Origin: an uncultured Prevotella sp.
GTDB taxonomy: Bacteria > Bacteroidota > Bacteroidia > Bacteroidales > Bacteroidaceae
Direction of reading: 5' to 3'
Assembly: GCA_934256705.1 (NCBI GenBank)
Contig: CAKQPF010000001.1
Coordinates: 40,850 to 104,849 of the forward strand
Length of the DNA stretch: 64,000 bases
Part shown: piece by piece, positions 1 through 64,000 of the stretch
How positions within the stretch are numbered: position 1 is the first letter of the stretch
Layout of the letters: the number at the start of each line of letters is the position of its first letter
Translations under genes and position numbers: made by a program
The notes under the pieces: generated by a model
The model's database searches: none
What the model saw: the letters and a program-made list of their open reading frames with translations, nothing else
What the model was told of the DNA's origin: nothing

Positions 1-543
1 AAAGCGTTGACGGCAATAGACCTCTCTAAATTCAACACCGCCAACGTGACCGACATGAAGGGAATGTTCCGCGAATGCGCTGCCCTGACAGCTATCGATG
101 TATCAATGTTTGACACCAGGAACGTGAAGAATATGGAGGGAATGTTCGCTTACTGTCATGGACTCACCACTCTGGACCTCTCCGATTTCGATACGGAGAA
201 CGTGTGGAACACGTATGAGATGTTCAGCAACTGCTCTGCTCTCACCACCATATATGTCAGCGACAAGTTTGTCACCACTAACGTGACACACTCCAGATAT
301 ATGTTCCATGCCTGCGAAAAGCTGAAGGGCGCACGAGAGTATGACGTGACAAAGACAAACCACAGCTATGCCAACTACACCACTGGCTACTTCACTCTCA
401 AGCTCCCTACCTCCATCAATGCCATCAGCGGCAATGACAAGGCGGAATACTTCGACATCAACGGCAAGCGCGGCACAAAGCTTCAGCGCGGCATAAACCT
501 TGTGCGTCGCGGAAACAAGACTTACAAGGTGGTGGTGAAGTAA
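1..543 (+). CDS. BspA-family (DUF285-type) leucine-rich repeat surface protein, 5'-truncated by the window edge (C-terminal part only)
   Basis: The ORF runs in from the window start. It carries repeats of the form ...FxxCxxLTxLDLSxFDTxNVxxMxxMF... . Its last ~45 aa are identical to the C-terminus of the next gene. Confidence 0.7.
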   Translation, partial: KALTAIDLSKFNTANVTDMKGMFRECAALTAIDVSMFDTRNVKNMEGMFAYCHGLTTLDLSDFDTENVWNTYEMFSNCSALTTIYVSDKFVTTNVTHSRYMFHACEKLKGAREYDVTKTNHSYANYTTGYFTLKLPTSINAISGNDKAEYFDINGKRGTKLQRGINLVRRGNKTYKVVVK

Positions 544-656
544 AAGGAGACCCCCTCTTGTACCCCTCACAGGGGAATAAGAGGGAGTCTTATAATTCGA
601 GAAAACACATTTCAAGACAACAAGCACTATTATAACATCATAAAAACATTTCACGT

Positions 657-1907
657 ATGAAAAGAAATCTATTCCTATCATTCCCCAAGGCCGCAAGGCT
701 ATTACTGGCAGCATTGATTTGCCTGCCTTTCTGGGGCACCGCCTTGATGGCGCAGACTGCCCAGCCCGAAGCGTATGCCGTGTTCGATTCTTCCAACGGC
801 ACGCTCACATTCAAGTATGACGGCAACAAGCCTAACGACGCTTACCTGATGAATACCGGAACGGACTTTCCTGGCTGGAGTGGCAATAAAGAGGACATCA
901 AGAAGGTGGTGTTCGACCCTTCCTTTGCCGGGGCAAGACCTACAAGTTGCAATGGATGGTTTTACAATTGCAGGAATCTTACTGACATCGAAGGCATCTC
1001 CAATCTGAATACAGAGGAGGTGACAATTATGAGTGCTATGTTCGACGGATGTAAACAGCTCACATCGCTCGACCTCTCTTCTTTCAATACTGAGAAGGTG
1101 ACGGATATGAATTTTATGTTCAACAATTGTGAAAAACTCGCATCGCTCGACATATCTTCTTTCAATACCAAGAATGTGGAATATATGAGTGCCATGTTCC
1201 AAAATTGTTCTTCCCTCACATCGCTCGACCTCTCTTCTTTCAATACTGAGAATGTGAAGAATATGAGTTCAATGTTCTACGGCTGTTCTTCCCTCACATC
1301 GCTCGACCTCTCTTCTTTCAATACTGGGGAAGTGACAGATATGAGTGGTATGATCAGCAACTGCACTTCCCTCGAATCGCTCAACATATCTTCTTTCAAT
1401 ACTGAGAAGGTGACGGATATGAGTTTTATGTTCGACCGTTGTGAAAAACTCGCATCGCTCGACATATCTTCTTTCGATTCCAAGAATGTGGAATATATGA
1501 GTGCCATGTTCCAAAATTGTTCTTCCCTCGCATCGCTCGACCTATCAAATTTCAATACTGAGAATGTGACGGTTATGATATCTATGTTTAAAGGATGTCA
1601 AGCCCTGGCCACCATCTATACCAGCGACAAGTTTGTCGTGACAAATGTGGAATTGGATCATAATATGTTCGCTGAATGCTTAAAACTCAAGGGCGCAATA
1701 GAATATGATGAAAACAAGACGAACGGCAGCTACGCCAACTACACCACTGGCTACTTCTCTCTCAAGACCCCTACCTCCATCAATGCCATCAACGGCAATG
1801 ACAAGGCGGAATACTTCGACATCAACGGCAAGCGCGGCACAAAGCTTCAGCGCGGCATAAACCTTGTGCGTCGCGGTAACAAGACTTATAAGGTGGTGGT
1901 GAAGTAA
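657..1907 (+). CDS. BspA-family leucine-rich repeat (DUF285/LRR_5-like) surface protein with signal peptide
   Basis: Hydrophobic N-terminal signal peptide. About 8 tandem ~24-aa repeats (LTSLDLSSFNTENVxxMSxMFxxC). The C-terminal tail TSINAINGNDKAEYFDINGKRGTKLQRGINLVRRGNKTYKVVVK is shared with the upstream paralog. Confidence 0.8.
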   Translation: MKRNLFLSFPKAARLLLAALICLPFWGTALMAQTAQPEAYAVFDSSNGTLTFKYDGNKPNDAYLMNTGTDFPGWSGNKEDIKKVVFDPSFAGARPTSCNGWFYNCRNLTDIEGISNLNTEEVTIMSAMFDGCKQLTSLDLSSFNTEKVTDMNFMFNNCEKLASLDISSFNTKNVEYMSAMFQNCSSLTSLDLSSFNTENVKNMSSMFYGCSSLTSLDLSSFNTGEVTDMSGMISNCTSLESLNISSFNTEKVTDMSFMFDRCEKLASLDISSFDSKNVEYMSAMFQNCSSLASLDLSNFNTENVTVMISMFKGCQALATIYTSDKFVVTNVELDHNMFAECLKLKGAIEYDENKTNGSYANYTTGYFSLKTPTSINAINGNDKAEYFDINGKRGTKLQRGINLVRRGNKTYKVVVK

Positions 1908-2111
1908 AAGGAGACCCCCTCTTATCCCCCTGTAGGGGGAGGCTGGATACGCTCTGGCGACTTAGGGGCAGTGCATCATAATATAAATGAAGAATGGCTT
2001 GCGCAGTGGCGGAGCCCTTCTTATAGCCCCCTCATATTCCCCCTCACAGTGGGATATGAGGGGGCTTATATTATCCTCTTTTCTGAAAAATGTTCCCAAA
2101 AAACATCGAAA

Positions 2112-3551
2112 TCACGAAAACAATTCATCGGAAAGGATTATCTTCTGCACCTTTCCAGTATGCTTGCCATGCTGGAGCCCAAAGGTAGTGACCAGCGTAA
2201 GATGCACCTTTTTCCTTTCAGGCAACGTGCTGCTAAGCGCCTCCACGCGGTGTATCATCTTCAGTTCCTCCTCCTTGTCGATGGAATAAGGAGCGGTGGC
2301 AAATTTCATTTCGCAGAGGTTCACTATGTTGTCATCCCTCAATATGACCATATCCACCTGCGCACCTCGACTTGACTCCGTGCCTTTCAGGTTCCAGGCA
2401 GAGACTGAAGTCCTCACTCCCCCAATCTCCAGAGCCCGCTTTATCTGGTTGATATGCTGCCAGCATACCAGTTCGAAAGCCACGCCACGCCATGATTTCA
2501 TGATGCCTGACGTGCAGTTGTCATTCATGAAAGCGGCTTCCCGCTGATATCTATCCACATATCTGATCCAGAAAAGGCAGAAATTGTCTGTCAGCTTGTA
2601 GTGTTCTGTCACTCCCTTGCCGTATGGATTGTAGCGCATCAGGAAGTCACTTTCCTCCAATGATGCCAGCATAGCGGTCAGTCCACCGCCGAAAGGTATG
2701 CCCGTGGCTTGGGATATCTCGTCCCGCGTGAAACCGTAATTGCGCGTAGCAAGCAGACGTATGACCTTCTTGCAATCTTCCGCATTGGTGAAAATGGCAT
2801 TGAAGAGGCGGTTGAACTCATCGTTCAGACGCGGTTTTGCCCCGAAAAGTATCATGTCAGTATTTTTCTCAAAGCTATATCCCTTGCGGAAATAGCTGAG
2901 ATAATACGGCAGTCCGCCAAATACCATATACGTCTGCAGGATGTCATATCGGGACATCTCGATGTTCTCATGGTCAAAATATTCCTCACACTCCTTGAGA
3001 GTAAATGGTGACAGCTTTATCTGACAGGTGAGACGACCATACAGCCCTCCTTTGTTACGTGAGAGATTGGACAGTATCCAGGAGGTCGCACTGCCACAGA
3101 CTATCAGCATAATGTTGTCGTGACCGCTGCACCATCCATTCCAGAAACTCTCGAAAGCGGAGAGGAAACGGCTGCGGGGAGTGTCCATCCAAGGCAGTTC
3201 ATCGAGGAATATGACCATTCTCTGCCCCCTGTCCTGCGACTGCAGCAACTGGATCAGCTGGAAAAATGCCTCCATCCACGATTTAGGCTGCTGGTAGCCC
3301 TCAAGTCCATGGTTGAGCAAAGAGAAATAGAAACTTTCCAGTTGGGTCTTCATCCTGTTCCTTTCATCCTTCTGGTCCACTGGTGACACGCCGGTATGCT
3401 GGAAGGTGAATCTGCCTTTCAGAGCCTGCTTGATGAGGAAGGTCTTGCCTACTCGCCTTCTGCCATATACAGCGACGAACTCAGGTCTATCGCTGTCATA
3501 TAGCCTTTCCAGTTCCTCAATCTCATGTTTTCTACCTATTATCTTGCTCAT
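2112..3551 (-). CDS. AAA+ ATPase, ATP-binding protein (DUF4143/AAA_14 family)
   Basis: Walker A GRRRVGKT lies near the N-terminus. The 480-aa architecture is typical of the Bacteroides ATP-binding protein family. The start was chosen at MSKIIGRK, 25 codons inside the ORF. Confidence 0.75.
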   Translation of the reverse strand: MSKIIGRKHEIEELERLYDSDRPEFVAVYGRRRVGKTFLIKQALKGRFTFQHTGVSPVDQKDERNRMKTQLESFYFSLLNHGLEGYQQPKSWMEAFFQLIQLLQSQDRGQRMVIFLDELPWMDTPRSRFLSAFESFWNGWCSGHDNIMLIVCGSATSWILSNLSRNKGGLYGRLTCQIKLSPFTLKECEEYFDHENIEMSRYDILQTYMVFGGLPYYLSYFRKGYSFEKNTDMILFGAKPRLNDEFNRLFNAIFTNAEDCKKVIRLLATRNYGFTRDEISQATGIPFGGGLTAMLASLEESDFLMRYNPYGKGVTEHYKLTDNFCLFWIRYVDRYQREAAFMNDNCTSGIMKSWRGVAFELVCWQHINQIKRALEIGGVRTSVSAWNLKGTESSRGAQVDMVILRDDNIVNLCEMKFATAPYSIDKEEELKMIHRVEALSSTLPERKKVHLTLVTTFGLQHGKHTGKVQKIILSDELFS

Positions 3552-3869
3552 AATTACGCTATATTTTGCCACAAAGATACAAAAAAGGCAGCGTTTGGCA
3601 AAATATAATATACTATATTCTGCCAAATGCCCACTTTTTTTAACACTGTTTGGCAGATTATGAGGTCTCCCAGACCCCTTTACGGAGGGGCTTTTCTTTG
3701 GTTACAGATTGTCAGTTTGAGACCCAAGTAGCCAGTGCCTAACCTTTCATCCCCCAAGGGGGACAGGAGGGGGCTTAATCCGTGAAAGAACAGATCCGTT
3801 ACATCGGTGTTATCCGTGTTTCTCTTTGAACGCTTGTGGTCGTCGCGTAGCGATGAGCACATGATGATA

Positions 3870-4240
3870 TGTCTGGTACTGTCTTCCAGACAGCAATCTA
3901 CACATCAGTCGTAATCCCGAGACTTCGTCCCGGGTTACTCTCGCTACGCTCGGTATTGTCTTCCAGACAAAGCTTTTTCGAACTGTACGGTTGAAACGGG
4001 CTGAAGGCCCAAAAAGCTCATAGCCCAGGGCAACACCCTGGGTTATAATGGAATGAATACCAACGCCCTGCAAGGGCAAAAGCGTAACAGACTCATTGTT
4101 GTTGTAATGCTTTTGCCCTTGCAGGGCGTTGATATCATTCATCGTAATACCCAGGGCGATGCCCTGGGCTAAGAGCTTCTGCCCTTGCAGGGCGTATTAT
4201 GTAATTTCAACCGTACAGTTCGAGCTTTTTTCTTATATTG
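3870..4240. repeat. Composite nested palindromic intergenic repeat cluster (one arm of the 7961-8163 element plus several perfect hairpins)
   Basis: An inverted repeat cgaactgtacggttgaaa / tttcaaccgtacagttcg flanks the inner hairpins gcccagggcaacaccctgggt, cgccctgcaagggcaaaagc/gcttttgcccttgcagggcg and acccagggcgatgccctgggc. Nucleotides 3885-3960 match the right arm of the 7961-8163 element. Confidence 0.7.
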
Positions 4241-4353
4241 CCCGATAACGCGGGCAACACAGTGGCTTTGTCTTGTCGTTTGATTGTTTGGTATTATGAA
4301 TTGTGAATTATGAATTATTATAATGCACTGATGCGGTGTGGTTTCGCTTTATC

Positions 4354-4542
4354 CTAACCTTCTTTCCTCTTGCAGGCATCGTGGAGTGCGCAACCAGCGC
4401 AACCGGAACAATGGTCGGAACAATGATCTGAACCAGTGTCACAGCAGCTCTTACGCCCTTTCTTTTGGTAGAAATAGCGATAAGCCACTATGAGGAAGGC
4501 AGCGACTACTATTGATAGGAGGAGGAGGCTTATTGTGTTCAT
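4354..4542 (-). CDS. FeoB-associated Cys-rich small membrane protein
   Basis: 62 aa with an N-terminal TM helix and the Cys-rich tail CCDTGSDHCSDHCSGCAGCALHDAC. It sits immediately downstream of feoB. Confidence 0.7.
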   Translation of the reverse strand: MNTISLLLLSIVVAAFLIVAYRYFYQKKGRKSCCDTGSDHCSDHCSGCAGCALHDACKRKEG

Positions 4543-4682
4543 TGTTCTTTTGTTTTAATCGTATTACGAACGCCGTTGCGACATACGCCTCACGTCAGCC
4601 GATAACGCAGCTGACACAGGGGCGGAGACGCAAGCGGAGAACGTAACCAGCTTCCCCCTACAGGGGGATAAGAGGGGGTCTC

Positions 4683-7076
4683 CTAAAATATTACATAAGC
4701 GAAGAATGCGAAGAGGTAGGCGATGAGGCACTGACCTATGACGATGAGGACGGCATAGCGGGAGCCGAGCTCACGACGGATGGAGGCTATAGCAGCGACG
4801 CAAGGAGTGTAGAGCAGGCAGAAGACGAGGAGGGAGGCGGCAGCGGAGGTGGTGAGGATGCTGCTGATGCTCACTCCTGTGCCGAAGAGCACGCTCAATG
4901 TGCTCACCACGCTCTCCTTGGCAAGGAAGCCGGAGATGAGCGATGTGCAGATGCGCCAGTCGCCGAAGCCGAGCGGTGAGAAGACCGGAGAGATGAAATT
5001 GGCCATGATTCCCAGTATGCTGTCGTCAGGATTGTCCACCAGCTGGAGATGGAAACCGAAACTCTGGAGGAACCATATCACGATGGTGGCCATGAAGATG
5101 ACGGTGAAAGCACGCTGGAGGAAGTCGCTCGTCTTTTCCCAAAGCAGCATCATGGTGGAGCGGGCGGACGGCATACGGTAGTTTGGCAGTTCCATCACGA
5201 ACGGTATTGCCTCGCCTCTGAAGGCGGTATGCTTGAGCGCAAGCGCCACTATTATTCCGCTCACTATGCCCAGGAGATATAGTCCTACCATGACGAGAGC
5301 CGCTTTTCCGGGGAAGAATACGGCGCAGAAGAAGGCATAGATAGGCAGTTTGGCGGTGCACGACATGAATGGCGTGAGCATTACCGTCAGCCTTCTGTCA
5401 CGCATTGACGGCAGCGTGCGGCTGGACATGACAGCTGGGACGGAGCATCCGAAACCGATAAGCAATGGCACGATAGACCTGCCTGAGAGTCCGAGACGGC
5501 GCAGCGGGCGGTCCATGACGAAGGCGATGCGCGCCATATAGCCTGAATCCTCAAGCATGGAGAGGAAGAAGAAGAGCGTCACGATGATGGGGACGAAGGA
5601 TGCCACGGTGCCTACTCCGGCATATACTCCGTCGATGATGAGCGAGCGCACAGCGTCATTGACCTGCCAGCCGGCCATAGCCTCATCGGAAACCTGCGTA
5701 AACCAGTCGATGCCTTCCTCAAGCAAGGTCTGCAGTGTGCCGCCTATGACATCGAAGGTGAGCCAGAATATCATCATCATTATGCCGAGGAAGGCTGGTA
5801 TGGCGGTGTATTTTCCCGTCAGTACGGCATCGATGCGCTCCGAGCGTCGATGCTCCCTGCTCTCTTTCGGATGCTTTACGGAGAGGCTGCAGAGGCGCGT
5901 GATGAACGAGAACCGCATATCCGCCATTGCGGCGGCACGGTCGAGTCCGCGCTCTTCCTCCATCTGGCGGAGGATATGCTCGATGGTCTCCTGCTCGTTG
6001 GGCGACAGTTTCAGCGCATCCACGATGAGAGAGTCGCCCTCCACGAGTTTTGCGGCAGCAAAGCGTATAGGTATCTGCGCCGCTTTAGCATGGTCTTCGA
6101 TAAAGTGCATGATAGCGTGAAGGCAGCGATGCACCGCTCCTCCGTTGTCATCCTTCGAGCAGAAGTCCTGTATGGCAGGGCTTTCCTGAAAGCGAGCGAT
6201 GTGTACGGCATGGTCTATCAGTTCGGATATGCCCTCGTTCCTGGCCGCAGAGATAGGCACTACAGGGATTCCGAGCATCGACTCCATGACATTGATATCG
6301 ATACCTCCGCCGTTGCCTTCCAGTTCATCCATCATATTGATGGCAAGGACTATAGGCATATCCAGCTCCATGAGCTGCATAGTGAGGTAGAGATTACGCT
6401 CGATATTATTAGCATCCACGATATTGATGATGCAGCGCGGGCGGTCATTGAGTATGAAATTACGGCTTACCACCTCCTCGCTGGTGTAAGGCGAGAGGCT
6501 GTATATGCCCGGGAGGTCAGTGACATCGGTGTCCTTGTGTCCACGTATGGAACCGTTCTTGCGGTCCACGGTCACTCCGGGGAAGTTTCCCACGTGCTGG
6601 TTGGCTCCGGTAAGCTGGTTGAAGAGCGTTGTCTTGCCACAGTTCTGGTTGCCCACAAGGGCGAAAGTGAGTGTCTCGCCTTCCGGCAGCGGTGTCTCAT
6701 GGGTAGAATCGTGGTACATTCCCGGCTCGCCTATGCCCGGGTGGTTGGAGCGTGGCGACTGCTGTTTTGCCGTTTCGGGGGCTTCAGGAGCCGTTTTGCC
6801 GGCTTTGAGGTCGATGGGCTGTATGTCTATCTTCTCAGCGTCAGCGAGGCGCAGGGTGAGCTCATAGCCTTCCATCTCCATGGCCTTTGCAGGGTCATTG
6901 CCGGCAGAAGGGGCTACGAGGAGCTGCATCGGGTCGCCCATAGGGGCATATTTCTTGAGTGTGAGGACAGATCCGGGTATGACTCCCATGTCGAGGAAGT
7001 GCTGACGGAGGGAACCTTCGCCTCCTACTCGGGTCACTATTGCTGATTGGGATATGTTCAGTTCTCTTAGAGTCAT
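4683..7076 (-). CDS. feoB: Ferrous iron transporter FeoB with fused N-terminal FeoA domains (FeoAB)
   Basis: Two FeoA-like SH3 segments are followed by the G-domain GNQNCGKTTLFNQLTG, DxxG and NxxD motifs, and a long polytopic membrane domain. Total length 797 aa. Confidence 0.92.
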   Translation of the reverse strand: MTLRELNISQSAIVTRVGGEGSLRQHFLDMGVIPGSVLTLKKYAPMGDPMQLLVAPSAGNDPAKAMEMEGYELTLRLADAEKIDIQPIDLKAGKTAPEAPETAKQQSPRSNHPGIGEPGMYHDSTHETPLPEGETLTFALVGNQNCGKTTLFNQLTGANQHVGNFPGVTVDRKNGSIRGHKDTDVTDLPGIYSLSPYTSEEVVSRNFILNDRPRCIINIVDANNIERNLYLTMQLMELDMPIVLAINMMDELEGNGGGIDINVMESMLGIPVVPISAARNEGISELIDHAVHIARFQESPAIQDFCSKDDNGGAVHRCLHAIMHFIEDHAKAAQIPIRFAAAKLVEGDSLIVDALKLSPNEQETIEHILRQMEEERGLDRAAAMADMRFSFITRLCSLSVKHPKESREHRRSERIDAVLTGKYTAIPAFLGIMMMIFWLTFDVIGGTLQTLLEEGIDWFTQVSDEAMAGWQVNDAVRSLIIDGVYAGVGTVASFVPIIVTLFFFLSMLEDSGYMARIAFVMDRPLRRLGLSGRSIVPLLIGFGCSVPAVMSSRTLPSMRDRRLTVMLTPFMSCTAKLPIYAFFCAVFFPGKAALVMVGLYLLGIVSGIIVALALKHTAFRGEAIPFVMELPNYRMPSARSTMMLLWEKTSDFLQRAFTVIFMATIVIWFLQSFGFHLQLVDNPDDSILGIMANFISPVFSPLGFGDWRICTSLISGFLAKESVVSTLSVLFGTGVSISSILTTSAAASLLVFCLLYTPCVAAIASIRRELGSRYAVLIVIGQCLIAYLFAFFAYVIF

Positions 7077-7354
7077 ATTGTGGGTTGTGGGTTTCTGTTG
7101 TTATGTTATTCTACTATCCGCCGGTAACGCGGCGGACACAGTGGCTTTTACTTACGATGCAAAGTTAGTAAAAAAATGCGTTTTGTAGGTAGGAATAATG
7201 GGATAATCTCACTTTGGGATAGGAAAAATACCAACAAATGATGATGACAAGTGCAAAAAAAGGGTGTTAGGCTTGACTATCCGCTTTTTTATTAGTACAT
7301 TTGCAGTTCAAATGATTACCCGGCATTATCCAAAAAACTAAATATAAATAACCA

Positions 7355-7822
7355 ATGGAAAAATTGATTATCAACAACTACGAGGAATTCGCGAGCCACG
7401 AAGGCCAGGTCCTCGGCACATCAGACTTTGTAGAACTGACCCAGGAGCGCATCAACCTCTTCGCTGACGCTACTCTCGACCACCAGTGGATCCACGTGGA
7501 CACCGAGCGCGCCAAGAAGGAAAGCCAGTTCGGCACCACCATCGCCCACGGCTATCTCACCCTCTCCGTGCTCCCTTACCTCTGGAACCAGATAGTGGAC
7601 GTGCGCAACGTGAAGATGCTCGTCAACTATGGCATCGACAAGATGAAGTTCGGTCAGCCGGTGCTCTCCGGCCAGAGCATCAGCCTCACCACCAAGCTGC
7701 AGAGCATCCAGAACCTCCGCGGCGCAGTGAAGACCGAGGTGAAGTTTACCATGAACGTGAAGGAGACCGGCAAGAAGGCCATCGAGGGCATCGCCATCTT
7801 CATCTATTACTTCGAGAATTAG
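7355..7822 (+). CDS. MaoC-family (R)-specific enoyl-CoA hydratase/dehydratase
   Basis: 155 aa hot-dog fold with a MaoC-like signature (DHQWIHVD...AHGYLTLS). Confidence 0.8.
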   Translation: MEKLIINNYEEFASHEGQVLGTSDFVELTQERINLFADATLDHQWIHVDTERAKKESQFGTTIAHGYLTLSVLPYLWNQIVDVRNVKMLVNYGIDKMKFGQPVLSGQSISLTTKLQSIQNLRGAVKTEVKFTMNVKETGKKAIEGIAIFIYYFEN

Positions 7823-7960
7823 TTTTTTTCTTGTTGTTTGGTTGAGGAATAAAATATCAATAAATAAAAATAAATAAATATATCTTTTTTTGTTTTTCTA
7901 TATTGATGTTTTACTCAAAGACAAACAACTAAACAACAAGACAACAAAACAACAAACTCT

Positions 7961-8163
7961 GTCTGGAAGACAGTACCGAGCGAAGCAAGAGTAACCCGGG
8001 ACAAAGTCTCGGGGGGATATAGACTAAAAAGAAAGCTGTCTGGAAGACAGTACCTTATATATGCGTGGATAAGGTACTGTCTTCCAGACAGCTGTATATA
8101 TGTCTTCTTATATCCCGAGACTTTGTCCCGGGTTACTCTCGCTTCGCTCGGTATTGGCTTCCA
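7961..8163. repeat. MITE-like element with ~55-nt terminal inverted repeats and an internal palindrome
   Basis: ctgtctggaagacagtaccgagcgaagcaagagtaacccgggacaaagtctcggg ... cccgagactttgtcccgggttactctcgcttcgctcggtattggcttccagcc. A central ctgtctggaagacagtacctta/taaggtactgtcttccagacag lies inside. A one-arm copy occurs at 3885-3960 and a fragment at ~62025-62045. Confidence 0.7.
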
Positions 8164-8264
8164 GCCAAAGCTACCGACTACCGACAACCAACAACCTATC
8201 ATTATTTATTGATATTTTATTCTAACCTACCGACAACCAACAACCATCAACCGACAACCTATCA

Positions 8265-9287
8265 TTATAGCCCCTTCATCCTCTCCTGCAGAGCGGCAAG
8301 GAGATTGTCGGAGGAGGTGAGGGAGAGCTTTCGGCGGATGTTGGTGCGCTGGGTGTTGACGTTGGCTTCCGACTTTTCGAGGAGGGTGCAGATGCCGCTG
8401 AGCTTGTAGCCCTTGAGGATGAGCTGGACGATGTCTCGCTCGGAAGGCGTGAGTTCGGGGAAAGCCTGCTCGATGATCTTCTTGGTGTGGGTCTGCACGT
8501 TGATGTATTTCGTCACGTTGTCGATGATATAGTGCTGCGACCGCTCGCTGAACTGCTCGAATACGGTCTGCATCTCTTCCTCCGTGTATTCCTTCTTGGC
8601 GAGGCGGCTGATGCATTCCATCTGGTCCTTGTCGAGCATGAGGATGTGCATCAGTTCCTCTTCGCTGCGCTTTATGGCGATGTTCTCCTCCCGCAGCTGG
8701 CGCGAGATGCGCGAGATGTATAGCCCGAGAAGGCTGATGAAGACGAACACCAGCACCACCATGATGATATACTGGGAGATGATCCTGTCGTGGGCGATGA
8801 ACATGCACGTCACTGTGGCGCCCAATGCTATGGCTACATTGACCTGTGTGGCTACGGACTGGTATGTGGAGAGGCAGAACATGATGTTCGCCGTGAGGAT
8901 GAGCAGGTTGACGTATGTCACCATTACGGCATCCGGCACCGTGGGGACGAGGACGCTGTAGATGGTGTCCGTGGCTATGAACACCTGCGTGGTGACGCAC
9001 AGGAGCGAGACAAGATTGAGGACGGTGATGCGCCGGGTGCAGTATAGCGTCACCCATACGTACATCAGCACGAGCATCGTGGCGTTGGAGCACTTGAAGA
9101 ATATGTCGAACGCACCTGACAGTTCCAGCAGTTCGCAGATGATTCCGAGCGTCAATATGGCGACATACCATGCCCCGAGACACTTCCTCCGCTTGTCGAT
9201 AGTGTCCTCCTCCCGCGGCAGTTGCCGCGAGACCCATCGGGTGAAATGCCCGAACCATGTCCTTTTCCTGTTGCTGTCGTTCTCCAT
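8265..9287 (-). CDS. Multi-pass membrane protein with C-terminal LuxR/GerE-type HTH (no receiver domain)
   Basis: Five to six predicted TM helices in the N-terminal 200 aa. The C-terminal ERDIVQLILKGYKLSGICTLLEKSEANVNTQRTNIRRKL is a LuxR-family HTH. Confidence 0.65.
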   Translation of the reverse strand: MENDSNRKRTWFGHFTRWVSRQLPREEDTIDKRRKCLGAWYVAILTLGIICELLELSGAFDIFFKCSNATMLVLMYVWVTLYCTRRITVLNLVSLLCVTTQVFIATDTIYSVLVPTVPDAVMVTYVNLLILTANIMFCLSTYQSVATQVNVAIALGATVTCMFIAHDRIISQYIIMVVLVFVFISLLGLYISRISRQLREENIAIKRSEEELMHILMLDKDQMECISRLAKKEYTEEEMQTVFEQFSERSQHYIIDNVTKYINVQTHTKKIIEQAFPELTPSERDIVQLILKGYKLSGICTLLEKSEANVNTQRTNIRRKLSLTSSDNLLAALQERMKGL

Positions 9288-9300
9288 GTTTTTCCTTTTC

Positions 9301-12147
9301 TTATGCCACAGGCAGCGTGAGAGTGAAGATACTGCACTTTCCTTCCACTGACTGCACGGTGAGCGATCCGCCTATCTGGCGTGCTGTCTGGCGTGCCACG
9401 ACGAGTCCGAGACCGGTGCCCGGGATGAACTCGTCGAGCTTGACGAAGCGTTCGAAGATGGCTTCCGTCTTGTCCGGCGGTATGCCGCAGCCGGTGTCGC
9501 TGCACGAAAGGGTCAATGTTCCGCTGATATAGCGGCACGATACGGTGACGGTGCCATGGGAAGTGTATTTGGAAGCATTGCTGACCAGTTCCTCCACGAT
9601 GCTCATGATATGGCGGAAATCCACGTCGAGAGTGAGCTCGCCGTCAGGGATGTCGAGATGATAGCTTACTCCTTCCTGCAGCGGATACTCCTGGAAGAGT
9701 GTCCGGCAGGCGGTGCGGAGGGCGGAATAGACCTCTGTGGGCTCCAGGTTGACGGTCAGTCCGCTGGTGTCCATCATCGCGAGCTGGATGATGTTGTCCA
9801 TCAGTCTGATGAGGAAATGGCAGTTCTGGCGCATTATCTCCAGGTATTCATCCTTCTGCGAGTCGTCATCGGAGACCTTGAGAAGGTCAGCAAAGCCGTT
9901 GATGGCATTGAGCGGAGTGCGCAGTTCGTGGGTCATGTTGGCCATGAAGAGGGACTTCTGCCTTACGCTGTCGCGTGCTTTCTCCGTCTCCTTGCGGAGA
10001 TCTTTCTGCATGAGGATGAAGGGCGTGATGTCCTTGGCAAGGCCAAAGCCTCCCGTCACGTTGCCGTTGTCGTCATATACGGGTATGGAATTGATGGAGA
10101 ACCAGTGCGGGGAGTCGAATTTCTCGCCGCAGAATGAGCTGAGCTTGCGCGTGGCATGATAGGCTCCCTTGCTCTCCAGCATCACATCCACGGACCATGT
10201 ATCCACGTCCTCGTCGCCGTCGTTGATGAAAGTGGTCTGGTATTCCTCGCCCGTCATGAGGAAATCGTAATGCTCCCTGTCAGGTGCGACTGCCAGAAGG
10301 TCGCTCTCACGGGTATAATGGAACGGCGTGATGCGGCTCTTTTCCATGACGAAGCGCATGGAGTCCTTCACCTCTTCGAGCGCGGCAGCACGCTGCTCTA
10401 CGAGTCGCTGCAGTCTCTTGCACTCCACGTCTATGGCTCTTTCCTCCTGTTTGTGGAAGCCTATGACGACATATCCGATGTGCCTGCCGCCGCTGTCATG
10501 GACATGGCGGACACGGTATTCCACGTAATGGGCATCCTTCATGCCGGCGATGTCGGCGCAGTTGCAGGCATATATCTCCTCTTCCTTGACGAGATTGAAG
10601 TCGCGTCCACGGAAGAAAGGCAGGTCGAAGAGTCGCGTGCTCTGCATGAAACCGGCGCTTTCATCCCTTCCTCCGGGGAAGAAGAGGTGCTCGGCATTGG
10701 CATTGTTGAGCCTCATCGTGCCTTCAAGGTCATAGAATGAGATGATGGCTTCGGTCTCGTCGAATGCCTTTGAGAACGCCATATCCACGACTTCCAGTTC
10801 ATCTTCCTCGCGGATATGGTCGGTTACGTCATTGTAAGCCACGAAGACGGTGTCGGGATGACCGTGGAGGTCATGCAGTATGACGGAGCGTGATTCGAGG
10901 CTTCGGTATTCATCTCCCTTGCCGTAATGGCGCATACGGTAGGTGACGACAGGCATATCCAGCGATCCGTCATCCACCTTGGCACGGGTTTCATTCTCTA
11001 TCAGGAGGTCGTCAGGATGTATTCTCTGCTCGAATTCCTGCATGGTGATCTCGCCGTCGGGGAGGATATCACCGTGGAGATTGCGGGCACGGTAGCGCTT
11101 TGAATCGAAGGTTATCACGTCACAGTCGGACAATGCGAGCGACATATCCATGATGAAGAGATACTCCCTCCGCGCTTCCTCGATGAGAAGGTTGCGCCTT
11201 GTCACGAAGACGAAGAAGAGAACCAGGATGACGAAGATGCCTACGATGACGGATATGGCGGCAATGATGCTGAGACGCTCGTGGTCATCATCGTTTTCAG
11301 GGTCATCATCGAGCCATTTCTGTTGCGTCTTGGTTATGACATTGCTCTTCTCCAGGCGGTCGTAGATGCGGTCAAGCTCGTCGAGAAGCTGCCTGTCGGT
11401 GCTGAAGAAGCGGAATGAGCCTTCGGGGAAGTCAAGGAGTTCGTTGACGTGAATGTCGGCACCGTTGTAGTAGGTGCGCACATAATTGGTCAGCGCATGG
11501 TCGCCCCAGATATAGTATCTGCTGTTGCCGCCCATGAGCCATTCGCCCATTTTCTCCTTGCTGAGGTAGATGATGTGGAATGCGGGCTTGGTGTATTGAT
11601 TCCGGAAATATTCATCCACATAGCCGGAGTTCGCCATTGCCACCGTGTCGGTGGGGAGAAGGTCGGAGAGTTTCTGCACGCTCCGGCTGTTGGAGGTGTA
11701 TGCTATGCCTACTGTGTATGCGCCGAAGGAGCGGTTTCCGTAAGTCTGGTGAAAGTCTTCATCATTCTTCATCACCTCCATCATGAGGTGGGCTTTGCCG
11801 TTGATGACCTCAGCCTTGGCTTTTTTCCACTCCATAGGGCGGATTTCATACGGTATGTGGAGGCGGCCGAATATCTCATGCATGATGTCTATCTCAAAGC
11901 CTGAGGGCGTGCCGTCCTCGTCTGTGGATGAGTAAGGGGGGAAAGCCCAGTCCGTGACGATGATGAGGGGATGCTTCCTGGTGTATCGTATGCCGAGCGG
12001 CTGGGTGGAAGAGGAGGCCGATGTGACTGCTTCCTGCTCGGCATTGAGGGTGAAAAGCTCTGCGAGGCTCTCCTGGGCACACGCCTTCCTGCTGCCCATC
12101 AGGAGGATGAGCAGGGCTATTGCGGTGTATGTCAGGAGGTGCTTCAT
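9301..12147 (-). CDS. Sensor histidine kinase with periplasmic solute-binding (SBP_bac_3-like) domain, TM, PAS, HisKA/HATPase_c; no receiver
   Basis: Signal peptide and periplasmic domain. TM helix near aa 300. H-box MTHELRTPLNAI. G-box GTGLGL at the C-terminus. The protein ends directly after the ATPase domain. Confidence 0.85.
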   Translation of the reverse strand: MKHLLTYTAIALLILLMGSRKACAQESLAELFTLNAEQEAVTSASSSTQPLGIRYTRKHPLIIVTDWAFPPYSSTDEDGTPSGFEIDIMHEIFGRLHIPYEIRPMEWKKAKAEVINGKAHLMMEVMKNDEDFHQTYGNRSFGAYTVGIAYTSNSRSVQKLSDLLPTDTVAMANSGYVDEYFRNQYTKPAFHIIYLSKEKMGEWLMGGNSRYYIWGDHALTNYVRTYYNGADIHVNELLDFPEGSFRFFSTDRQLLDELDRIYDRLEKSNVITKTQQKWLDDDPENDDDHERLSIIAAISVIVGIFVILVLFFVFVTRRNLLIEEARREYLFIMDMSLALSDCDVITFDSKRYRARNLHGDILPDGEITMQEFEQRIHPDDLLIENETRAKVDDGSLDMPVVTYRMRHYGKGDEYRSLESRSVILHDLHGHPDTVFVAYNDVTDHIREEDELEVVDMAFSKAFDETEAIISFYDLEGTMRLNNANAEHLFFPGGRDESAGFMQSTRLFDLPFFRGRDFNLVKEEEIYACNCADIAGMKDAHYVEYRVRHVHDSGGRHIGYVVIGFHKQEERAIDVECKRLQRLVEQRAAALEEVKDSMRFVMEKSRITPFHYTRESDLLAVAPDREHYDFLMTGEEYQTTFINDGDEDVDTWSVDVMLESKGAYHATRKLSSFCGEKFDSPHWFSINSIPVYDDNGNVTGGFGLAKDITPFILMQKDLRKETEKARDSVRQKSLFMANMTHELRTPLNAINGFADLLKVSDDDSQKDEYLEIMRQNCHFLIRLMDNIIQLAMMDTSGLTVNLEPTEVYSALRTACRTLFQEYPLQEGVSYHLDIPDGELTLDVDFRHIMSIVEELVSNASKYTSHGTVTVSCRYISGTLTLSCSDTGCGIPPDKTEAIFERFVKLDEFIPGTGLGLVVARQTARQIGGSLTVQSVEGKCSIFTLTLPVA

Positions 12148-12292
12148 TTGCTTTGCTTTTTTATTAGACCCCCTCTTGTCCCCCTGTGAGGGGGAGGGTG
12201 GATACAGAGACCTCCCTTGCGTCTATTCCTCAAGACGAAGAACGTAACCTTCTTCCCCCTCACAGGGGGACAAGAGGGGGTCTTTCATTTCT

Positions 12293-15085
12293 TTATACCG
12301 CCTTCACCGGGAAGATGATAAGGGCGGAAGTGCCGTGTCCAGGCTTGGAGTCGAGGTCGATGGTGCCGTGGAGAAGGGTGAGGATGGACTTCACTATAGC
12401 CATCTCCAGCCCCGAGGTATTGTCGGAAGAGGACATCAGATTATCGACGAGGCGAGGCTGGAACACCTGCTTGAGCGATGTCTGGGGGATGATGTATTCA
12501 CCGGTCTCCACTATAATGGAGATGGTATCACGGCGATACATATACCTCATGCGGAGATATCCCGAGGATACGAAGCGGGCGAAGAGCGCTACCGTCTCGG
12601 CTATCACGCGGCGGATGAGCACGGCATCGATATGGAGCATGAGGCTCTTTTCACTCGTTTCCACGCCGTACTCCACCTTTTCGCTGCGGTATTTGTCCAC
12701 CGTCTCATGGAAAACGTCGGAGAGGAGCTGGCAGAAATCCACGTCCACGGGGTATTCCTTCATCATTCCGGCATCGATGCGGGAGAGGAAAAGCGTGTCG
12801 TCCATGAGGTAAAGCAGGCGTGAGACGTTGTCGCTGACCTTGGAGAGCTGGCCTTGCTCTACGCTCCTGTCGTCCGTCTGCGCCATGAGTTCTATGCTCT
12901 TTGCCATTCCCACGAGCGGATTGCGGACACGGTATGATATGTTGTTTATGAAACTCTGCTTGAGATTGTCGGTCTCCTTGGCGAGGGAAGTCTCCTCCGA
13001 GAGCTTCTGCTGCGACTCCACAAGGTCTGTAATGTCGGTGTGTATGCCGACATAGAGGCACACCTTGCCGTCCTTGTCGTGGACAGGCTGCATCTCCATG
13101 TGTATGTTACGGTAACAGCCGTTGCTGTAATGCGTGGTGGTGCGGTAGTTTGCAGAGACGTTTCCGTCGGTATAGCTGTCCATGAAGGTGAATATCCGGA
13201 AGAGTTCGGGCAGCGTATCGCTGGAACATTCGGCGAGCATCTGCAGCTGCGGCAGCGCAAGAGGCGCTTTCTTGTCCATTCTCGTCGTGCTGACAATCTT
13301 GGTCTTGGGGTCATATTTCCCCATTCTGGTGCCGCCGATGTCAAGGGTATAGTCGAGGTAAGCTGACTGCACGTTTATCTCCTTGAGCAGTTTCTCGCTG
13401 TCATCAGCCAGCTTCTGCGCCAGTTCCCTCTTGCCCATCAGGTCGCTTTTGTCGGAAAGGCTGACGATGAAGCCCAGCGTATTGCCCGCCTTGTCGATGA
13501 TGCGCTCCATCGATGCCTTGTAATGGAACACGGCTTCGGTCTGCCTTCTGCCTTCGTCCACGAGGACAAAGCCGTCAGGACGGTCGCTGAGAGCGATGCT
13601 ACCGGTCAGCGTCACCTTCTCTGTGGAGGCGAGCTGCGCCTCGGAGAAGAGCGTGAGATGATGGATGTTTATGCCCTTCTGCAGCGCTTTCTCCTGACTT
13701 TCCACTCCCATCAGAGTGCATGCAGCCGGGTTGATGGACGTGAGATTGCCGTCGGCATCGAATCTGTAGAGGCATGTCACTCCCGCATCAAACAGGGTGT
13801 TGCCGAGGAATGCCTTCTCCCTCTTGCTCCTGAGCTTGGCTTTTCCCTCCGTGATGTCACGCTGAATGCCGACGATGCACTTGATATGCTTGTATCCGTC
13901 GAGCATGGTTCTCATGCTTAGCTCTATGTCGAGCTGCTTGTTGATGTCGGAAAGGCAATATCCTTTCACCTGCATCATGATGGAGGAAGCGTCTCCTCTG
14001 AGCATGGCTGCGACTTTCTGGTTGATTTTCTCAAACTCATCCTTCGGATAGAAGAGCGAGAACTCGAAGGTGGAATACTGCTGTCCGGTGTCGCCATGCT
14101 TGTCCATCCATGAGTATTTGCCCGTAACGGGGTTGTAGATCCACACTTTTATCTTGTTGGCATGATTGACCAGGGCCAGCTGCAGAATGGCGTCACGGAG
14201 CCTCAGACGCATCTTCCTGCGCTTGAAATGCACTATGACGACTGCCGCCACGATGACGATAACGAAGCAGACGATGACATACCGCGCTATCATCCACACG
14301 AGAGGGACGGTCCTCTCCACCTTTTCCGGGTAGAGCCACTTGTCGAAGATTGCGTCAAGTTCATGGTTCCGGCGCATCGCTTCGAGGGCACTGTCGAGGC
14401 GTGCGAGGAGCTTTTCGTCACTGGTAACAAAGCTTGTTTCACCAATAGGGATATCCACTGTGCCGACGGAGAAGTCATGGAGATTGTATTTTCTCTTGTA
14501 ATAATTGAGCGATACTGCGTTCCAGACCACTATGCCACTGTCTGCCATGGCGAGATCCATAGCGACCTGTTCCATGTCTTCCGCCTGGGTCATGGCGTAA
14601 TCATAGCCACGGCGCGAGAGGAAACGCTGGGAAGCGCTGCCCTTATGCACGCTGAAGCGGAGGTTGTAGAGTTGCTCCTGCGTCACCCTTGTCAGGGAAT
14701 CCCTTGTCGGAGCGAGTATGCCGCCACGGAAAGTGATGATCGGGACTTTGCCGAACTGCCCGTATTGCGCGTTGTAATCCTTCCTCATGCCGATAGTCAC
14801 GTCGGCTTTTCCGCCCGTCATGTCACGCCTCACGTCGGTTGAAGGGCGGAGATTTATCTTGTAAGGTATCTGGAGACGTTCGAGGATGGTCTTTATCAGT
14901 TCGACATGCAGTCCGTCTGGCTGTCCGTCCTTGTTGATGAAGGCGAAAGGTCGGAGGTTCCATGAGTCCTCATATACGAGTGGTCTGCCTTCTGAATACC
15001 GCACATCTGTTCCTCCTGCTTCTGCTCCAACGGGGGCAAAGACAAGCATGAAGATGAGTATTATTAGCCTTGCGATATTCAGCAT
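12293..15085 (-). CDS. Sensor histidine kinase paralog (periplasmic solute-binding domain, TM, PAS, HisKA/HATPase_c; no receiver)
   Basis: Same architecture as 9301-12147. H-box SYRVRNPLVGM. C-terminal HATPase domain (GHGTSALIIFPV). Confidence 0.8.
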   Translation of the reverse strand: MLNIARLIILIFMLVFAPVGAEAGGTDVRYSEGRPLVYEDSWNLRPFAFINKDGQPDGLHVELIKTILERLQIPYKINLRPSTDVRRDMTGGKADVTIGMRKDYNAQYGQFGKVPIITFRGGILAPTRDSLTRVTQEQLYNLRFSVHKGSASQRFLSRRGYDYAMTQAEDMEQVAMDLAMADSGIVVWNAVSLNYYKRKYNLHDFSVGTVDIPIGETSFVTSDEKLLARLDSALEAMRRNHELDAIFDKWLYPEKVERTVPLVWMIARYVIVCFVIVIVAAVVIVHFKRRKMRLRLRDAILQLALVNHANKIKVWIYNPVTGKYSWMDKHGDTGQQYSTFEFSLFYPKDEFEKINQKVAAMLRGDASSIMMQVKGYCLSDINKQLDIELSMRTMLDGYKHIKCIVGIQRDITEGKAKLRSKREKAFLGNTLFDAGVTCLYRFDADGNLTSINPAACTLMGVESQEKALQKGINIHHLTLFSEAQLASTEKVTLTGSIALSDRPDGFVLVDEGRRQTEAVFHYKASMERIIDKAGNTLGFIVSLSDKSDLMGKRELAQKLADDSEKLLKEINVQSAYLDYTLDIGGTRMGKYDPKTKIVSTTRMDKKAPLALPQLQMLAECSSDTLPELFRIFTFMDSYTDGNVSANYRTTTHYSNGCYRNIHMEMQPVHDKDGKVCLYVGIHTDITDLVESQQKLSEETSLAKETDNLKQSFINNISYRVRNPLVGMAKSIELMAQTDDRSVEQGQLSKVSDNVSRLLYLMDDTLFLSRIDAGMMKEYPVDVDFCQLLSDVFHETVDKYRSEKVEYGVETSEKSLMLHIDAVLIRRVIAETVALFARFVSSGYLRMRYMYRRDTISIIVETGEYIIPQTSLKQVFQPRLVDNLMSSSDNTSGLEMAIVKSILTLLHGTIDLDSKPGHGTSALIIFPVKAV

Positions 15086-15616
15086 GATGTATTTTTTTTA
15101 AATATTAGTATGCCTTTACTGTATTTCTACGTTGACATAATCCTGTTTTTTGTCGCTAACAGGGTATCTGCCACCCCGTCGCGACGATGTTCTGATACTG
15201 TTTCTGTATTCTGGTCTTTAGTAATTAAGGCTCACCACGGAGCACTGTTTCGTCCATTCTTAGCAAGGTCAGTATATCTTTAGCGGTGTAAATATCAAGT
15301 CATTAGCCTGCCCTTCAGGCCTTGTGGACCGCTTTATGTTGTCAGATTTACATTTAATTCATTGCAAAAGTAATCAAAGTTTTCCTTTTTTCCAAACTTT
15401 TCCTTGGATATTTTAATCCCCCATTCCATTATTTTCTGCCCTTGAGGGGGTTGGGATAACGGGATGGGGGTGTTTTGTTGTCTTGTGGTCTTGTGGTTTT
15501 GTTGTTTTGTTGGTATGTTGGTAACCAACGGTAAAAGCCGTTGGCACAGTGGCGGCCAACTGAGGCAAGCCACCAAACAACCAGACAACTAAACCACAAA
15601 ACCACTAAACCACATA

Positions 15617-16372
15617 TCAGTCAGCGAGCTTAGCGCAGATGTACTCACGGTTGAGGCGAGCGATGTTGGCGATAGACTCGTTCTTAGGGCATACAGCCTC
15701 GCAGGCACGGGTGTTGGTACAGTTACCGAAGCCGAGCTCATCCATCTTGGCGATCATAGCCTTAGCACGCTTAGCAGCCTCAGGGCGACCCTGTGGGAGG
15801 AGAGCGAGCTGGCTTACCTTAGATGAAAGGAAGAGCATAGCGGAACCGTTCTTACAAGCAGCCACGCAAGCACCGCAGCCGATACATGTAGCGCAGTCCA
15901 TAGCCTCGTCAGCATTCTGCTTAGGGATGAGGATAGCGTTAGCGTCCTGAGCCTGACCTGTGCGGATAGTGTTGTAGCCACCGGCAGCGATGATCTTGTC
16001 GAATGCAGAGCGGTCAACCATGCAGTCCTTGATGACTGGGAAGCCAGCAGAGCGCCAAGGCTCTACGGTGATGGTCTCTCCGTCGTGGAAACGACGCATA
16101 TAGAGCTGACATGTAGTAGCTCCCTGCTCGGTCTTTCCGTGTGGTGTACCGTTGATATAGAGTGAGCACATACCGCAGATGCCCTCGCGGCAGTCGTGAT
16201 CGAACACGAATGGCTCCTTGCCTTCGCTGATCAACTGCTCGTTGAGCATATCGAGCATTTCAAGGAATGAAGTATCGTCAGGGATATTCTTCATCTCACG
16301 CTCTTCGAAATGACCCTTTTCCTTTGGGCCATTCTGCTTCCAATATTTTATTGTGAATGAAATGTTTGCCAT
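15617..16372 (-). CDS. frdB: Succinate dehydrogenase/fumarate reductase iron-sulfur subunit
   Basis: 2Fe-2S motif CREGICGMC and 4Fe-4S/3Fe-4S motifs CATCIGCGAC...C. 251 aa. Confidence 0.92.
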   Translation of the reverse strand: MANISFTIKYWKQNGPKEKGHFEEREMKNIPDDTSFLEMLDMLNEQLISEGKEPFVFDHDCREGICGMCSLYINGTPHGKTEQGATTCQLYMRRFHDGETITVEPWRSAGFPVIKDCMVDRSAFDKIIAAGGYNTIRTGQAQDANAILIPKQNADEAMDCATCIGCGACVAACKNGSAMLFLSSKVSQLALLPQGRPEAAKRAKAMIAKMDELGFGNCTNTRACEAVCPKNESIANIARLNREYICAKLAD

Positions 16373-16487
16373 TGTTTGTTATATGGTTGTGGGTTGTTGG
16401 TTGTGGGTTGTTGGTATATTAGTATTTACTTCTTAGGGATTTCTGGTTACAGCTTCATTCCAAGAGAAATACATATTTTGGAGTAGA

Positions 16488-16847
16488 TCAATATTTGCTT
16501 CTTGCGCTTATCAGCATCCTTAATTTCGCATTTACCTCATTGTTCATCGCTTCAAGCAACTCATATTGCGCCTTGCTGATGAATTGAAGATTATATGCCA
16601 GGATAATCTGAGTCTCCAGTTCATTGGAAGAACCGAGGGATATATATAGAAAATGTATAAGTTCAGTATTGCTGGAGCGTCCATATCCCTCTGCTATATT
16701 AGAGGTAATGGATACTGCGGCACGACGCATCTGGCTTACTAATCCATATAATTCATCACGGGGAAAACCTCTTGTGATCTGATATAGTTCAGTAGCAAAC
16801 AGCATTGCCTTTTGCCAAACTTGAAGATTTCTATAAGGTCCTAACAT
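16488..16847 (-). CDS. Four-helix-bundle protein (23S rRNA intervening-sequence protein family, TIGR02436-like)
   Basis: 119 aa. The conserved N-terminus YRNLQVWQKAMLFATELYQITRGFPRDELYGLVSQMRRAAVSITSNIAEG is diagnostic for this family. Confidence 0.85.
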   Translation of the reverse strand: MLGPYRNLQVWQKAMLFATELYQITRGFPRDELYGLVSQMRRAAVSITSNIAEGYGRSSNTELIHFLYISLGSSNELETQIILAYNLQFISKAQYELLEAMNNEVNAKLRMLISARSKY

Positions 16848-16900
16848 AAGAAGACACGTAATCTACCGATAACCAAAAACCGACAACCAAAAACCATTTG

Positions 16901-18913
16901 TTAGTTCTTATAATTTCTAGTCTGAACCTTGATTATCTCATACTCAAGTGGTTCCTTCACGAGGACAGGAGCAGTCTCGTCGTTGCCCTGGTAATCCCAG
17001 GCACCTACGTAGAAGAAGTGCTCGTCGTCACGCTTTGCCTCGCCTTCCTCGGTCTGGTGCTCCTCACGGAAGTGACCGCCACAAGACTCCTCACGGTGGA
17101 GGGCGTCGTAAGCGATGAGCTCACCCATGATGATGAAGTCGCGGAGGTGGATAGCCTTGTCAAGCTCTACGTTGAGACCTTCCTTGGTGCCTGGCACGAA
17201 GAGGTTGGTGTTGAATTCCTTGCGGAGCTCCTTCATGAGCTTCAAGCCTTCCTCAAGTCCTTCCTTGGTACGACCCATACCTACATGCTCCCAGAGGATG
17301 TGACCGAGCTCCTTGTGGATAGAGTCAACGGAACGCTTGCCCTGGATGTTGAGCAGACGTGTGAGCTCTGCGTCAACTGCCTTCTCTGCCTCTGCAAACT
17401 CTGGCATATCAGTAGAGAGACGTGGCCAGATAGACTGGTCAGCGAGGTAGTTCTGGATAGTGTAAGGGAGTACGAAGTAACCATCAGCAAGACCCTGCAT
17501 GAGAGCGGAAGCACCGAGACGGTTTGCACCGTGGTCAGAGAAGTTACACTCACCGATAGCGAAGAGGCCAGGGATTGTGGTCATAAGCTCGTAGTCCACC
17601 CAGATACCGCCCATGGTATAGTGGATAGCTGGGAAGATCATCATTGGCTTGTAGTAGTCGAAACCACCCTCTGAGCGTACGAACTCGCCTGGGTTTACGT
17701 CAGTGATTTCCTCATACATATCAAAGAGGTTACCATAACGCTGGCGGATTTCGTCGAGACCGAGACGCTGGATTGACTCAGAGAAGTCGAGGAATACAGC
17801 GAGACCGGTGTTGTTTACGCCGAAGCCCTTGTCGCAACGCTCCTTAGCGGCACGTGATGCAACGTCACGTGGCACGAGGTTACCGAATGCTGGATAGCGA
17901 CGCTCGAGATAGTAGTCACGATCCTGCTCTGGGATATCCCAGCCCTGCTTGGTGCCTGCCTGGAGAGCCTTTGCGTCCTCAAGCTTCTTTGGTACCCAGA
18001 TACGTCCGTCGTTACGGAGTGACTCAGACATAAGGGTAAGCTTGGACTGGTTGTCACCATGCACTGGAATACATGTAGGGTGGATCTGCACGTAAGAAGG
18101 GTTAGCGAACATAGCGCCCTTACGGTAGCACTGAACAGCTGCTGTACAGTTACATCCCATAGCGTTTGTAGAGAGGAAGTAAGCGTTTCCGTAGCCACCG
18201 GTAGCGATTACTACAGCGTTTGCAGAGAAGCGCTCAAGCTTGCCGGTAATGAGGTTCTTGGCGATGATACCGCGAGCACGGCCGTCGATAATTACTACGT
18301 CTTCCATCTCATAGCGGGTAAAGAGCTTTACCTTGCCAGCGTGAACCTGGCACATGAGTGAAGAGTAAGCACCGAGAAGCAACTGCTGACCGGTCTGTCC
18401 CTTTGCATAGAATGTACGTGATACCTGTGCACCGCCGAATGAACGGTTGGCGAGCATGCCGCCGTACTCACGTGCGAATGGTACACCCTGTGCCACGCAC
18501 TGGTCGATGATATTATTTGATACCTCTGCAAGACGATATACGTTAGCCTCACGTGCACGGTAGTCACCGCCCTTTACTGTATCATAGAAGAGGCGATATA
18601 CTGAGTCACCGTCATTCTGATAGCACTTGGCTGCATTGATACCACCCTGTGCTGCGATAGAGTGAGCACGACGTGGAGAGTCCTGGATGCAGAAGTTCAA
18701 TACATTGAAGCCCATCTCGCCGAGTGAACTTGCAGCGCTGGCACCTGCCAGACCGGTTCCTACTACGATAATGTCGAGCTTCAGTTTGTTCTTAGGGTTT
18801 ACCAGACGCTGGTGTGCCTTGAATTCGGTCCACTTCTGTGCTACTGGTCCTTCTGGTATTCTTGAATTTAAAACTTTAGTCATTTTTGTCTTTGATTTTT
18901 GCAGTTTCGTCAT
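16901..18913 (-). CDS. frdA: Fumarate reductase/succinate dehydrogenase flavoprotein subunit
   Basis: FAD-binding [15 protein letters not shown] and the catalytic HYTMGG motif. The true start may be the second Met ([12 protein letters not shown], coordinate 18883). Confidence 0.93.
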
Positions 18914-18981
18914 GTTGCCGTTCCGTCAGCCTCGCGGGGCGTGGGGGATGGCGCTACGACCAAACAACTATTTTTTCAACG

Positions 18982-19659
18982 TTAGCAGCAACCGAAGAGA
19001 TTGCAAGCGAAGAAGTAGAGCACTACTACTGCGAAGCCGGCAAAGAGCAGGGTAGCATAAGCGATGCTGATTACCTTCCAGCGGCAGAACCATGTCTTGC
19101 CGTTCCAACCCATTGTCTGGATAGCGCTCCAGAAACCGTGGGTCAGGTGGAACCAGAGTGCACCGAGCCAGATGAGATACAGGATAACATAGATAGGCTG
19201 GCTGAATGTCTCGCGAATCCAGTGAACACCGTCAGCAGCAAAAATAGTGTTGCCGCCAGGGAGAAGCTCCTGAGCCATCATGTTCCACCAGAAATTGTAG
19301 AGGTGGAGCAGAAGACCTACCAGCACGATGATACCGAGAACGAGCATGTTCTGAGATGCCCACTCCACCTTGGAAGGCTTGTCAACGACTTCATAACCAT
19401 CGGTACCACGAGCCTTGCGGTTCTGTGCGGTAAGGATGAAAGCATACAGGATGTGAAGCACTGCCAATGCTGCAAGACCCAATGTAGCTGCTACGGCATA
19501 CCAGTTGGCACCGAGCATCTCACAGATCATGTTGTAGCCTTCTTCTGAGAAAAGCGCCACCACGTTCATTGACATGTGGAATGTTAAGAACAGGATGAGG
19601 GCCATACCTGTCAATGACATTACAACCTTCCTTCCGATTGATGAATTAAATAACCACAT
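18982..19659 (-). CDS. frdC: Fumarate reductase cytochrome b subunit (Bacteroides-type membrane anchor)
   Basis: 225 aa with 5 TM helices carrying conserved His. First gene of the frdC-frdA-(4HB)-frdB transcription unit. Confidence 0.85.
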   Translation of the reverse strand: MWLFNSSIGRKVVMSLTGMALILFLTFHMSMNVVALFSEEGYNMICEMLGANWYAVAATLGLAALAVLHILYAFILTAQNRKARGTDGYEVVDKPSKVEWASQNMLVLGIIVLVGLLLHLYNFWWNMMAQELLPGGNTIFAADGVHWIRETFSQPIYVILYLIWLGALWFHLTHGFWSAIQTMGWNGKTWFCRWKVISIAYATLLFAGFAVVVLYFFACNLFGCC

Positions 19660-19888
19660 AAATGATAGTTGTTTTGATTAAAAAAAAGTTATTAAATTGA
19701 TGTTTTTTGATATTTTTCTGCAACAAAGGGGCAATCCTCATTTTTACTGCCGACAACGCATCATCGACCAATAAGGACACATAATATTATATAAACGACT
19801 ACAAAATTAGTAATTTTTAATTAAAAGACAAACTTTTCCTCTTGAAAATTCAAAATTTCTTGTTAATTTTGCCGAAAATTTCAAGAAA

Positions 19889-21808
19889 ATGACAACTCTG
19901 TATTACGATGTTATTGTTGTAGGCGGTGGTCACGCCGGATGTGAAGCCGCACACGCAGCCGCTAAAATGGGCGCTAAGACTTGCCTCATTACGATGGACA
20001 TGAACAAAATAGCCCAGATGTCCTGTAACCCAGCCGTAGGTGGTATCGCCAAAGGACAGATAGTACGCGAAGTCGATGCACTCGGAGGAGGCATGGGTAT
20101 CGTCACCGATGCCACTGCCATACAGTTTCGTATGCTCAACAGAAGTAAGGGACCTGCCATGTGGTCGCCACGAGCGCAATGCGACAGAGAGAAATTCATC
20201 TGGCAATGGCGACACGTCCTCGACCATACCGACCGGCTCGACATCTGGCAAGACCAGGTCGATGAACTCATATACGACTCCACCTCTTCCTCCACCACAA
20301 GCATCAAAGGCGTGCGCACCATCTGGGGAGTGGAGATTATGGCGCCTGCCGTCGTAATAACTGCCGGCACCTTCCTCAACGGACTCATGCACGTGGGACG
20401 CAAGATGGTGGCAGGAGGACGATGCGCCGAGCCTGCCGTACCTCATCTGACGGAGTCCATCAATGCCATCGGCATCAAGTCGGCAAGGATGAAGACCGGA
20501 ACGCCTGTGCGCATCGACAAGAGAAGCGTGCACTTCGAAGACACCACCATACAGCCGGGCGAGAATGACTACCATCAGTTTTCATTCATCGGAGAACACC
20601 GACACCTGGAGCAGTTGCCTTGCTGGACTTTCGACACCAACAAAGAAGCACACGAGACTCTCCTCAAAGGACTTCCTGACTCACCGCTCTTCAATGGTCA
20701 GATAAAATCTACCGGACCACGCTACTGTCCTTCAGTAGAGACTAAGCTCGTCACATTCCCCGATCGCGACCACCATCCGCTCTTCCTCGAACCGGAAGGC
20801 ACGGAGACAAACGAGATGTATCTCAACGGATTCTCCAGCAGTATGCCTATCGAGATTCAGTTGGAAGCGCTGCGAAAGATTCCTGCCCTGCGCGATGTCA
20901 AAGTATATAGACCGGGCTACGCCATAGAGTATGACTACTTCGACCCTACCCAACTCACCCACTCTCTCATGAGCAAACTCTGCGACGGTCTCTTCTTCGC
21001 CGGACAGGTGAACGGCACCACGGGATATGAGGAAGCCGCAGGACAGGGCATTATAGCCGGCATAAACGCCACTCTCTTCGCCGGAAGCCGTGGCACTGCC
21101 GATTGCGACGCCAGTATCGGCAAGCCTTTCACACTCTCTCGCGACGAAGCATATATCGGTGTACTCATCGACGATCTCGTCACAAAGGGCGTAGATGAAC
21201 CGTATCGTATGTTTACCTCCAGAGCGGAATACCGCATCCTGCTCCGACAGGACGATGCCGATGCCCGTCTCACCGAGCGTTCCCACGCTGTAGGTCTCGC
21301 CTCCACCGACCGTCTCAACTGGTGGATGGAGAAAAAGAAGCACATAGAGGACATCATACGCTACTGCGACATCACAAACGTCAAACCGAAGGAAGTGAAC
21401 GCTGTGCTCGATTCCATCGGCACTACCCCACTCCAATGCGGATGCAAGCTCCGCGAACTCATCGCCCGACCGGGTGTCTCAATCCATCAGATTGCGGAAG
21501 CATTGCCGGGACTGCACGCCCTCCTCGACGCTCCAGCCAACCGTCATCAGGAAATCGCGGAGACAGCGGAGATTCAGGTGAAGTATCAGGGATACATCGA
21601 GCGCGAGAAGCAAGCAGCAGAAAAGATGCACCGACTGGAGAACATCCGCATACAAGGTCACTTCAAATACGATGAACTCAACGGTCTCTCCACCGAAGCA
21701 AGGCAGAAACTCACCGTCATAAATCCCGAGACTCTCGCCCAAGCATCCCGAATCCCAGGCGTATCTCCAAGCGACATCAACGTCCTCCTCGTCCTGATGA
21801 AAAGATGA
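19889..21808 (+). CDS. mnmG: tRNA uridine 5-carboxymethylaminomethyl modification enzyme MnmG (GidA)
   Basis: N-terminal YDVIVVGGGHAGCEAA, length 639 aa, C-terminal helical domain. Confidence 0.95.
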   Translation: MTTLYYDVIVVGGGHAGCEAAHAAAKMGAKTCLITMDMNKIAQMSCNPAVGGIAKGQIVREVDALGGGMGIVTDATAIQFRMLNRSKGPAMWSPRAQCDREKFIWQWRHVLDHTDRLDIWQDQVDELIYDSTSSSTTSIKGVRTIWGVEIMAPAVVITAGTFLNGLMHVGRKMVAGGRCAEPAVPHLTESINAIGIKSARMKTGTPVRIDKRSVHFEDTTIQPGENDYHQFSFIGEHRHLEQLPCWTFDTNKEAHETLLKGLPDSPLFNGQIKSTGPRYCPSVETKLVTFPDRDHHPLFLEPEGTETNEMYLNGFSSSMPIEIQLEALRKIPALRDVKVYRPGYAIEYDYFDPTQLTHSLMSKLCDGLFFAGQVNGTTGYEEAAGQGIIAGINATLFAGSRGTADCDASIGKPFTLSRDEAYIGVLIDDLVTKGVDEPYRMFTSRAEYRILLRQDDADARLTERSHAVGLASTDRLNWWMEKKKHIEDIIRYCDITNVKPKEVNAVLDSIGTTPLQCGCKLRELIARPGVSIHQIAEALPGLHALLDAPANRHQEIAETAEIQVKYQGYIEREKQAAEKMHRLENIRIQGHFKYDELNGLSTEARQKLTVINPETLAQASRIPGVSPSDINVLLVLMKR

Positions 21809-21930
21809 TGGCAATTCATAATGCATAATTCATAATGCATAATTCATAATGCCAAAAGAGTATCTCCAGCGAAAATAATTAAGAATTATGAATTATGCAT
21901 TATGAATTATGAATTGAAACCGTCTGTTCC
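21806..21930. repeat. Palindromic tandem cataattcataatgc repeat element
   Basis: (ATAATGCATAATTC)n on one arm and gaattatgaattatgcattatgaattatgaatt on the other. The same family occurs at 39196-39305, 62846-62915 and 4290-4325. Confidence 0.8.
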
Positions 21931-21963
21931 ACGTGAAACAATATCAACAAAAACCATATCAAC

Positions 21964-22497
21964 ATGAATAACCCAATCCTAAAGAAGCATCTGAGAGTAG
22001 TTCCAGACTTCCCGATTCCAGGAATCCAATTCCAGGACATCGCCACCCTATTCGACAATCCTGAGTGCCTCCACATCATGCGCGATGAGATGGTGGAGCT
22101 CTACAAAGGCAAAGGCATCACAAAGGTGGTAGGCCTCGAAAGCCGCGGATTCCTGCTCGGCCCTATCATTGCCAGCGAGCTCAATACTGGTTTCGTAATG
22201 GCACGCAAGCCAGGCAAACTGCCAGGCGAAGTGATAGAATACGAATACAAGAAGGAATACGGCACCGATAAAATCGCCATGCTCAAGGATGCCATCAGCC
22301 CAGACGATGTCGTGCTCATCCACGACGACCTCCTTGCCACCGGTGGCAGCATGCTCGCGGCCTACAATCTCGTGAAATCGTTCAATCCGAAGAAAATCTA
22401 TATCAGTTGCATCATCGAACTGACCATCGAGGGTCTCAACGGTCGTGAGGTGCTCAAGCAGACCGGCTCTGAGGTCACCTCCCTCCTTGTAGTATAA
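21964..22497 (+). CDS. apt: Adenine phosphoribosyltransferase
   Basis: 177 aa with the PRPP-binding motif VLIHDDLLATGGS. Confidence 0.92.
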   Translation: MNNPILKKHLRVVPDFPIPGIQFQDIATLFDNPECLHIMRDEMVELYKGKGITKVVGLESRGFLLGPIIASELNTGFVMARKPGKLPGEVIEYEYKKEYGTDKIAMLKDAISPDDVVLIHDDLLATGGSMLAAYNLVKSFNPKKIYISCIIELTIEGLNGREVLKQTGSEVTSLLVV

Positions 22498-22559
22498 TCG
22501 AGCCAAGCGGTGTTTTCCTCCACGAAAGCACCGTTTCTTCGTATTAAAACGCCCCCATT

Positions 22560-22750
22560 CCAATAGCATAGGTATTGCAATGTAAAAGCATAGTTATTGC
22601 AACGTAAAAGCATAGCTATTACCTCGCAATATCTATGCTATTGCACACAGCCCCCAAAATGCCCATTCCAAGGCATCCATCCAGCCGCCACCGCGTCCGC
22701 CCGCCAATAAAAAGGATAGCCACTGTGTCCGCCGCGTTACCGGCGGATGT
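22560..22750. repeat. Intergenic repeat module: aatagcatagNtattgcaa tandem/palindrome plus GCCACTGTGTCCGCCGCGTTACCGGCGGAT hairpin
   Basis: aatagcataggtattgcaatgtaaaagcatagttattgcaacgtaaaagcatagctattacctcgcaatatctatgctattgc is followed by the 31-nt hairpin at 22719-22748. The same module is at 38120-38225 and 62600-62720. Confidence 0.75.
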
Positions 22751-22935
22751 AAGCAGGCCCAGGCAAGGAAACGCAAGCAAGGCATCCCGGCGGCGTCAGC
22801 CATTCTTCATTCTTCATTCTTCATTTACATTCACCCCGATTCCATCGCAATGTTTCGCACTTAAAGCATTACTTTAACGCCAATCATAATTCGCTGATTT
22901 TGAATAAATAAAGATAAAATTGTTTCACGTGGAAC

Positions 22936-24933
22936 ATGAACAGACCGCAAGAAGATAACAAAGCACGCATAGAGCGACTCAAGCAGATAGTACTCGCCAT
23001 GCCAGAGAAGCCTGGATCGTACCAATACTACGATGTGGACGGAGTAATCATATACGTAGGAAAGGCGAAAAACCTCAAGAAAAGGGTCTCTTCCTACTTC
23101 CACAAAGAGGTGGATAGATTCAAGACAAAAGTGCTCGTTTCGAAGATTCAAGACATCACATATACCGTAGTAAATACAGAAGAGGACGCCCTACTCCTGG
23201 AGAACGCACTCATCAAAAAATACAACCCAAAATACAACATCCTACTAAAGGACGGAAAGACATACCCAAGCATCGTAATAACAAACGAGCTATTCCCCAG
23301 AATATTCCAGACAAGGCGAATAAATAAGGTCACCGGCTCCTATTACGGCCCATATTCTCACCTCGCCTCCATGTACACCATCCTCGACCTTATACGCAAA
23401 CTCTACCACCCGCGCACCTGCAATCTTCCGCTAAACCGCGACAATATAGCAAGCGGGAAATACAAGCCGTGCCTGAAATACCATCTCGGCAACTGCGGAG
23501 CACCATGTGCCGGAAAGCAAAGCTACGACGATTATATGGAGAATATCCGTTCGGCACGCGAGATATTGCGCGGCAACACGCGCCATCTCTCCGCCATCAT
23601 CTACGACGAGATGCTGAAAAAGGCGGAGGAACTGAAGTTTGAGGAAGCCGAAGAACTGAAGCAGAAATACCTCCTTATCGAGCAATTCTGCGCCAAGAGC
23701 GAGGTGGTCAGCTTCACCATCGATGACGTCGATGTCTTCACTATCGACGACGATGATAACCGCGCCAATGCGTACATCAATTATATGCACGTGAAGAATG
23801 GCGCAATAAACCAGAGCTTCACCTACGAATACAAGCGAAAACTGCAGGAATCGGACGCCGAACTGCTCCTTCAGGTGGTCCTGGAAATACGCGAGCGTTT
23901 CCATTCCACCGCCAAGGAAATAATCGTGCCATTCGAGATGGAATGGACGGTGCCCGATGCTTCGTTTTTCGTGCCACAGAGAGGCGATAAGAAGCATCTG
24001 CTGGAATTATCCATCATAAACTGCAAACAGTACCGCATCGACCGCCTGAAGCAGTCGGACAAGCTCAATCCGGAGCAGAAATCCGTCCGTCTGATGAAGG
24101 AATTGCAGGAGAAACTCGGTCTGCCGAAATTGCCTTACCACATCGAAGCCTTCGACAACTCCAACATATCCGGCACCGATGCCGTGGCAGGCTGCGTGGT
24201 CTTCAAGGGCATGAAACCGTCGAAAAAGGACTATCGCACGTACAATATCAAGACCGTAGTGGGACCGGACGATTACGCCAGCATGCAGGAGGTTGTCTAT
24301 CGCCGATATAGCAGACTCATGCAAGAGGCAAAAGAAGCCGAAAAAGCAACCACAGAAGCCACCTCAGAGGAAAATATGACAAGCACCCAAATGGAGCAAA
24401 ACGTAACCAAAGAAAGCTCCCCCAAGGGGGAGTTGAGGGGGGCTTCCTTCCCCGACCTCATAGTCTGCGACGGAGGCATAGGTCAGATGAACTGCGTGCG
24501 CAAGGTGATAGAGGAAGACCTAGGTCTCTCCATCCCTATCGCAGGTCTTGCCAAGGACGACAAGCACCGCACCAACGAACTGCTTTTTATCCCACTCCAG
24601 GACCCGAACAACCCGCTGATGGACCGTCATCCCGTCACGATACAGATAAAGCCCACATCGGAGCTTTTTCACGTCCTTACGCAGTTGCAGGATGAGGTAC
24701 ACCGCTTCGCCATCTCCTTCCATCGCAATAAGCGCTCCAAGCACGCCCTTCACTCCGAACTGGACGACATCAAAGGCATTGGTCCGAAGACAAAGGATGC
24801 CCTCCTCAAGCATTTCAAGAGCGTCAGACGCATCAAAGAGGCTACAGTGGAGGAACTGTCCAGCGCGGTGGGAGAAAGTAAGGGAGGGGTCGTTTTCCGG
24901 CATTTCCAGGAAAAAATGAAGAATGAAGAATAG
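22936..24933 (+). CDS. uvrC: Excinuclease ABC subunit C
   Basis: GIY-YIG N-terminus (YQYYDVDGVIIYVGKAKNLKKRVSSY), UvrBC motif, C-terminal (HhH)2. 665 aa. Confidence 0.93.
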   Translation: MNRPQEDNKARIERLKQIVLAMPEKPGSYQYYDVDGVIIYVGKAKNLKKRVSSYFHKEVDRFKTKVLVSKIQDITYTVVNTEEDALLLENALIKKYNPKYNILLKDGKTYPSIVITNELFPRIFQTRRINKVTGSYYGPYSHLASMYTILDLIRKLYHPRTCNLPLNRDNIASGKYKPCLKYHLGNCGAPCAGKQSYDDYMENIRSAREILRGNTRHLSAIIYDEMLKKAEELKFEEAEELKQKYLLIEQFCAKSEVVSFTIDDVDVFTIDDDDNRANAYINYMHVKNGAINQSFTYEYKRKLQESDAELLLQVVLEIRERFHSTAKEIIVPFEMEWTVPDASFFVPQRGDKKHLLELSIINCKQYRIDRLKQSDKLNPEQKSVRLMKELQEKLGLPKLPYHIEAFDNSNISGTDAVAGCVVFKGMKPSKKDYRTYNIKTVVGPDDYASMQEVVYRRYSRLMQEAKEAEKATTEATSEENMTSTQMEQNVTKESSPKGELRGASFPDLIVCDGGIGQMNCVRKVIEEDLGLSIPIAGLAKDDKHRTNELLFIPLQDPNNPLMDRHPVTIQIKPTSELFHVLTQLQDEVHRFAISFHRNKRSKHALHSELDDIKGIGPKTKDALLKHFKSVRRIKEATVEELSSAVGESKGGVVFRHFQEKMKNEE

Positions 24934-24977
24934 TCTAAATGAAGAATGAAGAATGGGAGTTACGTTTTTCTTGCTTT

Positions 24978-25135
24978 AGTGAAAAGTGAAAAGTGAAGAG
25001 TGAAAAGTGAAAAATCGCGCTGACGCGGTTGCGGTTTCTTGCTCTTCACTCTTCACATCTGCCACTCCCGTAGTTCCAAATCCCGTTAGGCGATTTTTCA
25101 CTTTTCACTCTTCACTTTTCACTTTTCACTCTTCA
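24978..25135. repeat. Long hairpin element built of GTGAAAA/GTGAAGA heptamer arrays around an ATCGCGCTGACGCGGTT core
   Basis: (gtgaaaagtgaagag)n aaaaatcgcgctgacgcggtt ... on one side, with gcgatttttcacttttcactcttcacttttcac as the reverse complement. The same family occurs at 26768-26905, 30783-31040, 38268-38333 and 39306-39372. Confidence 0.85.
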
Positions 25136-25189
25136 TCCACCCCGGCTGATATATAAAAAAGAAAAAGAACAACAATAACAACATAAGAA

Positions 25190-25642
25190 ATGCGCATAGT
25201 AATACAAAGAGTAAAGCACGCTTCAGTGACCATAGACGGCACTGTAAAGTCAAAGATCGGACAGGGAATGCTTATCCTTGTGGGTATAGAAAATGCAGAC
25301 ACGCAGGAGGACGTGGAATGGCTCGTCGGCAAGACAGCCAAGATGCGTATCTTCGACGATGAAAACGGCGTCATGAACCTCGCCTTGGGCGACATAAATG
25401 GCGAAGCATTGGTAGTGTCACAGTTTACGCTGTTCGCCTCATGCAAGAAGGGTAACAGACCTTCCTGGTTTCGTGCCGCCACGCACGACATCAGCATCCC
25501 GCTCTATGAGGCTTTCTGCCGGCAGTTGAGCACCGCCATAGGCAAGGAGGTAGGCACGGGCGAGTTCGGCGCCGACATGAAGGTAGAACTGCTCAATGAC
25601 GGCCCCGTGACCATCATCATCGACTCCAAGAATAGGGAGTGA
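25190..25642 (+). CDS. dtd: D-aminoacyl-tRNA deacylase
   Basis: 150 aa, MRIVIQRV...SQFTLFA...GNRPS signature. Confidence 0.93.
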   Translation: MRIVIQRVKHASVTIDGTVKSKIGQGMLILVGIENADTQEDVEWLVGKTAKMRIFDDENGVMNLALGDINGEALVVSQFTLFASCKKGNRPSWFRAATHDISIPLYEAFCRQLSTAIGKEVGTGEFGADMKVELLNDGPVTIIIDSKNRE

Positions 25643-25867
25643 CGTTTGTTGTTTGGTTGTCTGGTTGTTTTGTTGTCTGGTTGTTTTGTTGTTTGGTTGA
25701 ATGTTTTGTTTCATTGTTACAACTGCAAACAACAAGACCACAAAACAACTAAACAACAAAACCACATATTCCATAAAAAAACAAAAAAAGGGAGGGAAAA
25801 GGGCAAGTAATTGGAAATAGTTTATTACTTTTGCAAAATAGCATTATAAAATAACAAATTAAATACT

Positions 25868-26767
25868 ATGGAAGTAAAAGAACTGAGTAAATACGAACAA
25901 GCATTGTCAAAGTACAATGTAGAGCTCGACGACGCTGCTGTAAAGGCTGCCGTGCGCGACATCATCGCAAATAAAGTAGCAGAAAACGACACCCTCGAAG
26001 TAAAGAAATTCCTCTTTGGCAGCATCGAACTGACCACCCTCAAGACCGAGGACAGCGATACTTCAGTGATGGCTTTCACAGAGCGCGTAAACGCATTCGA
26101 CAATGAATATCCTGATATGCCTCACGTGGCTACTATCTGCGTCTATCCTTGCTTCGCCGAGATAGTAAAGGACACCCTTGAGGTGGAGGGCGTAGAGATA
26201 GCTTGCGTATCCGGCTCATTCCCAAGTTCGCAAGCTCGCATCGAAGTAAAGGTGGCAGAGACATCCCTCGCCGTGAAGGATGGCGCTACTGAAATCGACA
26301 TCGTAATGCCTGTGGGCAAGTTCCTCAGCGGCGATTACGAAGGCATGTGCGAGGACATCAGCGAACTGAAGAATGCCTGCGGCAAGGACGTTGCCATGAA
26401 GGTAATCCTCGAGACGGGCGACATCAAGACTGCAAGCAATATCAAGAAGGCTTCTATCCTCTCTATGTACGCTGGTGCAGACTATATCAAGACTTCCACT
26501 GGTAAGGAGAAGATCAGCGCCACTCCAGAGGCTGCTTACGTGATGTGTCAGGCTATCAAGGAATACTATGACGAGACAGGCATTCAGATAGGTTTCAAGC
26601 CTGCTGGCGGCATCAATACTGTCATGGACGCCATCACTTATTACACCATCGTAAAGGAGGTGCTGGGCGAGAAATGGCTCACCAATAAGTGGTTCCGCCT
26701 CGGCACTTCACGCCTCGCTAATCTCCTGCTCTCTGAGATACAGGGAGAGGAAGTGAAGTTCTTCTAA
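25868..26767 (+). CDS. deoC: Deoxyribose-phosphate aldolase (long, DeoC2-type)
   Basis: Class I aldolase TIM barrel with the Schiff-base Lys region ADYIKTSTGKEK. 299 aa. Confidence 0.8.
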   Translation: MEVKELSKYEQALSKYNVELDDAAVKAAVRDIIANKVAENDTLEVKKFLFGSIELTTLKTEDSDTSVMAFTERVNAFDNEYPDMPHVATICVYPCFAEIVKDTLEVEGVEIACVSGSFPSSQARIEVKVAETSLAVKDGATEIDIVMPVGKFLSGDYEGMCEDISELKNACGKDVAMKVILETGDIKTASNIKKASILSMYAGADYIKTSTGKEKISATPEAAYVMCQAIKEYYDETGIQIGFKPAGGINTVMDAITYYTIVKEVLGEKWLTNKWFRLGTSRLANLLLSEIQGEEVKFF

Positions 26768-26905
26768 TGCCCAAAGTGAAGAGTGAAAAGTGAAAAGTGA
26801 AGAGTGAAAAATCGCCTGCCGGATATTGCAACTCAAACAAATATCCTATTGCGTCAGCGCGATTTTTCACTCTTCACTTTTCACTCTTCACTTTTCACTT
26901 TAGAT
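26768..26905. repeat. Heptamer-array long hairpin (same family as 24978-25135)
   Basis: aaagtgaagagtgaaaagtgaaaagtgaagagtgaaaaatcgcc...gcgatttttcactcttcacttttcactcttcacttttcac. Confidence 0.85.
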
Positions 26906-26906
26906 A

Positions 26907-27884
26907 CTAAAGTTTTCTCCCAATCACATAATCAACATAAGCCCCGAGGGCATCAGCGATGGAGGCATCCTCCACCCTATTTCTGACGAAAGACATACAC
27001 TCCTCGCTCATGCGTTCCATGACGCTTTGAGCATACTCTATACCGCCGTTCTCTTTTGTGAAAGCCACGAGTCGGGCTATCTCTTCCTTGGTGACACTGT
27101 GAGCCTTCACTTTATGCGCTATGGCAAGCATTTCAGCATTGCCGGAAGTCAGCACGCAGTGGATGACAGGAAGAGTGAGTTTACCCTCAGCCATGTCGTT
27201 TCCAGTAGGTTTTCCTATCTCCTGAGAGTCGTAATAATCAAAGATATCATCACGTATCTGGAAGATGATTCCGAGGGTTTGACCAAACAAAGACGCGGCT
27301 TTCACATCCTCTTCTGACGCTCCCGAACTCATGGCTCCCATAGCACAGCACGCCTCAAAGAGCGCTGCCGTCTTCTGCTTTATCACGTCGTAATAAGTCT
27401 CCTCGGAGATGTTCTCACCACCATTGCTGGTGAGCTGCAGTATCTCGCCGTTTGCCAATGTCTGACCGAGACGTGCGAGGTAACTGACGATGCGGTTATT
27501 ACCCGTCTGCGACACATTGAGAAGGGCGGTGGAGAGGATATAATCACCCACGAGGACTGCCACTTTATTATCGTAGAGCGCATTGACAGACTGCTGTCCG
27601 CGACGCTCTCCCGACTCATCCACTACGTCATCGTGCACGAGACTGGCAGTATGCAGCAACTCAAGTCCTACTGCCGAATGCTGTGTGGAGGCATTCACCT
27701 CACCAAAGCATTTTGCCATCAGCAGGATAAGCATCGGACGCATACGCTTTCCAGCACGCTGGCGAATATGATTGAGCACGGTCTCAAGCATTCCGTCGGT
27801 ATGCGAAAGCGAGTCATTGAAGAGGGAAATGAAGTCCCCCAACTCCGTTTCTATTGGTTTTCTGATATGTGATAGATAATCCAT
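26907..27884 (-). CDS. ispB: Polyprenyl (octaprenyl/all-trans) diphosphate synthase
   Basis: First DDxxD motif LVHDDVVDE and second motif QIRDDIFD. 325 aa. Confidence 0.88.
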   Translation of the reverse strand: MDYLSHIRKPIETELGDFISLFNDSLSHTDGMLETVLNHIRQRAGKRMRPMLILLMAKCFGEVNASTQHSAVGLELLHTASLVHDDVVDESGERRGQQSVNALYDNKVAVLVGDYILSTALLNVSQTGNNRIVSYLARLGQTLANGEILQLTSNGGENISEETYYDVIKQKTAALFEACCAMGAMSSGASEEDVKAASLFGQTLGIIFQIRDDIFDYYDSQEIGKPTGNDMAEGKLTLPVIHCVLTSGNAEMLAIAHKVKAHSVTKEEIARLVAFTKENGGIEYAQSVMERMSEECMSFVRNRVEDASIADALGAYVDYVIGRKL

Positions 27885-28018
27885 TACTATACTTATATTT
27901 GCATTTTTCGTTGCAAAATTAAGAAAAAATTTTCGGTTTCACATGAAGATAGTCGATAATTTAATATTTAATTTGTATATTTGCACCTACATATCATAAA
28001 ATCAAATCACAACGACTA

Positions 28019-30781
28019 ATGGACAAACTCTTTCTCATCGACGCATACGCGCTGATATACCGCAGTTACTATGCCTTCATCAAAGCACCTCGCATCAATT
28101 CCAAAGGAATGAATACGAGCACCATAATGGGCTTCTGCAATACGCTCAACGAGGTACTGACCAAGGAAAAACCAACTCATCTCGCCGTCGCTTTCGACCA
28201 CGGAAAGACGTTCCGACACGAGGCTTTCCCTGCTTATAAAGCGCAGAGAGAGGAGACTCCTGAGGACATCAGACTGGCTGTACCTATCATCAAGGATATC
28301 CTCTCTGCCTATCATATCCCTATCTTGCAGGTGGATGGATTTGAGGCGGACGACATCATCGGCACCATAGCCCACAAAGCCGACCTCGAAGGCATCGACA
28401 CATTCATGGTGACGCCCGACAAGGACTACGCCCAGCTCGTCACCGACCACGTCAGGATGTACCGCCCTCGCCACGGAGGCGGCTATGAAGTCATGGGTCC
28501 GAAGGAGGTATGCGAGAAATACGGCATAGAGTCAACGGCGCAGGTCATCGACCTTCTCGGACTGATGGGCGACTCGGCTGACAATTTTCCGGGCTGTCCG
28601 GGCGTGGGAGAGAAGACTGCCGCCAAACTGATAAACCAATTCGGAAGCATCGACAGCCTACTCTCCTCCACCGACCAGCTGAAAGGAAAGATGAAGGAAA
28701 AAGTGGAAGACGCGGTGGAAGACATCAAGATGTCAAAGTATCTTGCCACCATCCGCCAGGATGTCCCTGTCTCTTTCTCTTTCGATGAAATGAAAGTCAA
28801 TGAGCCAGACGAAGCCCGACTGAGAGAAATCTTCACCGAATTGGAGTTTAAGAGCCTTGCTGACAGAATTCTGAAAAAACCTGTTCAAAAGCAAAAAAGC
28901 GTTAATTTACAGCTTGATTTGTTTGCAGAAAATCCGACCAACGGGCAAGATTTATTTGAAAATGCCACTCTTGATACGTTTCAGACATCGGGAGCAAAGT
29001 ATCATTTGGTTGAAACAGAAGAAGATGCGGAGAAATTATCCGAACTTTTAGTTACAAAGCAAATCGTCAGTTTTGACACAGAGACCACTTCTGTCTGTGC
29101 TATCGACGCGGAATTGGTCGGCTTGAGCTTTGCTTTCGAGGAAAAGGAGGCTTGGTATGTCGCCGTTCCGGCAGAACGTAAAGAAGCTGAAAAAATCGTT
29201 AATATATTCAAAAAGGTATATGAAAGCCCGAAAATCATCAAGGTAGGGCAAAATGTGAAGTACGACATACAGGTGCTGAAGAATTACGGCATCGAAGTGA
29301 AAGCGCAGCTTTGGGACACCATGATTGCCCACTACCTCATCAATCCTGGTCGTGAGAACAACATGGACTCTATGGCGGAGACACTGCTCCACTATCAGAC
29401 CATCCACATCGAGCAGCTCATCGGACCGAAGGGACCGGCGCAGAAGTCCATGCGAGACCTCAGTCCTGCGGAGGTATATCAGTATGCCGCCGAGGATGCC
29501 GACATCACCCTTCGCCTCAAGAACGTGCTCGAACCAAAACTGAAGGAGGTGGGTGCCGAAGCTCTTTTCCATGACATTGAGATGCCGCTCGTCCCTGTCC
29601 TTGCGGATATGGAGCGCAACGGCGTGCGTCTCGACACCAAGGCGCTGGACGAAGTGCACACCACATTCACCAGACGAATGGGCGAACTGGAACAGGAAAT
29701 CTACCAACTGGCGGGTGAAAGCTTCAACATCGCTTCGCCGAGACAGGTGGGCGAGATACTGTTCGGCAAACTGAAAATCGTGGAAAAGGCGAAGAAAACC
29801 AAGACGGGACAGTATCAGACATCGGAGGAAGTACTGCAGTCGCTCAGTTCCAAGCACCCTATAGTGGAGAAGATTCTCGCCCATCGCGGTCTGAAGAAAC
29901 TCATTGGCACTTACGTAGATGCGTTGCCACGACTCATCAATCCTAATACCGGTCACATCCATACGTCATTCAACCAATGTGTCACCACCACGGGACGACT
30001 CTCCAGCTCGGATCCTAACCTCCAGAATATCCCTGTCAACAGCGAGGACGGCAAGGAAATCCGCAAGACCATCATCCCTGACGAGGGAGAAATCTTCTTC
30101 TCCGCCGACTATTCACAGATCGAACTGCGCGTGATGGCATCCATGTCGGGCGACGAGAACATGATAGAAGCCTTCACATCAGACGCTGATATCCATGCCG
30201 CAACATCGGCAAAGATATTCCATAAGCCGATAAGCGAGGTCACCAAGGAAGAGAGAACCAAGGCAAAGCGTGCCAATTTCGGCATCATCTATGGCATTTC
30301 AGCCTTTGGTCTGGCACAGAATATGGGCATAGACCGCAGTGAGGCTAAAGCATTGATAGACGGTTACTTCGCCACTTTCCCCGGTGTGCAGTCCTTCATG
30401 GAGGAAAGCAAGAAGACGGCAGCCGAGAAGGGCTATGCCGAGACCATGTTCCATCGCCGTCGCTACCTGCCCGACATCACGTCGCGCAACGGCACCGTCC
30501 GTGCGATAGCAGAGCGAAACGCCATCAATGCGCCTATCCAGGGCACGGCGGCCGACATCATCAAGATTGCCATGGTGCGCATATACCAGCGCTTCAAGGC
30601 AGAAGGATTGAAGTCGAAGATGATACTTCAGGTGCATGACGAACTCAACTTCTCCGTGGTTCCCGAAGAAAAGTTCCACGTGAAACAATTAGTACTCGAA
30701 GAGATGCAAAATGCTGCAGCACTGAAAGTTCCCCTGATTGCTGACTGCGGCTTCGGCGACAACTGGCTGGAGGCTCATTGA
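28019..30781 (+). CDS. polA: DNA polymerase I
   Basis: 5'-3' exonuclease N-terminus, 3'-5' exonuclease domain, and polymerase motifs (DYSQIELR, QVHDEL). 920 aa. Confidence 0.96.
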   Translation: MDKLFLIDAYALIYRSYYAFIKAPRINSKGMNTSTIMGFCNTLNEVLTKEKPTHLAVAFDHGKTFRHEAFPAYKAQREETPEDIRLAVPIIKDILSAYHIPILQVDGFEADDIIGTIAHKADLEGIDTFMVTPDKDYAQLVTDHVRMYRPRHGGGYEVMGPKEVCEKYGIESTAQVIDLLGLMGDSADNFPGCPGVGEKTAAKLINQFGSIDSLLSSTDQLKGKMKEKVEDAVEDIKMSKYLATIRQDVPVSFSFDEMKVNEPDEARLREIFTELEFKSLADRILKKPVQKQKSVNLQLDLFAENPTNGQDLFENATLDTFQTSGAKYHLVETEEDAEKLSELLVTKQIVSFDTETTSVCAIDAELVGLSFAFEEKEAWYVAVPAERKEAEKIVNIFKKVYESPKIIKVGQNVKYDIQVLKNYGIEVKAQLWDTMIAHYLINPGRENNMDSMAETLLHYQTIHIEQLIGPKGPAQKSMRDLSPAEVYQYAAEDADITLRLKNVLEPKLKEVGAEALFHDIEMPLVPVLADMERNGVRLDTKALDEVHTTFTRRMGELEQEIYQLAGESFNIASPRQVGEILFGKLKIVEKAKKTKTGQYQTSEEVLQSLSSKHPIVEKILAHRGLKKLIGTYVDALPRLINPNTGHIHTSFNQCVTTTGRLSSSDPNLQNIPVNSEDGKEIRKTIIPDEGEIFFSADYSQIELRVMASMSGDENMIEAFTSDADIHAATSAKIFHKPISEVTKEERTKAKRANFGIIYGISAFGLAQNMGIDRSEAKALIDGYFATFPGVQSFMEESKKTAAEKGYAETMFHRRRYLPDITSRNGTVRAIAERNAINAPIQGTAADIIKIAMVRIYQRFKAEGLKSKMILQVHDELNFSVVPEEKFHVKQLVLEEMQNAAALKVPLIADCGFGDNWLEAH

Positions 30782-30782
30782 C

Positions 30783-31040
30783 TTCTATAGTGAAAAGTGA
30801 AGAGTGAAAAGTGAAAAGTGAAAAATCGCGCTGACGCGGTTGGGGCTTTAAGGTAATAGGAAATAGGAAATAGGAAATAGGAAATAGGAGATTACCTTTT
30901 CTTCAAGCGAGCTACGCCCAGATGCAGTAGCTCAAGCAAACTATGGTAATGTCCTATTCCCTATTACTATTCTCTATTACCCTACCCAACCGCGTCAGCG
31001 CGATTTTCCACTCTACACTTTTCACTCTTCACTTTTGTTA
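30783..31040. repeat. Heptamer-array long imperfect hairpin with internal (AAATAGG)5 tandem repeat
   Basis: tgaaaagtgaagagtgaaaagtgaaaagtgaaaaatcgcgctgacgcggttgg...ggaaataggaaataggaaataggaaatagg...ccaaccgcgtcagcgcgattttccactctacacttttcactcttcactttt. Confidence 0.85.
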
Positions 31041-31230
31041 TTTCAGAAAAAAACACTGCAAACTGTTGCAGTTTTAATATTTTTTTGCTACTTTTGCAAA
31101 TGATAAAGCAAATTGTTTAACTATAGTACCCCACCAATAACATATACTACACGTACGTTTTGATGCTTGGGAAAAGCAGAAATTACAAGGTGGGGGACTC
31201 AAAATGTTTAACTTAATAACATCAACTATT

Positions 31231-34200
31231 ATGAAAAAGCGACACCTACACTCCAAGGGAAGCGCACAGTTTGGATGCTTCCTGGTCGGCGGTATGCTGA
31301 CGATGGGAATGCTCGGCATGGCTTTGCCACAGACAGCCTTTGCGTCTGTCAGCACTGTGCAGCAGAAAGAATCCATCTACGGAACTATCACGGATGCCAA
31401 CACCAATGAGCCTATCGTCGGCGCAAGTGTCATGATAAAAGGCACTTCCATGGGATCAGTTACTGATTTCGACGGCAAATTCAATGTCAATGTCAAGAGT
31501 TATCCGGTGACATTGGTAATCACTTATGTTGGCTATCAGAAGAAGGAAGTGAAGGTGACGAAGAGCGGAAGCATCAATATCACCATTTCAGAGGACTCAC
31601 AAATCATGGACGAAGTCATCGTGACGGGCTACGGCACGTTCAAGAAGTCTGCCTATGCTGGCTCTGCCTCCAACGTGAAGGCGGACAAGATGGCTGACGT
31701 GCCTGCCGTTTCCTTCCAGGACATGCTCCAGGGCAATGCCACAGGCGTGCAGTTCTCTGCCTCTTCAGGACAGCCTGGCGCATCCTCCAGCCTCAATATC
31801 CGAGGCATGGGCTCCATCAATGCGAGCAATTCCCCGCTCTATGTCATCGACGGCGTGCCGGTGATGAGCGGCTCCATCAATTCCATGTCGTCCGACTCCG
31901 GACTCGACATCATGTCCACCATCAACACCAGCGACATCGAGAGCATCACGGTAATCAAGGATGCTGCAGCCGCTTCGCTCTATGGTTCACGCGCTGCCAA
32001 CGGCGTTGTCATCATCACCACAAAGAAAGGTGTGCAGGGCAAGGCGAAGGTATCGCTCAAGGCAGACTGGGGTTTCTCCGACTTTGCCATGGAATATCGC
32101 CCTGTGATGAACGGCCAGCAGCGCCGTGACTACATCTACAACGGTCTCTATGCCGGACAGATACGCAAGGGCAAGAGCGCTGAAGAGGCTACGGAATATG
32201 CTGACGAGAACATCGACGACTACGCTCCTGTGCCTTGGTGCGGCTTCGTGGACTGGGATGACATCCTCTTCAAGAAGGGCAACCACCAGCAGTATGAGGC
32301 TTCTGTCTCTGGTGGCGTGGACAGATTCAAGTATTATTCTTCTCTCGCTTACCTGAAGCAGGAGGGTATCACCCACCGTTCTGGACTGGAACGTCTGAGC
32401 GGTCGCATGAACGTGGATTACCAGGCCACCGACAGGCTCAACCTCGGTGCCAACCTCCTCTTCTCCAGCGTCAATCAGGACGTTTATAGCGAAGGCTTCA
32501 CCTACACCGCACCTTTCTATTCTTCACGCAGCGCCGTGACCCCTTCCGACCCTGTATATAATGAGGACGGCACATGGAACCGCGCATTCATCCGCATCGG
32601 TGACCGAAACCCAGCGCTCGCAAATGAGTATGACACTCAGCGTGAGTATGTCACACGTACATTCAACACCATCTATGCACAGTATGAATTCGTCAAGGAC
32701 CTCAAGCTGAAATCCACCTTCAGCTATGACTATGTCACCACAAAGGGCAAAGACTGGGCTGACCCTCGCACTTCCAACGGCGAAGATGTCAATGGTGGCA
32801 TGAGCAAGAAGTTCTACGAGCGCAAGAAGATGGTATGGGGCAACCAGCTGATGTATAACAGGACATTCGCTGAGGTGCATCATTTCGACGGCCTTCTGGG
32901 CTATGAAATCGATGATACTTACCGCGATTACCTCTCCGGCTACGCCACCAATTTCGCTACTCCTGACAGGAATGACATCGCCAACGGCAAGAAGAAGGAG
33001 TCTGTAGGCGGTGCAAGCAGCCGTACAAGGATGGTGTCCTACATCGGTCGATTGAACTATGACTTCGACAACAAGTATTTCCTCGGTGCCAGCTATCGCG
33101 TCGATGGCAGTTCACGCCTTGAGCGTTCCCATCGCTGGGGCAATTTCTGGTCAGTGTCAGGCGCTTGGCGCATGATCGAGGAAGACTTCATGAAGCCTGC
33201 TTCTTCATGGCTTACAGACCTCAAGCTACGCGCTTCCTACGGTGTCAACGGCACACTGCCGTCTGATTATTTCGGCTATATGGCGCTCAGCAGCCTCAGT
33301 GCGGCATACAATGAACAGCCTGCCATCGTCATCTCACAGCTCGCCAACGCCAACCTGAAGTGGGAGACCAACTACAATCTCAACATCGGTCTCGACTTCG
33401 CACTCTTCGACCGCGTGAACGTCACATTCGAGTATTACCTCCGCAACACCAAGAACCTCCTCATGGACAGCCCGGTATCAATGACCACAGGCTTCAGTTC
33501 TTACCTCATGAATGTGGGACAGCTCAGAAACCAGGGCTTTGAAATCGAAATCAGGTCATCCAACATCAAGACAAAGGACTTCGACTGGAAGACCACTTTC
33601 AACCTCTCACACAACAAGAACAAGGTGGTGAAGCTCGACGGTGACCAGACTCAGATTATCAGCGGAACGCAGATCCGCAAGATAGGTCACCCTTACCGCA
33701 CATTCTACATGATAGAATTTGCCGGCATCAACCCTGAGAACGGCAACCCTCAGTTCTACACCAACGACCTGCTTGAGGACGGAACCTACAGCAAGGAAAT
33801 CACCGAAAAGGCTTCTGAAGCCAAGGCTATCATGCTCGATAAGCACGCTGAGCCGGCTGTCAACGGAGGTCTCTACAACAGCATACGCTACAAGTGGTTC
33901 GACCTCGGTTTCCTCTTCAACTACCAGTTTGGCGGCTATGCCTACGACACTTGGGCACAGAAGACCGAGCATGGCGGCTATGACCTGGAGGCAAACATCC
34001 CTACCTACTATGCAGACAGCTGGAAGAATCCTGGCGACCAGACCAAGTATGAGCAGTTCTATGAGAAGAGCTCAAGCGTCGCTATGCACAAGATCACCAA
34101 CAGCCGCCGTCTCCACAGCACTGACTATATCCGCCTCAAGACCATCACCTTCGGCGTTTCCCTGCCTAAGCAGTGGCTCGCTCCTGTGGGATTGACTAAT

Positions 34201-34344
34201 GCACGCCTCTATATGTCTGCCAACAACCTCTGGACATGGGCGGCATGGGACTACTATGACCCGGAGTCAGTGGTCAATGGCAGTGCCACACAGACCACTC
34301 CTCCGCTCAAGACCGTGACCTTCGGCGTAAACATTAACTTCTAA
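31231..34344 (+). CDS. SusC/RagA-family TonB-dependent outer-membrane transporter
   Basis: Signal peptide, CarboxypepD_reg-like N-terminal domain (GTITDANTNEPIVGASV), TonB plug, and a 22-strand barrel ending in the terminal F. Start chosen at MKKRHL. Confidence 0.9.
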   Translation: MKKRHLHSKGSAQFGCFLVGGMLTMGMLGMALPQTAFASVSTVQQKESIYGTITDANTNEPIVGASVMIKGTSMGSVTDFDGKFNVNVKSYPVTLVITYVGYQKKEVKVTKSGSINITISEDSQIMDEVIVTGYGTFKKSAYAGSASNVKADKMADVPAVSFQDMLQGNATGVQFSASSGQPGASSSLNIRGMGSINASNSPLYVIDGVPVMSGSINSMSSDSGLDIMSTINTSDIESITVIKDAAAASLYGSRAANGVVIITTKKGVQGKAKVSLKADWGFSDFAMEYRPVMNGQQRRDYIYNGLYAGQIRKGKSAEEATEYADENIDDYAPVPWCGFVDWDDILFKKGNHQQYEASVSGGVDRFKYYSSLAYLKQEGITHRSGLERLSGRMNVDYQATDRLNLGANLLFSSVNQDVYSEGFTYTAPFYSSRSAVTPSDPVYNEDGTWNRAFIRIGDRNPALANEYDTQREYVTRTFNTIYAQYEFVKDLKLKSTFSYDYVTTKGKDWADPRTSNGEDVNGGMSKKFYERKKMVWGNQLMYNRTFAEVHHFDGLLGYEIDDTYRDYLSGYATNFATPDRNDIANGKKKESVGGASSRTRMVSYIGRLNYDFDNKYFLGASYRVDGSSRLERSHRWGNFWSVSGAWRMIEEDFMKPASSWLTDLKLRASYGVNGTLPSDYFGYMALSSLSAAYNEQPAIVISQLANANLKWETNYNLNIGLDFALFDRVNVTFEYYLRNTKNLLMDSPVSMTTGFSSYLMNVGQLRNQGFEIEIRSSNIKTKDFDWKTTFNLSHNKNKVVKLDGDQTQIISGTQIRKIGHPYRTFYMIEFAGINPENGNPQFYTNDLLEDGTYSKEITEKASEAKAIMLDKHAEPAVNGGLYNSIRYKWFDLGFLFNYQFGGYAYDTWAQKTEHGGYDLEANIPTYYADSWKNPGDQTKYEQFYEKSSSVAMHKITNSRRLHSTDYIRLKTITFGVSLPKQWLAPVGLTNARLYMSANNLWTWAAWDYYDPESVVNGSATQTTPPLKTVTFGVNINF

Positions 34345-34356
34345 AACCCTTGTACT

Positions 34357-35850
34357 ATGAAAAAGATTTTTCAATATATAATGATTGGAGCCATGGCTGC
34401 GGGCTTCTCTTCCTGCGGCAATGACTGGCTCGACCTGGAGCCTTCCACCGACGTGGAGACCAACGTAAAGACGATTTCCGACGTGGAATTCACCCTCAAC
34501 GGAATCTACAGCACCATGCAGAGCTCTGACGCTTACTCCGGACGACTCGTCTATTACGGCGACGTCACAGCCGATGACATACAGGCTGTCAGCTCCACCA
34601 AGCGCACGGCGAACGCTTATCTCTATGGTTTCACCAAGACAAACGCTCCGGCTTCATATTGGAGAATACCGTATGAGATAATACAGAACTGCAACGTCAT
34701 ACTCAAGAACATTGATGGTATCCAGGTCACTGACAAGCAGAAGGATGCACTCAATGACCTCAAAGGCCAGACGCTCGCCATCCGTGGCTTGGCCCTCTTC
34801 GACCTCACTAAGCTCTTCGGCTATCCTTACACTATGGACAACGGCGCTTCCCTGGGCGCTTGCATCGTCACTGACGTGCTCGAAAAGGACGCTATGCCTC
34901 AGCGCAGCACGGTGGCTCAATGCTATGACCAGATTCTGAAAGACCTCGAAGAGAGTGTCAAACTGCTCGGAAAGGAGTTTAATAAGGGCAAGATTAACAG
35001 ATGGGCTGCGCTCACTCTGCTCAGCCGCGTGTATCTCTATCACGGCGATGACGCCAAAGCGCTCACTGCTGCCAAGGAGGCTATCGAGGGAGCTGAGAAG
35101 AATGGCTACGCACTCTGGACCAATGAGGAATATCCTGCCGCATGGGCAAACGATGCAAGCAAGCAGAAGCCGGGCGAAGTGCTCTTTGAAATAGTCAATC
35201 TCACCACCGATTCTCCAGGCAAGGAGAGCCTCGGATACCTCTATGCCCCCGGTGGTTACGCTGACGGATGCGTCACAGCGTCTTTCTATAACCTGATGCT
35301 AAAGGATGCCAAGGACGTGCGCCTCAAGATTATCAATGTCGCTACCAAGGACAAGTACTCCTCTTCTTCCATCTATGGCAGGGCTTTCGTCAATAAGTTC
35401 CAACCTCAGCAGGGCGAGAACCTTACCGATGCCAATATCCCGCTCATCCGTCTCTCCGAGGCTTATCTCAATGCCGCAGAGGCTGCTGCCAAGCTTACCA
35501 CTGCTGGCGACGACCATAATGCAGAGGCTGCACTGTATCTCGATGCCATCGTAAATCGTGCTAACCCTGACAAGCACGTCGTTGCTGACAATCAGATTAC
35601 CCTAAAGCAGGTGCTCGAAGAGCGTCGTAAGGAGCTCGTAGGCGAAGGTCATCGTATGTTCGACCTTCTCAGAAATGGTATGAAGGTAAAGCGTATCAAG
35701 GAAAGCAACAAGCAGTTGAGCAAGACTAAGCACACCTGCTCTGACGAGTATATGACCATAGGGCTCGACAATTACAAGATTGTGCTCCCTATTCCGCAGT
35801 ATGAACGCAACGTCAGCCATATCCCTAACAACCCTGGTTACGGTGAATAA
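34357..35850 (+). CDS. SusD/RagB-family nutrient-binding outer-membrane lipoprotein
   Basis: Lipoprotein signal (AAGFSSC). TPR-like SusD fold length. Immediately follows susC. Confidence 0.88.
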   Translation: MKKIFQYIMIGAMAAGFSSCGNDWLDLEPSTDVETNVKTISDVEFTLNGIYSTMQSSDAYSGRLVYYGDVTADDIQAVSSTKRTANAYLYGFTKTNAPASYWRIPYEIIQNCNVILKNIDGIQVTDKQKDALNDLKGQTLAIRGLALFDLTKLFGYPYTMDNGASLGACIVTDVLEKDAMPQRSTVAQCYDQILKDLEESVKLLGKEFNKGKINRWAALTLLSRVYLYHGDDAKALTAAKEAIEGAEKNGYALWTNEEYPAAWANDASKQKPGEVLFEIVNLTTDSPGKESLGYLYAPGGYADGCVTASFYNLMLKDAKDVRLKIINVATKDKYSSSSIYGRAFVNKFQPQQGENLTDANIPLIRLSEAYLNAAEAAAKLTTAGDDHNAEAALYLDAIVNRANPDKHVVADNQITLKQVLEERRKELVGEGHRMFDLLRNGMKVKRIKESNKQLSKTKHTCSDEYMTIGLDNYKIVLPIPQYERNVSHIPNNPGYGE

Positions 35851-35862
35851 TTATCATAAAGA

Positions 35863-36996
35863 ATGCTTAAAAATAAATTTTCCTACATCCTAATGGTGAT
35901 GCTGACATTGTTCAGCATCACCGTTTCTGCCAAGAAAGGCAACGATAAAGACCAACGCCTATCATGCGACGGCCCGTATGTAATCTATCAGCCTGACGGC
36001 AAAGTGAGAGTAATCAGCGTGACTGTGAAGGGCGAAATCAAGGACACCACATACAATTCTCTCCCTAATAATTTCACTCTCCATGTCACTGACCATGAGG
36101 GGAAATACCCATTCGACGTGCAGCTCCACCCCATCAAGCGACAGCCGGCTATACAGAATCCTGCCAAGAAGACCTTTATCATGTCCGACCCGCACGGCAG
36201 GCTCAATCTCGTAGTCAATCTCCTACAGGCTAATGGTATCATCGACAATCAGCTACACTGGACCTTCGGAGACAATCAGCTCGTCATCATCGGTGATGTC
36301 TTCGACAGAGGATATGACGTGCCACAGATATTCTGGCTTCTTTACAAACTCGAAGCAGAGGCCGCAACGCATGGAGGACGCGTCACTACGATGCTCGGAA
36401 ACCATGAACCGATGGCTCTCGCCGGAGATATGCGCTACGCCATGCCGAAATACAAGATGCTGGCTGACTCGCTCGGCATATCCTATCGGCATCTATTTGG
36501 CAAGGACACCGAACTGGGCAGGTGGATCGGTTCGCTCAATGCCATTCAGGTGATTGGCAGGAATATGTATGTCCACGCTGGTATAAGCAAGGAATTCTAC
36601 GACCGCGACCTCTCAATCCCTACCGTCAACTATGCCATCAGCGAGGTGCTGTTCATGAAGAGCAAGGAGAGAAAGAAGCATTCGGAATTCTCCAAGTTCC
36701 TCTATGGCAACCGTGGTCCTATCTGGTATCGTGGTATGGTCTTAAAGAGCAAGAAATGGTCACATCTCCCAAGCGACTCTCTCGACATGATTCTCAATCG
36801 CTATAACGTCGATCGCATCTTCGTGGGCCACACCATCTTCCGCGACATCAAGCGATTCTATCAGGGCAGGGTCATCGCCGTCAATGTCGATAACCTCAAG
36901 AACTACAACCACAAGCGTGGCAGAGCTGTCCTCATCGACGACGACCGCATCTTCGTGGTAGGCGACAAAGGCATCAAAAGGGAGATAAAGAAATAA
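35863..36996 (+). CDS. Secreted calcineurin-like metallophosphoesterase
   Basis: Signal peptide. Phosphoesterase motifs SDPHG, GDVFDRG and GNHE. Confidence 0.8.
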   Translation: MLKNKFSYILMVMLTLFSITVSAKKGNDKDQRLSCDGPYVIYQPDGKVRVISVTVKGEIKDTTYNSLPNNFTLHVTDHEGKYPFDVQLHPIKRQPAIQNPAKKTFIMSDPHGRLNLVVNLLQANGIIDNQLHWTFGDNQLVIIGDVFDRGYDVPQIFWLLYKLEAEAATHGGRVTTMLGNHEPMALAGDMRYAMPKYKMLADSLGISYRHLFGKDTELGRWIGSLNAIQVIGRNMYVHAGISKEFYDRDLSIPTVNYAISEVLFMKSKERKKHSEFSKFLYGNRGPIWYRGMVLKSKKWSHLPSDSLDMILNRYNVDRIFVGHTIFRDIKRFYQGRVIAVNVDNLKNYNHKRGRAVLIDDDRIFVVGDKGIKREIKK

Positions 36997-37001
36997 GGGA
37001 A

Positions 37002-37035
37002 GCCACCACTGTGTCCGCCGCGTTACCGGCTGATA
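37002..37035 (+). repeat. 31-nt GC-hairpin element (GCCACYGTGTCCGCCGCGTTACCGGCGGATA family)
   Basis: Stem tccgccg/cggcgga with a 6-nt loop, 6 nt after the stop of the preceding gene. Copies also at 38335, 39384, 40229, 42735, 44003, 44696, 46640, 55244, 62118 and 62574 (+ orientation) and at 4239, 4594 and 7116 (- orientation). Confidence 0.85.
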
Positions 37036-37099
37036 AATAAAAAAAATCCCCCCATTTATTTGCATATAATAAAGGAAATGAGTACTTTTGCATCGTCGA

Positions 37100-37180
37100 A
37101 CATCAAAAGGGTGCCTCAATGTGAGGCTGAGATCATACCTTCATACCTGATGCAGGTAATACTGCCGGAGGGATTGAGTC
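37100..37180 (+). promoter_or_regulatory. TPP (THI-box) riboswitch aptamer
   Basis: GGGTGC...GCTGAGA...ACC...ACCTGAT..GGTAATAC.GCCGGAGGGA matches the THI-element core motifs. It lies ~140 nt upstream of thiD. Confidence 0.8.
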
Positions 37181-37221
37181 GGTGATTTTTCAAGCAAAAA
37201 AGCAAACAATAAGATAATCAA

Positions 37222-37256
37222 GGTCATGATGTTCCAGTCATGGCCTTTTTTTGTTT
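37222..37256 (+). terminator. Stem-loop plus T-tract (candidate riboswitch expression-platform terminator)
   Basis: aaggtcatgatgttccagtcatggccttttttt, an imperfect stem followed by T7. Confidence 0.5.
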
Positions 37257-37314
37257 CCACACATTGAAGGCGCTCTAATGTCGATAACATATCGTTTTTC
37301 CAACATAAGAGCTT

Positions 37315-38118
37315 ATGAAACGTTACAATACCGTGCTGACCATAGCCGGAAGCGACTGCTCCGGCGGAGCGGGAATACAGGCTGACATCAAGTCCATCTC
37401 CGCCCTCGGAGGCTACGCCGCAAGTGCCATCACGGCAGTTACGGTGCAGAATACCGTCGGTGTCACAGCCGTTCATCCCGTCCCTGCCGACATAGTGGAA
37501 GGTCAGATAAGGGCTGTCCTCGACGACATCGGAGCGAAAGCCATCAAGATCGGAATGCTGCAGTCAGCAGAAATAGTCCTTCTCATAGCCCGCCTCATCA
37601 GGGAATACGGCATCAGGAATGTAGTCCTCGACCCGGTCATGGTCTCCACAAGCGGACACCGCCTCATTGAGGAAAGCGCCATCTCCGCCCTCCAGACCGA
37701 ACTCATACCCCTGACCCGAGTCATCACCCCGAACATTCCCGAAGCCGAAATACTCCTCGACGGCAACGCCATCACCCTCCAGAAGGATATGCCACAAGCT
37801 GTCAAAGCATTGTCACAACGCTATCACACCTCAGTCCTCCTCAAGGCAGGACACCTCACCGAGGATAACCTCGTCGATTATTTCTACGATGCCGAGCAGG
37901 ACGAACTCACCCTTCTCCCTTCCGTCCGTGTTCACACCCGCAACACCCACGGCACCGGCTGCACCATGTCCTCCGCCTTCGCCACCCTATTGGCTAAAGG
38001 CGACACACTCCAGCAAGCCGCAAAGGGAGCAAAGGACTACATTTCCCGAGCCATCATCGCCGGCGCAGATTACGACATAGGCAAAGGCCACGGCCCCGTC
38101 AACCACTTCTTCCAGTAG
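37315..38118 (+). CDS. thiD: Hydroxymethylpyrimidine/phosphomethylpyrimidine kinase
   Basis: LTIAGSDCSGGAGIQADIK N-terminus, 267 aa. Confidence 0.92.
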   Translation: MKRYNTVLTIAGSDCSGGAGIQADIKSISALGGYAASAITAVTVQNTVGVTAVHPVPADIVEGQIRAVLDDIGAKAIKIGMLQSAEIVLLIARLIREYGIRNVVLDPVMVSTSGHRLIEESAISALQTELIPLTRVITPNIPEAEILLDGNAITLQKDMPQAVKALSQRYHTSVLLKAGHLTEDNLVDYFYDAEQDELTLLPSVRVHTRNTHGTGCTMSSAFATLLAKGDTLQQAAKGAKDYISRAIIAGADYDIGKGHGPVNHFFQ

Positions 38119-38119
38119 C

Positions 38120-38370
38120 CCCATTTTTCCGCCCCGGGCAATAGCATAGATATTGCATTGCAAAAGCATAGATATTACCACACAATAGCATAGCTTTTAC
38201 CCCGCAATATCTATGCTATTACAGCCCACACCGCGTCAGCCGCGTTACCGCCCGATTATCGCAAGAAGCCACCACCGCGTCAGCGCGATTTTTCACTCTT
38301 CACTCTTCACTTTTCACTTTTCACTAAAGAAACAGCCACCGTGTCCGCCGCGTTACCGGCGGATATAAAA
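38120..38370. repeat. Intergenic repeat module between thiD and thiS (aatagcatag palindrome + GC hairpins + heptamer hairpin)
   Basis: See the sequence at 38125-38367. All three repeat families are concatenated here. Confidence 0.8.
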
Positions 38371-38382
38371 AAATCCCCAAAT

Positions 38383-38580
38383 ATGAAAATCCAAATCAAC
38401 AACACCCCCCAAGAGACCCAATCCACCACCCTCTCTGCCCTCATCTCCGAAGCAGGCCTTCCAGAGAAAGGCATAGCGGCAGCCATCGACAACAAGATGA
38501 TTCCACGCACTGAATGGGCCTCTACCCCACTCCACGAAGGAGCCAACATAGTAATCATCAAAGCCGCCTGCGGCGGATAA
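38383..38580 (+). CDS. thiS: Sulfur-carrier protein ThiS
   Basis: 66 aa ending in GG (…IIKAACGG). Confidence 0.85.
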   Translation: MKIQINNTPQETQSTTLSALISEAGLPEKGIAAAIDNKMIPRTEWASTPLHEGANIVIIKAACGG

Positions 38581-38602
38581 AGCATCCCGACGACAACGCA
38601 AG

Positions 38603-39220
38603 ATGATACAGTTCATTTCTCATTTCAATGATAAGTACTCTTATCTCGACAGCATCAGAATAGCTCTCGAAGGCGGTTGCAAGTGGGTGCAACTGAGGAT
38701 GAAGGATGCCTCCGAAGAGGAATTTCTCTGCAATGCCCACGAAGCCAGGAGGCTGTGCGACCGATACCAAGCCACGTTCATCATCGACGACCATGTCGAA
38801 CTCGTCCGTGAGTGTGGCGCCGATGGTGTTCATCTCGGTAAGAACGATATGCCAATAGCCGAAGCCAGACGCCTTCTCGGCAATGACTTCATCATCGGTG
38901 GCACGGCAAACACGTTCGAAGATGTCCTCCATCACTATCATTCCTCAGCCAATTACATCGGTTGCGGTCCGTTCCGTTTCACCACCACGAAGAAGGGACT
39001 CTCCCCTATCCTCGGGCTTGAAGGCTACCGCGACATCGTCACCAGAATGAAGGCTGAGGACATCGACATCCCCGTCGTAGCCATAGGAGGCATCACCGCC
39101 GCCGACATCCCCTCCATCATCGCGACCGGCATCAACGGCATAGCCCTCTCCGGTACCGTCCTCAACGCCCCCGACCCCGTCCAGGAGATGAAAAGAATAA
39201 TAATAATTCATAATGCATAA
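38603..39220 (+). CDS. thiE: Thiamine-phosphate synthase
   Basis: 205 aa TIM barrel with VQLR, DDHVELV and GADGVHLG motifs. Confidence 0.88.
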   Translation: MIQFISHFNDKYSYLDSIRIALEGGCKWVQLRMKDASEEEFLCNAHEARRLCDRYQATFIIDDHVELVRECGADGVHLGKNDMPIAEARRLLGNDFIIGGTANTFEDVLHHYHSSANYIGCGPFRFTTTKKGLSPILGLEGYRDIVTRMKAEDIDIPVVAIGGITAADIPSIIATGINGIALSGTVLNAPDPVQEMKRIIIIHNA

Positions 39221-39372
39221 TTCATAATGCATAATTCATAATGCATAATTCATAATGCATAATGCATAATTCATAATTCATAATGCATAATGCATAATGC
39301 ATAATTGCCCCGCCGCGTCAGCGCGATTTTTCACTTTTCACTTTTCACTCTTCACTTTTCACTTTTCACTAA
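39196..39372. repeat. cataattcataatgc array fused to heptamer hairpin, between thiE and thiG
   Basis: taataattcataatgcataattcataatgc... followed by gcgatttttcacttttcacttttcactcttcac. Confidence 0.85.
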
Positions 39373-39456
39373 AGCAAAGAAGAGCCACCGTGTCCGCCGC
39401 GTCACCGGCGGATATAACCAAGAAACAACAATAACAAAAATAAATAAACAAAAGCA

Positions 39457-40227
39457 ATGAAAAAACTAACAATCGCAGGAAGAGAGTTCAATTCCCGTCT
39501 CTTCTTAGGCACAGGTAAGTTCAACAACAACGCCCTCATGGCTGAAGCTATCAAGGCTTCACAGACCGAGATGGTCACAGTAGCAATGAAGCGCATCGAG
39601 CTCAACGACGCCCACGACGACCTCCTCACCCACATCACGCAGAACCCTGACATCCAGCTTCTCCCTAACACCAGCGGTGTGCGCAACGCCGAGGAAGCCG
39701 TCTTCGCCGCTCAGATGGCACGTGAGGCTTTCGGCACCAACTGGCTCAAGCTCGAGATTCATCCTGACCCACGCTATCTCCTCCCTGACTCCATCGAGAC
39801 ACTGAAGGCTACAGAGGAGCTCGTAAAGCTCGGTTTCGTGGTTCTCCCTTACTGCCAGGCTGACCCTACCCTCTGCAAGCACCTCGAAGAAGCTGGCGCT
39901 GCCACAGTCATGCCGCTTGCCGCTCCTATAGGCACCAACAAGGGACTCCGCATGAAGGACTTCCTCCAGATCATCATCGAGCAAGCCACAGTCCCTGTAG
40001 TCGTTGACGCTGGTATCGGTGCGCCAAGCCACGCTGCCGAAGCAATGGAGATGGGTGCCGACTGCTGCCTTGTCAACACTGCCATTGCCGTAGCCGGCGA
40101 CCCTGTCCAGATGGCGGATGCCTTCCGTCAGGCTGTCATCGCCGGTCGTCAGGCATACGAAGCTGGTCTCGGTGCCGTAGCCGACTGCGCTGAAGCAAGC
40201 AGCCCTCTCACCGCTTTCCTCAACTAA
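39457..40227 (+). CDS. thiG: Thiazole synthase
   Basis: [23 protein letters not shown]-terminus, 256 aa. Confidence 0.93.
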
Positions 40228-40275
40228 AGCCCCTGTGTCCGCCGCATCACCGGCGGATAATAAGAATAATAATAA

Positions 40276-42029
<1,754 letters not shown>

Positions 42030-42030
<1 letters not shown>

Positions 42031-42722
42031 TGGACAACAGATACGACAGGCAAATCCTTCTGCCTGAAATAGGTGCAGAAGGACAACGCAAACTGTCCCA
42101 AGCCAAAGTACTGATAGTGGGCGCGGGGGGATTAGGCTCTCCCATTGCCCTCTATCTGGCTGGCGCTGGAGTAGGCGTCATAGGACTCATGGATGATGAC
42201 AAAGTCAGCGTAAGCAATCTCCATAGGCAGGTGCTCTACGATGAAACGCAAGTCGATATGCCTAAAGCCGAATGCGCTAAGCAAAGACTCAATGCGCTCA
42301 ATTCCGACATCATCATCAATGCCTACCCTCATCGCCTGACCAAGGACAACGCAAGCACGATAATATCACAATATGACATCGTAGTGGATGCCACCGACAA
42401 TTTCGCCACTCGCTTCATTATCAGCGACGTATGCCAAGCCCTCGGTAAGCCATACGTCTATGGAGCTATATGTGGACTCGACGGTCAGGTAGCCGTTTTG
42501 TGCAAAGGAAAAGCCACTTACCGCACGCTCTTCCCTGACGAGCAGGAGACCATCTCCATGCCTCATCCTGGCAAGCAAGTGACGGGAGTGACACCAGGCA
42601 TTGTGGGCACAGTCGAAGCACTGCAAGTCCTACAGCTCATCTGCGGTTTCGGCACGCCCCTCATCGACCGCCTTTGGACTATAGACCTCAGCACCCTACA
42701 GACCTTCACAGTGGAAATATAG
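42030..42722 (+). CDS. thiF: ThiS adenylyltransferase (ThiF/MoeB/HesA family E1-like)
   Basis: RQILLPEIG...VLIVGAGGLGSPIALYLAGAGVG Rossmann motif. The start overlaps the thiC stop. Confidence 0.85.
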
Positions 42723-42797
42723 TGAGAAAAGAAGAGCCACTGTGTCAGCCACGTTACCGGCTGATATAAAAAAACAAAAAAAATAACCACAACAAAT

Positions 42798-43928
42798 ATG
42801 TTTTCAGAAGAATTAAAGAAAATCAGTTGGGAAGAGACCACAGAGCGAATAGCCCACATGACCGACAACGACGTGCGACGTGCCTTGGCAAAGGACCACT
42901 GCGACGTCAATGACTTCATGGCACTCCTCTCACCTGCTGCCGAGCCATACCTCGAACAGATGGCACGCCTCTCACGCAAATACACAGAAGAGAGATTCGG
43001 AAAGACCATGTCTATGTTCATTCCGCTCTATATCACAAACGCATGCAGCAACTCATGCGTCTATTGCGGCTTCCACCGCGAAAACCCGATGGCACGCACC
43101 ATCCTCACGCCTGAGCAGATAGAGAATGAATACAAAGCCATCAAAGAGCTCGCACCATTCGAGAATATCCTCCTCGTGACAGGTGAGAATCCTGCCAAAG
43201 CTGGTGTCCCATATCTCGCTAAAGCTATCGACATAGCAAAGAAATACTTCTCTAACATCAAGATTGAGGTGATGCCTCTCGCAACTGAAGAATACGCCGA
43301 ACTCACACACCACGGACTCAACGGAGTAATATGCTTCCAAGAGACTTACCACCGCGAAAACTACAAGCTCTATCACCCACGCGGCATGAAGAGCAAGTTT
43401 GAATGGCGTTGCGACGGCTTCGACCGCATGGGACAAGCCGGCGTCCACTCCATCGGAATGGGAGTACTCATAGGTCTCGAAAAAGACTGGCGCACCGACG
43501 TCACCATGATGGCATACCATCTGCGCTATCTCCAGAAGCACTACTGGCGCACAAAGTACAGCATCAACTTCCCACGTATGCGCCCGGCGCAGAATGAAGG
43601 CTTCCAGCCAAACTGCTACATGACCGACCGCCAGCTTGCGCAAGCCACCTTCGCGATGCGCATCTTCGATCACGACGTGGACATCTCATACTCCACACGT
43701 GAGCCAGCCTTCATCCGCGACAATATGTGTACCCTCGGTGTCACAACAATGTCAGCAGAGTCAAAGGTAAACCCTGGCGGTTACCACACATATCCACAAG
43801 CCCTCGAACAGTTCACCGTCTCCGACGAGCGCACAGCAAAGGAAATCAACCAGCGACTCAAAGACCTCGGTCGTGAGCCGGTATGGAAAGACTGGGATGC
43901 CTCCTTCGACCTCTTCAAAGTGGTATAA
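42798..43928 (+). CDS. thiH: 2-iminoacetate synthase (radical SAM tyrosine lyase)
   Basis: Radical SAM CNSSCVYCGF motif, 376 aa. Confidence 0.9.
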   Translation: MFSEELKKISWEETTERIAHMTDNDVRRALAKDHCDVNDFMALLSPAAEPYLEQMARLSRKYTEERFGKTMSMFIPLYITNACSNSCVYCGFHRENPMARTILTPEQIENEYKAIKELAPFENILLVTGENPAKAGVPYLAKAIDIAKKYFSNIKIEVMPLATEEYAELTHHGLNGVICFQETYHRENYKLYHPRGMKSKFEWRCDGFDRMGQAGVHSIGMGVLIGLEKDWRTDVTMMAYHLRYLQKHYWRTKYSINFPRMRPAQNEGFQPNCYMTDRQLAQATFAMRIFDHDVDISYSTREPAFIRDNMCTLGVTTMSAESKVNPGGYHTYPQALEQFTVSDERTAKEINQRLKDLGREPVWKDWDASFDLFKVV

Positions 43929-44052
43929 GCCCAAATATCCCATAGCATTGGTTGCCAGTTGAATAACAAAAACAACTGGCAACCATTCTTCATTTAACAA
44001 GCAGCCACTGTGTCAGCCACGTTACCGGCTGATATCTACATCATCCCGCACA

Positions 44053-44658
44053 ATGAAAATAATAATAATAACCACCCCCGAAATCCGCCAAGGCGAGACC
44101 GCCATCATCAACGCCCTATTCCAGGAAGGCCTCCAGCGCCTCCATCTCCGCAAGCCCTCAGCCACAGCCTCACAGATGGAAGAATACATCAACCAGATAG
44201 CCCCTGCCTACCGCAGCCGAATAGTGCTCCATGACCACCACGACCTCGTCCGCAAGATGCACCTCGGAGGCGTGCACCTCAACTCCCGCAACCCTCTTCC
44301 CCCCACATGGCTGGCAGAAGCCACCCACCCCATCACCATCTCCCGCTCCTGCCACTCCATAGCAGAAGCCCGCGAGCAACTCCCCCACTCCGACTACATC
44401 TTCCTGAGCCCCATCTTCGACAGCATCTCAAAGCAGGGCTACCACTCCGCCTACACCGAAGCCGAGCTCCGTCAAGCCGCCGAAGAAGGCATCCTCACCG
44501 CAAAGACCTACGCATTGGGAGGCATCTCCCTCACCAATCTCCCCATTCTCCACCGCCTCGGATTCCAAGGTGCCGCCATCCTCGGCGACCTCTGGTCCCG
44601 TCCCATCCCCGCCATCCTCCCCCATTTCCGCGCCTATCTCTCCGCTATCAAGGGATAG
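44053..44658 (+). CDS. Thiamine-phosphate synthase family protein, second copy (TenI-like)
   Basis: 201 aa ThiE/TenI fold. Last gene of the thi cluster, as in other Bacteroides thiSEGCHF-tenI operons. Confidence 0.75.
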   Translation: MKIIIITTPEIRQGETAIINALFQEGLQRLHLRKPSATASQMEEYINQIAPAYRSRIVLHDHHDLVRKMHLGGVHLNSRNPLPPTWLAEATHPITISRSCHSIAEAREQLPHSDYIFLSPIFDSISKQGYHSAYTEAELRQAAEEGILTAKTYALGGISLTNLPILHRLGFQGAAILGDLWSRPIPAILPHFRAYLSAIKG

Positions 44659-44981
44659 CCACACACAGCGTCAGCCTTTCTTCATTTGACAACCCGCCAC
44701 TGTGTCGGGCGCATTACCGCCCGATATAATCAAGAAAATACCACAGCACAAATAGCACAAACACACAAAATGCAAGGAAAAAGAAACATTTTCTGACAAT
44801 TTATGTTGTAATTTCAAAAATTATGCTTAATTTTGGAGCGTCATATTATTTAGCAACTGATTTCCACGCCCTGTGCACCGCCACAACCTGCGGTCAGCAG
44901 GACATCTGAATAGATGCTGGAAAAATGGGAATCAGGAAGAAACATCACATTAACCTATAACAATCCACAAACAAGAAGACT

Positions 44982-45164
44982 ATGACTGGAGCAATAATAA
45001 TACTTATAATAGGAATACTCGTAATGGCAGTCCTGCCAAACTTCCTTTCCGGCTCCAAGCGGAGCAAAGCCAAGAGGCAGAAAGTGCTTATCTGCAAGAT
45101 TATCGGCTGGCTACTGATATTCCTGGGAATATATGATGCGCTCAGCGTGCTGCTCGGCGCATAG
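44982..45164 (+). CDS. Small two-TM membrane protein (hypothetical)
   Basis: 60 aa with two hydrophobic helices separated by KRSKAKRQK. First ORF after the AT-rich region at the left edge of the cassette. Confidence 0.35.
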   Translation: MTGAIIILIIGILVMAVLPNFLSGSKRSKAKRQKVLICKIIGWLLIFLGIYDALSVLLGA

Positions 45165-45276
45165 GCAGCAGATGCTGTCCCCTCTTCTTCTGCAGCTAAC
45201 CACACAGCAGCAGTAACTCCATTCAGAAAAACCATCCCACAGAAAGAAAACAACAATCAAATAAACATTACGCACT

Positions 45277-46611
45277 ATGATAAACAAGATTTTATCTCTC
45301 ATCACAGTATGTATCGGTATGGCATGGCTTTCGTCATGCGGTTCATCAGCCAGAGTGGACGACATGAGCAACATCGGCGCATTCCACAAATACAGTTCAA
45401 TCAAGGAAGCCAACGTCCTCGCCACTGACGACAAGGGCGACGGCGGCGCAGTAGTGGACCTTTACATCGACTACTCCGACTGCATGACCACCGCAAACGA
45501 GTCTCCTTACTACAAGAGCGTGCAGCCTGCCATCATAGCATGCAACCCTAACTACTACTCCATCAAGGGCAATACCATCACATTCGAGTCCAACGACAAG
45601 ATGAAGGTGCACCAGTTGCTCAACTCCATCACCAACGTGGATTTTTCCAACATCAAGGGCGCGGTGGACAGCATCATCAAAAACCGCCACGAAGCCATGA
45701 TCATCACCGACGGTGAATTCTACCAGCAGGGCATCGGAGCAAACCTCAACAACCCTTACCTCGCCGACGAATTCAAGCAGTGGCTCGGCATGGGCCTCGA
45801 TGTCTATGTCTATAGCGAGCCTTACCAGTCCGGCAAGTTCGTGAAAAACCGCTATTACATGCTCTTCACCGACCATCGCCTCAACAACAACATACAGCAG
45901 ATATTCTCACGCGTGGCTCCAAGCCAGGCTGACGTGAAGATGGTGCACCTCTACAGCGGCATCCCTTCTGCCAAGGTGGGCAAGGACGGCGTGGACCTCA
46001 ACGAGCAGCTGCTCGCCACTGACGAGAAGGAAATCAACCAGGCTGCAGGCTACGAATGGCATATCCTCGACGAGAAATGGACCAATGTCTTCGACTATAT
46101 CCTCAATGCTACTGACGACAACGGCAACCCTGTCAAGGGTGGCGACTACTATCTCAGGGGCATAGACCTCGGCGTGACGGCTGAAGATGCTTACAAGCCA
46201 GCTGAAATAGAGGTGAAATGCTATGAGATCAGCGACCTCTATGATAGCTTCAACCCTTCAGCAAAGAAGAAGGTGGCTCTGCCTGAACCGCTCAAGAACA
46301 TGTTTGTCATCGACGAAGCGGCATGGAAGAGCGGCAAGGTGGTGGTGAAACTCGACCCTGCATTCGACGGCAGTTCGCTGACCGGAAGCAACGGCAACCT
46401 TCTCCGCCTCGACATCTGCGTGAAGGAGTCAAAGGAGAATTTCTCATCCAATCCTGAGATAGGCGACAAGTTCAAGTTCGACTCTCCTTACGGTCTCAAC
46501 ACCTCCGTCTATGAGAGCCTCAAGCAGACCCTCCTCGACCCTGCCATCAGTCCGGAAAAGAGCGGCAACCCTGTCATCTACAGCATCTACCTCTCCACTT
46601 ACGGCAATTAA
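45277..46611 (+). CDS. Lipoprotein with vWA-like (MIDAS) domain (cassette gene 1)
   Basis: Lipoprotein signal LSSCGSS. VVDLYIDYSDCMTT resembles a DxSxS MIDAS motif. AMIITDGEF resembles the conserved vWA LTDG motif. Confidence 0.55.
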   Translation: MINKILSLITVCIGMAWLSSCGSSARVDDMSNIGAFHKYSSIKEANVLATDDKGDGGAVVDLYIDYSDCMTTANESPYYKSVQPAIIACNPNYYSIKGNTITFESNDKMKVHQLLNSITNVDFSNIKGAVDSIIKNRHEAMIITDGEFYQQGIGANLNNPYLADEFKQWLGMGLDVYVYSEPYQSGKFVKNRYYMLFTDHRLNNNIQQIFSRVAPSQADVKMVHLYSGIPSAKVGKDGVDLNEQLLATDEKEINQAAGYEWHILDEKWTNVFDYILNATDDNGNPVKGGDYYLRGIDLGVTAEDAYKPAEIEVKCYEISDLYDSFNPSAKKKVALPEPLKNMFVIDEAAWKSGKVVVKLDPAFDGSSLTGSNGNLLRLDICVKESKENFSSNPEIGDKFKFDSPYGLNTSVYESLKQTLLDPAISPEKSGNPVIYSIYLSTYGN

Positions 46612-46797
46612 AAGGACAGCAATCAGAAGAACAAGGACAGCCCCTGTGTCCGCCGCGTTACCGGCGGATATGTCCAGCACCCTGTGACCAAAGAAAGCCC
46701 CTCCAGGGAGGGGATGGGGAGGGCTCCCACTCTTCATTCTTCATTTATAAAAAGATTCTTCATTTATAAAATAATAACCTAAAAAAATAATATCACT

Positions 46798-47187
46798 ATG
46801 GCAAGTTTCTCACAGAACATCACAACGGCAGCGCAGCTCCACTCAGCTGAAACCGCTACCTACCTCATTGACGCAGTAATCGGCGTGGCATTCGTCGTTC
46901 TCATCCTCATCGTGGCTAACATGATCTCATGGCAACCGGGAGCTCACGACCCATCACCTGCCAAGCGCAGAACATGGTTCTGGATATTGGGAGTAGCCAC
47001 ACTGTTCACCAATCTCGCCGTGGATTACTTCAACTGGATGCGCCATATCACAAAGGCACAGTTCACCAGCGAATACACCATCCACATGATTGCAGCCTCT
47101 GTAGTGGGCGTGCTCATCTATGGCATCGTGACTTTCGCCATCTGCAAGATGCAGAAGAAGGACACTAAACTGGCTTCTATGTTTTGA
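46798..47187 (+). CDS. Small 3-TM membrane protein (cassette gene 2)
   Basis: 129 aa with three hydrophobic helices. Confidence 0.5.
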   Translation: MASFSQNITTAAQLHSAETATYLIDAVIGVAFVVLILIVANMISWQPGAHDPSPAKRRTWFWILGVATLFTNLAVDYFNWMRHITKAQFTSEYTIHMIAASVVGVLIYGIVTFAICKMQKKDTKLASMF

Positions 47188-47254
47188 TCTGTCATCTGGT
47201 GGGCTTGATGTTTTATGGTAAAAAAAGACATCCCACCTCTTCACCCCACTTTAT

Positions 47255-47287
47255 TTAACGGTGGCAATTTACAGAACCACCCTAAAA
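47255..47287 (+). promoter_or_regulatory. Conserved 32-nt element with GGTGG-N12-CCACC inverted repeat and Bacteroidetes -7-like box, 14 nt upstream of the FtsZ-like gene
   Basis: ttaacggtggcaatttacagaaccaccctaaa. A near-identical copy, ttaacggtggtaatttatagaaccaccctaaa, lies at 59239-59270, 11 nt upstream of the membrane GTPase gene. Confidence 0.55.
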
Positions 47288-47301
47288 AAGAACCATTACC
47301 T

Positions 47302-48873
47302 ATGAATTCATTCAACGTAATAGCGATAGGAGGAACAGGAATGCGCTGTGCAGAGTCTCTCGTACATCTCTGCTCCATGGGTATGTTTGACAATACCGAG
47401 ATACATCTCCTCGCCCTCGACACCGACTACAAGAACGGAAACTTCAAGAGGCTGAAGACTCTGGTCGATAATTACAACAGCATCACGGCCGACAGGGACG
47501 GCGTCGCTTCCGACACGCTCTTCTCGGCAAAGATTGTATATTACACCTTCAGCCCTGACTATAATGCCGGCACCAACTACGACATCGTGGCGCACTATTC
47601 CGATGCCCAGACATCAACGCACGACGAAGACGGAGTGAAATGGCAGGAAAGCGACCTCGCTGACCTCTTCCTCGACCCTAACGTGCGCAAGATGGACCTC
47701 CAGCATGGCTACCGTGCACAGACGCAGATGGGCTCCATGCTCATGTATCATGCCATCAAGGAAGAGGCATACAAGAACAAGGGAAAAGGCTCCGACCTCG
47801 TCAGATACGTGGAAAACCTTATGACAAACTCTAACCATATCGTGTTCCTCTTCGGTTCGGTATTCGGTGGCACCGGCGCTTCTTCCATCCCTGTGCTCCC
47901 TCGTGCGCTGCAGGAGGCTGCCAAGATAATATCCAAGGATAGCAACGGCGACGTGCTCTCAAATAACTATTTCGGCACCGTCATGCTGACAAACTACTTC
48001 TGTTTCGACGTGCCGAACACGCACGAGGCGGTATATGCCACATCCGACAAGTTTGCGCTCAACTCCCAGGCCGCCCTCTCTTTCTACAATGAGGACGAGA
48101 CAATAAGGGATACCTACAAGAGACTCTACCTCATAGGACGTGACAAACCGCGCAACGTGACCCGACACGAGGCTCAGAGCGTGACGGGAGGCGATGCACA
48201 GCGCAATCCGGAAGACTACATCGAACTGCTCGCCGCTTCCGCCGCCTACGACTTCTACCAGAGCGCACTGGCGCATATGCAGAAGCCGGTATTCGGCAAT
48301 GAGGCGCAGATATACTATCGCACGCTGGCTTCCGACGAGGGCGACTGCCTCACATTCGAGTCTTTCTTCGGAGAAGACAAGGACAAGTTTGCACAGAAAT
48401 GTGGCATCATGATGGCTTCCGCCTTCCTCTTCGGACCGCAGGACTTCGCCAACAACCGCCGTAACCACTCTTCCTTCCAGGCGCTCACAGAGCAGAATGT
48501 CAAGGACATACGCGACTATTTCCGCAAGTTCTATGACCTTGAGGAACTGGACGAGACAGAGCCGGGCAGCGGATGGATCAAGCAGATGCAGGAATCTGCC
48601 ATCGACATCGGCTACAAGGGCTTCCTCTTCGACCAGGCGGCATACAGCACATCTGCCAATTCGGCACGAAAGTTCAAGTACAACGACAAGCTCTTCCCTG
48701 CCGGCTCTGCCTACAAGTACAGCGTCTCGCTCATGAGCAGCGCCTTCGACACGTTCAAGAAGGAGTTTGGCGACACCGTCTTCAGTGACAGCGACAAGAC
48801 TGCCGTCTCCGCTCTCCTGAAGCGCACGTACGATACTTTCACACGTCTTTATGGTTTCACTGTAAAAAACTAA
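47302..48873 (+). CDS. Divergent FtsZ/tubulin-superfamily GTPase (cassette gene 3)
   Basis: N-terminal NVIAIGGTGMRCAESL resembles the FtsZ T1 loop. The segment GSMLMYHAIKEE...NHIVFLFGSVFGGTGASSIPVLPRAL parallels FtsZ GRKAAEES...[26 protein letters not shown] (T4/tubulin signature). The C-terminal ~300 aa are unrelated to the FtsZ C-domain. Confidence 0.6.
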   Translation: MNSFNVIAIGGTGMRCAESLVHLCSMGMFDNTEIHLLALDTDYKNGNFKRLKTLVDNYNSITADRDGVASDTLFSAKIVYYTFSPDYNAGTNYDIVAHYSDAQTSTHDEDGVKWQESDLADLFLDPNVRKMDLQHGYRAQTQMGSMLMYHAIKEEAYKNKGKGSDLVRYVENLMTNSNHIVFLFGSVFGGTGASSIPVLPRALQEAAKIISKDSNGDVLSNNYFGTVMLTNYFCFDVPNTHEAVYATSDKFALNSQAALSFYNEDETIRDTYKRLYLIGRDKPRNVTRHEAQSVTGGDAQRNPEDYIELLAASAAYDFYQSALAHMQKPVFGNEAQIYYRTLASDEGDCLTFESFFGEDKDKFAQKCGIMMASAFLFGPQDFANNRRNHSSFQALTEQNVKDIRDYFRKFYDLEELDETEPGSGWIKQMQESAIDIGYKGFLFDQAAYSTSANSARKFKYNDKLFPAGSAYKYSVSLMSSAFDTFKKEFGDTVFSDSDKTAVSALLKRTYDTFTRLYGFTVKN

Positions 48874-48883
48874 TCACTGAATC

Positions 48884-51800
48884 ATGGCAATTACAAGCAA
48901 CCTTTTACCAAAGTGCCTGAAAGGTCACGATACTCAGATGGCAAAGCCCAACACCTGGCAGAAGATGGAGCAGGCCCGACAGTTTATCGACAGCATCGAT
49001 ACCACGGGCGGAGAAATGGACGAAACCGCCAAATTCAATCTCCTCGTCTCCAGTGTGCCATCACCTTGGGCAAGAGTTCATCTCACCCAGCACGCCATCA
49101 TGCCCGGCAATGAAGCCGGCGACACACGCACTCTGACACAGTTCTACGCCTTCATGCGAAGCGAATGGCGCGGACTCATCGCTGCATACGTACTCTATCC
49201 TGAGGACTTCGAACTGACAGACCCTATCGACCTCGTGCCTAAGGACATGGCAAGCAGGTCAGGACAGTTCGACATCCTCAGCACCTACTCCGAGATGCTC
49301 TTCGAGAATGCTCCGCTCTGGAAGCACCAGAAGGGCGATAAGGAGAAGCCAAGGATGCAGTTGCTCTATTATCACAACGGTGACAACCGATTCGTCATCG
49401 GTGGCACTTCGCCGTTCAGCATCCTCTTCGCTGGCATGAACTACAGCATTCCTGACGATGACCAGAGGATATACTGGGTAAACGGCGGCAAGCTCCAGGA
49501 CCCTGCATCCAGGGAATACGAGACTTACTACAAGAAAGACGGTGCCAAATACAACGACAAGCACTTCAACAACCTCAAGAAGCTCTATTCCTTCCTCAAC
49601 GGCATCCAGAAGAATTCCGCTGAATACGTCAATACGCTCAAGAGCATCTGGGACACTGACCATAAACTGATTGACCAGCCGAGCACCACTGATGCAAGAT
49701 ACCATATCATAGGCATGGTGCTCAATGGTGCCGTGGCAAGCTGGATGGACGACATAAAGAGTATTCTCGGCAACGCAATAGCAGAGAAGGCAAAGAACAT
49801 TCCTGTCAACCACAAGCGTCCGGAAGGTCCTCTTGGACAACTGCTTGACATCAAGGCGAAATACTATTGGAGAAATGGCATCTTCTACACCAAGCCGATT
49901 GAGACCGCCAATGTCGTGGCGGAGGTCAAAGATGTGGTGGTGGAAAATGTGGAAAGCCTCTTCATCGACAGCGACTATCTGGCAGGATGGCGCGACTGTG
50001 CCGTGCCTTCCACCGACAATATGGGCAGAGCCACGGCAAGGATGGAAAACGACTACCGCATGTCTCCTGTCCATTTCCTCACCGCCATCGACGAGCAGGA
50101 CGGCAAGACATGGTTCTTTGCCGTGCCGTTCAGTGAGTTCGCACTCATGGATGTATTCAAGCAGGAGTTTGAATCCATCATCAAGGGACTTAACAAGAAC
50201 GTCATCGTCAAGGCGGAAATAAACGGCAAAAGGGTAGATGTATATCTCAAGGCACGCATCGACGGAGAGGGCGAATGGATCAACATACGCAACCGCTCAT
50301 TCAACATCGAGGTGCCTAACTCCACAAGGAAGGTATTCGCATGGCCTAACTTCTGCTCTTCCAAATGGCAGAAGTACTACTATTACAGCGAATTCCCTAC
50401 CAATGCCACCACCGATGTGCAGATGGTGCCGGTGTTTGATGAAATCGCTGACATAGAGGACAGCAACATGCTTAGCAAGGTCTCCAAGGAGGCATTCCTC
50501 AAAATGGTGAAATATCCTGCCACAGCAACGTCCGACACCCATGCATACGAAATAATAAGGACCAACAAACCGCTGAGACGCATCAAGATACGCAAGTGCA
50601 TAGGCAATTCCGTAAGCGAACTCGGATGGCTTGTATTGCGCAGGGTGCAGTACAACAATCCTGACGAGCCGCGGGGCATACAGGTCATCAGAGACACAGA
50701 CAAGTTCTCCGGCACCACCGTGGGATTCGACTTCGGCAGCACCAACTCATGCGCCTACTACTCAGGTCAGGACGCAAATGACATACGTCCGGTTCCGTTC
50801 TCCAACAGAAGACTCGCGATTATCGGCTTCGACAACAAGCCGGTGTTCACAGCGGAGCCTAACGAACTCCTCTTCATCTCCAACGAAGAGCCACGCAACA
50901 AGAACGGACAGATAAAATCATGGCTGCATGAGCACGACCAGATGTTCATCGACCCTAACATGATGGGCGAGGAACTCATCGGCGGCGTGCCTGTCAATGA
51001 GACAAACATCACCGTCAAGAGCATGACTCCTTACGAGATCACCACCAATGCCGGCAAGCTGCATTACAACATGAAGTGGCTCGTGGACTCTGACGGAAGC
51101 CGCAGAAAGGCAGCGTTCGTCAAGATGGTATGGATACAGATATGCGCCGACCTCTTCGCTGAAGGGCTTTATCCAAAGACGCTCAACTGGTCTTACCCAA
51201 GCGCTATGGGCGCAAATGACATGAGTGCATTGCAGAGCATCTACGCTGGCATTCCTTCACCATGTCCTGAATACAAACTTGATGACAGGGAGAAATTCTC
51301 CTTCACCGAGGCTGAAGCCGTCTGCTCATACTTCCTCGACAAGCGAATAGCTCTCGCAGACTACAATCTCTTCGTGGGTATCGACATTGGCGGTTCCACA
51401 TCCGACATCCTCGTGCTCGGCAAGGACACACAGGATTACTGCAACGGACAGCCTGAGACAGCCAAGCCTACCGAACCGCAGCCACAGCCTAAACCGCAAC
51501 CACAGGCGGCTCCTGCCATCAATTATGATGACTATGGCAGGAATGAGCTGGCTGATTTGGCATTCAAGCGCGGGCTCGCCACTGAGAGGGAACTGGACGA
51601 CATGGGCAGAAAGGACATCGTGGAACTGCTCAAGGCCAACGATTCCGGACAGCCAAATTACGACGACATGAGCCGCAGCGAGCTTTGCAAGGAAGTACGC
51701 CGCCTCGGTCTGGAGCATCTCATCGACCTCGAAGAGGTGAGCAGGAGCGAGATAGTGGAATTCCTCAAGAAACATTCCGGCACGCAGTCCATCGACTATA

Positions 51801-53095
51801 CCGCCATGAGCCGCAAGGAACTCTGTGACCTTGTGCGCCAACGCGGACTGGAACACCTCATCGACCTCGAAGAGGCTGGCAAGACGGACATCATCAATTT
51901 CCTTAAGGCGCACGAGACTGCTGCCGCTCCCCAGCCTGTCACTACAGCCGCTCCGGAGCCTCGACAGCAGACCAGAAGTACCGCTCCCACACGCAATGAA
52001 CGTGAAAAGACCGACGGCAGACTCTACACCCAGTGCTCTGTACGCATGGCAGCTGGCGTGTTCTTCGATGCCATCATCGACTCCAAGAAGTTCCGTGACT
52101 GCATCAGGAGTTTCCACGCTTCAAGGACTACCGACATCAAGGTGGAGGACATCGACAGCATCGAGGTGGACAAACTCAGAGCTCCTTATTATCTGAACAA
52201 CATCTTCGACCAGCTGCACGGCGACCAGGACTTCAAGAAGTTCTACGAATACCTCAAGATCGACGTGCCGTTCGTGTTCTCTCTCCCTGCCTACATCGTG
52301 GGCGCGCTCATGGCTTACTCGGGCATGCTCGTCAGAAACGCCATCATCACGCAGAGGATGGACAAGGTGGAAGAGGTGCATTTCCGCTACTTCGGCAAGG
52401 GTGGCCGTCTCTTCGAGTGGCTCTTCTTCACATTCGAGAAGGAGAAAGTGGAGGCTTATCTCGATGCTTGCTTCGAGGTGGGCATAAAGAATTCCGCCAT
52501 CAACGAGGCGCTCCACCGCAGTGATGACTTCGCCATCAGGTGCATATATGACAACTGCAACGAGTATAACTACGGCTGCAACGAAAACTCCGAGAACAAA
52601 TCCGAGGTGGCACGCGGTCTCGTATCACGTCATGAGATCACCGGCATCCAGCCTAACCGCAAGAATATCTACGGCAAGCGAAGCGACAAGGCGAAGAATG
52701 AATATGACGCACGCAAACAGGAGGTTATCGGTGAGGTGGGCATCAAGCTCAATGGCGTGGAGCAGGATGAGCTTTCTCTCGTCAATGACAACTTCTATGA
52801 GAGCAAGGAAGCTATATCCTTGCCGCGCACATTCCATAATTTCTCCGAATTCATGGAGATATTCCTGCAGTTTATAGGCAAAGAGGCTGCTCTCATTCAA
52901 ACAAAAGAACTTGAAGAGAAGATTGACAACGTGGAGAATGTGTGGAGTTTCATCATTAACGACCCTGAATACAAGAAGTACCTCGCAAACATCATCAAAA
53001 ACAATGATGACTCTTACCGTATGCCTGTATTCATCGCCACTGCCCTCTATTACCTCGAAGAGGTGCTGCTGAAGGAAGTCTTTGCTACCAATTGA
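48884..53095 (+). CDS. 1403-aa protein with Hsp70/actin-fold (ASKHA) ATPase core and three inserted HeH/Rho-N-like repeats (cassette gene 4)
   Basis: Phosphate-1-like TVGFDFGSTNSCAYY (compare DnaK IGIDLGTTNSCVAV) at aa ~605. Phosphate-2-like VGIDIGGSTSDILVLG at aa ~830. A PQPQPKPQPQ linker is followed by 3 x ~38-aa repeats (ELADLAFKRGLATERELDDM / ELCKEVRRLGLEHLIDLEE / ELCDLVRQRGLEHLIDLEE). An adenosine-motif-like FGKGGRLFEW comes later. The N-terminal ~590 aa are unassigned. Confidence 0.55.
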   Translation: MAITSNLLPKCLKGHDTQMAKPNTWQKMEQARQFIDSIDTTGGEMDETAKFNLLVSSVPSPWARVHLTQHAIMPGNEAGDTRTLTQFYAFMRSEWRGLIAAYVLYPEDFELTDPIDLVPKDMASRSGQFDILSTYSEMLFENAPLWKHQKGDKEKPRMQLLYYHNGDNRFVIGGTSPFSILFAGMNYSIPDDDQRIYWVNGGKLQDPASREYETYYKKDGAKYNDKHFNNLKKLYSFLNGIQKNSAEYVNTLKSIWDTDHKLIDQPSTTDARYHIIGMVLNGAVASWMDDIKSILGNAIAEKAKNIPVNHKRPEGPLGQLLDIKAKYYWRNGIFYTKPIETANVVAEVKDVVVENVESLFIDSDYLAGWRDCAVPSTDNMGRATARMENDYRMSPVHFLTAIDEQDGKTWFFAVPFSEFALMDVFKQEFESIIKGLNKNVIVKAEINGKRVDVYLKARIDGEGEWINIRNRSFNIEVPNSTRKVFAWPNFCSSKWQKYYYYSEFPTNATTDVQMVPVFDEIADIEDSNMLSKVSKEAFLKMVKYPATATSDTHAYEIIRTNKPLRRIKIRKCIGNSVSELGWLVLRRVQYNNPDEPRGIQVIRDTDKFSGTTVGFDFGSTNSCAYYSGQDANDIRPVPFSNRRLAIIGFDNKPVFTAEPNELLFISNEEPRNKNGQIKSWLHEHDQMFIDPNMMGEELIGGVPVNETNITVKSMTPYEITTNAGKLHYNMKWLVDSDGSRRKAAFVKMVWIQICADLFAEGLYPKTLNWSYPSAMGANDMSALQSIYAGIPSPCPEYKLDDREKFSFTEAEAVCSYFLDKRIALADYNLFVGIDIGGSTSDILVLGKDTQDYCNGQPETAKPTEPQPQPKPQPQAAPAINYDDYGRNELADLAFKRGLATERELDDMGRKDIVELLKANDSGQPNYDDMSRSELCKEVRRLGLEHLIDLEEVSRSEIVEFLKKHSGTQSIDYTAMSRKELCDLVRQRGLEHLIDLEEAGKTDIINFLKAHETAAAPQPVTTAAPEPRQQTRSTAPTRNEREKTDGRLYTQCSVRMAAGVFFDAIIDSKKFRDCIRSFHASRTTDIKVEDIDSIEVDKLRAPYYLNNIFDQLHGDQDFKKFYEYLKIDVPFVFSLPAYIVGALMAYSGMLVRNAIITQRMDKVEEVHFRYFGKGGRLFEWLFFTFEKEKVEAYLDACFEVGIKNSAINEALHRSDDFAIRCIYDNCNEYNYGCNENSENKSEVARGLVSRHEITGIQPNRKNIYGKRSDKAKNEYDARKQEVIGEVGIKLNGVEQDELSLVNDNFYESKEAISLPRTFHNFSEFMEIFLQFIGKEAALIQTKELEEKIDNVENVWSFIINDPEYKKYLANIIKNNDDSYRMPVFIATALYYLEEVLLKEVFATN

Positions 53096-53194
53096 TTACA
53101 ATAATGGGGGAGGAGAAGTGCTATCTTCTCCCCCACTCTGTTCGTTTTTCCTTCTCATCAAATGGAAGAGGATGGATGACTAATAAATACATCT

Positions 53195-55237
53195 ATGGCT
53201 AAATACCTGCAATTATATCTCGACAACGACTACATAATACCCATTGGAATGGGCGACTCAGGCAACGTCAACAAATACGTTGACCAGCAGGCGTCAAGGC
53301 GTATGTGGCTCTTCTTCTCGAATGCCACCAGCAATGGCGCATACAATTCCAGCGAGACCAACAAGGCAAATGCCGAAGCCGGAAAGGAAGGCTTCTTCGG
53401 GAATTTCTGGAACCACATTGCCAAAGCCGACAAAGTGCCGGGCGAACCCTACCTTTTCATCGAGCTGCTCGACCTCTCCGGCATCATCTCCACGCTGAGG
53501 GAATGGGCAAACATGACACTTTTCACGGAGTCACCTGAGGTGGTGCTCCATTTCTCGTCCGTCATACCTCTCAAGGCAAGGCGCGCTTTCGCCGATTACA
53601 TCGAGAAGAAACTGGGCAAGATACGCAGTTACAGCAAGGAAATCAATGACTTGCTCGCAGAGAAGGTGAAATGGGACAACAGTTCCATGACCGCTGCCTT
53701 CGGTGACCAGATGCTCGTCATACAGTCTTCCGGCAATGACATCCTCCTTTCCGTGCAGACATGGTGCGGAGAGCAGTTCATGCAGGGCGACGAAGCCGTC
53801 CGGCTGAAGAAGAAAGGCAGTGAGTTCCTCAAGATGGAGCTCGCCAAGATGGTTGTCGATTTCTATGAGAAAAGCAACAACATGCTCCTGCAGCCGCAGA
53901 AAGAGCAGGAGTATGTCTATCAGATGCAGTTCACTGAGACATGGCTGAAAGGACGGAAAGGCGACAGTGATTTCTGGGTCGATAACTTCCATTACTCGCA
54001 GAATCCGGGCAAGATATACCCGCCTGTACTCATTGACGGCAAGCAGCTCAACCTCATCGAGAAGGAAGCCATACGCAATACCATCAATGCCATATCCAGA
54101 TACAGCAGCGAGAACATACGAAACAACCTCCTGCATACCATCCTTATGGGCGACGTCTTCAGGGAAGAGATCTTCCTGAGAGACTGTGTCAGCGTCACCT
54201 CAAGCGACGGCAAATACACTTTCTTTGACGACAACGCCATTCAGGAGGCTCTCGGACGCTACAATGTAAAATACTCCACGCTGGTGGAGGATCTCCGTGA
54301 CCTGGAGCGCACATACGCCGACAAGGCTAACGAGAGGGCAAGGATAGGCACATACGTGCATAATGCCGAAGAGCTCGGAATGCTGAAGTCTCTCTCCGAA
54401 GAGGCTGAGACGAAGATAAAGAAAGCTTACGACCGTGTCAACGATGCCAACAAGGACCTCAGGGAGTCATGGGATTCCTTGATGCGCCACAGCGACTTCG
54501 AGAAGGCGAAGGACACTATTGCAAAGATGTCCACAAGCGACGAACTGACCATTGCCAAGGCGGAAGCCATGGAGTGCCTGAAATCCATCGAGCAGAAGAA
54601 CTCACTGCTCATCGACCTTCACCAGCTGCTGGAGGTGCGAGACATCGTGGAGAGCATCAGAGGCAGGGAAACGGCCATCAGAACGTATGTCAAGCAGGTG
54701 GACGACCTTCGCGAACTGCCCGACAAGCTCCGTGACCTCGTGAGGAAATATGAGGACATCTACCCCAAGTATCTGGAAGTCAAGTCACAGTTTGACCATG
54801 AGGCGACCCTCGTGGGCAGGCGCAGACTGATAGAAGAGATGAAGCCGCTGACTATGGAACCGATGCCTGTGGTGGATGTAGAGACCATCAAGGGCACCAT
54901 CAGCGTCAAGAGCGAGTCGTCAGGCGGCTTCCTCGGCATAGGAGCGAAGAAGTGCATCACCATCCGTCTCCACATAGACAAGCCGCTCCCGTGCCGTGGT
55001 GTCCTCGTCATTGCTCCGGATGTCATCATCAATATCCCGGACGGAAGATGCGGTATCCACTGCATCGACGTGGAAAAAGGCGAGGAAGGCGATGTCATAG
55101 AGATGAGGACCGACCTCCAGTCGCTCGGTCTGAACAAGTCTGCCAAGTCCCTCTTCATCAAGTTCTGGCCCCACGAAGATGAGAAAGTGCCTATCAACCG
55201 CTTTGAGATCCGCGGCACAGGCACGGTGAAAGTGTGA
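53195..55237 (+). CDS. 680-aa hypothetical protein with central coiled-coil and C-terminal beta-rich domain (cassette gene 5)
   Basis: Heptad-rich helical stretch at aa ~340-540. No recognisable catalytic motif. N-terminal IIPIGMGDSGNV is of unclear significance. Confidence 0.45.
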   Translation: MAKYLQLYLDNDYIIPIGMGDSGNVNKYVDQQASRRMWLFFSNATSNGAYNSSETNKANAEAGKEGFFGNFWNHIAKADKVPGEPYLFIELLDLSGIISTLREWANMTLFTESPEVVLHFSSVIPLKARRAFADYIEKKLGKIRSYSKEINDLLAEKVKWDNSSMTAAFGDQMLVIQSSGNDILLSVQTWCGEQFMQGDEAVRLKKKGSEFLKMELAKMVVDFYEKSNNMLLQPQKEQEYVYQMQFTETWLKGRKGDSDFWVDNFHYSQNPGKIYPPVLIDGKQLNLIEKEAIRNTINAISRYSSENIRNNLLHTILMGDVFREEIFLRDCVSVTSSDGKYTFFDDNAIQEALGRYNVKYSTLVEDLRDLERTYADKANERARIGTYVHNAEELGMLKSLSEEAETKIKKAYDRVNDANKDLRESWDSLMRHSDFEKAKDTIAKMSTSDELTIAKAEAMECLKSIEQKNSLLIDLHQLLEVRDIVESIRGRETAIRTYVKQVDDLRELPDKLRDLVRKYEDIYPKYLEVKSQFDHEATLVGRRRLIEEMKPLTMEPMPVVDVETIKGTISVKSESSGGFLGIGAKKCITIRLHIDKPLPCRGVLVIAPDVIINIPDGRCGIHCIDVEKGEEGDVIEMRTDLQSLGLNKSAKSLFIKFWPHEDEKVPINRFEIRGTGTVKV

Positions 55238-55312
55238 TGGAGAGCCACTGTGTCAGCCGCGTTACCGGCTGATATACCAAATCATTAACAAAAGAAAAAA
55301 AGATAAATAGCC

Positions 55313-56536
55313 ATGGCAAAGACAATATTATGCCCATACTGCTTCGAGTCGTTCAAGAACACCGAGGTTATGGTGCAATGCGAAAACTACACCACACGCA
55401 CCATCGACGGAATGCCGAAGGACGTATGTCAGAGAGAAGAAAACAAGCGTTTCAACAACCATTGGGACAGCATGGTAATGTCAAAGCACGTCTTCTATCC
55501 GCATATCGGACTGAAAGACAAGCTCATGGGCTATAAGCCAAGGGCGTGCGAATGCGACCAGTGCGGCGCTCCATCCACCAGATTCGTATGTCCTCACTGC
55601 AACAACTGGCTGCCTACCGAGATGATCGAGAAAGGCTCTGAAATCATTTCCGTCATAGGCGGTCCGGCAAGCGGCAAGTCAAACTATATCGTAGCCCTCA
55701 TCCAGCAGCTACAGAAGTACGGCTACAAGCTACAGCTCGGACAGATCCTACCGCAGCTCGTGGGCAGGACTAAGGCGGAATATACCCGCAATCTCTATGA
55801 GAAAGCCAAGGACTCCATCTTCAAGGACCATCAGCCAGTGGCTAAGACTGCCGTCACATCCCACCCTATCCCATGGATCTTCCGACTCGAAAGCCACGCC
55901 ACGAAGAAGGCTGTCTATCTCGTCTTCTACGATACAGCAGGCGAGAGTTTCAAGGATCCGGAGGAAATAAAGAAGAATGCCAAATACCTGGAGAAGTCAA
56001 AGGCGGTCATAGTGCTCCTCGACACCCTCTCTCTGCCTTATATCCAGAAGATTCTCGCTGCCAAGAAGATTGTCAATCCCGACAAGGCTACACCGTTCGG
56101 CGAGACCATGGATGCGCTCAAGAACTTCGCCACCGAGAATCCTCAGCTACTCAAGACACCGTTCGCGTTCGTCATGAGCAAGTTCGACTCCGTCATACAG
56201 AACCAGGAAGACCTCGACTTCGACATCGAACCGTTCAAGCACAACAGTTCGTTCATACAGACCGGCACTCTCTCCCTCAGCGAGGTGGACGAGGCAAGCA
56301 AGACCATACAGAACTATATGGAGAACCACTGGGACGAAGGTGCCCTCGGATATGACATCACCCAGAAATGGGGCGACAACGCAAGATTCTTCGGTGTCTC
56401 AGCTCTCGGTGCAATGACTAACGACAAGATGAAGATCGGAATCCCTGACGATGAGCAGGTAAAGCCGTTCAGAGTAATGGACCCACTCATCTGGCTGCTC
56501 CATAAAGTCGGTGGATTCGGCATACCTGTCCAGTAA
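55313..56536 (+). CDS. Zinc-ribbon + Ras-like small GTPase (cassette gene 6)
   Basis: N-terminal CPYC...C...C...CECDQC...CPHC (two CxxC pairs plus extras). G1 VIGGPASGKS, G3 FYDTAGESF (DTAGE as in Ras DTAGQE), G4-like VMSKFD. Confidence 0.6.
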   Translation: MAKTILCPYCFESFKNTEVMVQCENYTTRTIDGMPKDVCQREENKRFNNHWDSMVMSKHVFYPHIGLKDKLMGYKPRACECDQCGAPSTRFVCPHCNNWLPTEMIEKGSEIISVIGGPASGKSNYIVALIQQLQKYGYKLQLGQILPQLVGRTKAEYTRNLYEKAKDSIFKDHQPVAKTAVTSHPIPWIFRLESHATKKAVYLVFYDTAGESFKDPEEIKKNAKYLEKSKAVIVLLDTLSLPYIQKILAAKKIVNPDKATPFGETMDALKNFATENPQLLKTPFAFVMSKFDSVIQNQEDLDFDIEPFKHNSSFIQTGTLSLSEVDEASKTIQNYMENHWDEGALGYDITQKWGDNARFFGVSALGAMTNDKMKIGIPDDEQVKPFRVMDPLIWLLHKVGGFGIPVQ

Positions 56537-56589
56537 TGCTCCTTCATCCTAAATAGAGTTTCTTCACCTGATAACCAAACACTTTCCCT

Positions 56590-59061
56590 ATGAAATACTA
56601 TCACGTTATATACAATTCCTCCGAATGCTCAATGCTCGGGGGCACTGGTTTCGGACTGAGAACTGCCACTGAAGGCACGCCTGACTCACTCCTCAAGGCC
56701 ATCGACGCGCTCAATTTCTTTCCTGCCGACGACTGGGAGACATATCAGAACACGCCTACACCGGAGCAGATAATGCAGAATCCGGAGTGCATGGAGAATA
56801 TCCCGATGGACTATGCCGTCACCGCAATCTCTGACGACCAGGGAAACAGATACCATCTCATAGCGAGAAGGGCTTACGTCGGCTTCGACTATTCATTCTA
56901 CAAGACCGGCTCCGCAACGCGTCCGGGAAATTTCGTCATAGACTATTACATCTTCGAACAGGCTCCCGACAGCTCCGCTTACCAGATTCTCTATGAGAAA
57001 GCGCTTCCGGAGTCCAACCATTTCATTCCGGCTTCCGTCAGACCTACTGCCGACAATGAGGAAATGCGCACCATCTCCATCGGCAAGCAGCCGCTGCTGC
57101 CAGTGGAGGACAAGCCTTTCACTGCCGACGTAGAGAACGCCCTCGACAAGGATGTGGTCAAACTCTTCTTCCATTTCCTCGCCGCAAGGCAGGCAGGAAA
57201 GAAGCTATATGTCAAGGCTGACAGACAGCGCGCGCTCAAGATCACAGCAGACTTCTACCGTATGCTCGACGTAAAGTCTGCCACGGAAATACATACTCGC
57301 GTCAACCACCGTGCGGAGGGTCCTAACGAGAACTTCGACATCTACTTCATCCTCGACTCTTATCCGCATCAGGTCTATTCGGGAGGCTTCTACAGCTATA
57401 TCGAGCTCGACTCCGCCACCATGCCCGACACCGACGAGGCAAAGACCTTCAGCCACGAACTGGAGGACTTCGTCTCCGCTTCGTTCTCGGAAAACAAGAG
57501 CGACATCGATGACATCCTACGCTGGCTACTCATGCCGGAATATTCTTCGGTGAAGAAACTCTCCAAGACCACCAACGACGCATTCTTCCTCTACTGCATA
57601 CAGCCGGGAAATTTCTCCTACAGCAATTTCAGAGACAGCCAGGGACGGCTCAATGAAGAGTTCCTCAATGTCCTCATGCCTTACACCAAGAAGGAGAAAA
57701 CCAACGCCAGACTGTTCGACTCTCTCGTCACCGAGACCATCAACGATGCCACATACCAGGACATCATCCTGCTCATCAAGGAGTTCCATAAGTTTGAAGC
57801 CCTCGGCTTTGACATGAAGGAAAACAATGAGGCGGTCAGACAGCACGTCAGCGAGTGCATCCTCACAAGCCCCGACGTGCTCAGAGCCGTGCTCGACAAG
57901 ATAGGATATGACAGCGTGGTGCAGTTCTTCGACAAGGACGTTTTCGAGCGAAACGGCGACTTCACGCTCGCCAAAGTGCTCGATGCGGATATGCTGAAGC
58001 TCTACCGCCACTTCCTCTCCGATGCCGAACTGCGCGACAGGGAGACCATGCTCTACGACCGTTTCCTCGCATGCGGCATGGAGAGCAAGTATCTCATCCC
58101 TATCATCGACGACATCTACGGCGGGGAAAACGACGGCAAACTTCTCTTCTTCATCCATGTGCTCAAGGATGAACAGAAGCCGTTCGGCACCGTATGGCCT
58201 TACATGGAGCATTATCTCCAATCCACACCTTGCCCGGATTTCCTCAAGCTCTTCCAGCATAAGCTCACCGACGGACAGTACGCACCGATGTTCTATTTCT
58301 CCATCAAGGCGCACAAAGCCGACTTCTCGTCCATCGAAAGCATACAGGCACTCACCGATATTCTCCACGGCAACGAGAAACTCAAGGCGCTCATACAGGC
58401 AGGCTACCATCAGGACGGCATATATTCCGACTTCAAGGGCAATGTAAAGACGCTCTATATGCAGCATCATGACAAGGCTCAGGAAGCGCTCACCGCCATA
58501 AATGTCAATATCCTCGGATTCTTCACTGCCGTCAAGGACGACCAGCTCGCAGACCTCGCACTCTACCTCGACATGGTGGCAAACAATGGTTACCAGAGGC
58601 TCCACGAGAGGAAAGTGCCGGTGGTGTTCTCCCTCGTCAGCCTGCTCAATGACGATGAGACGTTCGGACAGATGATTCCTGCATTCGTCAAGGCTTACCA
58701 GAAGGGCGACATCCCTGCCGAAGAGCTTGCCAGACTATATGACAAGTTCAACCACGGCGTAAGCACCGGCGACATGATCGACGACCTCGACGCGAAGCAT
58801 TCCGTACCTATGCTCGGCATCATCATCTGCAAGATGAAGAAAATGCCGTTCGAACAGGCCTATGCCCTCGCCAAAGACCTCGGCATAGACAAGGACACGA
58901 GAGCCAAGGTGATGGAGGAAAACTATCAGAAAGAATACAAGTCATACCTCCGCAGCAAGAAGATAAAAGGATTCTTCAAGTCCATCATACGCATCTTCAT
59001 CCCGGCAGACAAGGACAAGAAGGATGCGAAAGCCAAGGACAATGCCGGAAAAAAGAAGTAG
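56590..59061 (+). CDS. 823-aa alpha-helical hypothetical protein with Lys-rich C-terminal tail (cassette gene 7)
   Basis: No TM segment. N-terminal SMLGGTGFGLRT glycine-rich loop. C-terminal KDKKDAKAKDNAGKKK. Confidence 0.45.
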   Translation: MKYYHVIYNSSECSMLGGTGFGLRTATEGTPDSLLKAIDALNFFPADDWETYQNTPTPEQIMQNPECMENIPMDYAVTAISDDQGNRYHLIARRAYVGFDYSFYKTGSATRPGNFVIDYYIFEQAPDSSAYQILYEKALPESNHFIPASVRPTADNEEMRTISIGKQPLLPVEDKPFTADVENALDKDVVKLFFHFLAARQAGKKLYVKADRQRALKITADFYRMLDVKSATEIHTRVNHRAEGPNENFDIYFILDSYPHQVYSGGFYSYIELDSATMPDTDEAKTFSHELEDFVSASFSENKSDIDDILRWLLMPEYSSVKKLSKTTNDAFFLYCIQPGNFSYSNFRDSQGRLNEEFLNVLMPYTKKEKTNARLFDSLVTETINDATYQDIILLIKEFHKFEALGFDMKENNEAVRQHVSECILTSPDVLRAVLDKIGYDSVVQFFDKDVFERNGDFTLAKVLDADMLKLYRHFLSDAELRDRETMLYDRFLACGMESKYLIPIIDDIYGGENDGKLLFFIHVLKDEQKPFGTVWPYMEHYLQSTPCPDFLKLFQHKLTDGQYAPMFYFSIKAHKADFSSIESIQALTDILHGNEKLKALIQAGYHQDGIYSDFKGNVKTLYMQHHDKAQEALTAINVNILGFFTAVKDDQLADLALYLDMVANNGYQRLHERKVPVVFSLVSLLNDDETFGQMIPAFVKAYQKGDIPAEELARLYDKFNHGVSTGDMIDDLDAKHSVPMLGIIICKMKKMPFEQAYALAKDLGIDKDTRAKVMEENYQKEYKSYLRSKKIKGFFKSIIRIFIPADKDKKDAKAKDNAGKKK

Positions 59062-59238
59062 AACATATTAAAGGGTGGTTCTAAAAATTAGCTTTGTTAT
59101 ATTTCGAGGCTATTTTCGAGATCAAAGTGCAAGTGAGCGAAGGAGTTATGCGGTGCATAACGACTGAACGAACTTACGCTTTGAGCCGAAAAGAGACCGA
59201 AAGATAACAAAACGTCATCCTTACAATTAAGTTTTATA

Positions 59239-59270
59239 TTAACGGTGGTAATTTATAGAACCACCCTAAA
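59239..59270 (+). promoter_or_regulatory. Second copy of the GGTGG-N12-CCACC promoter/operator-like element
   Basis: ttaacggtggtaatttatagaaccaccctaaa, 11 nt upstream of the ATG at 59282. Confidence 0.55.
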
Positions 59271-59281
59271 TACAAGCACTT

Positions 59282-60934
59282 ATGACCAACGCCATATCAA
59301 GCATCATGCCACTCGCGGCAGAGTACAGCCTCGACCAGAACGGTTCGATAGTCATCTGGTCATTCGCCATTCTAAGCGCGATAATCTTCCTCCTCACGTT
59401 CCTTTCCGACATATGGAAGAACATCTGGAGCAATATCGGAGGCGAATATGACGACAACAACATGCGCAGACTGTTCATGTTCAACAAGCAGCCTTACATG
59501 GCAGTGCTCTTCATAGCCGTGTCGCTACTCATATCAGCCCTCATAGCCGGAATATGCCTCTTCATCGTGGGAGGTGCCGGATACCTGCTCCTGTGGCTCG
59601 TCAAACTGCTGATATGGGCGCTTATCATAATAGGATGGATATGCGTCGTGGCTGGCGTACTGTGTCTCATCGGCACCCAGCCCGTCGGATGTCTGCCGCT
59701 CATCATAGGTGGTGTCATAGTATATTTCAGCGACAATCTCAAGGCATTCGCAAATGCCTGTGTAGAAGCAGGTTTCAATTTCTACAGCGCACTCAACGTA
59801 TGGGACCTCGGAATGTTCATGATTTCGGAATACGGCGTAGCATTCCTATGCGTCGTGGCCACTCCGATAGTCATAGGCATCATAGCGGCCGTCATCACAA
59901 TGATCATAGCCGGCATATTCTGGCTCGTGGAGACCATCATGACATCCAGATACAACATCAAGCATCCATGCCCGTTCTGCCATAACCCGTCAGAGCCTGC
60001 CACATATCTCTCGGAAGGCTACGAACTGCCCATCAAGCTCCGCCCTGGAATGTACGGTCTCTTCCACATCAAGCACCCTATCACACAGGAAGAAATGCCT
60101 ACGATGATTCTCAACGGCAGAGACGACCTCGAACGCATCTGCCCGCATTGCAACCGCAGAATAGGCTATCAGACCGGTGTGGAGAAGCACATCGCTTTCG
60201 TGGGTCTCCCTGAGTCCGGAAAGACCTGCCTCACATACCGCTTCGTAGGCAACATGATGAAACGCTATGCGGAAATCACGTTCACCGACAATGTCAGCAA
60301 CGAAGCCAAGCGAATCATAGCAAATATCAAGGAAGGAAAGAAGCAGGAACTCGCTGCCAAGACCAGCGTATCCGACATGAAAAGAAGTCTCCAGATCATC
60401 GTGCCGGGAAAAGGACGAATGCCTTACCATTTCTTCATCAATGACGTGGGCGGAGAACTCTTCACCGACAGCGGTGTTAGGCAGGACTATATGCAGTTCT
60501 TCAAGGACGTGCAGGTAGTCTCCATACTCATAGACCCGTTCACCATGGACTTCTCCGAATACGACATCGACGGTGAATTCGCCAAATGGTACAAGGAGAA
60601 CATCACAGACAAAGGCGTTGCAAAGAAGGAAAAGCTCTCCAATGTCATACAGACCATACAGACCATGTCGCAGCAGTTCACGCACAAGACCGACAAGATA
60701 CACGTCAATCTCATCCTCGTCAAGGCCGACACAGGCTACATACATCGCAAAGACAAGCAGGACGAAGGCAAAATCCGTGACTTCGTGGCACAGCAGATGG
60801 GAATGGCAGGAGAAATCAACAATCTGGAGAATACCTACGCATCACTGCATTTCTATGCCGTCTCTGCCCTGCAGGACACCGGTATCGACCAGATGACCGA
60901 CGGCATCATCGAACAGCTCAAGGTAAAACTGTAA
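59282..60934 (+). CDS. Polytopic membrane protein with cytoplasmic zinc-ribbon + GTPase domain (paralog of 55313-56536; cassette gene 8)
   Basis: About 6 TM helices in aa 20-215. Then HPCPFCHNP...CPHCNRR zinc ribbon. G1 GLPESGKT, G3 FINDVGGELF (DVGGE, Arf/G-alpha-like), G4-like LILVKAD. Confidence 0.6.
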   Translation: MTNAISSIMPLAAEYSLDQNGSIVIWSFAILSAIIFLLTFLSDIWKNIWSNIGGEYDDNNMRRLFMFNKQPYMAVLFIAVSLLISALIAGICLFIVGGAGYLLLWLVKLLIWALIIIGWICVVAGVLCLIGTQPVGCLPLIIGGVIVYFSDNLKAFANACVEAGFNFYSALNVWDLGMFMISEYGVAFLCVVATPIVIGIIAAVITMIIAGIFWLVETIMTSRYNIKHPCPFCHNPSEPATYLSEGYELPIKLRPGMYGLFHIKHPITQEEMPTMILNGRDDLERICPHCNRRIGYQTGVEKHIAFVGLPESGKTCLTYRFVGNMMKRYAEITFTDNVSNEAKRIIANIKEGKKQELAAKTSVSDMKRSLQIIVPGKGRMPYHFFINDVGGELFTDSGVRQDYMQFFKDVQVVSILIDPFTMDFSEYDIDGEFAKWYKENITDKGVAKKEKLSNVIQTIQTMSQQFTHKTDKIHVNLILVKADTGYIHRKDKQDEGKIRDFVAQQMGMAGEINNLENTYASLHFYAVSALQDTGIDQMTDGIIEQLKVKL

Positions 60935-60946
60935 CCACCTTACAAA

Positions 60947-61984
60947 ATGCAAGACATCAGCAGCAAAATATTCATCATATACGCCTGGGAGGACACAGCG
61001 AGAGTCAACAGCATTCTCAAGGAATGCGAGTATGAAATCAACGCCAAGCTCACAGCTGACATCGACACCGGCCACTCTCCAATCCTCGAAGACAAGACCA
61101 CAAAAGCCATCGAGGACGCTAAAGTAGTCATGGTATTCATCAGCGATGCAGCAAAGAAGTCAGACTACGTGAAGGCCGCCGTCACATATTCACTCAACGT
61201 AAACAAGAACATCCTCCCCGTCAACATCGACAAGAGAAGCATGTTCAGCTCCATGCCCGAAGAATTCAAATTCAGGGCAAAGCCGTACAACATCAACGAT
61301 GACGAGTCGAAAAACATGCTCATAGCACAACTCAAAGCCACTCTCGGCATCAACATCGAGAATGGAGACGAGTTCGGAACGCTCATCCACATCGTCACTG
61401 ACCGCAACGCCAAGATAATGCGTTACGGCGAAGACCTCGGCACCGCCGAAGCAGGAAAAGACTGCAAGATAAGGCTCGCCAACGGCTACCACCGCCTCGA
61501 ATTCATCGACACCGAAGACCCCTCCATAAGATGCATCGTGCATTACAATGTCGAAGACAATGTCAAGGAGCAGTTTCTCGAAGTGCCTATCATGCTGCGA
61601 TATGAGCAAAAACTCAGAGCCGACGAAAAAGCCAAAAGGGAAGAGGAAATCAAAAGGCAGTTCGACGAACAGAACTACAAGAAAAACCTCGAAATCGAGC
61701 AGCGCAACCGCGAACTGGAACTGAAACAGCGTGAGCGCGAAGCCGAGAGAATACATCAGAAGCAGCTCCAGGCAGCAGAAGAAGAAAGGAAGCGCAAGCA
61801 AAGGGAAGCTGAGGAGGAAGAAAGACAAAGGCAGGAAGAAGAAAGGCAAAGGCAGAAAGAAGAAGAAAAAAAGAAAAACAAGCCAAGCGGCTGTCTCATC
61901 ATCATCCTGATATTCCTCGGCATCGCCTTCCCCATCTCACTAATCTTCTCCATCCCTTATCTCATCTATAAATACAAGGATTAG
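60947..61984 (+). CDS. TIR-domain protein with charged coiled-coil and C-terminal TM anchor (cassette gene 9)
   Basis: KIFIIYAWEDTARV (TIR beta-A-like) and VVMVFISDAAKKSDYVKAAVTYSL (beta-D/alpha-D-like). Then EERQRQEEERQRQKEEEKKK coiled-coil. Terminal GCLIIILIFLGIAFPISLIFSIPYLIY TM helix. Confidence 0.55.
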   Translation: MQDISSKIFIIYAWEDTARVNSILKECEYEINAKLTADIDTGHSPILEDKTTKAIEDAKVVMVFISDAAKKSDYVKAAVTYSLNVNKNILPVNIDKRSMFSSMPEEFKFRAKPYNINDDESKNMLIAQLKATLGINIENGDEFGTLIHIVTDRNAKIMRYGEDLGTAEAGKDCKIRLANGYHRLEFIDTEDPSIRCIVHYNVEDNVKEQFLEVPIMLRYEQKLRADEKAKREEEIKRQFDEQNYKKNLEIEQRNRELELKQREREAERIHQKQLQAAEEERKRKQREAEEEERQRQEEERQRQKEEEKKKNKPSGCLIIILIFLGIAFPISLIFSIPYLIYKYKD

Positions 61985-62084
61985 ATTCCCCCATCACATC
62001 CACGAGCCCCCTCTTATTCGCTATAGGTGGAAGACAGTTACGCTCTCCGCCAGCGTCTCTTCCTCAAGGGAGGTCTCAGTATAT

Positions 62085-62140
62085 AGCCTCCCCCTCACAG
62101 GGGGATAAGAGGGGGTCTCCCGCCGCGTTACCGGCGGATA
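62085..62140. repeat. AGACCCCCTCTTATCCCCCTGTGAGGGGGA-family hairpin fused to a truncated 31-nt GC-hairpin element (right border of the cassette)
   Basis: cctccccctcacagggggataagagggggtctcccgccgcgttaccggcggata. Family copies at 548-600, 1905-1950, 2020-2070, 3745-3775, 4650-4690 and 12160-12290. Confidence 0.8.
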
Positions 62141-62164
62141 GAACAATAAAAAAAAGAAAGAACA

Positions 62165-62557
62165 ATGAAAACAAATCCCCTAATCCAAGCCCTCCTGATA
62201 GCTATCCTGTCCCTCGTCCTCACAGCCTGCAACAAGCAGGAGCAAGCCATCGATGACCTCCGCTCCTTCTCAGAGCAGCTGAAGGAAGAATCCGCCGACT
62301 ACACCGAGGAAGACTGGCAGCAGGCAGGCGAGCAGTACCAGCAGCTCGTCGAGGAAATCAACCAGTACGAATTCACCGACGAGCAACTCAAGGAAATCGG
62401 CCGTCTCCAAGCCGTCTGCATCAAGCAGATGAGCAAAGGTGCCATGAAGATCATGCGCCACAACATGAACAGCATCTCCAAGCAGCTCGAAGGAGCCCTC
62501 GAAGAATTCATGTCCCCCGACACCGACCAGCCGGACCAGGACGACCAGGAGGAATAA
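62165..62557 (+). CDS. Small acidic lipoprotein (hypothetical)
   Basis: Lipobox LVLTAC. 130 aa with a D/E/Q-rich C-terminus. Confidence 0.55.
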   Translation: MKTNPLIQALLIAILSLVLTACNKQEQAIDDLRSFSEQLKEESADYTEEDWQQAGEQYQQLVEEINQYEFTDEQLKEIGRLQAVCIKQMSKGAMKIMRHNMNSISKQLEGALEEFMSPDTDQPDQDDQEE

Positions 62558-62966
62558 GCCCTCATCGCACACCGCCACTGTGTCAGCCGTGTCACCGGCT
62601 GATTACCAGCCCCTTGCCATCCCCCACAGCGATAGCCATGCCATCATCCCCCAATAGCATAGCTATTACAACGCAAAAGCGCCGTTATCAGGAAGCAAAA
62701 GCATAGCTTTCACTCCCTGATAACGGCGCTTTCATGAATTTTCCAGAAAGATTTTGTAATCTGCAGATTTTATAGTAACTTTGCACCCCAAATAGGCTGT
62801 TCCGAACGCAGCCTCGCCACAAGGCTCCACCAGCGGAAATGATTTGCATTATCAATTGTGCATTATGAATTATGCATTATGAATTGTGCATTATGAATTA
62901 TGCATTATGAATTGCCCCCTTACCGCCCGACATCAAGATAACAGACACCAACAAAGGAAAGAAGAA

Positions 62967-64000
62967 ATGACGACAACAACACGCAACGAAATAATCCAGG
63001 CTATGCGCTCCAGAATCCTCGTCCTCGACGGAGGTATCGGCACATACCTGCAGAAACTACAGCTCAAAGAGGAGGACTTCCGAGGAGAAGCCTTCCTGAG
63101 CCATCCAGTGCTGCTCAAAGGATGCAACGACGTGCTCTGCATCTCTAATCCGAAGGTGGTCATCGACATGCACCGCGACTACATCGACGCGGGCGCTGAC
63201 ATCATAGAGACAAACTCCTTCAACTGCAATTTCTTCTCCCTATCCGACTACGGACTCGAAGACAAGGTCTATCAGATAGCCAAGGCAAGCGCACTCTGCG
63301 CCAAGCAAAGCATACCCGAGAGCAGACGGAACGAACAGCATCCCGTACTCGTGGCAGGCTCCGTCGGACCGACAAACCGCACCTCCTCCATGTCCGCCGA
63401 CGTCAATGACCCGGCAGCAAGGGAAGTCACCTTCCAGCAGCTCGTCGATACCTACTCCGACGCTGTCAGGGGATTGCTCGACGGAGGCGCCGACATCATC
63501 ATCATCGAGACCATCTTCGACACCCTCAATGCCAAGGCGGCGCTCAAGGCTGTCGATGACATAAGCCAGGAAAGAGCCACCGACATCCCCGTCATGGTCA
63601 GCGGAACGCTCTCCGACGCTTCGGGCAGAACGCTCTCCGGACAGACAGTCGAGGCATTCGCTGCTTCCCTGTCACACGCCAATCTCCTCTCCATCGGTCT
63701 CAACTGCGGCTTCGGAGCCAAGCAGCTGAAGCCATGGCTCAGCCGTCTCGCAGCAGCTACTGAATACCCTGTATCAATGCATCCTAACGCAGGATTGCCT
63801 AATGTGATGGGTGGCTACGACGAAACGCCAGAGACTTTCGCAGCTGTAGCCGAGGAAGTATTCAGCGAAAAGCTCGTCAATATCTACGGCGGATGCTGCG
63901 GCACAACGCCAGAGCATATCAAGGCTGTAGCCGAAATAGCAAAGAAATACCAACCAAGGGAGATAAAAACAAAGGAACAACACGCCTGTATCCTATCTGG
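62967..64000 (+). CDS. metH: Methionine synthase (homocysteine S-methyltransferase domain), 3'-truncated by the window end
   Basis: MTTTTRNEIIQAMRSRILVLDGGIGTYLQ... with the Hcy-binding domain motif GGCCGTTPEHI near the window end. No stop codon before position 64000. Confidence 0.88.
   Translation, partial: MTTTTRNEIIQAMRSRILVLDGGIGTYLQKLQLKEEDFRGEAFLSHPVLLKGCNDVLCISNPKVVIDMHRDYIDAGADIIETNSFNCNFFSLSDYGLEDKVYQIAKASALCAKQSIPESRRNEQHPVLVAGSVGPTNRTSSMSADVNDPAAREVTFQQLVDTYSDAVRGLLDGGADIIIIETIFDTLNAKAALKAVDDISQERATDIPVMVSGTLSDASGRTLSGQTVEAFAASLSHANLLSIGLNCGFGAKQLKPWLSRLAAATEYPVSMHPNAGLPNVMGGYDETPETFAAVAEEVFSEKLVNIYGGCCGTTPEHIKAVAEIAKKYQPREIKTKEQHACILS

Follow-up and report, generated by a model that had tools for sequence, protein, structure and literature searches.

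The DO-GTPase1/2 and GAP1-N2 families were defined by Kaur, Burroughs, Iyer and Aravind (eLife 2020, PMC7159879), who predicted computationally a class of GTPase-centric NTP-dependent conflict systems in which ZnR and TM DO-GTPases are paired, GAP1 is encoded downstream, and tubulin, vWA, HSP70 and variable effectors, TIR among them, also occur; a "core plus variable effector" grammar was published for conflict systems in the same work. [quoted passage not shown] In the literature searched we found no experiments on any DO-GTPase/GAP1 system, and the "conflict" label is a prediction. Makarova and Koonin (Biol Direct 2010, PMC2875224) described FtsZl1 operons, which also encode vWA proteins and diverged GTPases, and their context analysis proposed for these operons an envelope/membrane-remodelling or cytoskeleton-like role.

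The cluster analysed here is predicted from its sequence to be a Bacteroidota variant of the GTPase-centric conflict system, and not an undescribed or repeat-bounded cassette. The initial annotation had matched its gene set to no described system, which was wrong, as DO-GTPase1/2 and GAP1-N2 (PMC7159879) and Tubulin_2/FtsZl1 (PMC2875224) all match. With the systems of PMC7159879 the cluster shares two paralogous TRAFAC GTPases with the Walker-B Glu (one with N-terminal Zn ribbons, the other with N-terminal TM helices), a GAP1 of the N2 type encoded 3' of a GTPase and ending in a polar C-terminal tail, a linked tubulin homologue and Hsp70-fold ATPase, a membrane-proximal assembly, a variable terminal effector slot able to hold TIR and, in relatives of the cluster, SH3 fusions on the TM GTPase. 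It differs from them in its host, which belongs to Bacteroidota and thus stands outside both the main GAP1-N2 phyla and the tubulin-theme phyla, in the joint presence of tubulin and Hsp70-fold proteins, in the type of its ASKHA protein (a giant of 1100-1400 aa with a 560-aa N-domain, missed by the Pfam HSP70 model), in the lack of detected GrpE, DnaJ and FNIII proteins, and in that the tubulin/ASKHA core of this type is also found without DO-GTPase or GAP1.

Gene content and organization of the locus

The host of the 11-gene operon is a gut Prevotella-like bacterium. The window, i.e., the whole stretch of DNA analysed (64 kb), contains the following features of the cluster.

44982-45164, + strand: g1, ORF, 60-aa membrane protein, two-TM hairpin with a basic loop
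45277-46611, + strand: g2, ORF, 444-aa lipoprotein, lipobox LSSC at residues 18-21, MIDAS-like motif
46798-47187, + strand: g3, ORF, 129-aa membrane protein, 2-3 TM segments
47302-48873, + strand: g4, 523-aa tubulin/FtsZ-superfamily GTPase, putative Tubulin_2/FtsZl1 family member, ORF open from 47215
48884-53095, + strand: g5, 1403-aa giant protein, N-terminal conserved domain and ASKHA ATPase
48884-50560, + strand: N-terminal conserved domain of g5, ~560 aa, matched to no fold
50561-53095, + strand: ASKHA (actin/Hsp70-fold) ATPase domain of g5
51521-51925, + strand: lineage-specific insert behind phosphate-2 of the ASKHA domain of g5, three helical repeats of ~45 aa each, with Pro/Gln-rich linkers on either side
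53195-55237, + strand: g6, 680-aa partner protein, N-domain, helical centre, beta-rich C-terminal ~120 aa
55313-56536, + strand: g7, 407-aa cytoplasmic DO-GTPase (Pfam), N-terminal Zn ribbons
56590-59061, + strand: g8, 823-aa putative GAP1 (GTPase-associated protein 1, N2 type), polar Lys-rich C-terminal tail
59282-60934, + strand: g9, 550-aa membrane DO-GTPase, ~five N-terminal TM segments, then Zn ribbon, then GTPase
60947-61984, + strand: g10, 345-aa TIR protein (Pfam TIR_2), C-terminal TM anchor
62165-62557, + strand: g11, 130-aa helical lipoprotein, lipobox LTAC, homologues in 17 related loci

The ten ORFs in the ORF list of the window between 44982 and 61984 run in one direction, on the + strand, as had been annotated initially. 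That set was incomplete: the eleventh gene, g11, is assigned to the same cluster because its homologues co-occur in 17 related loci, in 11 of which they lie immediately 5' of the g2 homologue, and it is likely a further component of the system. The main fold calls of the initial annotation (tubulin/FtsZ fold, ASKHA fold, two Zn-ribbon P-loop GTPases and a tail-anchored TIR) were kept. "Almost no intergenic space" does not describe the window, where genes are separated by gaps of 10-220 nt; the median gaps in related loci are 4.5-18.5 nt. In agreement with the initial annotation, a Pfam-level domain search of the ten ORFs revealed no integrase or transposase domains, no tRNA lies within the 64-kb window, and PADLOC, as had been expected, returned no match for the region. 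Neither GrpE nor DnaJ was found at the cluster, and an FNIII-repeat protein, the reported companion of GAP1-N2, was not detected by profile search of the cluster and its relatives. The flanks are mostly housekeeping genes, such as the thi operon and metH at the window locus or parC, aroK, recJ, aspS and aroE at the related locus L001.

The tubulin/ASKHA core

The tubulin-fold GTPase g4 carries the T1 loop GGTGMR (47329-47346) and the T4 signature GGTGASS (47866-47886). Its family has a tubulin fold and matches Pfam Tubulin and Tubulin_2; the score of the window protein for Tubulin is below the cut-off, as is that of g8 for its own family, and the membership of g4 and g8 in the Tubulin and GAP1-N2 families rests on family-level evidence. 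We predict that g4 falls in the Tubulin_2/FtsZl1 family. [quoted passage not shown] Its neighbourhood, like that of FtsZl1, encodes diverged P-loop GTPases, of which some have Cys-rich N-termini, proteins that are secreted or lie in the membrane, and a large number of lineage-specific proteins of no assigned function. In contrast to typical FtsZl1, g4 is short, at 523 aa, and the long coiled-coil region is missing from it; OmpA and protein-kinase partners are missing from the cluster, the vWA assignment of its lipoprotein g2 finds no profile support, and an invariant giant ASKHA partner of this type is missing from the published description of FtsZl1 operons.

The catalytic ASKHA motifs of g5 are intact in sequence (GFDFGSTNS, 50723-50749; TEAEAV, 51305-51322; DIGGSTSD, 51383-51406; GKGGR, 52394-52408) and are closest to those of Hsp70; the Pfam HSP70 model gives no match to this protein, whose type spans 1100-1400 aa. 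The repeats of the insert, beginning at residues 880, 925 and 970, had been annotated as HeH repeats. The three ~45-aa helical repeats are real; their HeH identity is not supported, as the HeH, SAP and Rho_N Pfam profiles have no match in them. The insert is limited to a close Prevotella/Bacteroidaceae clade, and relatives of g5 outside this clade have GYF domains or no insert. The centre of g6 is helical, TPR- or coiled-coil-like: PDB profile matches are to TPR and coiled-coil proteins, and 10 of 30 relatives match TPR in Pfam. One weak HSP70 match among the relatives and an hhalign comparison with the DnaK NBD (215 colinear columns, probability 24%) are on record for g6, and its N-domain may possibly be a degenerate ASKHA fold.

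The order of g4 and g5 had been compared initially with the FtsZ-FtsA pairing. Unlike the divisome pair, the locus lies outside the dcw cluster and has the opposite gene order, its ASKHA protein is three times the size, with motifs closest to Hsp70, and genes of this type are patchy and additional to the housekeeping division genes.

Among the membrane components, g1 has hydrophobic segments at residues 4-22 and 40-58, and its homologues occupy variable cluster positions in 28 related loci. The lipoprotein g2 had been called vWA-like on account of a MIDAS-like motif (D65xS67xC69 ... T144-D145-G-E147), of which D65, S67, T144, D145 and E147 are invariant among relatives; the vWA assignment found no support from Pfam, PDB-profile or hhalign comparisons, and none of 67 relatives of g2 has a Pfam domain of any kind. 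The membrane nature of g3 stands, its "three" TM segments being two or three, with those at residues 22-40 and 98-116 located.

The GTPase module and the TIR protein

The two Zn-ribbon GTPases pass the Pfam cut-off of 27 bits, g7 for DO-GTPase2 (32.7 bits) and DO-GTPase1 (31.0 bits) and g9 for DO-GTPase2 (32.0 bits); their initial description as Zn-ribbon GTPases was confirmed, and the Ras family, also suggested, was rejected in favour of DO-GTPase. The CxxC pairs of g7 lie at residues 7, 81 and 93. Its Walker A is GGPASGKS (55658-55681), its Walker B is DTAGE (55931-55945), an SKFD motif is present, and the motifs are kept in 29 of 29 relatives. The membrane protein g9 has a CPFC...CPHC Zn ribbon, Walker A GLPESGKT (60203-60226) and Walker B DVGGE (60443-60457); DxxGE is kept in 25 of 26 relatives, and those in other clades carry an extra signal peptide and an SH3_3 domain. 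Taken together, 25-29 of the 26-29 relatives of g7 and g9 retain Walker A, the DxxGE motif of Walker B and the CxxC pairs of the Zn ribbons. The 823-aa g8, always located between the two GTPase genes, most probably belongs to the GAP1-N2 family: the window protein is below threshold (E 0.051), and GAP1-N2 matches 15 of 26 family members (best E 1.3e-8), GAP1-M matches three of the 26, and one relative is a fusion with a DO-GTPase.

The tail-anchored TIR protein g10 was recognized correctly: it consists of a TIR domain (residues 8-96; TIR_2, 37.3 bits against a cut-off of 28), a beta-rich middle, an E/K/R-rich helical spacer and a TM anchor (316-334), and has a weak ThsB_TIR match. The canonical catalytic Glu, aligned with that in WVKKEI of 9m0n_A, is replaced by Ala78, and across the family this column is A, C, F or Q, with Cys in most relatives.

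Conservation and distribution

Synteny was examined in 77 related Bacteroidota loci, with a denominator of 60 or 58 for individual features. The tubulin gene is followed by the giant ATPase gene in 60/60 loci, a g2 homologue lies 5' of the tubulin gene in 55/60, g3 is present in 55/60, and g6 lies 3' of g5 in 49/58. The GTPase-GAP1-GTPase module occurs in only 23-25 of 58 loci and the TIR gene in only six of 58, being absent from the close relative L004 and replaced elsewhere by other tail genes. These counts define a Bacteroidota-wide conserved five-gene core (g2, g3, g4, g5 and g6) with exchangeable regulator and tail modules; in the window lineage, the core is coupled to ZnR-DO-GTPase, GAP1-N2 and TM-DO-GTPase, and then to a clade-specific tail-anchored TIR protein. 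As about half of the related loci have the core without any DO-GTPase or GAP1, the GTPase switch is non-essential to the core. The g8 and g6 proteins evolve fast (~20-22% identity in loci where g4 shows ~41-45%). The distribution is patchy, with 359 matches in 185,579 species genomes, nearly all Bacteroidota among the matches listed.

Proposed role of the system

We are inclined, at slightly better than even chances, to regard the cluster as one operon encoding a membrane-associated multi-NTPase assembly of the GTPase-centric (DO-GTPase/GAP1-N2) conflict class joined to an FtsZl1-type tubulin module. This is favoured by the family assignments (DO-GTPase for g7 and g9, GAP1-N2 for the g8 family, Tubulin/Tubulin_2 for the g4 family, ASKHA for g5), the synteny of the core with short median gaps in related loci, membrane proximity (TM segments and lipoboxes in window proteins, SH3_3 or CW_7 domains in relatives) and patchy distribution. 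The modularity of the loci (TIR in 6/58, swapped tail genes, the g5 insert varying by lineage, fast g8 and g6) fits the "core plus variable effector" grammar (PMC7159879). Against it are the lack of a PADLOC match, the mostly housekeeping flanks, the presence of the locus in all 24 of the contigs of the species with the identical ThiE, the lack of an FNIII-repeat protein, GrpE and DnaJ, the published restriction of the tubulin theme to Firmicutes and Actinobacteria (PMC7159879), the core without DO-GTPase/GAP1 in about half of related loci, the window GAP1-N2 and Tubulin scores below Pfam cut-offs, and the predicted nature of the "conflict" label itself. An association with defence islands, which the initial annotation had proposed to check, did not emerge, as few of 120 flanking proteins match defence models; nor was a plasmid or phage association found. 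The more general logic put forward initially, that of a membrane-associated multi-NTPase system with TIR output, conflict-type or cytoskeleton-like, holds up.

A possible, though not a probable, alternative is that the system has no immune role and works as an envelope, membrane-remodelling or cytoskeleton-like machine, as proposed for FtsZl1 by the context analysis of Makarova and Koonin (PMC2875224). The tubulin-like and actin/Hsp70-fold proteins would then build a membrane-attached polymer for envelope maintenance, vesicle formation or cell shape, and regulation would be the only task of the GTPases or, at other loci, of Ca2+-linked modules. The vertical stability of the core among housekeeping genes, the invariance of the tubulin/giant-ATPase pair as opposed to the dispensable GTPase and TIR parts, the lipoproteins and peptidoglycan-binding SH3_3 and CW_7 domains, sister loci with a P-type cation ATPase or with TerD and a Na/Ca exchanger, the TIR without catalytic Glu and the lack of a defence-island signal all agree with such a machine. 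However, the patchy distribution (359 species genomes) is unusual for a housekeeping envelope function, fast-evolving swappable peripheral components and variable tail genes characterize conflict systems, the other occurrences of TIR, DO-GTPase and GAP1 are mainly in predicted conflict contexts, and a tyrosine recombinase lies directly 5' of the core in six loci.

It is improbable that the system acts by TIR-centred abortive infection of the Thoeris/CBASS type, with the NTPases sensing infection and TIR then depleting NAD+ or making a nucleotide signal. The TIR_2 and weak ThsB_TIR matches of g10 are shared with Thoeris ThsB-type and other bacterial TIR NADase effectors, and the effectors named for DO-GTPase systems include TIR (PMC7159879); yet the catalytic column holds Ala in g10 itself and, in its relatives, Cys, Phe or Gln, the tail anchor of g10 follows a long charged helix, its gene is optional among related loci, and no ThsA/SLOG or other signal receiver, CD-NTase or other partner accompanies it, with PADLOC again giving no match. 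The idea of a TIR NADase effector, raised initially, is weakened by the replaced Glu and the rarity of the gene.

The hairpins at 44694-44725 and 62120-62139, taken initially for cassette borders, are copies of a dispersed REP-like palindrome, of which the window contains 12 against 0.02-0.14 expected by chance.

44694-44725, + strand: REP-like palindrome, dispersed element, not a cassette border
46638-46669: further copy, inside the cluster
55242-55273: further copy, inside the cluster
62120-62139: further copy
62572-62603: further copy, 3' of g11

That the cluster is a mobile cassette or genomic island of recent origin, with terminal repeat hairpins as its limits, is scarcely credible: hairpins are present at each end, five Type-B loci and one Type-A locus of other genomes have a tyrosine recombinase directly 5' of the core, and ten IMG/VR contigs carry relatives, but two copies of the palindrome lie within the cluster, integrase, transposase and tRNA are missing at the locus, there is no sharp GC break, plasmid and phage collections gave no match to the cluster, and the thi/metH context is shared by related Prevotella genomes and by 24/24 conspecific contigs with the identical ThiE, all carrying the locus, which looks fixed in the species.

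Returning to the membrane-associated conflict-class assembly, we suppose that g1, g2, g3, g11 and the TM domain of g9 could report an envelope or invader-derived signal, and that the two paralogous GTPases (g7 and g9) together with GAP1 would form a GTP-dependent switch or threshold. At the inner membrane, this switch may control how the Hsp70/actin-fold ATPase brings about the nucleotide-dependent assembly, or the chaperone-driven remodelling, of the tubulin-like protein. The main output of the system would then be the complex once assembled, and not NADase chemistry of the TIR, and the TIR protein might serve as an optional oligomerising adaptor or effector.

Organization of the Cluster

ORF calling in the window found ten co-directional genes between the thiamine biosynthesis (thi) operon and a lipoprotein gene followed by metH, just as the initial annotation had described. 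The genes, numbered in + strand order, are the following.

44982-61984, +, ten co-directional ORFs: g1 (60 aa), g2 (lipoprotein, 444 aa), g3 (TM protein, 129 aa), g4 (tubulin-like), g5 (giant ATPase, 1403 aa), g6 (partner protein, 680 aa), g7 (Zn-ribbon GTPase, 407 aa), g8 (GAP1, 823 aa), g9 (Zn-ribbon GTPase, 550 aa) and g10 (TIR protein, 345 aa)
47302, +, start codon of g4 (M30 of a 552-aa ORF) according to homologues and gene callers, giving a protein of 523 aa
62165-62557, +, g11, a lipoprotein of 130 aa with the lipobox LTAC

The spacing between the genes is 10-220 nt in the window, with medians of 4.5-18.5 nt across the related loci. Hydrophobicity analysis predicts two TM segments in g1, two or three in g3, about five at the N-terminus of g9 and a C-terminal anchor in g10, and inspection of lipoboxes revealed the lipoprotein signal LSSC in g2. 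All four NTPases of the cluster have intact catalytic motifs in their sequences. As a whole, the cluster is a tightly linked membrane-associated set that includes a tubulin-fold GTPase, one (possibly two) proteins of the ASKHA (actin/Hsp70 fold) superfamily, two switch GTPases and GAP1. In agreement with the initial reading, there are no tRNA genes in the window and no integrase or transposase domains (Pfam) among the ten cluster proteins. The GC content exhibits no sharp break relative to the upstream thi operon.

As to the surroundings, the thiamine biosynthesis genes are preceded by a TPP riboswitch (Rfam RF00059, 67.1 bits) at 37097-37190 (+). At the other end, a hairpin with a 20-bp stem (62681-62727) lies just upstream of the metH start (~62968), as do five tandem copies of the 14-nt unit TGCATTATGAATTG (62845-62914); neither element matched an Rfam family. 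Some 150 nt before g1, in the AT-rich stretch that follows thiE, the sequence TAATTTTG at 44828-44835 fits the Bacteroidetes -7 promoter motif, TAnnTTTG, and may be the promoter of the operon.

Proteins of the Core

Assignment of g4 to the FtsZ/tubulin-like GTPases was borne out by several lines of analysis. The window protein matches the Pfam Tubulin model below the threshold; among its aligned relatives this model matches 22/22 and Tubulin_2 (the FtsZl1 family) 18/22. The T1 (GGTGMR) and T4 (GGTGASS) loops are invariant, and the AF2 model of g4 (pLDDT 81.6, pTM 0.88) retrieved FtsZ and tubulins as the best Foldseek matches.

The giant protein g5 has no match in Pfam, NCBIfam or PADLOC. Its family alignment contains invariant GxDFGSxN (614-621), E809 within "TExEAV", DxGGSTxD (834-841) and GKG (1171-1173), as well as nearly invariant R1175, and the phosphate-1, connect-1 (with the catalytic Glu), phosphate-2 and adenosine motifs of the ASKHA fold are present. 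In a profile search against PDB sequences, the top matches, though weak (best E 0.006), were nucleotide-binding domains (NBDs) of Hsp70, MreB and an actin-family protein, and hhalign aligned the connect and phosphate-2 region with that of the DnaK NBD. The ASKHA fold of g5 is established by these motifs, profile matches and alignment, and the proposal of a giant Hsp70/actin-fold ATPase thus holds at the fold level. Judging from the sequence motifs, we lean towards an Hsp70-like chaperone rather than an actin-like polymer. Membership of g5 in Hsp70 proper, which would call for an HSP70 profile match, a substrate-binding domain and GrpE/DnaJ partners, is not supported, as the Pfam HSP70 model does not match it and no GrpE or DnaJ was detected. 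The N-terminal part of about 560 aa is conserved in the family, and a fold search yielded no assignment for it. The insert after phosphate-2 consists of three helical repeats of about 45 aa, found in the nearest clade only; some other relatives (P0137, P0153-P0155, P0159 and P0160) carry GYF/GYF_2 domains in the insert, and the relatives of about 1150 aa have no insert at all. These repeats had been taken for HeH motifs; helical repeats are indeed there, but no Pfam HeH/SAP model matches them.

For the lipoprotein g2, a vWA-like nature had been suggested, and what was found is a MIDAS-like motif, invariant D65xS67xC69 ... T144-D145-G-E147. Pfam gave no vWA match in 30 relatives, nor did the precomputed Pfam annotation of 67 relatives; the profile search against PDB returned no vWA protein either, and hhalign with an integrin I-domain aligned the ITDGE motif alone, with a probability of 4%. 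The vWA assignment of g2 thus has no profile support. Relatives of g6 possess central TPR repeats in 10/30 cases and, in one case, a weak HSP70 match. The N-terminal ~350 aa of g6 align with the DnaK NBD in a colinear but weak manner (hhalign, probability 24%). A paralogous relationship of g6 with the ASKHA domain of g5 was rejected, as hhalign of the two family alignments found nothing. The C-terminal portions of both g6 and g2 are beta-rich; the Pfam fn3 model matched no cluster protein and was absent from the top families of g6 relatives.

GTPases, GAP1 and the TIR Protein

Both proteins initially described as Zn-ribbon GTPases exceed the Pfam DO-GTPase cut-off of 27 bits, g7 with DO-GTPase2 (32.7 bits) and DO-GTPase1 (31.0 bits) and g9 with DO-GTPase2 (32.0 bits). 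Their Walker A motifs and CxxC pairs are conserved among relatives; the Walker B motif is DTAGE in g7 and DVGGE in g9, DxxGE being kept in 29/29 and 25/26 relatives, respectively. In g7 the CxxC motifs (residues 7, 81 and 93) all precede the P-loop, and in g9 the TM segments are followed by CPFC...CPHC.

The window copy of g8 matches GAP1-N2 below the threshold (E 0.051, 14 bits, cut-off 24), and within its family GAP1-N2 is recognized in 15/26 members (best E 1.3e-8) and GAP1-M in 3/26; a GAP1-C domain was not detected. One relative of g8 is fused to a DO-GTPase.

As for g10, the TIR fold predicted initially was recovered (Pfam TIR_2, 37.3 bits, cut-off 28; ThsB_TIR, 21.1 bits, cut-off 21.2), but the catalytic Glu was not. 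The corresponding column of the family alignment, whose counterpart in the solved TIR-TPR protein 9m0n_A is the Glu in "SEWVKKEI" (E 0.0088), contains A (Ala78) in the window protein and C, C, C, C, C, F and Q in its relatives, and the neighbouring column is likewise unconserved. Such a sequence suggests that the TIR domain of g10 is probably inactive. A 21-nt tandem repeat of 2.5 copies (61812-61864) lies inside g10, where it encodes part of a helical spacer rich in E, R and Q and might allow the length of this protein to vary.

Conservation and Modularity of Related Loci

Among the species-representative genomes scanned, 359 encode relatives of g5. Clustered at 50% identity, the family amounts to 2040 clusters with a cut-off of E <= 1e-3 and to 1398 with E <= 1e-10. 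Nearly all of the 77 related loci that were retrieved come from genomes labelled as Bacteroidota, a few MAGs being labelled otherwise; the hosts include Prevotella, Segatella copri, Prevotella jejuni DSM 26989, Phocaeicola vulgatus, Alistipes, Muribaculaceae, Cryptobacteroides, Tannerella, Draconibacterium and Paludibacter. Gene content was determined by iterated HMM searches of all ORFs, with counts made over the loci with enough sequence. Homologues of the cluster genes are co-localized in other genomes, as the initial annotation had proposed to check: the tubulin gene immediately precedes g5 in 60/60 loci, g2 and g3 are present in 55/60, and g6 follows g5 in 49/58. The lipoprotein gene g11 has homologues in 17 loci, 11 of which have it immediately ahead of g2, and because of this co-occurrence we consider it a part of the system.

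The rest of the gene set varies. The g7-g8-g9 module accompanies the core (g2-g6) in 23-25/58 loci, referred to here as Type A, and in all of them g8 is downstream of a DO-GTPase. The slot after the TM GTPase is occupied by a TIR protein in 6/58 loci and otherwise by a TPR-like secreted protein, a g1-like TM protein or nothing; in other Type-A clades, the TM GTPase has an added signal peptide and SH3_3 and is followed by a secreted TPR-like protein instead of TIR. In 26 further loci (Type B, including L059 16068-22441, L072 and L050, with P. jejuni DSM 26989 and S. copri among the hosts), the core is kept, and g6 is followed by an alternative module without DO-GTPase and GAP1: two paralogues of about 190 aa without a known family, a CW_7-repeat protein, a g1-like TM protein, a lipoprotein, a P-type cation ATPase of about 1000 aa and a small helical protein. 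A TerD-like identity of the ~190-aa proteins was rejected, as Pfam gave no match and BLASTP revealed no resemblance to the true TerD proteins of locus L094. Nine loci contain little besides tubulin and g5. The core is thus conserved and the periphery exchangeable. The most distant tubulin/giant-ASKHA pair, in L094 (1244-21404, Flavobacteriales MAG GCA_003477125.1), neighbours two TerD genes, a Na/Ca exchanger, PRTase_3 and a HAD hydrolase, which may point to a connection with Ter-type and Ca2+-dependent stress systems.

Two loci have an unusual structure. In L068 (Phocaeicola vulgatus MAG CP091733.1) the homologues of g2 and g5 both appear as two ORFs, due to frameshifts, pseudogenes or assembly errors. 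L048, in which fragments of tubulin and g5 make up a palindromic contig, is probably an artefact of assembly.

Border Repeats and Mobility

The hairpins at the cluster borders, from which a repeat-bounded cassette had been deduced, are real, but they turned out to belong to a REP-like palindromic element (roughly CCACTGTGTCCGCCGCGTTACCGGCGGAT) that is dispersed in the window. Each of two pattern searches found 12 copies in the 64-kb window, against a chance expectation of 0.02-0.14; those checked are intergenic.

4608-62603, mostly + orientation, span of the REP-like copies
7116-7147, 22717-22748, 37003-37034 and 38333-38364, examples of REP-like copies
46638-46669, REP-like copy in the g2/g3 gap
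55242-55273, REP-like copy in the g6/g7 gap
62572-62603, REP-like copy after g11

Copies also lie within the thi operon. Since the palindrome occurs inside and beyond the cluster, the hairpins are not cassette delimiters.

An empty site was sought among metagenomic contigs with identical ThiE, and none was found, the cluster adjoining thiE in 24/24. The giant protein is present in identical form on at least 133 metagenomic contigs; six displayed neighbourhoods all have the order thiG-thiC-thiF-thiH-thiE, cluster, lipoprotein, metH, and related Prevotella genomes (L007) have the same flanks as the window. No record encoding a relative was found in plasmid and phage collections; the relatives on ten IMG/VR contigs are probably there as part of host flanks. 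A mobile genomic island with specific terminal repeats is not supported, given the dispersed nature of the repeats, the lack of tRNA and integrase genes, the occupancy of the site in 24/24 conspecific contigs and the absence of plasmid and phage matches.

In five Type-B loci (L032, L037, L045, L060 and L062) and the Type-A locus L039, a co-directional tyrosine recombinase gene (Phage_int_SAM_5 + Phage_integrase) precedes the core, at a distance of 238-405 nt in the former and of 802 nt in L039. This gene could be the mark of an integrative element or encode a phase-variation recombinase.

Relation to Predicted Systems

Absence of a PADLOC match had been predicted for the case of a novel system, and indeed no PADLOC model matched the cluster. 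The system can nevertheless no longer be called undescribed, as its parts belong to the DO-GTPase, GAP1-N2 and Tubulin_2/FtsZl1 families of published predicted systems. The definitions of DO-GTPases, of the N1 and N2 types of GAP1 and of "GTPase-centric" systems come from Kaur et al. (2020; PMC7159879). In these systems the GTPase exists in a ZnR and a TM version and is followed by GAP1, and membrane proximity, SH3 fusions and variable effectors including TIR are further traits; the GAP1-N2 type is linked to tubulin and vWA, or to HSP70, with TPR, which g6 relatives carry too, fused to an FNIII component in the HSP70 theme. The cluster shares with these systems the paired paralogous DO-GTPases with Walker-B Glu (g7 and g9), one of the ZnR and one of the TM version as in the N2 type, although g9 lacks the C-terminal TM of the published version. 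Also shared are GAP1 downstream of a DO-GTPase, as judged by position and family-level Pfam matches, and, in the related loci, a variable effector beside conserved regulators. In contrast to the published systems, it belongs to another phylum, combines tubulin with an Hsp70-fold protein, has a very large and highly divergent ASKHA protein, and is without detected GrpE, DnaJ or FNIII proteins.

FtsZl1 operons, which combine this tubulin family with vWA proteins and diverged GTPases, were described by Makarova and Koonin (2010; PMC2875224), who proposed that they function in membrane remodelling and whose alignment contains a Bacteroides caccae sequence. The tubulin/FtsZ-fold GTPase domain with T1 and T4 (GGGTG[ST]G-like) loops is common to FtsZl1 and g4. 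FtsZl1 has an extended coiled coil followed by an alpha-helical C-terminal domain, whereas g4 has no long coiled coil; the C-terminal half of its AF2 model is compact and helical (helices 306-516). The TIR fold of g10 is shared with the ThsB-like NADase effectors of Thoeris, in contrast to their conserved alpha-C catalytic Glu. Our literature search found no experimental study of the DO-GTPase/GAP1 or FtsZl1 class. The cluster is thus a new Bacteroidota version of a class of systems predicted in 2010 and 2020; what is new here is the invariant core of tubulin and giant ASKHA protein, the modular partners, the unannotated giant family and the probably inactive TIR.

Possible Function

We propose that, when envelope components relay a signal, the g7/g9 pair together with GAP1 would gate a nucleotide-dependent step in which the tubulin/ASKHA module is assembled or remodelled at the inner membrane. 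The TIR protein would act as an optional adaptor and presumably not as an NADase.

The operon may serve defence, or it may have an envelope or cytoskeletal role. In favour of defence, its distribution is patchy, the peripheral proteins evolve fast, the tail genes vary, and the domain families are associated with conflict. Against defence, the cluster is fixed within the species, the GTPase and TIR parts are dispensable in related loci, and the TIR protein lacks the catalytic Glu. As to the genomic context, the tyrosine recombinase adjacent in six loci speaks for defence; the housekeeping genes in the flanks and the small number of defence-model matches among 120 flanking proteins speak against it.

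More tentatively, and with considerable doubt, the invariant core g2-g6 could be regarded as an autonomous and hitherto unrecognized Bacteroidota machine, in which the ASKHA ATPase with its unique 560-aa N-domain directly drives or caps assembly of the prokaryotic tubulin at the membrane and interchangeable regulators plug in. These regulators would couple the polymer switch to differing inputs and outputs: DO-GTPase/GAP1 here and, elsewhere, the ~190-aa paralogue pair with CW_7 and the P-type ATPase, or TerD with the Na/Ca exchanger. If true, this would be a new kind of two-component polymer, made of tubulin and an actin-fold protein, that major bacteria of the human gut use in surveillance or immunity.

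The version of the system found here is common among Bacteroidales of the human and animal gut; it pairs tubulin with a giant actin/Hsp70-fold ATPase in all loci examined, and this ATPase represents a large protein family without a Pfam model. The dissection into a core and exchangeable modules, along with the likely inactive TIR, guides the choice of the first genes to mutate. The cluster is a tractable case for two questions, namely whether regulated polymers are formed by bacterial tubulin homologues that serve neither cell division nor the segregation of plasmids or phages, and whether NTP-dependent polymerization can serve as a threshold device of immunity or stress response, as has been proposed for such systems by analogy with eukaryotic inflammasome-like assemblies.

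What the first reader, a model, noticed from the sequence alone, without database searches (positions are those of the whole stretch)
47302..48873. Divergent FtsZ/tubulin-superfamily GTPase lacking the FtsZ C-terminal domain
Residues 6-20 (NVIAIGGTGMRCAESL) and 160-215 (…GSMLMYHAIKEEAY…NHIVFLFGSVFGGTGASSIPVLPRAL) line up motif for motif with FtsZ T1 and T3/T4 (…GRKAAEES…[26 protein letters not shown]), including the tubulin signature GGTG(A/T)S. The spacing between T1 and T4 is ~180 aa versus ~90 in FtsZ, so there are large insertions. The C-terminal ~300 aa have no resemblance to the FtsZ/tubulin activation domain. Distant FtsZ-like families with conserved non-division operon partners have been described (FtsZl1/FtsZl2), but I cannot assign this protein to either from sequence alone. 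Its placement in a TIR/GTPase cassette would be a new context.
Basis: partly seen in the sequence, partly recalled or inferred. Interest (0 to 1): 0.8.

Follow-up and report, generated by a model that had tools for sequence, protein, structure and literature searches.

The report
Tubulin-like GTPase paired with giant HSP70-like protein
This gut Bacteroidales gene encodes a very divergent tubulin/FtsZ-type nucleotide-binding protein that lacks the usual polymer-activating half, always sits next to a giant HSP70-like protein, and here belongs to a predicted but untested GTPase/TIR conflict system.

Summary
Window 47302-48873 (+) encodes a 523-aa protein, here called TubL. It carries a T1-like GGTG loop and a T4-like FGGTGAS loop 179 residues apart.

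The window protein falls below Pfam thresholds. Its wider family matches Tubulin_2 (PF13809, the "FtsZ-like" group of Makarova and Koonin) in 36 of 47 members.

The context is not new in kind. Downstream lie a two-zinc-ribbon DO-GTPase, a GAP1-N2 protein, a membrane DO-GTPase and a TIR protein. This is the GTPase-centric conflict system of Kaur et al. 2020, which already lists tubulin, HSP70 and TIR parts.

Three points go beyond that paper:
- TubL is coupled to a 1,100-1,400-aa HSP70-like protein in both Bacteroidota and cyanobacterial plasmids.
- In Bacteroidales a five-gene core occurs in about 72-75 of 80 loci.
- The DO-GTPase module is confined to one TubL clade (22 of 80 loci).

Verdict: a new variant of a known kind, with no experimental characterisation found.

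The parts
45277..46611 (+). g0: 444-aa predicted lipoprotein, first gene of the conserved five-gene core. It has a signal peptide with Cys21 in SSCG. Its D65-Y-S-D-C69 and T144-D-G-E147 motifs recall a vWA MIDAS site; this is unverified.
   Evidence: ORF. N-terminal hydrophobic segment. Motif positions. Found upstream of TubL in 72 of 80 related loci by jackhmmer. No Pfam or PDB sequence support for a vWA domain.
46798..47187 (+). g1: 129-aa small membrane protein with two hydrophobic segments (residues 17-49 and 93-119). Core gene.
   Evidence: Present in 73 of 80 loci.
47302..48873 (+). TubL: 523-aa divergent tubulin/FtsZ-superfamily protein, the subject of the finding. The N-terminal nucleotide-binding domain spans about residues 1-325 (nt 47302-48276). 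The family-specific, mostly helical C-terminal domain spans about residues 326-523.
47314..47361 (+). T1-like glycine loop region of TubL, NVIAIGGTGMRCAESL (residues 5-20). G10, G11, T12, G13, M14, R15 and C16 are invariant in the 32-sequence family alignment.
   Evidence: Pfam Tubulin and Tubulin_2 profile starts align here in homologs.
47704..47733 (+). T3-like loop of TubL, HGYRAQTQMG (residues 135-144). The broad-family consensus is GFRGxPxIGA. It follows a 50-residue insertion (residues 84-134).
   Evidence: The HMM alignment to CetZ2 starts here.
47866..47883 (+). T4 signature loop of TubL, GGTGAS (residues 189-194), within the invariant FGSVFGGTGAS.
   Evidence: Aligned to the T4 loops of CetZ, CetZ2 and FtsZ.
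48214..48255 (+). H7-like helix of TubL, DYIELLAASAAYDF (residues 305-318). It follows the conserved TGGxxQxN stretch (T6-like). This is the last strongly conserved block.
48884..53095 (+). g3: 1,403-aa giant protein that starts 10 nt after the TubL stop codon. It has a helical and beta-rich N-terminal half and an HSP70-like (ASKHA) nucleotide-binding domain. The domain motifs are phosphate-1 VGFDFGSTNS (nt 50720-50749), phosphate-2 GIDIGGSTSD (nt 51377-51406) and FGKGGRLF (nt 52391-52414). A roughly 200-aa repeat insert follows phosphate-2.
53195..55237 (+). g4: 680-aa protein with an N-terminal globular part, a central coiled coil (about residues 355-560) and a C-terminal beta-rich part. Core gene.
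   Evidence: Only coiled-coil-type matches. Present in 63 of 80 loci.
55313..56536 (+). g5: 407-aa DO-GTPase. It has an N-terminal Cys-rich region (CPYC; CDQC...CPHC), a P-loop GGPASGKS, a Walker B DTAGE with the family-typical Glu, and SKFD.
   Evidence: Pfam DO-GTPase2 at E 7.8e-8, 32.7 bits against a cut-off of 27. Motifs.
56590..59061 (+). g6: 823-aa GAP1 protein of the N2 type.
   Evidence: The window protein matches GAP1-N2 only weakly (E 0.051). Eleven of 17 orthologs match GAP1-N2 (best E 5.7e-6) and 2 match GAP1-M. The start at 56590 is conserved in the alignment.
59282..60934 (+). g7: 550-aa membrane DO-GTPase. It has N-terminal transmembrane segments, CPFC...CPHC, a P-loop GLPESGKT, DVGGE and VKAD.
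   Evidence: Pfam DO-GTPase2 at E 1.2e-7, 32 bits against a cut-off of 27. TM segments. Motifs.
60947..61984 (+). g8: 345-aa protein with a TIR domain, a charged coiled coil and a C-terminal transmembrane anchor. It occupies the variable 'effector slot' of the cassette.
   Evidence: Pfam TIR_2 at E 4.5e-9, 37.3 bits against a cut-off of 28. TM segment at residues 311-341. The slot holds other genes in relatives.
62165..62557 (+). g9: 130-aa predicted lipoprotein. Its membership of the cassette is uncertain.
   Evidence: Present on identical contigs. Detected in only 1 of the 80 related loci, by tblastn; it was not included in the jackhmmer survey.

Best explanation
TubL is a cytoplasmic nucleotide-binding protein of the tubulin/FtsZ superfamily. 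It belongs to a short, coiled-coil-less Bacteroidales branch of the 'FtsZ-like'/Tubulin_2 assemblage. It keeps the N-terminal GTP-binding domain (T1 GGTG, T3-like, T4 GGTGAS, T5/T6-like loops and an H7-like helix), with two large insertions. The canonical T7/activation domain is replaced by a family-specific, mostly helical domain of about 200 aa. (Shown: fold, motifs, domain boundary. Inferred: GTP binding.)

TubL works as an obligate partner of the giant HSP70-like ATPase g3. The two genes are separated by 10 nt and are co-inherited across phyla. They sit in a membrane-associated module with a lipoprotein (g0), a small membrane protein (g1) and a coiled-coil protein (g4).

In the window's clade this module is attached to the DO-GTPase / GAP1-N2 / membrane DO-GTPase switch of the GTPase-centric conflict systems. 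In the window itself it is also attached to a membrane-anchored TIR protein.

Most likely mechanism (inferred, following Kaur et al. 2020). A cue at the envelope or in the cytoplasm flips the DO-GTPase/GAP1 switch. This licenses nucleotide-dependent assembly of a TubL-g3(-g4) higher-order complex at the membrane. That assembly acts as a threshold or scaffold that concentrates and activates the variable effector. The effector is TIR here and an Endonuclease_NS-family nuclease in a relative. The outcome is growth arrest or death of the infected cell. Because the T7 loop is absent, any TubL self-assembly and GTP turnover must use a non-canonical interface or a partner protein.
For: Fold:
- The AF2 model has pLDDT 85.6.
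- Foldseek top hits are mostly tubulins.

Sequence:
- T1 and T4 are invariant.
- Pfam Tubulin matches 27 of 32 family members and Tubulin_2 matches 21 of 32. One homolog reaches the Tubulin_2 cut-off over residues 6-214.
- In the broader family, Tubulin_2 matches 36 of 47 members, best E 1e-10.
- The only PDB sequence matches are CetZ2, CetZ and FtsZ at T3-T4.

Missing T7 domain:
- No acidic residue is conserved after 317.
- Distant relatives share only positions 4 to about 325.

Partner:
- g3 is adjacent to TubL in 75 of 80 loci.
- g3 is also adjacent next to relatives of about 26% identity on cyanobacterial plasmids and in metagenome contigs.

Switch and effector:
- Two DO-GTPase2 proteins score above the Pfam cut-off, both with the Walker-B Glu.
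- GAP1-N2 is supported at family level.
- TIR_2 scores above the cut-off.
- The architecture (two-ZnR GTPase plus multi-TM GTPase) fits the published GAP1-N2 description.

Conflict-system hallmarks:
- The family is patchy, found in 325 of 185,579 species genomes.
- Genomic neighbours differ between relatives, and some include transposases.
- The 3' slot is variable.
- The module is plasmid-borne in cyanobacteria.
Against: - There is no experimental evidence for GTP binding, polymerisation or defence.
- PADLOC models find nothing convincing in the cassette.
- There are no phage-encoded relatives.
- Sequence-only evidence for the window protein itself is sub-threshold.
- About 40 loci with enough downstream DNA carry the five-gene core without any DO-GTPase or GAP1. 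The core need not be a conflict device, and no toxin-like domain is recognisable in it.
- The FNIII-repeat component that defines published GAP1-N2 systems was not detected.
- The window's TIR may lack the catalytic Glu. This reading is memory-based and untested.
Confidence: 0.55

Rival explanations
1. The five-gene core (lipoprotein, membrane protein, TubL, HSP70-like giant, coiled-coil protein) is a membrane-remodelling or envelope-associated cytoskeletal machine. Possible roles are vesicle formation or envelope maintenance, as Makarova and Koonin proposed for FtsZl1 operons. The DO-GTPase/TIR genes are then a secondary add-on in one clade.
For: - The core occurs without DO-GTPase or GAP1 in most loci, and DO-positive loci form a single clade.
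- A lipoprotein and membrane proteins are always present.
- No toxin domain is recognisable in the core.
- The FtsZl1 precedent is in PMC2875224.
Against: - Distribution is patchy (325 species genomes).
- The module is on plasmids in cyanobacteria.
- Downstream genes are variable and conflict-like: TerD, a retropepsin-like protease, TIR and a nuclease.
- Some relatives are flanked by transposases.
- These bacteria have canonical FtsZ (established knowledge).
Confidence: 0.25
2. TubL does not polymerise. It is a monomeric or dimeric GTP-dependent switch or co-factor that regulates the ATPase cycle or client binding of the HSP70-like g3, acting like a nucleotide-exchange or targeting factor.
For: - The T7/activation domain is lost, and no acidic residue is conserved after 317.
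- The TubL and g3 genes are tightly and deeply conserved as neighbours, with a 10-nt gap.
- The C-terminal domain varies across the wider family, as expected for a partner-binding module.
Against: - Every characterised member of the superfamily self-assembles head to tail (established knowledge).
- A conserved H7-like block and surface insertions with invariant D118 and D121 could form a new longitudinal interface.
- Nothing tested here distinguishes the two modes.
Confidence: 0.25
3. TubL is a TubZ/PhuZ-like DNA-segregation motor of a mobile element.
For: - Relatives are plasmid-borne in Picosynechococcus and Gloeothece.
Against: - The locus is chromosomal here, lying between the thi genes and metH.
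- No phage relatives were found.
- No T7 loop or C-terminal tail is present.
- The partners are membrane, lipoprotein, HSP70-like and GTPase proteins, and no gene in the operon matches a DNA-binding family in Pfam or NCBIfam.
- Pfam affinity is to Tubulin_2, not TubZ.
Confidence: 0.04
4. The protein is not tubulin-like at all. It is a generic Rossmann-fold (SDR-like) dinucleotide-binding protein whose glycine loops mimic T1 and T4 by chance.
For: - The window protein's own Pfam Tubulin hit is below threshold.
- HMM searches of PDB sequences give no significant hit.
Against: - Family-wide Tubulin and Tubulin_2 hits reach E 1e-10.
- The T4 signature lies at the S4-H4 junction exactly as in CetZ and FtsZ.
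- NCBI names a homolog a tubulin-like domain protein.
Confidence: 0.03

Closest known systems
FtsZ-like family 1 (FtsZl1; Makarova and Koonin 2010) = Pfam Tubulin_2 (PF13809)
   Same: - It has a divergent N-terminal tubulin/FtsZ GTP-binding domain with a GGTG-type T1 and family-specific inserts between T1 and T4.
- It has no FtsZ_C or Tubulin_C domain, and no recognisable T7.
- It has an alpha-helical C-terminal region.
- Its operons contain membrane proteins and a divergent P-loop GTPase.
- It coexists with canonical FtsZ.
- The broader TubL family hits Tubulin_2 in 36 of 47 members.
   Different: - TubL is only 523 aa and has no coiled coil. Typical FtsZl1 proteins are about 900-1,100 aa, with an extended coiled coil.
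- The window protein itself is below the Tubulin_2 threshold.
- The AF2 model suggests S6-T6-H7 equivalents are present, whereas the 2010 paper could not align beyond H5.
- TubL is invariably paired with a giant HSP70-like protein, which the 2010 paper did not report.
- No vWA partner was demonstrated.
- The Bacteroides caccae FtsZl1 in that paper (913 aa) has a different neighbourhood.
Tubulin- and HSP70-containing GAP1-N2 DO-GTPase conflict systems (Kaur, Burroughs, Iyer and Aravind 2020)
   Same: - It has a DO-GTPase with N-terminal zinc ribbons, a downstream GAP1-N2 protein and a second DO-GTPase with about four N-terminal TM helices.
- It has a Walker-B glutamate.
- It is linked to a tubulin homolog and an HSP70-type protein.
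- It has a variable effector. TIR is listed for the sister GAP1-N1 systems.
- It is predicted to act at the membrane.
   Different: - The paper restricts the tubulin theme to Firmicutes and Actinobacteria, and treats the tubulin and HSP70 themes as non-overlapping. Here both are in one operon, in Bacteroidota.
- No FNIII-repeat, GrpE or DnaJ component was detected.
- The HSP70-like protein is a 1,100-1,400-aa giant that Pfam's HSP70 model does not detect.
- From TubL's side, the DO-GTPase/GAP1 pair is the accessory part and TubL-g3 is the conserved core.
CetZ, FtsZ, tubulin, TubZ and PhuZ (structurally characterised superfamily members)
   Different: - Sequence identity is 9-19%.
- There is about 90 aa of extra sequence between T1 and T4.
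- There is no C-terminal activation domain or T7 catalytic acidic residue.
- The genomic partners are different.
FtsZ-like family 2 (FtsZl2)
   Same: It is a divergent FtsZ-like protein of similar length, with a non-FtsZ C-terminal region of about 300 aa and no coiled coil.
   Different: According to PMC2875224, FtsZl2 is confined to Proteobacteria, retains T6, H7 and T7, and has no conserved gene neighbours. TubL is in Bacteroidota and Cyanobacteriota, lacks T7 and has a strongly conserved operon.

Membership tests
Tubulin/FtsZ superfamily | N-terminal Rossmann-like GTPase-domain fold (S1-S6, H1-H7) | tested here: met
Tubulin/FtsZ superfamily | Glycine-rich T1 loop and the T4 signature GGGTG[ST]G | tested here: met
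   T1 is GGTGMRC (residues 10-16) and T4 is FGGTGAS (188-194), both invariant. T4 is a near match, not an exact one: the first G is replaced by F and the last G by S.
Tubulin/FtsZ superfamily | Pfam Tubulin (PF00091) above the gathering score | tested here: not met
   The window protein scores 18.9 bits against a cut-off of 33. The best family member has E 5.4e-6, still below the cut-off.
Tubulin/FtsZ superfamily | C-terminal activation domain with a T7 loop carrying a catalytic Asp or Glu | tested here: not met
Tubulin/FtsZ superfamily | GTP binding and hydrolysis, and GTP-dependent head-to-tail polymerisation | not testable with these tools
   This needs biochemistry or EM.
FtsZl1 / Pfam Tubulin_2 (PF13809) | Match to the Tubulin_2 model | tested here: inconclusive
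   The window protein has no hit at E of 1 or below. Twenty-one of 32 close homologs hit the model, and one reaches the cut-off (27.4 against 27). Thirty-six of 47 members of the wider family hit it, best E 1e-10.
FtsZl1 / Pfam Tubulin_2 (PF13809) | Extended coiled coil followed by an alpha-helical C-terminal domain (majority architecture, about 1,000 aa) | tested here: not met
   The protein is 523 aa. The model has no long coiled coil, only a compact, mostly helical domain. The coiled coil lies in the separate protein g4.
FtsZl1 / Pfam Tubulin_2 (PF13809) | Operon with a vWA-domain protein and a divergent P-loop GTPase | tested here: inconclusive
   GTPases are present: two DO-GTPase2 proteins. 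A vWA partner is only suggested by the DxSxC and TDGE motifs in g0, with no HMM support.
FtsZl2 | Proteobacterial distribution, conserved T6/H7/T7, no conserved gene context | tested here: not met
   The family is in Bacteroidota and Cyanobacteriota. There is no T7. The operon is strongly conserved. No direct sequence comparison was done.
DO-GTPase / GAP1-N2 conflict system (Kaur et al. 2020) | One or two DO-GTPases (TRAFAC clade, Walker-B Glu). In GAP1-N2 systems, one has two zinc ribbons and a second has about four N-terminal TM helices. | tested here: met
   PF19993 scores 32.7 and 32.0 bits against a cut-off of 27. The motifs are DTAGE and DVGGE, with CxxC pairs. TM segments are in g7.
DO-GTPase / GAP1-N2 conflict system (Kaur et al. 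2020) | GAP1 protein (N2-type N domain, M and C domains) encoded downstream of a DO-GTPase | tested here: met
   g6 lies directly downstream of g5. GAP1-N2 matches 11 of 17 orthologs (best E 5.7e-6) and GAP1-M matches 2 of 17. The window copy alone is weak (E 0.051).
DO-GTPase / GAP1-N2 conflict system (Kaur et al. 2020) | Protein with rapidly evolving FNIII repeats | tested here: not met
   No fn3-type Pfam hit was found in any cassette protein at the E-value limits used. Beta-rich regions in g3 and g4 were not resolved further.
DO-GTPase / GAP1-N2 conflict system (Kaur et al. 2020) | Constant core plus variable effector components between relatives | tested here: met
   The slot after the TM DO-GTPase holds TIR-TM in the window, Endonuclease_NS in L091, small ORFs in L092 and IS66 in L093.
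HSP70 family (for partner g3) | ASKHA nucleotide-binding domain with phosphate-1 and phosphate-2 motifs, closest to HSP70/HSP110 | tested here: met

The most novel reading that the evidence does not exclude
TubL and the giant HSP70-like g3 form an autonomous two-nucleotide (GTP plus ATP) assembly machine that is conserved from Bacteroidota to cyanobacterial plasmids. It would be a tubulin-fold protein that has lost T7 and instead uses an HSP70/actin-fold partner to build or gate a membrane-attached higher-order structure. That would be a previously unrecognised hybrid cytoskeletal or immune scaffold. The DO-GTPase/GAP1 switch and effectors such as TIR would have been bolted on later, in one lineage.
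Probability: 0.3. Interest if true: 0.8.

Novelty: new variant of a known kind. Interest (0 to 1): 0.5.

Why it matters
Divergent "FtsZ-like" tubulins have been known from sequence analysis since 2010. They were placed in predicted conflict systems in 2020. My searches of the held papers found no experimental study of any of them.

This locus offers a compact 523-aa representative from abundant human-gut Bacteroidales. Relatives occur in Segatella copri, Phocaeicola vulgatus, Phocaeicola sartorii and Prevotella jejuni. Its partner set is clear.

If TubL binds GTP and assembles without a T7 loop, that would extend what a tubulin fold can do. If the TubL-HSP70-like pair gates a TIR or nuclease effector, it would be a new kind of cytoskeleton-like thresholding device in bacterial immunity.

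The finding that the tubulin-like/HSP70-like pair, and not the DO-GTPase pair, is the deeply conserved unit changes which components should be studied first.

Tried and rejected
- **PADLOC defence models.** Nothing convincing for any cassette protein.
- **NCBIfam.** Nothing for TubL, g3 or g6.
- **Sequence or profile HMM searches of PDB sequences with TubL.** No significant hit. With a deeper profile, only CetZ2, CetZ and FtsZ appear, at E 0.24-4.8.
- **hhalign of the broad TubL profile against E. coli FtsZ.** The result was only a local S4-T4-S5 alignment at E 0.037. I use it as motif correspondence, not as proof.
- **vWA test for g0.** The profile against PDB sequences and Pfam on 22 members both found nothing. 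hhalign against the cyanobacterial upstream gene gave E 0.13. The vWA idea stays a motif-level lead.
- **g4 profile.** Only coiled-coil matches.
- **tblastn against phages.** No match, so a phage-derived tubulin is unlikely.
- **Sigma-70 promoter and terminator scan.** Not above the shuffled background, and not suited to Bacteroidota.
- **Rebuilding FtsZl1 and FtsZl2 profiles from the 2010 supplement.** Abandoned, because the interleaved alignment would need about 22 look-ups.
- **Supplement of Kaur et al.** The held copy does not contain the neighbourhood tables. I could not check whether any Bacteroidota tubulin-containing loci were in their data.
- **Rejected readings.** A generic Rossmann/SDR protein and a TubZ-like plasmid partition motor; see the rival explanations.
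Full report
**1. The observation**

Window 47302-48873 (+) is an intact ORF of 523 codons plus a stop. An in-frame ATG at 47215 would add 29 residues. All 31 aligned homologs begin at the methionine of 47302. Gene callers on identical metagenome contigs also aa.

The quoted peptides are present:
- NVIAIGGTGMRCAESL at residues 5-20.
- GSMLMYHAIKEEAY at residues 144-157.
- NHIVFLFGSVFGGTGASSIPVLPRAL at residues 178-203.

The two glycine loops lie 179 residues apart (G10 to G189). The pattern GGTG[AST][SG] occurs once in 41,187 residues of long six-frame ORFs in the window.

**2. Is it tubulin-like?**

By sequence alone the window protein is marginal:
- Pfam Tubulin gives E 0.002 and 18.9 bits against a cut-off of 33, covering only the T4 region.
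- phmmer and a 32-sequence profile find nothing significant among PDB sequences.

The family-level signal is consistent:
- The family is large: 1,644 clusters at 90% identity in the first search, and 1,934 clusters at 50% identity with E of 1e-3 or below.
- Of 32 aligned members, 27 hit Pfam Tubulin and 21 hit Tubulin_2.
- One member reaches the Tubulin_2 cut-off over residues 6-214.
- Among 47 members of the wider family, 36 hit Tubulin_2 (best E 1e-10) and 20 hit Tubulin.
- The deeper profile's only PDB matches are CetZ2, CetZ and FtsZ, aligned at H3-S4-T4-H4.

The fold evidence is the strongest:
- An AlphaFold2 model built on the alignment is confident (pLDDT 85.6, pTM 0.90).
- Foldseek's top hits are mostly tubulins, at low TM-scores.

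**3. Anatomy of TubL**

The model's secondary-structure order maps onto the canonical GTPase domain as follows:

| Element | Residues or sequence |
|---|---|
| S1, T1 (GGTGMRC), H1 | strand 2-9, helix 10-26 |
| S2 and the conserved ALDTDxxNGNF | strand 32-39 |
| H2, S3 | helix 47-61, strand 77-83 |
| Insertion with invariant D118 and D121 | 84-134 |
| T3-like GYRAQTxxG; broad consensus GFRGxPxIGA | 136-144 |
| H3 | helix 141-159 |
| Extra helix | 161-179 |
| S4, T4 (FGGTGAS), H4 | strand 180-186, helices 192-195 and 199-210 |
| S5 (LTNYF, aligned to FtsZ VTKPF) | strand 223-230 |
| H5 (NSQAAL) | helix 248-264 |
| S6 | strand 272-279 |
| T6-like TGGxxQxN | 295-302 |
| H7-like helix DYIELLAAxAAYDF | 305-318 |

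After about residue 325 conservation drops. The chain is then mostly helical.

Three results show that the canonical activation domain and T7 loop are absent:
- Distant relatives of 480-540 aa share only profile positions 4 to about 325.
- No position after 317 is conserved as Asp or Glu.

It is about 200 aa.

**4. Surroundings in the window**

All genes from 45277 to 62557 are on the + strand, with gaps of 10-220 nt:

| Gene | Description | Evidence |
|---|---|---|
| g0 | Lipoprotein, 444 aa | |
| g1 | Small membrane protein with two hydrophobic segments, 129 aa | |
| TubL | Tubulin-like protein, 523 aa | see sections 1-3 |
| g3 | 1,403 aa, starts 10 nt after the TubL stop | |
| g4 | 680 aa, central coiled coil | |
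| g5 | DO-GTPase with CxxC pairs; PF19993 32.7 bits against a cut-off of 27; Walker B DTAGE | |
| g6 | GAP1 of the N2 type: window copy E 0.051, 11 of 17 orthologs hit GAP1-N2, 2 hit GAP1-M | |
| g7 | Multi-TM, CxxC pairs, DO-GTPase; 32.0 bits against a cut-off of 27 | |
| g8 | TIR_2 (37.3 bits against a cut-off of 28), charged coiled coil, C-terminal TM anchor | |

The cassette lies between the thiamine genes and metH. It is identical in several human-gut metagenome assemblies.

**5. The partner g3**

Alignments show invariant VGIDFGSxNT, GIDxGGSTSD and FGKGGRLF motifs. A profile search touches HSP70, mortalin and actin only at E of about 1, but exactly at those motifs.

- Then MreB (16.2), PilM, EutJ and actin-like proteins.

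So g3 carries an HSP70-like ASKHA nucleotide-binding domain behind a helical and beta-rich N-terminal half of about 570 aa.

**6. Comparative genomics**

TubL relatives occur in 325 of 185,579 species-representative genomes. Among the 80 best loci kept, nearly all are Bacteroidales, including Segatella copri, Phocaeicola vulgatus, P. sartorii, Prevotella jejuni, Porphyromonas uenonis and Xylanibacter rarus.

An iterative profile search over these 80 loci gave the following counts. Many misses are contig ends.

| Gene | Loci with a hit (of 80) |
|---|---|
| g0 | 72 |
| g1 | 73 |
| g3 | 75 |
| g4 | 63 |
| DO-GTPase | 22 |
| GAP1 | 22 |

About 40 loci have enough downstream DNA to judge and still lack DO-GTPase and GAP1. 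They carry other genes instead: TerD, CW_7-repeat membrane proteins, and a retropepsin-like protease with SH3.

In a neighbour-joining tree of TubL rooted on the cyanobacterial homolog, the DO-GTPase-positive loci form one clade. It is sister to a large DO-negative clade.

Within the positive clade the gene after the membrane DO-GTPase varies:
- TIR-TM in the window.
- Endonuclease_NS, with GAP1 fused to the second GTPase, in L091.
- Small ORFs in L092.
- IS66 in L093.

Genomic flanks also differ between relatives.

Outside Bacteroidales, tblastn finds relatives of about 26% identity on Picosynechococcus and Gloeothece plasmids. The Gloeothece protein is annotated as a tubulin-like domain protein. 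These loci have the same local order: a small gene, TubL, then a gene of about 1,100 aa.

The large neighbour is a g3 homolog:
- hhalign gives probability 99.6% and E 3.7e-24.
- hmmsearch gives E from 1e-25 to 9e-13 in four distant loci.

The TubL-g3 pair is therefore the deep core. In Bacteroidales the five-gene module is the standard unit, and the DO-GTPase/GAP1 switch is a clade-specific addition or retention.

**7. Comparison with the literature**

Makarova and Koonin 2010 (PMC2875224):
- They defined FtsZl1 as a divergent N-terminal FtsZ domain with inserts between T1 and T4, no alignable T6-H7 or C-terminal domain, a coiled coil and a helical C-terminal region.
- FtsZl1 operons contain vWA proteins, a new GTPase, kinases and OmpA.
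- They defined FtsZl2 as proteobacterial, with T6/H7/T7 kept and no conserved context.

Santana-Molina et al. 2023 (PMC9871819) equate this FtsZ-like group with Pfam Tubulin_2.

Kaur et al. 2020 (PMC7159879):
- They described the DO-GTPase/GAP1 "GTPase-centric" conflict systems.
- GAP1-N2 systems have a two-ZnR GTPase, and sometimes a second GTPase with four N-terminal TM helices.
- These systems carry an FNIII-repeat protein and lineage-specific themes. The paper describes the themes as non-overlapping.
- The tubulin theme is said to be restricted to Firmicutes and Actinobacteria.
- The HSP70 theme comes with GrpE and DnaJ.
- TIR is listed among the effectors of GAP1-N1 systems.

The window cassette fits the GAP1-N2 switch architecture. 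It departs in four ways:
- It is in Bacteroidota.
- It has tubulin-like and HSP70-like proteins together.
- No FNIII, GrpE or DnaJ component was detectable.
- Its effector is TIR.

My searches of the held papers found no experimental work on these proteins.

**8. Mechanism**

Shown here:
- The tubulin-type fold and loops.
- The loss of T7.
- The obligate genomic pairing with an HSP70-like protein.
- The membrane-associated partners.
- The DO-GTPase/GAP1-N2 switch.
- The variable effector slot.

Inferred:
- TubL binds GTP.
- TubL and g3, probably with the coiled-coil g4, form a nucleotide-controlled assembly at the membrane. g1 would tether it, and the lipoprotein g0 would link it to the envelope.
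- In this clade the DO-GTPase/GAP1 switch controls that assembly.
- The assembly concentrates and activates the effector, giving an abortive-infection-type response. This follows the logic Kaur et al. proposed.

Whether TubL polymerises is open. Without T7, hydrolysis in a filament would need a new interface or a partner.

The main rival is a non-immune envelope or membrane-remodelling machine. The many core-only loci support it. A second rival is a non-polymerising GTP switch that regulates g3.

**9. Verdict**

The claim of a new context is not supported in kind, because a published computational framework already covers tubulin homologs in GTPase-centric conflict systems.

This is a new variant: a short Bacteroidales/cyanobacterial branch of the FtsZ-like tubulins. 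It is defined by its coupling to a giant HSP70-like protein and a five-gene membrane module. It is widespread in human-gut bacteria, and I found no experimental characterisation.

Noticed in passing
window 51416-52018 (g3 residues about 845-1045): An insert of about 200 aa sits directly after the HSP70-like phosphate-2 motif. It has Pro/Gln-rich linkers flanking three repeats of about 40 aa, such as MSRSELCKEVRRLGLEHLIDLEEVSRSEIVEFLKKH. By eye these look like HeH/SAP-type helix-extended-helix motifs. Shorter g3 homologs lack the insert, and some insert-bearing homologs have a GYF_2 domain; whether GYF_2 sits at the same position was not checked.
   Followed up: partly
window 60947-61984 (g8, TIR protein): Many TIR domains have an S-x-W-C-x-x-E-L-type stretch that holds the catalytic Glu. 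This protein reads SDYVKAAV there, so the Glu may be missing and the TIR may be non-catalytic. This reading is from memory and was not tested by alignment.
   Followed up: no
window 45469-45483 and 45706-45717 (g0): The motifs D65-Y-S-D-C69 and T144-D-G-E147 are conserved across orthologs and resemble a vWA MIDAS site. That would echo the vWA partners of FtsZl1 operons. No Pfam or PDB sequence match supports it.
   Followed up: partly
window 37097-37190 (+): A TPP riboswitch (Rfam RF00059, 67.1 bits against a gathering score of 54.3) lies ahead of the thiamine biosynthesis genes that flank the cassette upstream.
   Followed up: yes
window 62681-62727: A 20-bp inverted repeat (hairpin) lies just downstream of g9. 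It may mark the 3' end of the transcription unit.
   Followed up: no
L091 17492-21934 and 22819-23640: In a relative whose g3 is 59% identical to the window's, a single 1,480-aa product with a DO-GTPase2 hit occupies the position of the GAP1 and second DO-GTPase genes, apparently a fusion of the two. An Endonuclease_NS gene occupies the position of the window's TIR gene. Upstream are a DDE transposase fragment and VapE-like and HU-HIG genes.
   Followed up: partly
L030 17492-18747; L055 17441-19955: Core-only loci (Phocaeicola sartorii, Segatella copri) carry other genes downstream of g4 instead of DO-GTPase and GAP1. These are a TerD-domain protein, CW_7-repeat membrane proteins, a lipoprotein and a retropepsin-like aspartyl protease with SH3.
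   Followed up: partly
L086 16313-17560; L093 2220-2471: TM2-domain genes lie near the TubL-g3 module both on a Picosynechococcus plasmid and in a Bacteroidales metagenome contig. This could be coincidence or a further accessory component.
   Followed up: no
L063 and L076 5822-11575; L079 9983-11584: Three TubL homologs (39-41% identity) lack detectable g0, g1, g3 and g4. In L063 and L076 a 1,361-aa gene lies immediately upstream instead of a giant gene downstream.
   Followed up: no
L087 8911-14031 (Prevotella sp. oral taxon 299, second replicon): A much more distant TubL-like ORF (25% identity, E 3e-6) is again followed by a 1,158-aa ORF. That ORF is not recognised by the g3 HMM. It may represent a second, older paralogous module in Prevotella.
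   Followed up: partly

Follow-up and report, generated by a model that had tools for sequence, protein, structure and literature searches.

A 1403-residue protein encoded by an uncultured Prevotella is predicted, from its sequence and a structure model, to contain an actin/Hsp70-superfamily (ASKHA) nucleotide-binding domain (residues ~605–1250) in which all catalytic motifs are intact. Its gene is the obligate partner of the gene for a tubulin/FtsZ-like GTPase, in a five-gene membrane-associated cassette that is widespread in Bacteroidota, where carriers include human-gut Prevotella, Segatella and Phocaeicola. In the window (the whole stretch of 64,000 nucleotides that was analysed; Table 1), the cassette forms part of a DO-GTPase system of the GAP1-N2 type, whose other members are a ZnR-DO-GTPase, a GAP1 protein, another DO-GTPase and a TIR protein with a membrane anchor. 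The giant protein is most likely a cytoplasmic multidomain ATPase: an N-terminal region without known fold is followed by the ASKHA ATPase, which has an insert in one loop, and the protein ends in a helical extension.

Table 1. Features of the giant gene and its neighbourhood; nucleotide positions are those of the window, and residues are those of the giant protein.
Feature	Residues	Position	Strand	Basis
Predicted lipoprotein, 444 aa, cassette gene 1		45277..46611	+	signal peptide then Cys
Small membrane protein, 129 aa, ~3 TM segments		46798..47187	+	sequence
Tubulin/FtsZ-like GTPase, Tubulin_2 type		47215..48873	+	Pfam, invariant motifs, synteny
Whole giant ORF, 1403 aa		48884..53095	+	ATG start
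N-terminal region	1–~600	48884..50683	+	
Phosphate-1 motif TVGFDFGSTNSCAYY	612–626	50717..50761	+	motif position, alignments, model
Connect-1 helix TEAEAVCSYFL	808–818	51305..51337	+	invariant E809; HMMER to Ssz1; hhalign; model
Phosphate-2 motif VGIDIGGSTSDILVLG	831–846	51374..51421	+	motif position, alignments, model
Lineage-specific insert	848–1044	51425..52015	+	homolog loop comparison, pLDDT, hhalign
Repeat 1	877–922	51512..51649	+	helix-linker-helix, pI 4.47
Repeat 2	923–968	51650..51787	+	helix-linker-helix, pI 5.20
Repeat 3	969–1013	51788..51922	+	helix-linker-helix, pI 5.11
Resumed ASKHA fold	1045–~1250	52016..52633	+	model; hhalign to MreB
Adenosine motif FGKGGRLFEW	1170–1179	52391..52420	+	position, invariance, model
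Connect-2-like motif SENKSEVARGLV	1236–1247	52589..52624	+	invariant columns; helix 1241–1248 in model
C-terminal helical extension	~1318–1403	52835..53092	+	DSSP of model
680-aa protein		53195..55237	+	always encoded after giant gene
Zinc-ribbon + DO-GTPase, 407 aa		55313..56536	+	PF19993 E 7.8e-8; PF19975 E 2e-7
GAP1-type protein, 823 aa, GAP1-N2 N-terminal domain		56590..59061	+	homolog Pfam matches
Second DO-GTPase, 550 aa (GTPase domain, its aa ~304–513)		59282..60934	+	PF19993 E 1.2e-7, 32.0 bits
TIR-domain protein, 345 aa, candidate effector		60947..61984	+	PF13676 TIR_2 E 4.5e-9; ThsB_TIR E 4.4e-4

The initial annotation had recognised in the giant protein an Hsp70 phosphate-1 motif, a phosphate-2 motif about 225 residues further on and, past an insertion, a resumed fold with an adenosine-like motif. 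All of these elements are borne out, the spacing between the two phosphate motifs being 219 residues rather than ~225. In the structure model, both Gly-rich motifs map onto the ASKHA phosphate loops: the phosphate-1 loop lies between strands 609–616 and 621–627 (with D616 and G618), and the phosphate-2 loop between strands 828–835 and 840–847 (with D834, G836, G837 and T839). They align with the phosphate motifs of BiP, Ssz1, DnaK and MreB. Glu809 is at the position of the glutamate of the Hsp70 'NEPTAAA' motif, both in the HMMER alignment to Ssz1 and in the hhalign alignment to DnaK residues 175–209, and the model has a helix at 809–818 in connect-1; from these alignments and the features of the family, we take this residue to be the counterpart of Hsp70 E175 (Hsc70 numbering; E171 in DnaK). 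After the insert, strand 1045–1053 pairs back into the subdomain in the model, and hhalign bridges the insert when the giant protein is aligned to MreB. The resumed part comprises the strand RLYTQCSVR, the helix 'AAGVFFDAII' (equivalent to GGEDFD of Hsp70 and GGDRFDEAII of MreB) and an all-helical IIB-like subdomain. In the model, the adenosine motif (G1171-K-G1173-G) is at the junction of strand 1164–1170 and helix 1172–1183. In the connect-2-like motif, K1239, E1241, G1245 and L1246 are invariant, and this motif resembles 'NPDEAVAxGAA' of Hsp70 and 'DPLTCVARGGG' of MreB. By structure comparison, the domain has two RNase-H-like lobes with a nucleotide cleft, together with phosphate-1, phosphate-2, an adenosine motif and an acidic residue on connect-1. 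In alignments of 29 and of 70 homologs, with identity down to 23%, G614, D616, F617, G618, S619, N621, E809, D834, G836, G837, T839, D841, G1171, K1172 and G1173 are invariant, and the motifs are therefore far beyond chance. Since every catalytic motif is intact, the domain most likely binds and hydrolyses ATP.

The region preceding the ASKHA domain, which had been left without assignment as ~590 residues, amounts to ~600 residues, and a search of the PDB found no relative of residues 1–600. Its structure is predicted with confidence: there is a helical part, a long helical hairpin (residues 225–303) and a beta-rich part (residues 327–600), with conserved aromatic motifs such as WPNFxSxxWxKYYYYSExPxN (residues 487–507). 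At the other end, DSSP of the model assigns only helices to residues ~1250–1403, where a beta-sandwich or Hsp70-type substrate-binding domain is absent.

Nucleotide-binding domains (NBDs) of Hsp70s are the best matches of the giant protein, both in structure (the Foldseek top 50 are Hsp70 NBDs only) and in a PDB profile search (E 0.03), and some GAP1-N2 systems have HSP70 with GrpE and DnaJ (PMC7159879). The protein could therefore be read as a bona fide Hsp70-family chaperone for unfolded client polypeptides; however, this is already disfavoured and we regard it as extremely improbable. Pfam HSP70 (PF00012) matches 0 of 29 family members at E ≤ 1, and does not match the window protein at E ≤ 0.1; identity to the NBDs of DnaK, BiP, Ssz1 and Hsp110 is just 11–17%, and all members are below the Pfam threshold. 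The part after the ATPase is all-helical, and the Hsp70 substrate-binding domain, the interdomain linker and a J-protein or GrpE partner are all absent (a Pfam scan of the nine operon proteins found neither DnaJ nor GrpE). Conversely, Hsp70 has no counterpart of the 600-residue N-terminal region, the all-helical IIB-like lobe, the ~200-residue hairpin insert or the helical C-terminal extension. Compared with the actin-like proteins MreB, PilM, FtsA, ParM and EutJ, the giant protein is 3–4 times larger and has a novel N-terminal region; its gene always lies beside the tubulin-like gene, and never among genes for cell shape, pili or plasmid partition. The giant ATPase may be a chaperone-like switch or an actin-like polymer.

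The insert is located in the β2–β3 hairpin turn of subdomain IIA, and its repeat array is flanked by disordered Pro/Gln/Ala-rich tethers (pLDDT <50 in the model), including the previously noted linker PQPQPKPQPQ after phosphate-2 (residues 865–874). There are three repeats, as had been annotated, but their period is 46 residues rather than ~38. In the model, each repeat consists of two helices joined by an extended linker (helices 886–895/909–918, 931–940/954–965 and 977–986/1000–1009), with pLDDT ~87–94, and the repeats are 37–54% identical to one another in protein and 57–64% in DNA. The initial annotation had taken them for modules of the Rho-N/SAP/LEM type, and had suggested that the ATPase senses or clamps nucleic acid; the nucleic acid of an invader would be one possible target. 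The secondary structure in the model fits HeH/Rho_N/SAP modules, the predicted unit being ~40 residues of helix, extended linker and helix. The leucine-rich pattern 'ELxxLxxxRGL...(S/G)RxEIVxFLK' resembles 'SELITLGENMGLENLARMRKQDIIFAILKQH' of Rho, hhalign places a repeat in register on residues 10–42 of E. coli Rho, with 34% identity, and related GAP1-N2 systems can include a DNA-binding HRDC domain (PMC7159879). However, the hhalign comparison with Rho residues 1–51 is not significant (P 0.029, probability 1.7%), and the repeats match none of Rho_N, SAP, HeH and LEM in Pfam (E ≤ 10) or in a PDB sequence profile search. When 1.84 billion representatives were searched exhaustively with phmmer, just two same-family fragments and one spurious ankyrin protein were returned; judged by sequence, the repeats are without relatives beyond the giant-protein family. 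In contrast to HeH/Rho_N/SAP modules, they are tandem beads within an enzyme loop and are acidic, not basic (20 K+R versus 30 D+E in the array; pI 4.5–5.2), with no basic surface suited to nucleic acid. In addition, the insert is missing from most homologs: the equivalent loop is of 7–17 residues, or has 3–4 repeats, or has two GYF_2 domains, this pair taking the place of the insert in a sister subgroup. GYF_2 domains bind proline-rich peptides. Because the repeats are acidic and lack HeH-type similarity, and because the insert is mostly absent or replaced by GYF domains in homologs, nucleic-acid sensing is poorly supported, and we consider it very unlikely. The insert is an optional, acidic, swappable loop module. 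Rather than binding nucleic acid, which is unlikely, it more probably serves to recruit partners (proteins or peptides) or to favour multivalent self-association.

The order of genes in the cassette is lipoprotein, small membrane protein, tubulin-like GTPase, giant ATPase and coiled-coil/TPR protein. In 73 of the 81 loci, namely in all those whose sequence takes in the upstream region, the tubulin-like gene immediately precedes the giant gene. The gap of 10 nucleotides between them, which had been noted before, is confirmed (the first ORF ends at 48873 and the next starts at 48884), and such gaps are typically 2–22 nucleotides in 70 related loci. In the tubulin-like family, Pfam Tubulin matches 28 of 29 members (best E 4.6e-6) and Tubulin_2 matches 26 (best E 1e-6), and the signature motifs IGGTGMR and GSVFGGTGASS are invariant; a PDB sequence-profile search with the tubulin-like protein was negative. 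A homolog of the lipoprotein is found in 58 of the 81 loci and one of the small membrane protein in 41 (tblastn), with an ORF of ~130 residues at the same place in most loci. A PDB profile search with the 680-residue protein gave a weak Hsp70-NBD signal for its N-terminal ~350 residues (mortalin NBD, E 0.004) and a TPR match (E 1.6e-7); there is no profile–profile similarity between its family and that of the giant protein. Its tail is a coiled coil, with TPR in distant homologs (12 of 29 members).

Downstream of the cassette, the first DO-GTPase scores 32.7 bits against PF19993 (cut-off 27) and has N-terminal Cys-x2-Cys pairs. The GAP1-type protein in the window alone gives a sub-threshold match to GAP1-N2 (E 0.05); 15 of 23 homologs match GAP1-N2 (best E 1.3e-8) and 3 match GAP1-M. 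Besides its TIR domain, the candidate effector has a coiled coil rich in charged residues, and a TM segment anchors it at the C terminus. With two copies of a DO-GTPase, ZnR-fused in the first, and a GAP1-N2 protein downstream of a DO-GTPase, the operon represents, in Bacteroidota, a variant of the GTPase-centric conflict systems that were predicted in 2020; it is a putative, GTPase-controlled defence operon. PADLOC gave no match for the giant protein and no significant match for its neighbours.

The GAP1-N2-type DO-GTPase conflict systems were described, purely computationally, by Kaur, Burroughs, Iyer and Aravind in 2020, mainly from Actinobacteria, Firmicutes, Planctomycetes, Verrucomicrobia and Chloroflexi (PMC7159879). 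Common to those systems and to the operon or its family are a ZnR-fused DO-GTPase, an N2-type GAP1, a second DO-GTPase, membrane-associated components, tubulin-family and HSP70-like partners, and accessory GYF pairs; a TIR protein is the candidate effector in the operon. Tubulin and HSP70+GrpE neighbourhoods are non-overlapping themes in the published systems, whereas both a tubulin and an HSP70-like protein are in one Bacteroidota operon here, the latter being a giant orphan ASKHA protein unaccompanied by GrpE or DnaJ. The FNIII-repeat protein typical of GAP1-N2 systems was not detected here (Pfam fn3 matches none of the operon proteins; a divergent beta-sandwich in the 444-residue lipoprotein is possible), and the TIR effector, given for GAP1-N1 systems, here sits in a GAP1-N2 system. 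The tubulin-like neighbour matches Pfam Tubulin_2, as does FtsZl1. In the part of the account of FtsZl1 operons considered here (Makarova and Koonin 2010; PMC2875224), there are likewise a divergent tubulin/FtsZ-like GTPase, divergent P-loop GTPases that carry fused zinc modules rich in Cys, and membrane proteins; however, the operon has none of the usual FtsZl1 partners (vWA, protein kinase and OmpA), and an ASKHA partner is not described in that part.

We see an even chance that the ASKHA ATPase and tubulin-like GTPase cassette is a GTPase-gated stress or anti-invader stage, with the insert as an accessory module. ATP binding and hydrolysis would switch the conformation or assembly state of the ASKHA domain, as in Hsp70 and actin-like proteins, and the ATPase and the tubulin-like GTPase would build or remodel a membrane-proximal, nucleotide-dependent assembly. 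This assembly would be the thresholding or output stage of the response, whose terminal effector in this clade would be TIR, and the three-repeat insert would be a swappable accessory on a surface hairpin with flexible tethers, recruiting partners or self-associating. A bolder version, conceivable but rather doubtful, is that the two proteins form a new two-nucleotide (GTP and ATP) membrane-associated co-assembly in Bacteroidota, which would itself serve as output for an immune or stress pathway and have the insert as a multivalent hub. If so, this swappable insert, made either of acidic HeH-like beads or of GYF domains beside their own proline-rich ligand-type linkers, would drive higher-order assembly or recruit targets; the co-assembly would be a previously unrecognised one, in which the ATPase would have an N-terminal region with a fold not seen before.

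Recognisable toxic effectors are rare across the loci: TIR is in just 6 related loci, and elsewhere the effector slot has TPR or TPR-BACON proteins, or no recognisable effector. A role in envelope stress or membrane remodelling agrees with this no less well than defence does. In another reading, the giant protein would form actin-like filaments and, jointly with the tubulin-like GTPase, a dedicated cytoskeleton for membrane remodelling, vesicle biogenesis or envelope stress, its linkage to DO-GTPases and TIR being secondary and its role not primarily defence. This is unlikely, however, given that the Foldseek top 50 contained Hsp70 NBDs only, and that the operon in the window ends with TIR and includes GAP1-N2 and DO-GTPases, the latter two described only from predicted conflict systems. 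In contrast to the systems of PMC7159879, the tubulin/ATPase cassette also exists without any DO-GTPase: in about half of the loci (type B), DO-GTPase and GAP1 are missing, and their place is taken by TerD-like proteins, a TerB-like protein and a P-type cation ATPase. Thus, the giant ATPase is not dependent on the GTPase switch.

The giant reading frame proposed in the initial annotation exists and encodes a protein of 1403 amino acids; its ATG follows the end of the upstream reading frame after a gap of 10 nt, as had been claimed. The family to which this protein belongs is undescribed, i.e., it has neither a name nor a Pfam model. Scans of the protein against Pfam, NCBIfam, PADLOC and PHROGs gave no match, and the 81 clusters of homologs found in a large protein collection carry no informative name and no Pfam domain, except for GYF in a few. 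For about 40% of the protein, the confidently predicted fold has no solved relative. In the N-terminal region (aa 1-600), the patch WPNF...KYYYYSE (aa 487-507) is conserved. Across two alignments of the family, with 29 and 70 members and identities as low as 23%, the invariant residues are G614, D616, F617, G618, S619, N621, E809, D834, G836, G837, T839, D841, G1171, K1172, G1173, K1239, E1241 and G1245.

An AlphaFold2 model of amino acids 560-1403, for which the 70-sequence alignment was the input, is confident (mean pLDDT 84.1, pTM 0.75). In the model, the first Gly-rich motif is the loop joining strands 609-616 and 621-627, the second is the loop joining strands 828-835 and 840-847, and GKGG lies at the turn from strand 1164-1170 into helix 1172-1183. 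These three sites are, in the model, the phosphate-1, phosphate-2 and adenosine positions of the actin/Hsp70/sugar-kinase fold, and the initial annotation had placed the motifs correctly in this respect, including the adenosine motif. By its predicted fold and conserved residues, the giant protein represents an orphan family within the actin/Hsp70 branch of the ASKHA ATPases, and its catalytic motif set is complete. Its closest structural neighbours are Hsp70 nucleotide-binding domains, but membership of the Hsp70 family was rejected: no member of the giant family reaches the Pfam HSP70 threshold (there are weak, scattered matches to MreB_Mbl, Hydant_A_N, Alp7A_C and MutL), the model has only helices downstream of the ATPase and therefore no Hsp70 substrate-binding domain, and neither DnaJ nor GrpE is encoded in the window operon. 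That the protein acts as a classical Hsp70 chaperone is very improbable.

Positions of features in the window (nt) and in the giant protein (aa)
Feature	Position	Sequence
Gene of the giant protein	nt 48884-53095 (+)	
First Gly-rich motif	aa 612-626	TVGFDFGSTNSCAYY
Second Gly-rich motif	aa 831-846	VGIDIGGSTSDILVLG
Insert	aa 848-1044	
Proline-rich stretch	aa 865-874	PQPQPKPQPQ
Repeat 1	aa 877-922	
Repeat 2	aa 923-968	
Repeat 3	aa 969-1013	
Adenosine motif (model)	aa 1170-1179	FGKGGRLFEW
Thiamine cluster	nt 39457-44658	
Gene of the 680-aa protein	nt 53195-55237	
Gene of the TIR protein	nt 60947-61984	
Gene of the 130-aa lipoprotein	nt 62165-62557	
Long hairpin	nt 62681-62727	

An alignment with MreB bridges the insert, joining 'DIGGSTSDILVLGK' to 'RLYTQCSVRMAAGVFFDAII', where the MreB counterpart is only 'SLNG'. 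The insert therefore lies in the turn of the β2-β3 hairpin of subdomain IIA, and the order of elements in the model (strand 840-847, insert, strand 1045-1053) agrees with this placement; the fold does resume after the insert, as had been suspected. Among homologs, the majority form of this loop has 7-17 residues, in proteins of ~1130-1290 amino acids; in the clade of the window protein the loop holds three or four copies of a 46-aa repeat, and in a sister subgroup it holds two GYF_2 domains (E 3e-30) with proline-rich linkers between them. The insert is thus an accessory and variable part of the giant protein. In the GYF subgroup (proteins P0033, P0034 and P0039; locus L086:10001-14215), the linkers between and beside the two domains are rich in PPxPG. 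Proline-rich sequences such as PPxPG are the usual ligands of GYF domains. A GYF domain and a possible ligand are present within one loop, and therefore self-association could be driven.

The initial annotation had described three HeH/Rho-N-like repeats of ~38 amino acids and had suggested that the giant ATPase senses or clamps nucleic acid. The count of three was right; the period is 46 amino acids, and pairwise protein identity is 37-54%. Each repeat is modelled with high confidence as helix, linker, helix, and confidence dips between repeats, so that the array resembles a string of beads, with disordered flanking tethers (pLDDT <50). This shape is compatible with helix-extension-helix; homology to nucleic-acid-binding HeH modules is unproven. 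The insert had no match to Rho_N, SAP, HeH or LEM in Pfam (E<=10), and a profile of 26 repeats found no structure of these four kinds among PDB sequences. Alignment by hhalign of the repeat to residues 1-51 of E. coli Rho was in register with 34% identity and non-significant (P 0.029, probability 1.7%). When 1.84 billion cluster representatives were searched exhaustively with phmmer, the result was two fragments of the same family, one spurious ankyrin protein, whose match rests on the helix 'KDIVELL', and nothing else; a word-indexed search with the repeat profile was empty even for its own family and was counted as a tool limitation. The repeats are acidic (pI 4.47, 5.20 and 5.11), the insert is dispensable and GYF domains can stand in its place, all of which argues against nucleic-acid binding and leaves nucleic-acid sensing improbable. 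A more economical reading would be that the insert is a tethered protein- or peptide-interaction module. Overall, the initial annotation was correct in its observation and in part of its interpretation. Across P0003, P0010, P0025 and other homologs of the giant protein, the copy number of the repeat is 3 to 4, and some of them have almost the same sequence in every copy, in contrast to the window protein. Such near-identity and variable number suggest that the array undergoes recurrent duplication or concerted evolution.

In 73 of the 81 loci compared, the gene directly upstream of the giant gene encodes a homolog of the window's 552-aa protein, mostly with an intergenic gap of 2-22 nt; the remaining eight loci are cut by contig ends on that side. 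The adjacency is obligate. Pfam Tubulin is matched by 28 and Tubulin_2 by 26 of 29 members of this upstream family, in which the motifs IGGTG and GGTGAS are invariant. As the Pfam matches are consistent across the family, the sequences assign the 552-aa protein to the tubulin/FtsZ superfamily; a sequence-profile search of the PDB with it was negative. The conserved core comprises five genes, i.e., those for a ~450-aa lipoprotein and a ~130-aa membrane protein (the membrane-associated partners), the tubulin-like GTPase, the giant ATPase, and a protein of 620-890 amino acids whose tail is a coiled coil or TPR. In the window, the last of these is a 680-aa protein, a type always found downstream of the giant gene, with a coiled-coil tail that corresponds to a clear TPR array in distant homologs. 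It gives a weak signal for an Hsp70 nucleotide-binding domain (mortalin, E 0.004, aa ~217-349) and weak matches to Raco_middle, and comparing its profile with that of the giant family showed no similarity; that it might be a degenerate second ASKHA paralog is a lead. In one locus (L052:13641-15701), the giant gene is followed instead by the gene for an Hsp90/HtpG-type protein (PF00183, E 7e-49), which is probably an unrelated neighbour.

Two alternative gene sets occur downstream of the core. Type A, present in about 30 loci with the window among them, comprises a ZnR-DO-GTPase as first gene (PF19993, 32.7 bits), a GAP1 protein (GAP1-N2 in 15/23 homologs, best E 1.3e-8; GAP1-M in 3/23) and a second DO-GTPase as third gene. 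The GYF-variant locus L086 encodes GAP1 and the second DO-GTPase as a single fusion protein (1576 aa), with a type I restriction-modification system (HsdM/HsdR) directly upstream. A TIR protein with a C-terminal membrane anchor closes the operon in the window's clade; in other clades, this position is taken by TPR or TPR-BACON proteins, or by unrelated housekeeping genes. The idea that a slot for variable effectors follows the second GTPase is only partly borne out. The TIR protein occurs in 6 of the 81 loci, all of the window's clade. From its N-terminus, it has a TIR_2 domain, a middle region, ~90 amino acids of highly charged coiled coil (E/K/R/Q) and a C-terminal transmembrane helix.

Taken together, the giant protein would be an ATP-driven switch or assembly subunit that, with the tubulin-like GTPase, forms or remodels a membrane-proximal complex; the DO-GTPase/GAP1 pair would gate this complex, which in the window's clade would be coupled to the TIR effector, and the insert would act as a tethered interaction module. 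We give this composite about an even chance and hold the ATPase assignment by itself to be much more secure.

Type B, the set of the more distant loci, comprises proteins that resemble TerD and TerB by sequence (in locus L060 Pfam detects neither), a CW_7 membrane protein and a P-type cation ATPase; it points to a connection with stress systems of the Ter type, which may be Ca2+-related. In type B loci (L060:13334-22441; L043:13442-21955; L073, the last being from Prevotella jejuni DSM 26989), there are two or three TerD-like-looking proteins of ~190 amino acids, a TerB-like-looking protein of 125 amino acids, a membrane protein whose C-terminal part has a CW_7 repeat and a cation ATPase of ~1000 amino acids. 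In the distant locus L004, Pfam detects TerD genes close by, together with a PRTase_3 gene. The type B loci, together with the scarcity of toxins, favour the main alternative, that of an actin-like/tubulin-like machine for envelope stress or membrane remodelling in which defence is not the primary role; we consider it somewhat unlikely.

To our knowledge, only one computational survey, and no experiment, has dealt with DO-GTPase/GAP1 systems whose partners include tubulin and HSP70. In that survey (Kaur, Burroughs, Iyer and Aravind 2020, PMC7159879), GAP1-N2 systems are described mainly from Actinobacteria, Firmicutes, Planctomycetes, Verrucomicrobia and Chloroflexi, and their neighbourhoods with tubulin, with HSP70+GrpE and with kinases are treated as themes that do not overlap; an FNIII-repeat protein is typical, GYF pairs occur in some planctomycete systems, and TIR effectors and Bacteroidetes are placed under GAP1-N1 systems. 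The window fits this framework in general. However, its GAP1-N2 system belongs to Bacteroidota; tubulin-like and Hsp70-like components share one operon; the Hsp70-like part is played by a giant orphan of the ASKHA superfamily, whose N-terminal region is novel and whose loop insert is modular; FNIII, GrpE and DnaJ components are undetectable in the operon; and the tubulin/ATPase cassette also occurs independently of the GTPases. One supplementary file of the survey does not mention tubulin, HSP70, Prevotella or Bacteroides. Earlier, Makarova and Koonin (PMC2875224) had connected FtsZl1 genes, which are tubulin-like, with divergent GTPases that carry a fused Cys-rich module, and had proposed membrane remodelling as the role of these systems. 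No literature on such systems after these papers was found. The window system, a variant of a kind that has so far only been predicted computationally, contains an undescribed protein family.

The window locus provides a compact, well-bounded DO-GTPase/GAP1 example from a gut Bacteroidota lineage, with all enzymatic motifs intact, a clear core-versus-accessory structure and, in the terminal TIR protein, a possible measurable read-out. The natural variants without insert, with repeats and with a GYF pair are a ready-made experiment on the role of the loop module. If the tubulin-like and actin/Hsp70-like proteins act as a pair, they would represent a bacterial machinery of a new, cytoskeleton-like type with a connection to stress or immunity.

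Relatives of the giant protein occur in at least 359 genome stretches of a species-representative genome collection; the best 80 of these are nearly all from Bacteroidota and include Prevotella, Segatella copri, Phocaeicola vulgatus, Muribaculaceae, Alistipes, Tannerella, Draconibacterium and Paludibacter. A phage origin is unlikely: only 10 IMG/VR viral contigs have relatives, all distant, and the window operon proteins had no meaningful PHROG or PADLOC matches. Those contigs (L088-L097, 29-118 kb) carry type B-like relatives with 23-32% identity; several of the matches are close to a contig end, so that they may represent host DNA beside prophages.

The system, nine genes over ~17 kb at nt 45277-61984, is an island between housekeeping genes, since the thi operon lies upstream and metH, seen in matching metagenome contigs, lies downstream. 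The thiamine cluster directly upstream encodes ThiG, ThiC, ThiF, a radical-SAM/BATS ThiH-like protein and ThiE. A scan for sigma-70 promoters and intrinsic terminators gave no enrichment over shuffles, with a consensus unsuited to Bacteroidota promoters. Between the gene of the 130-aa lipoprotein and metH there is a long hairpin (20-bp stem with 8 G-C pairs, 7-nt loop), which may be a bidirectional terminator at the end of the island.
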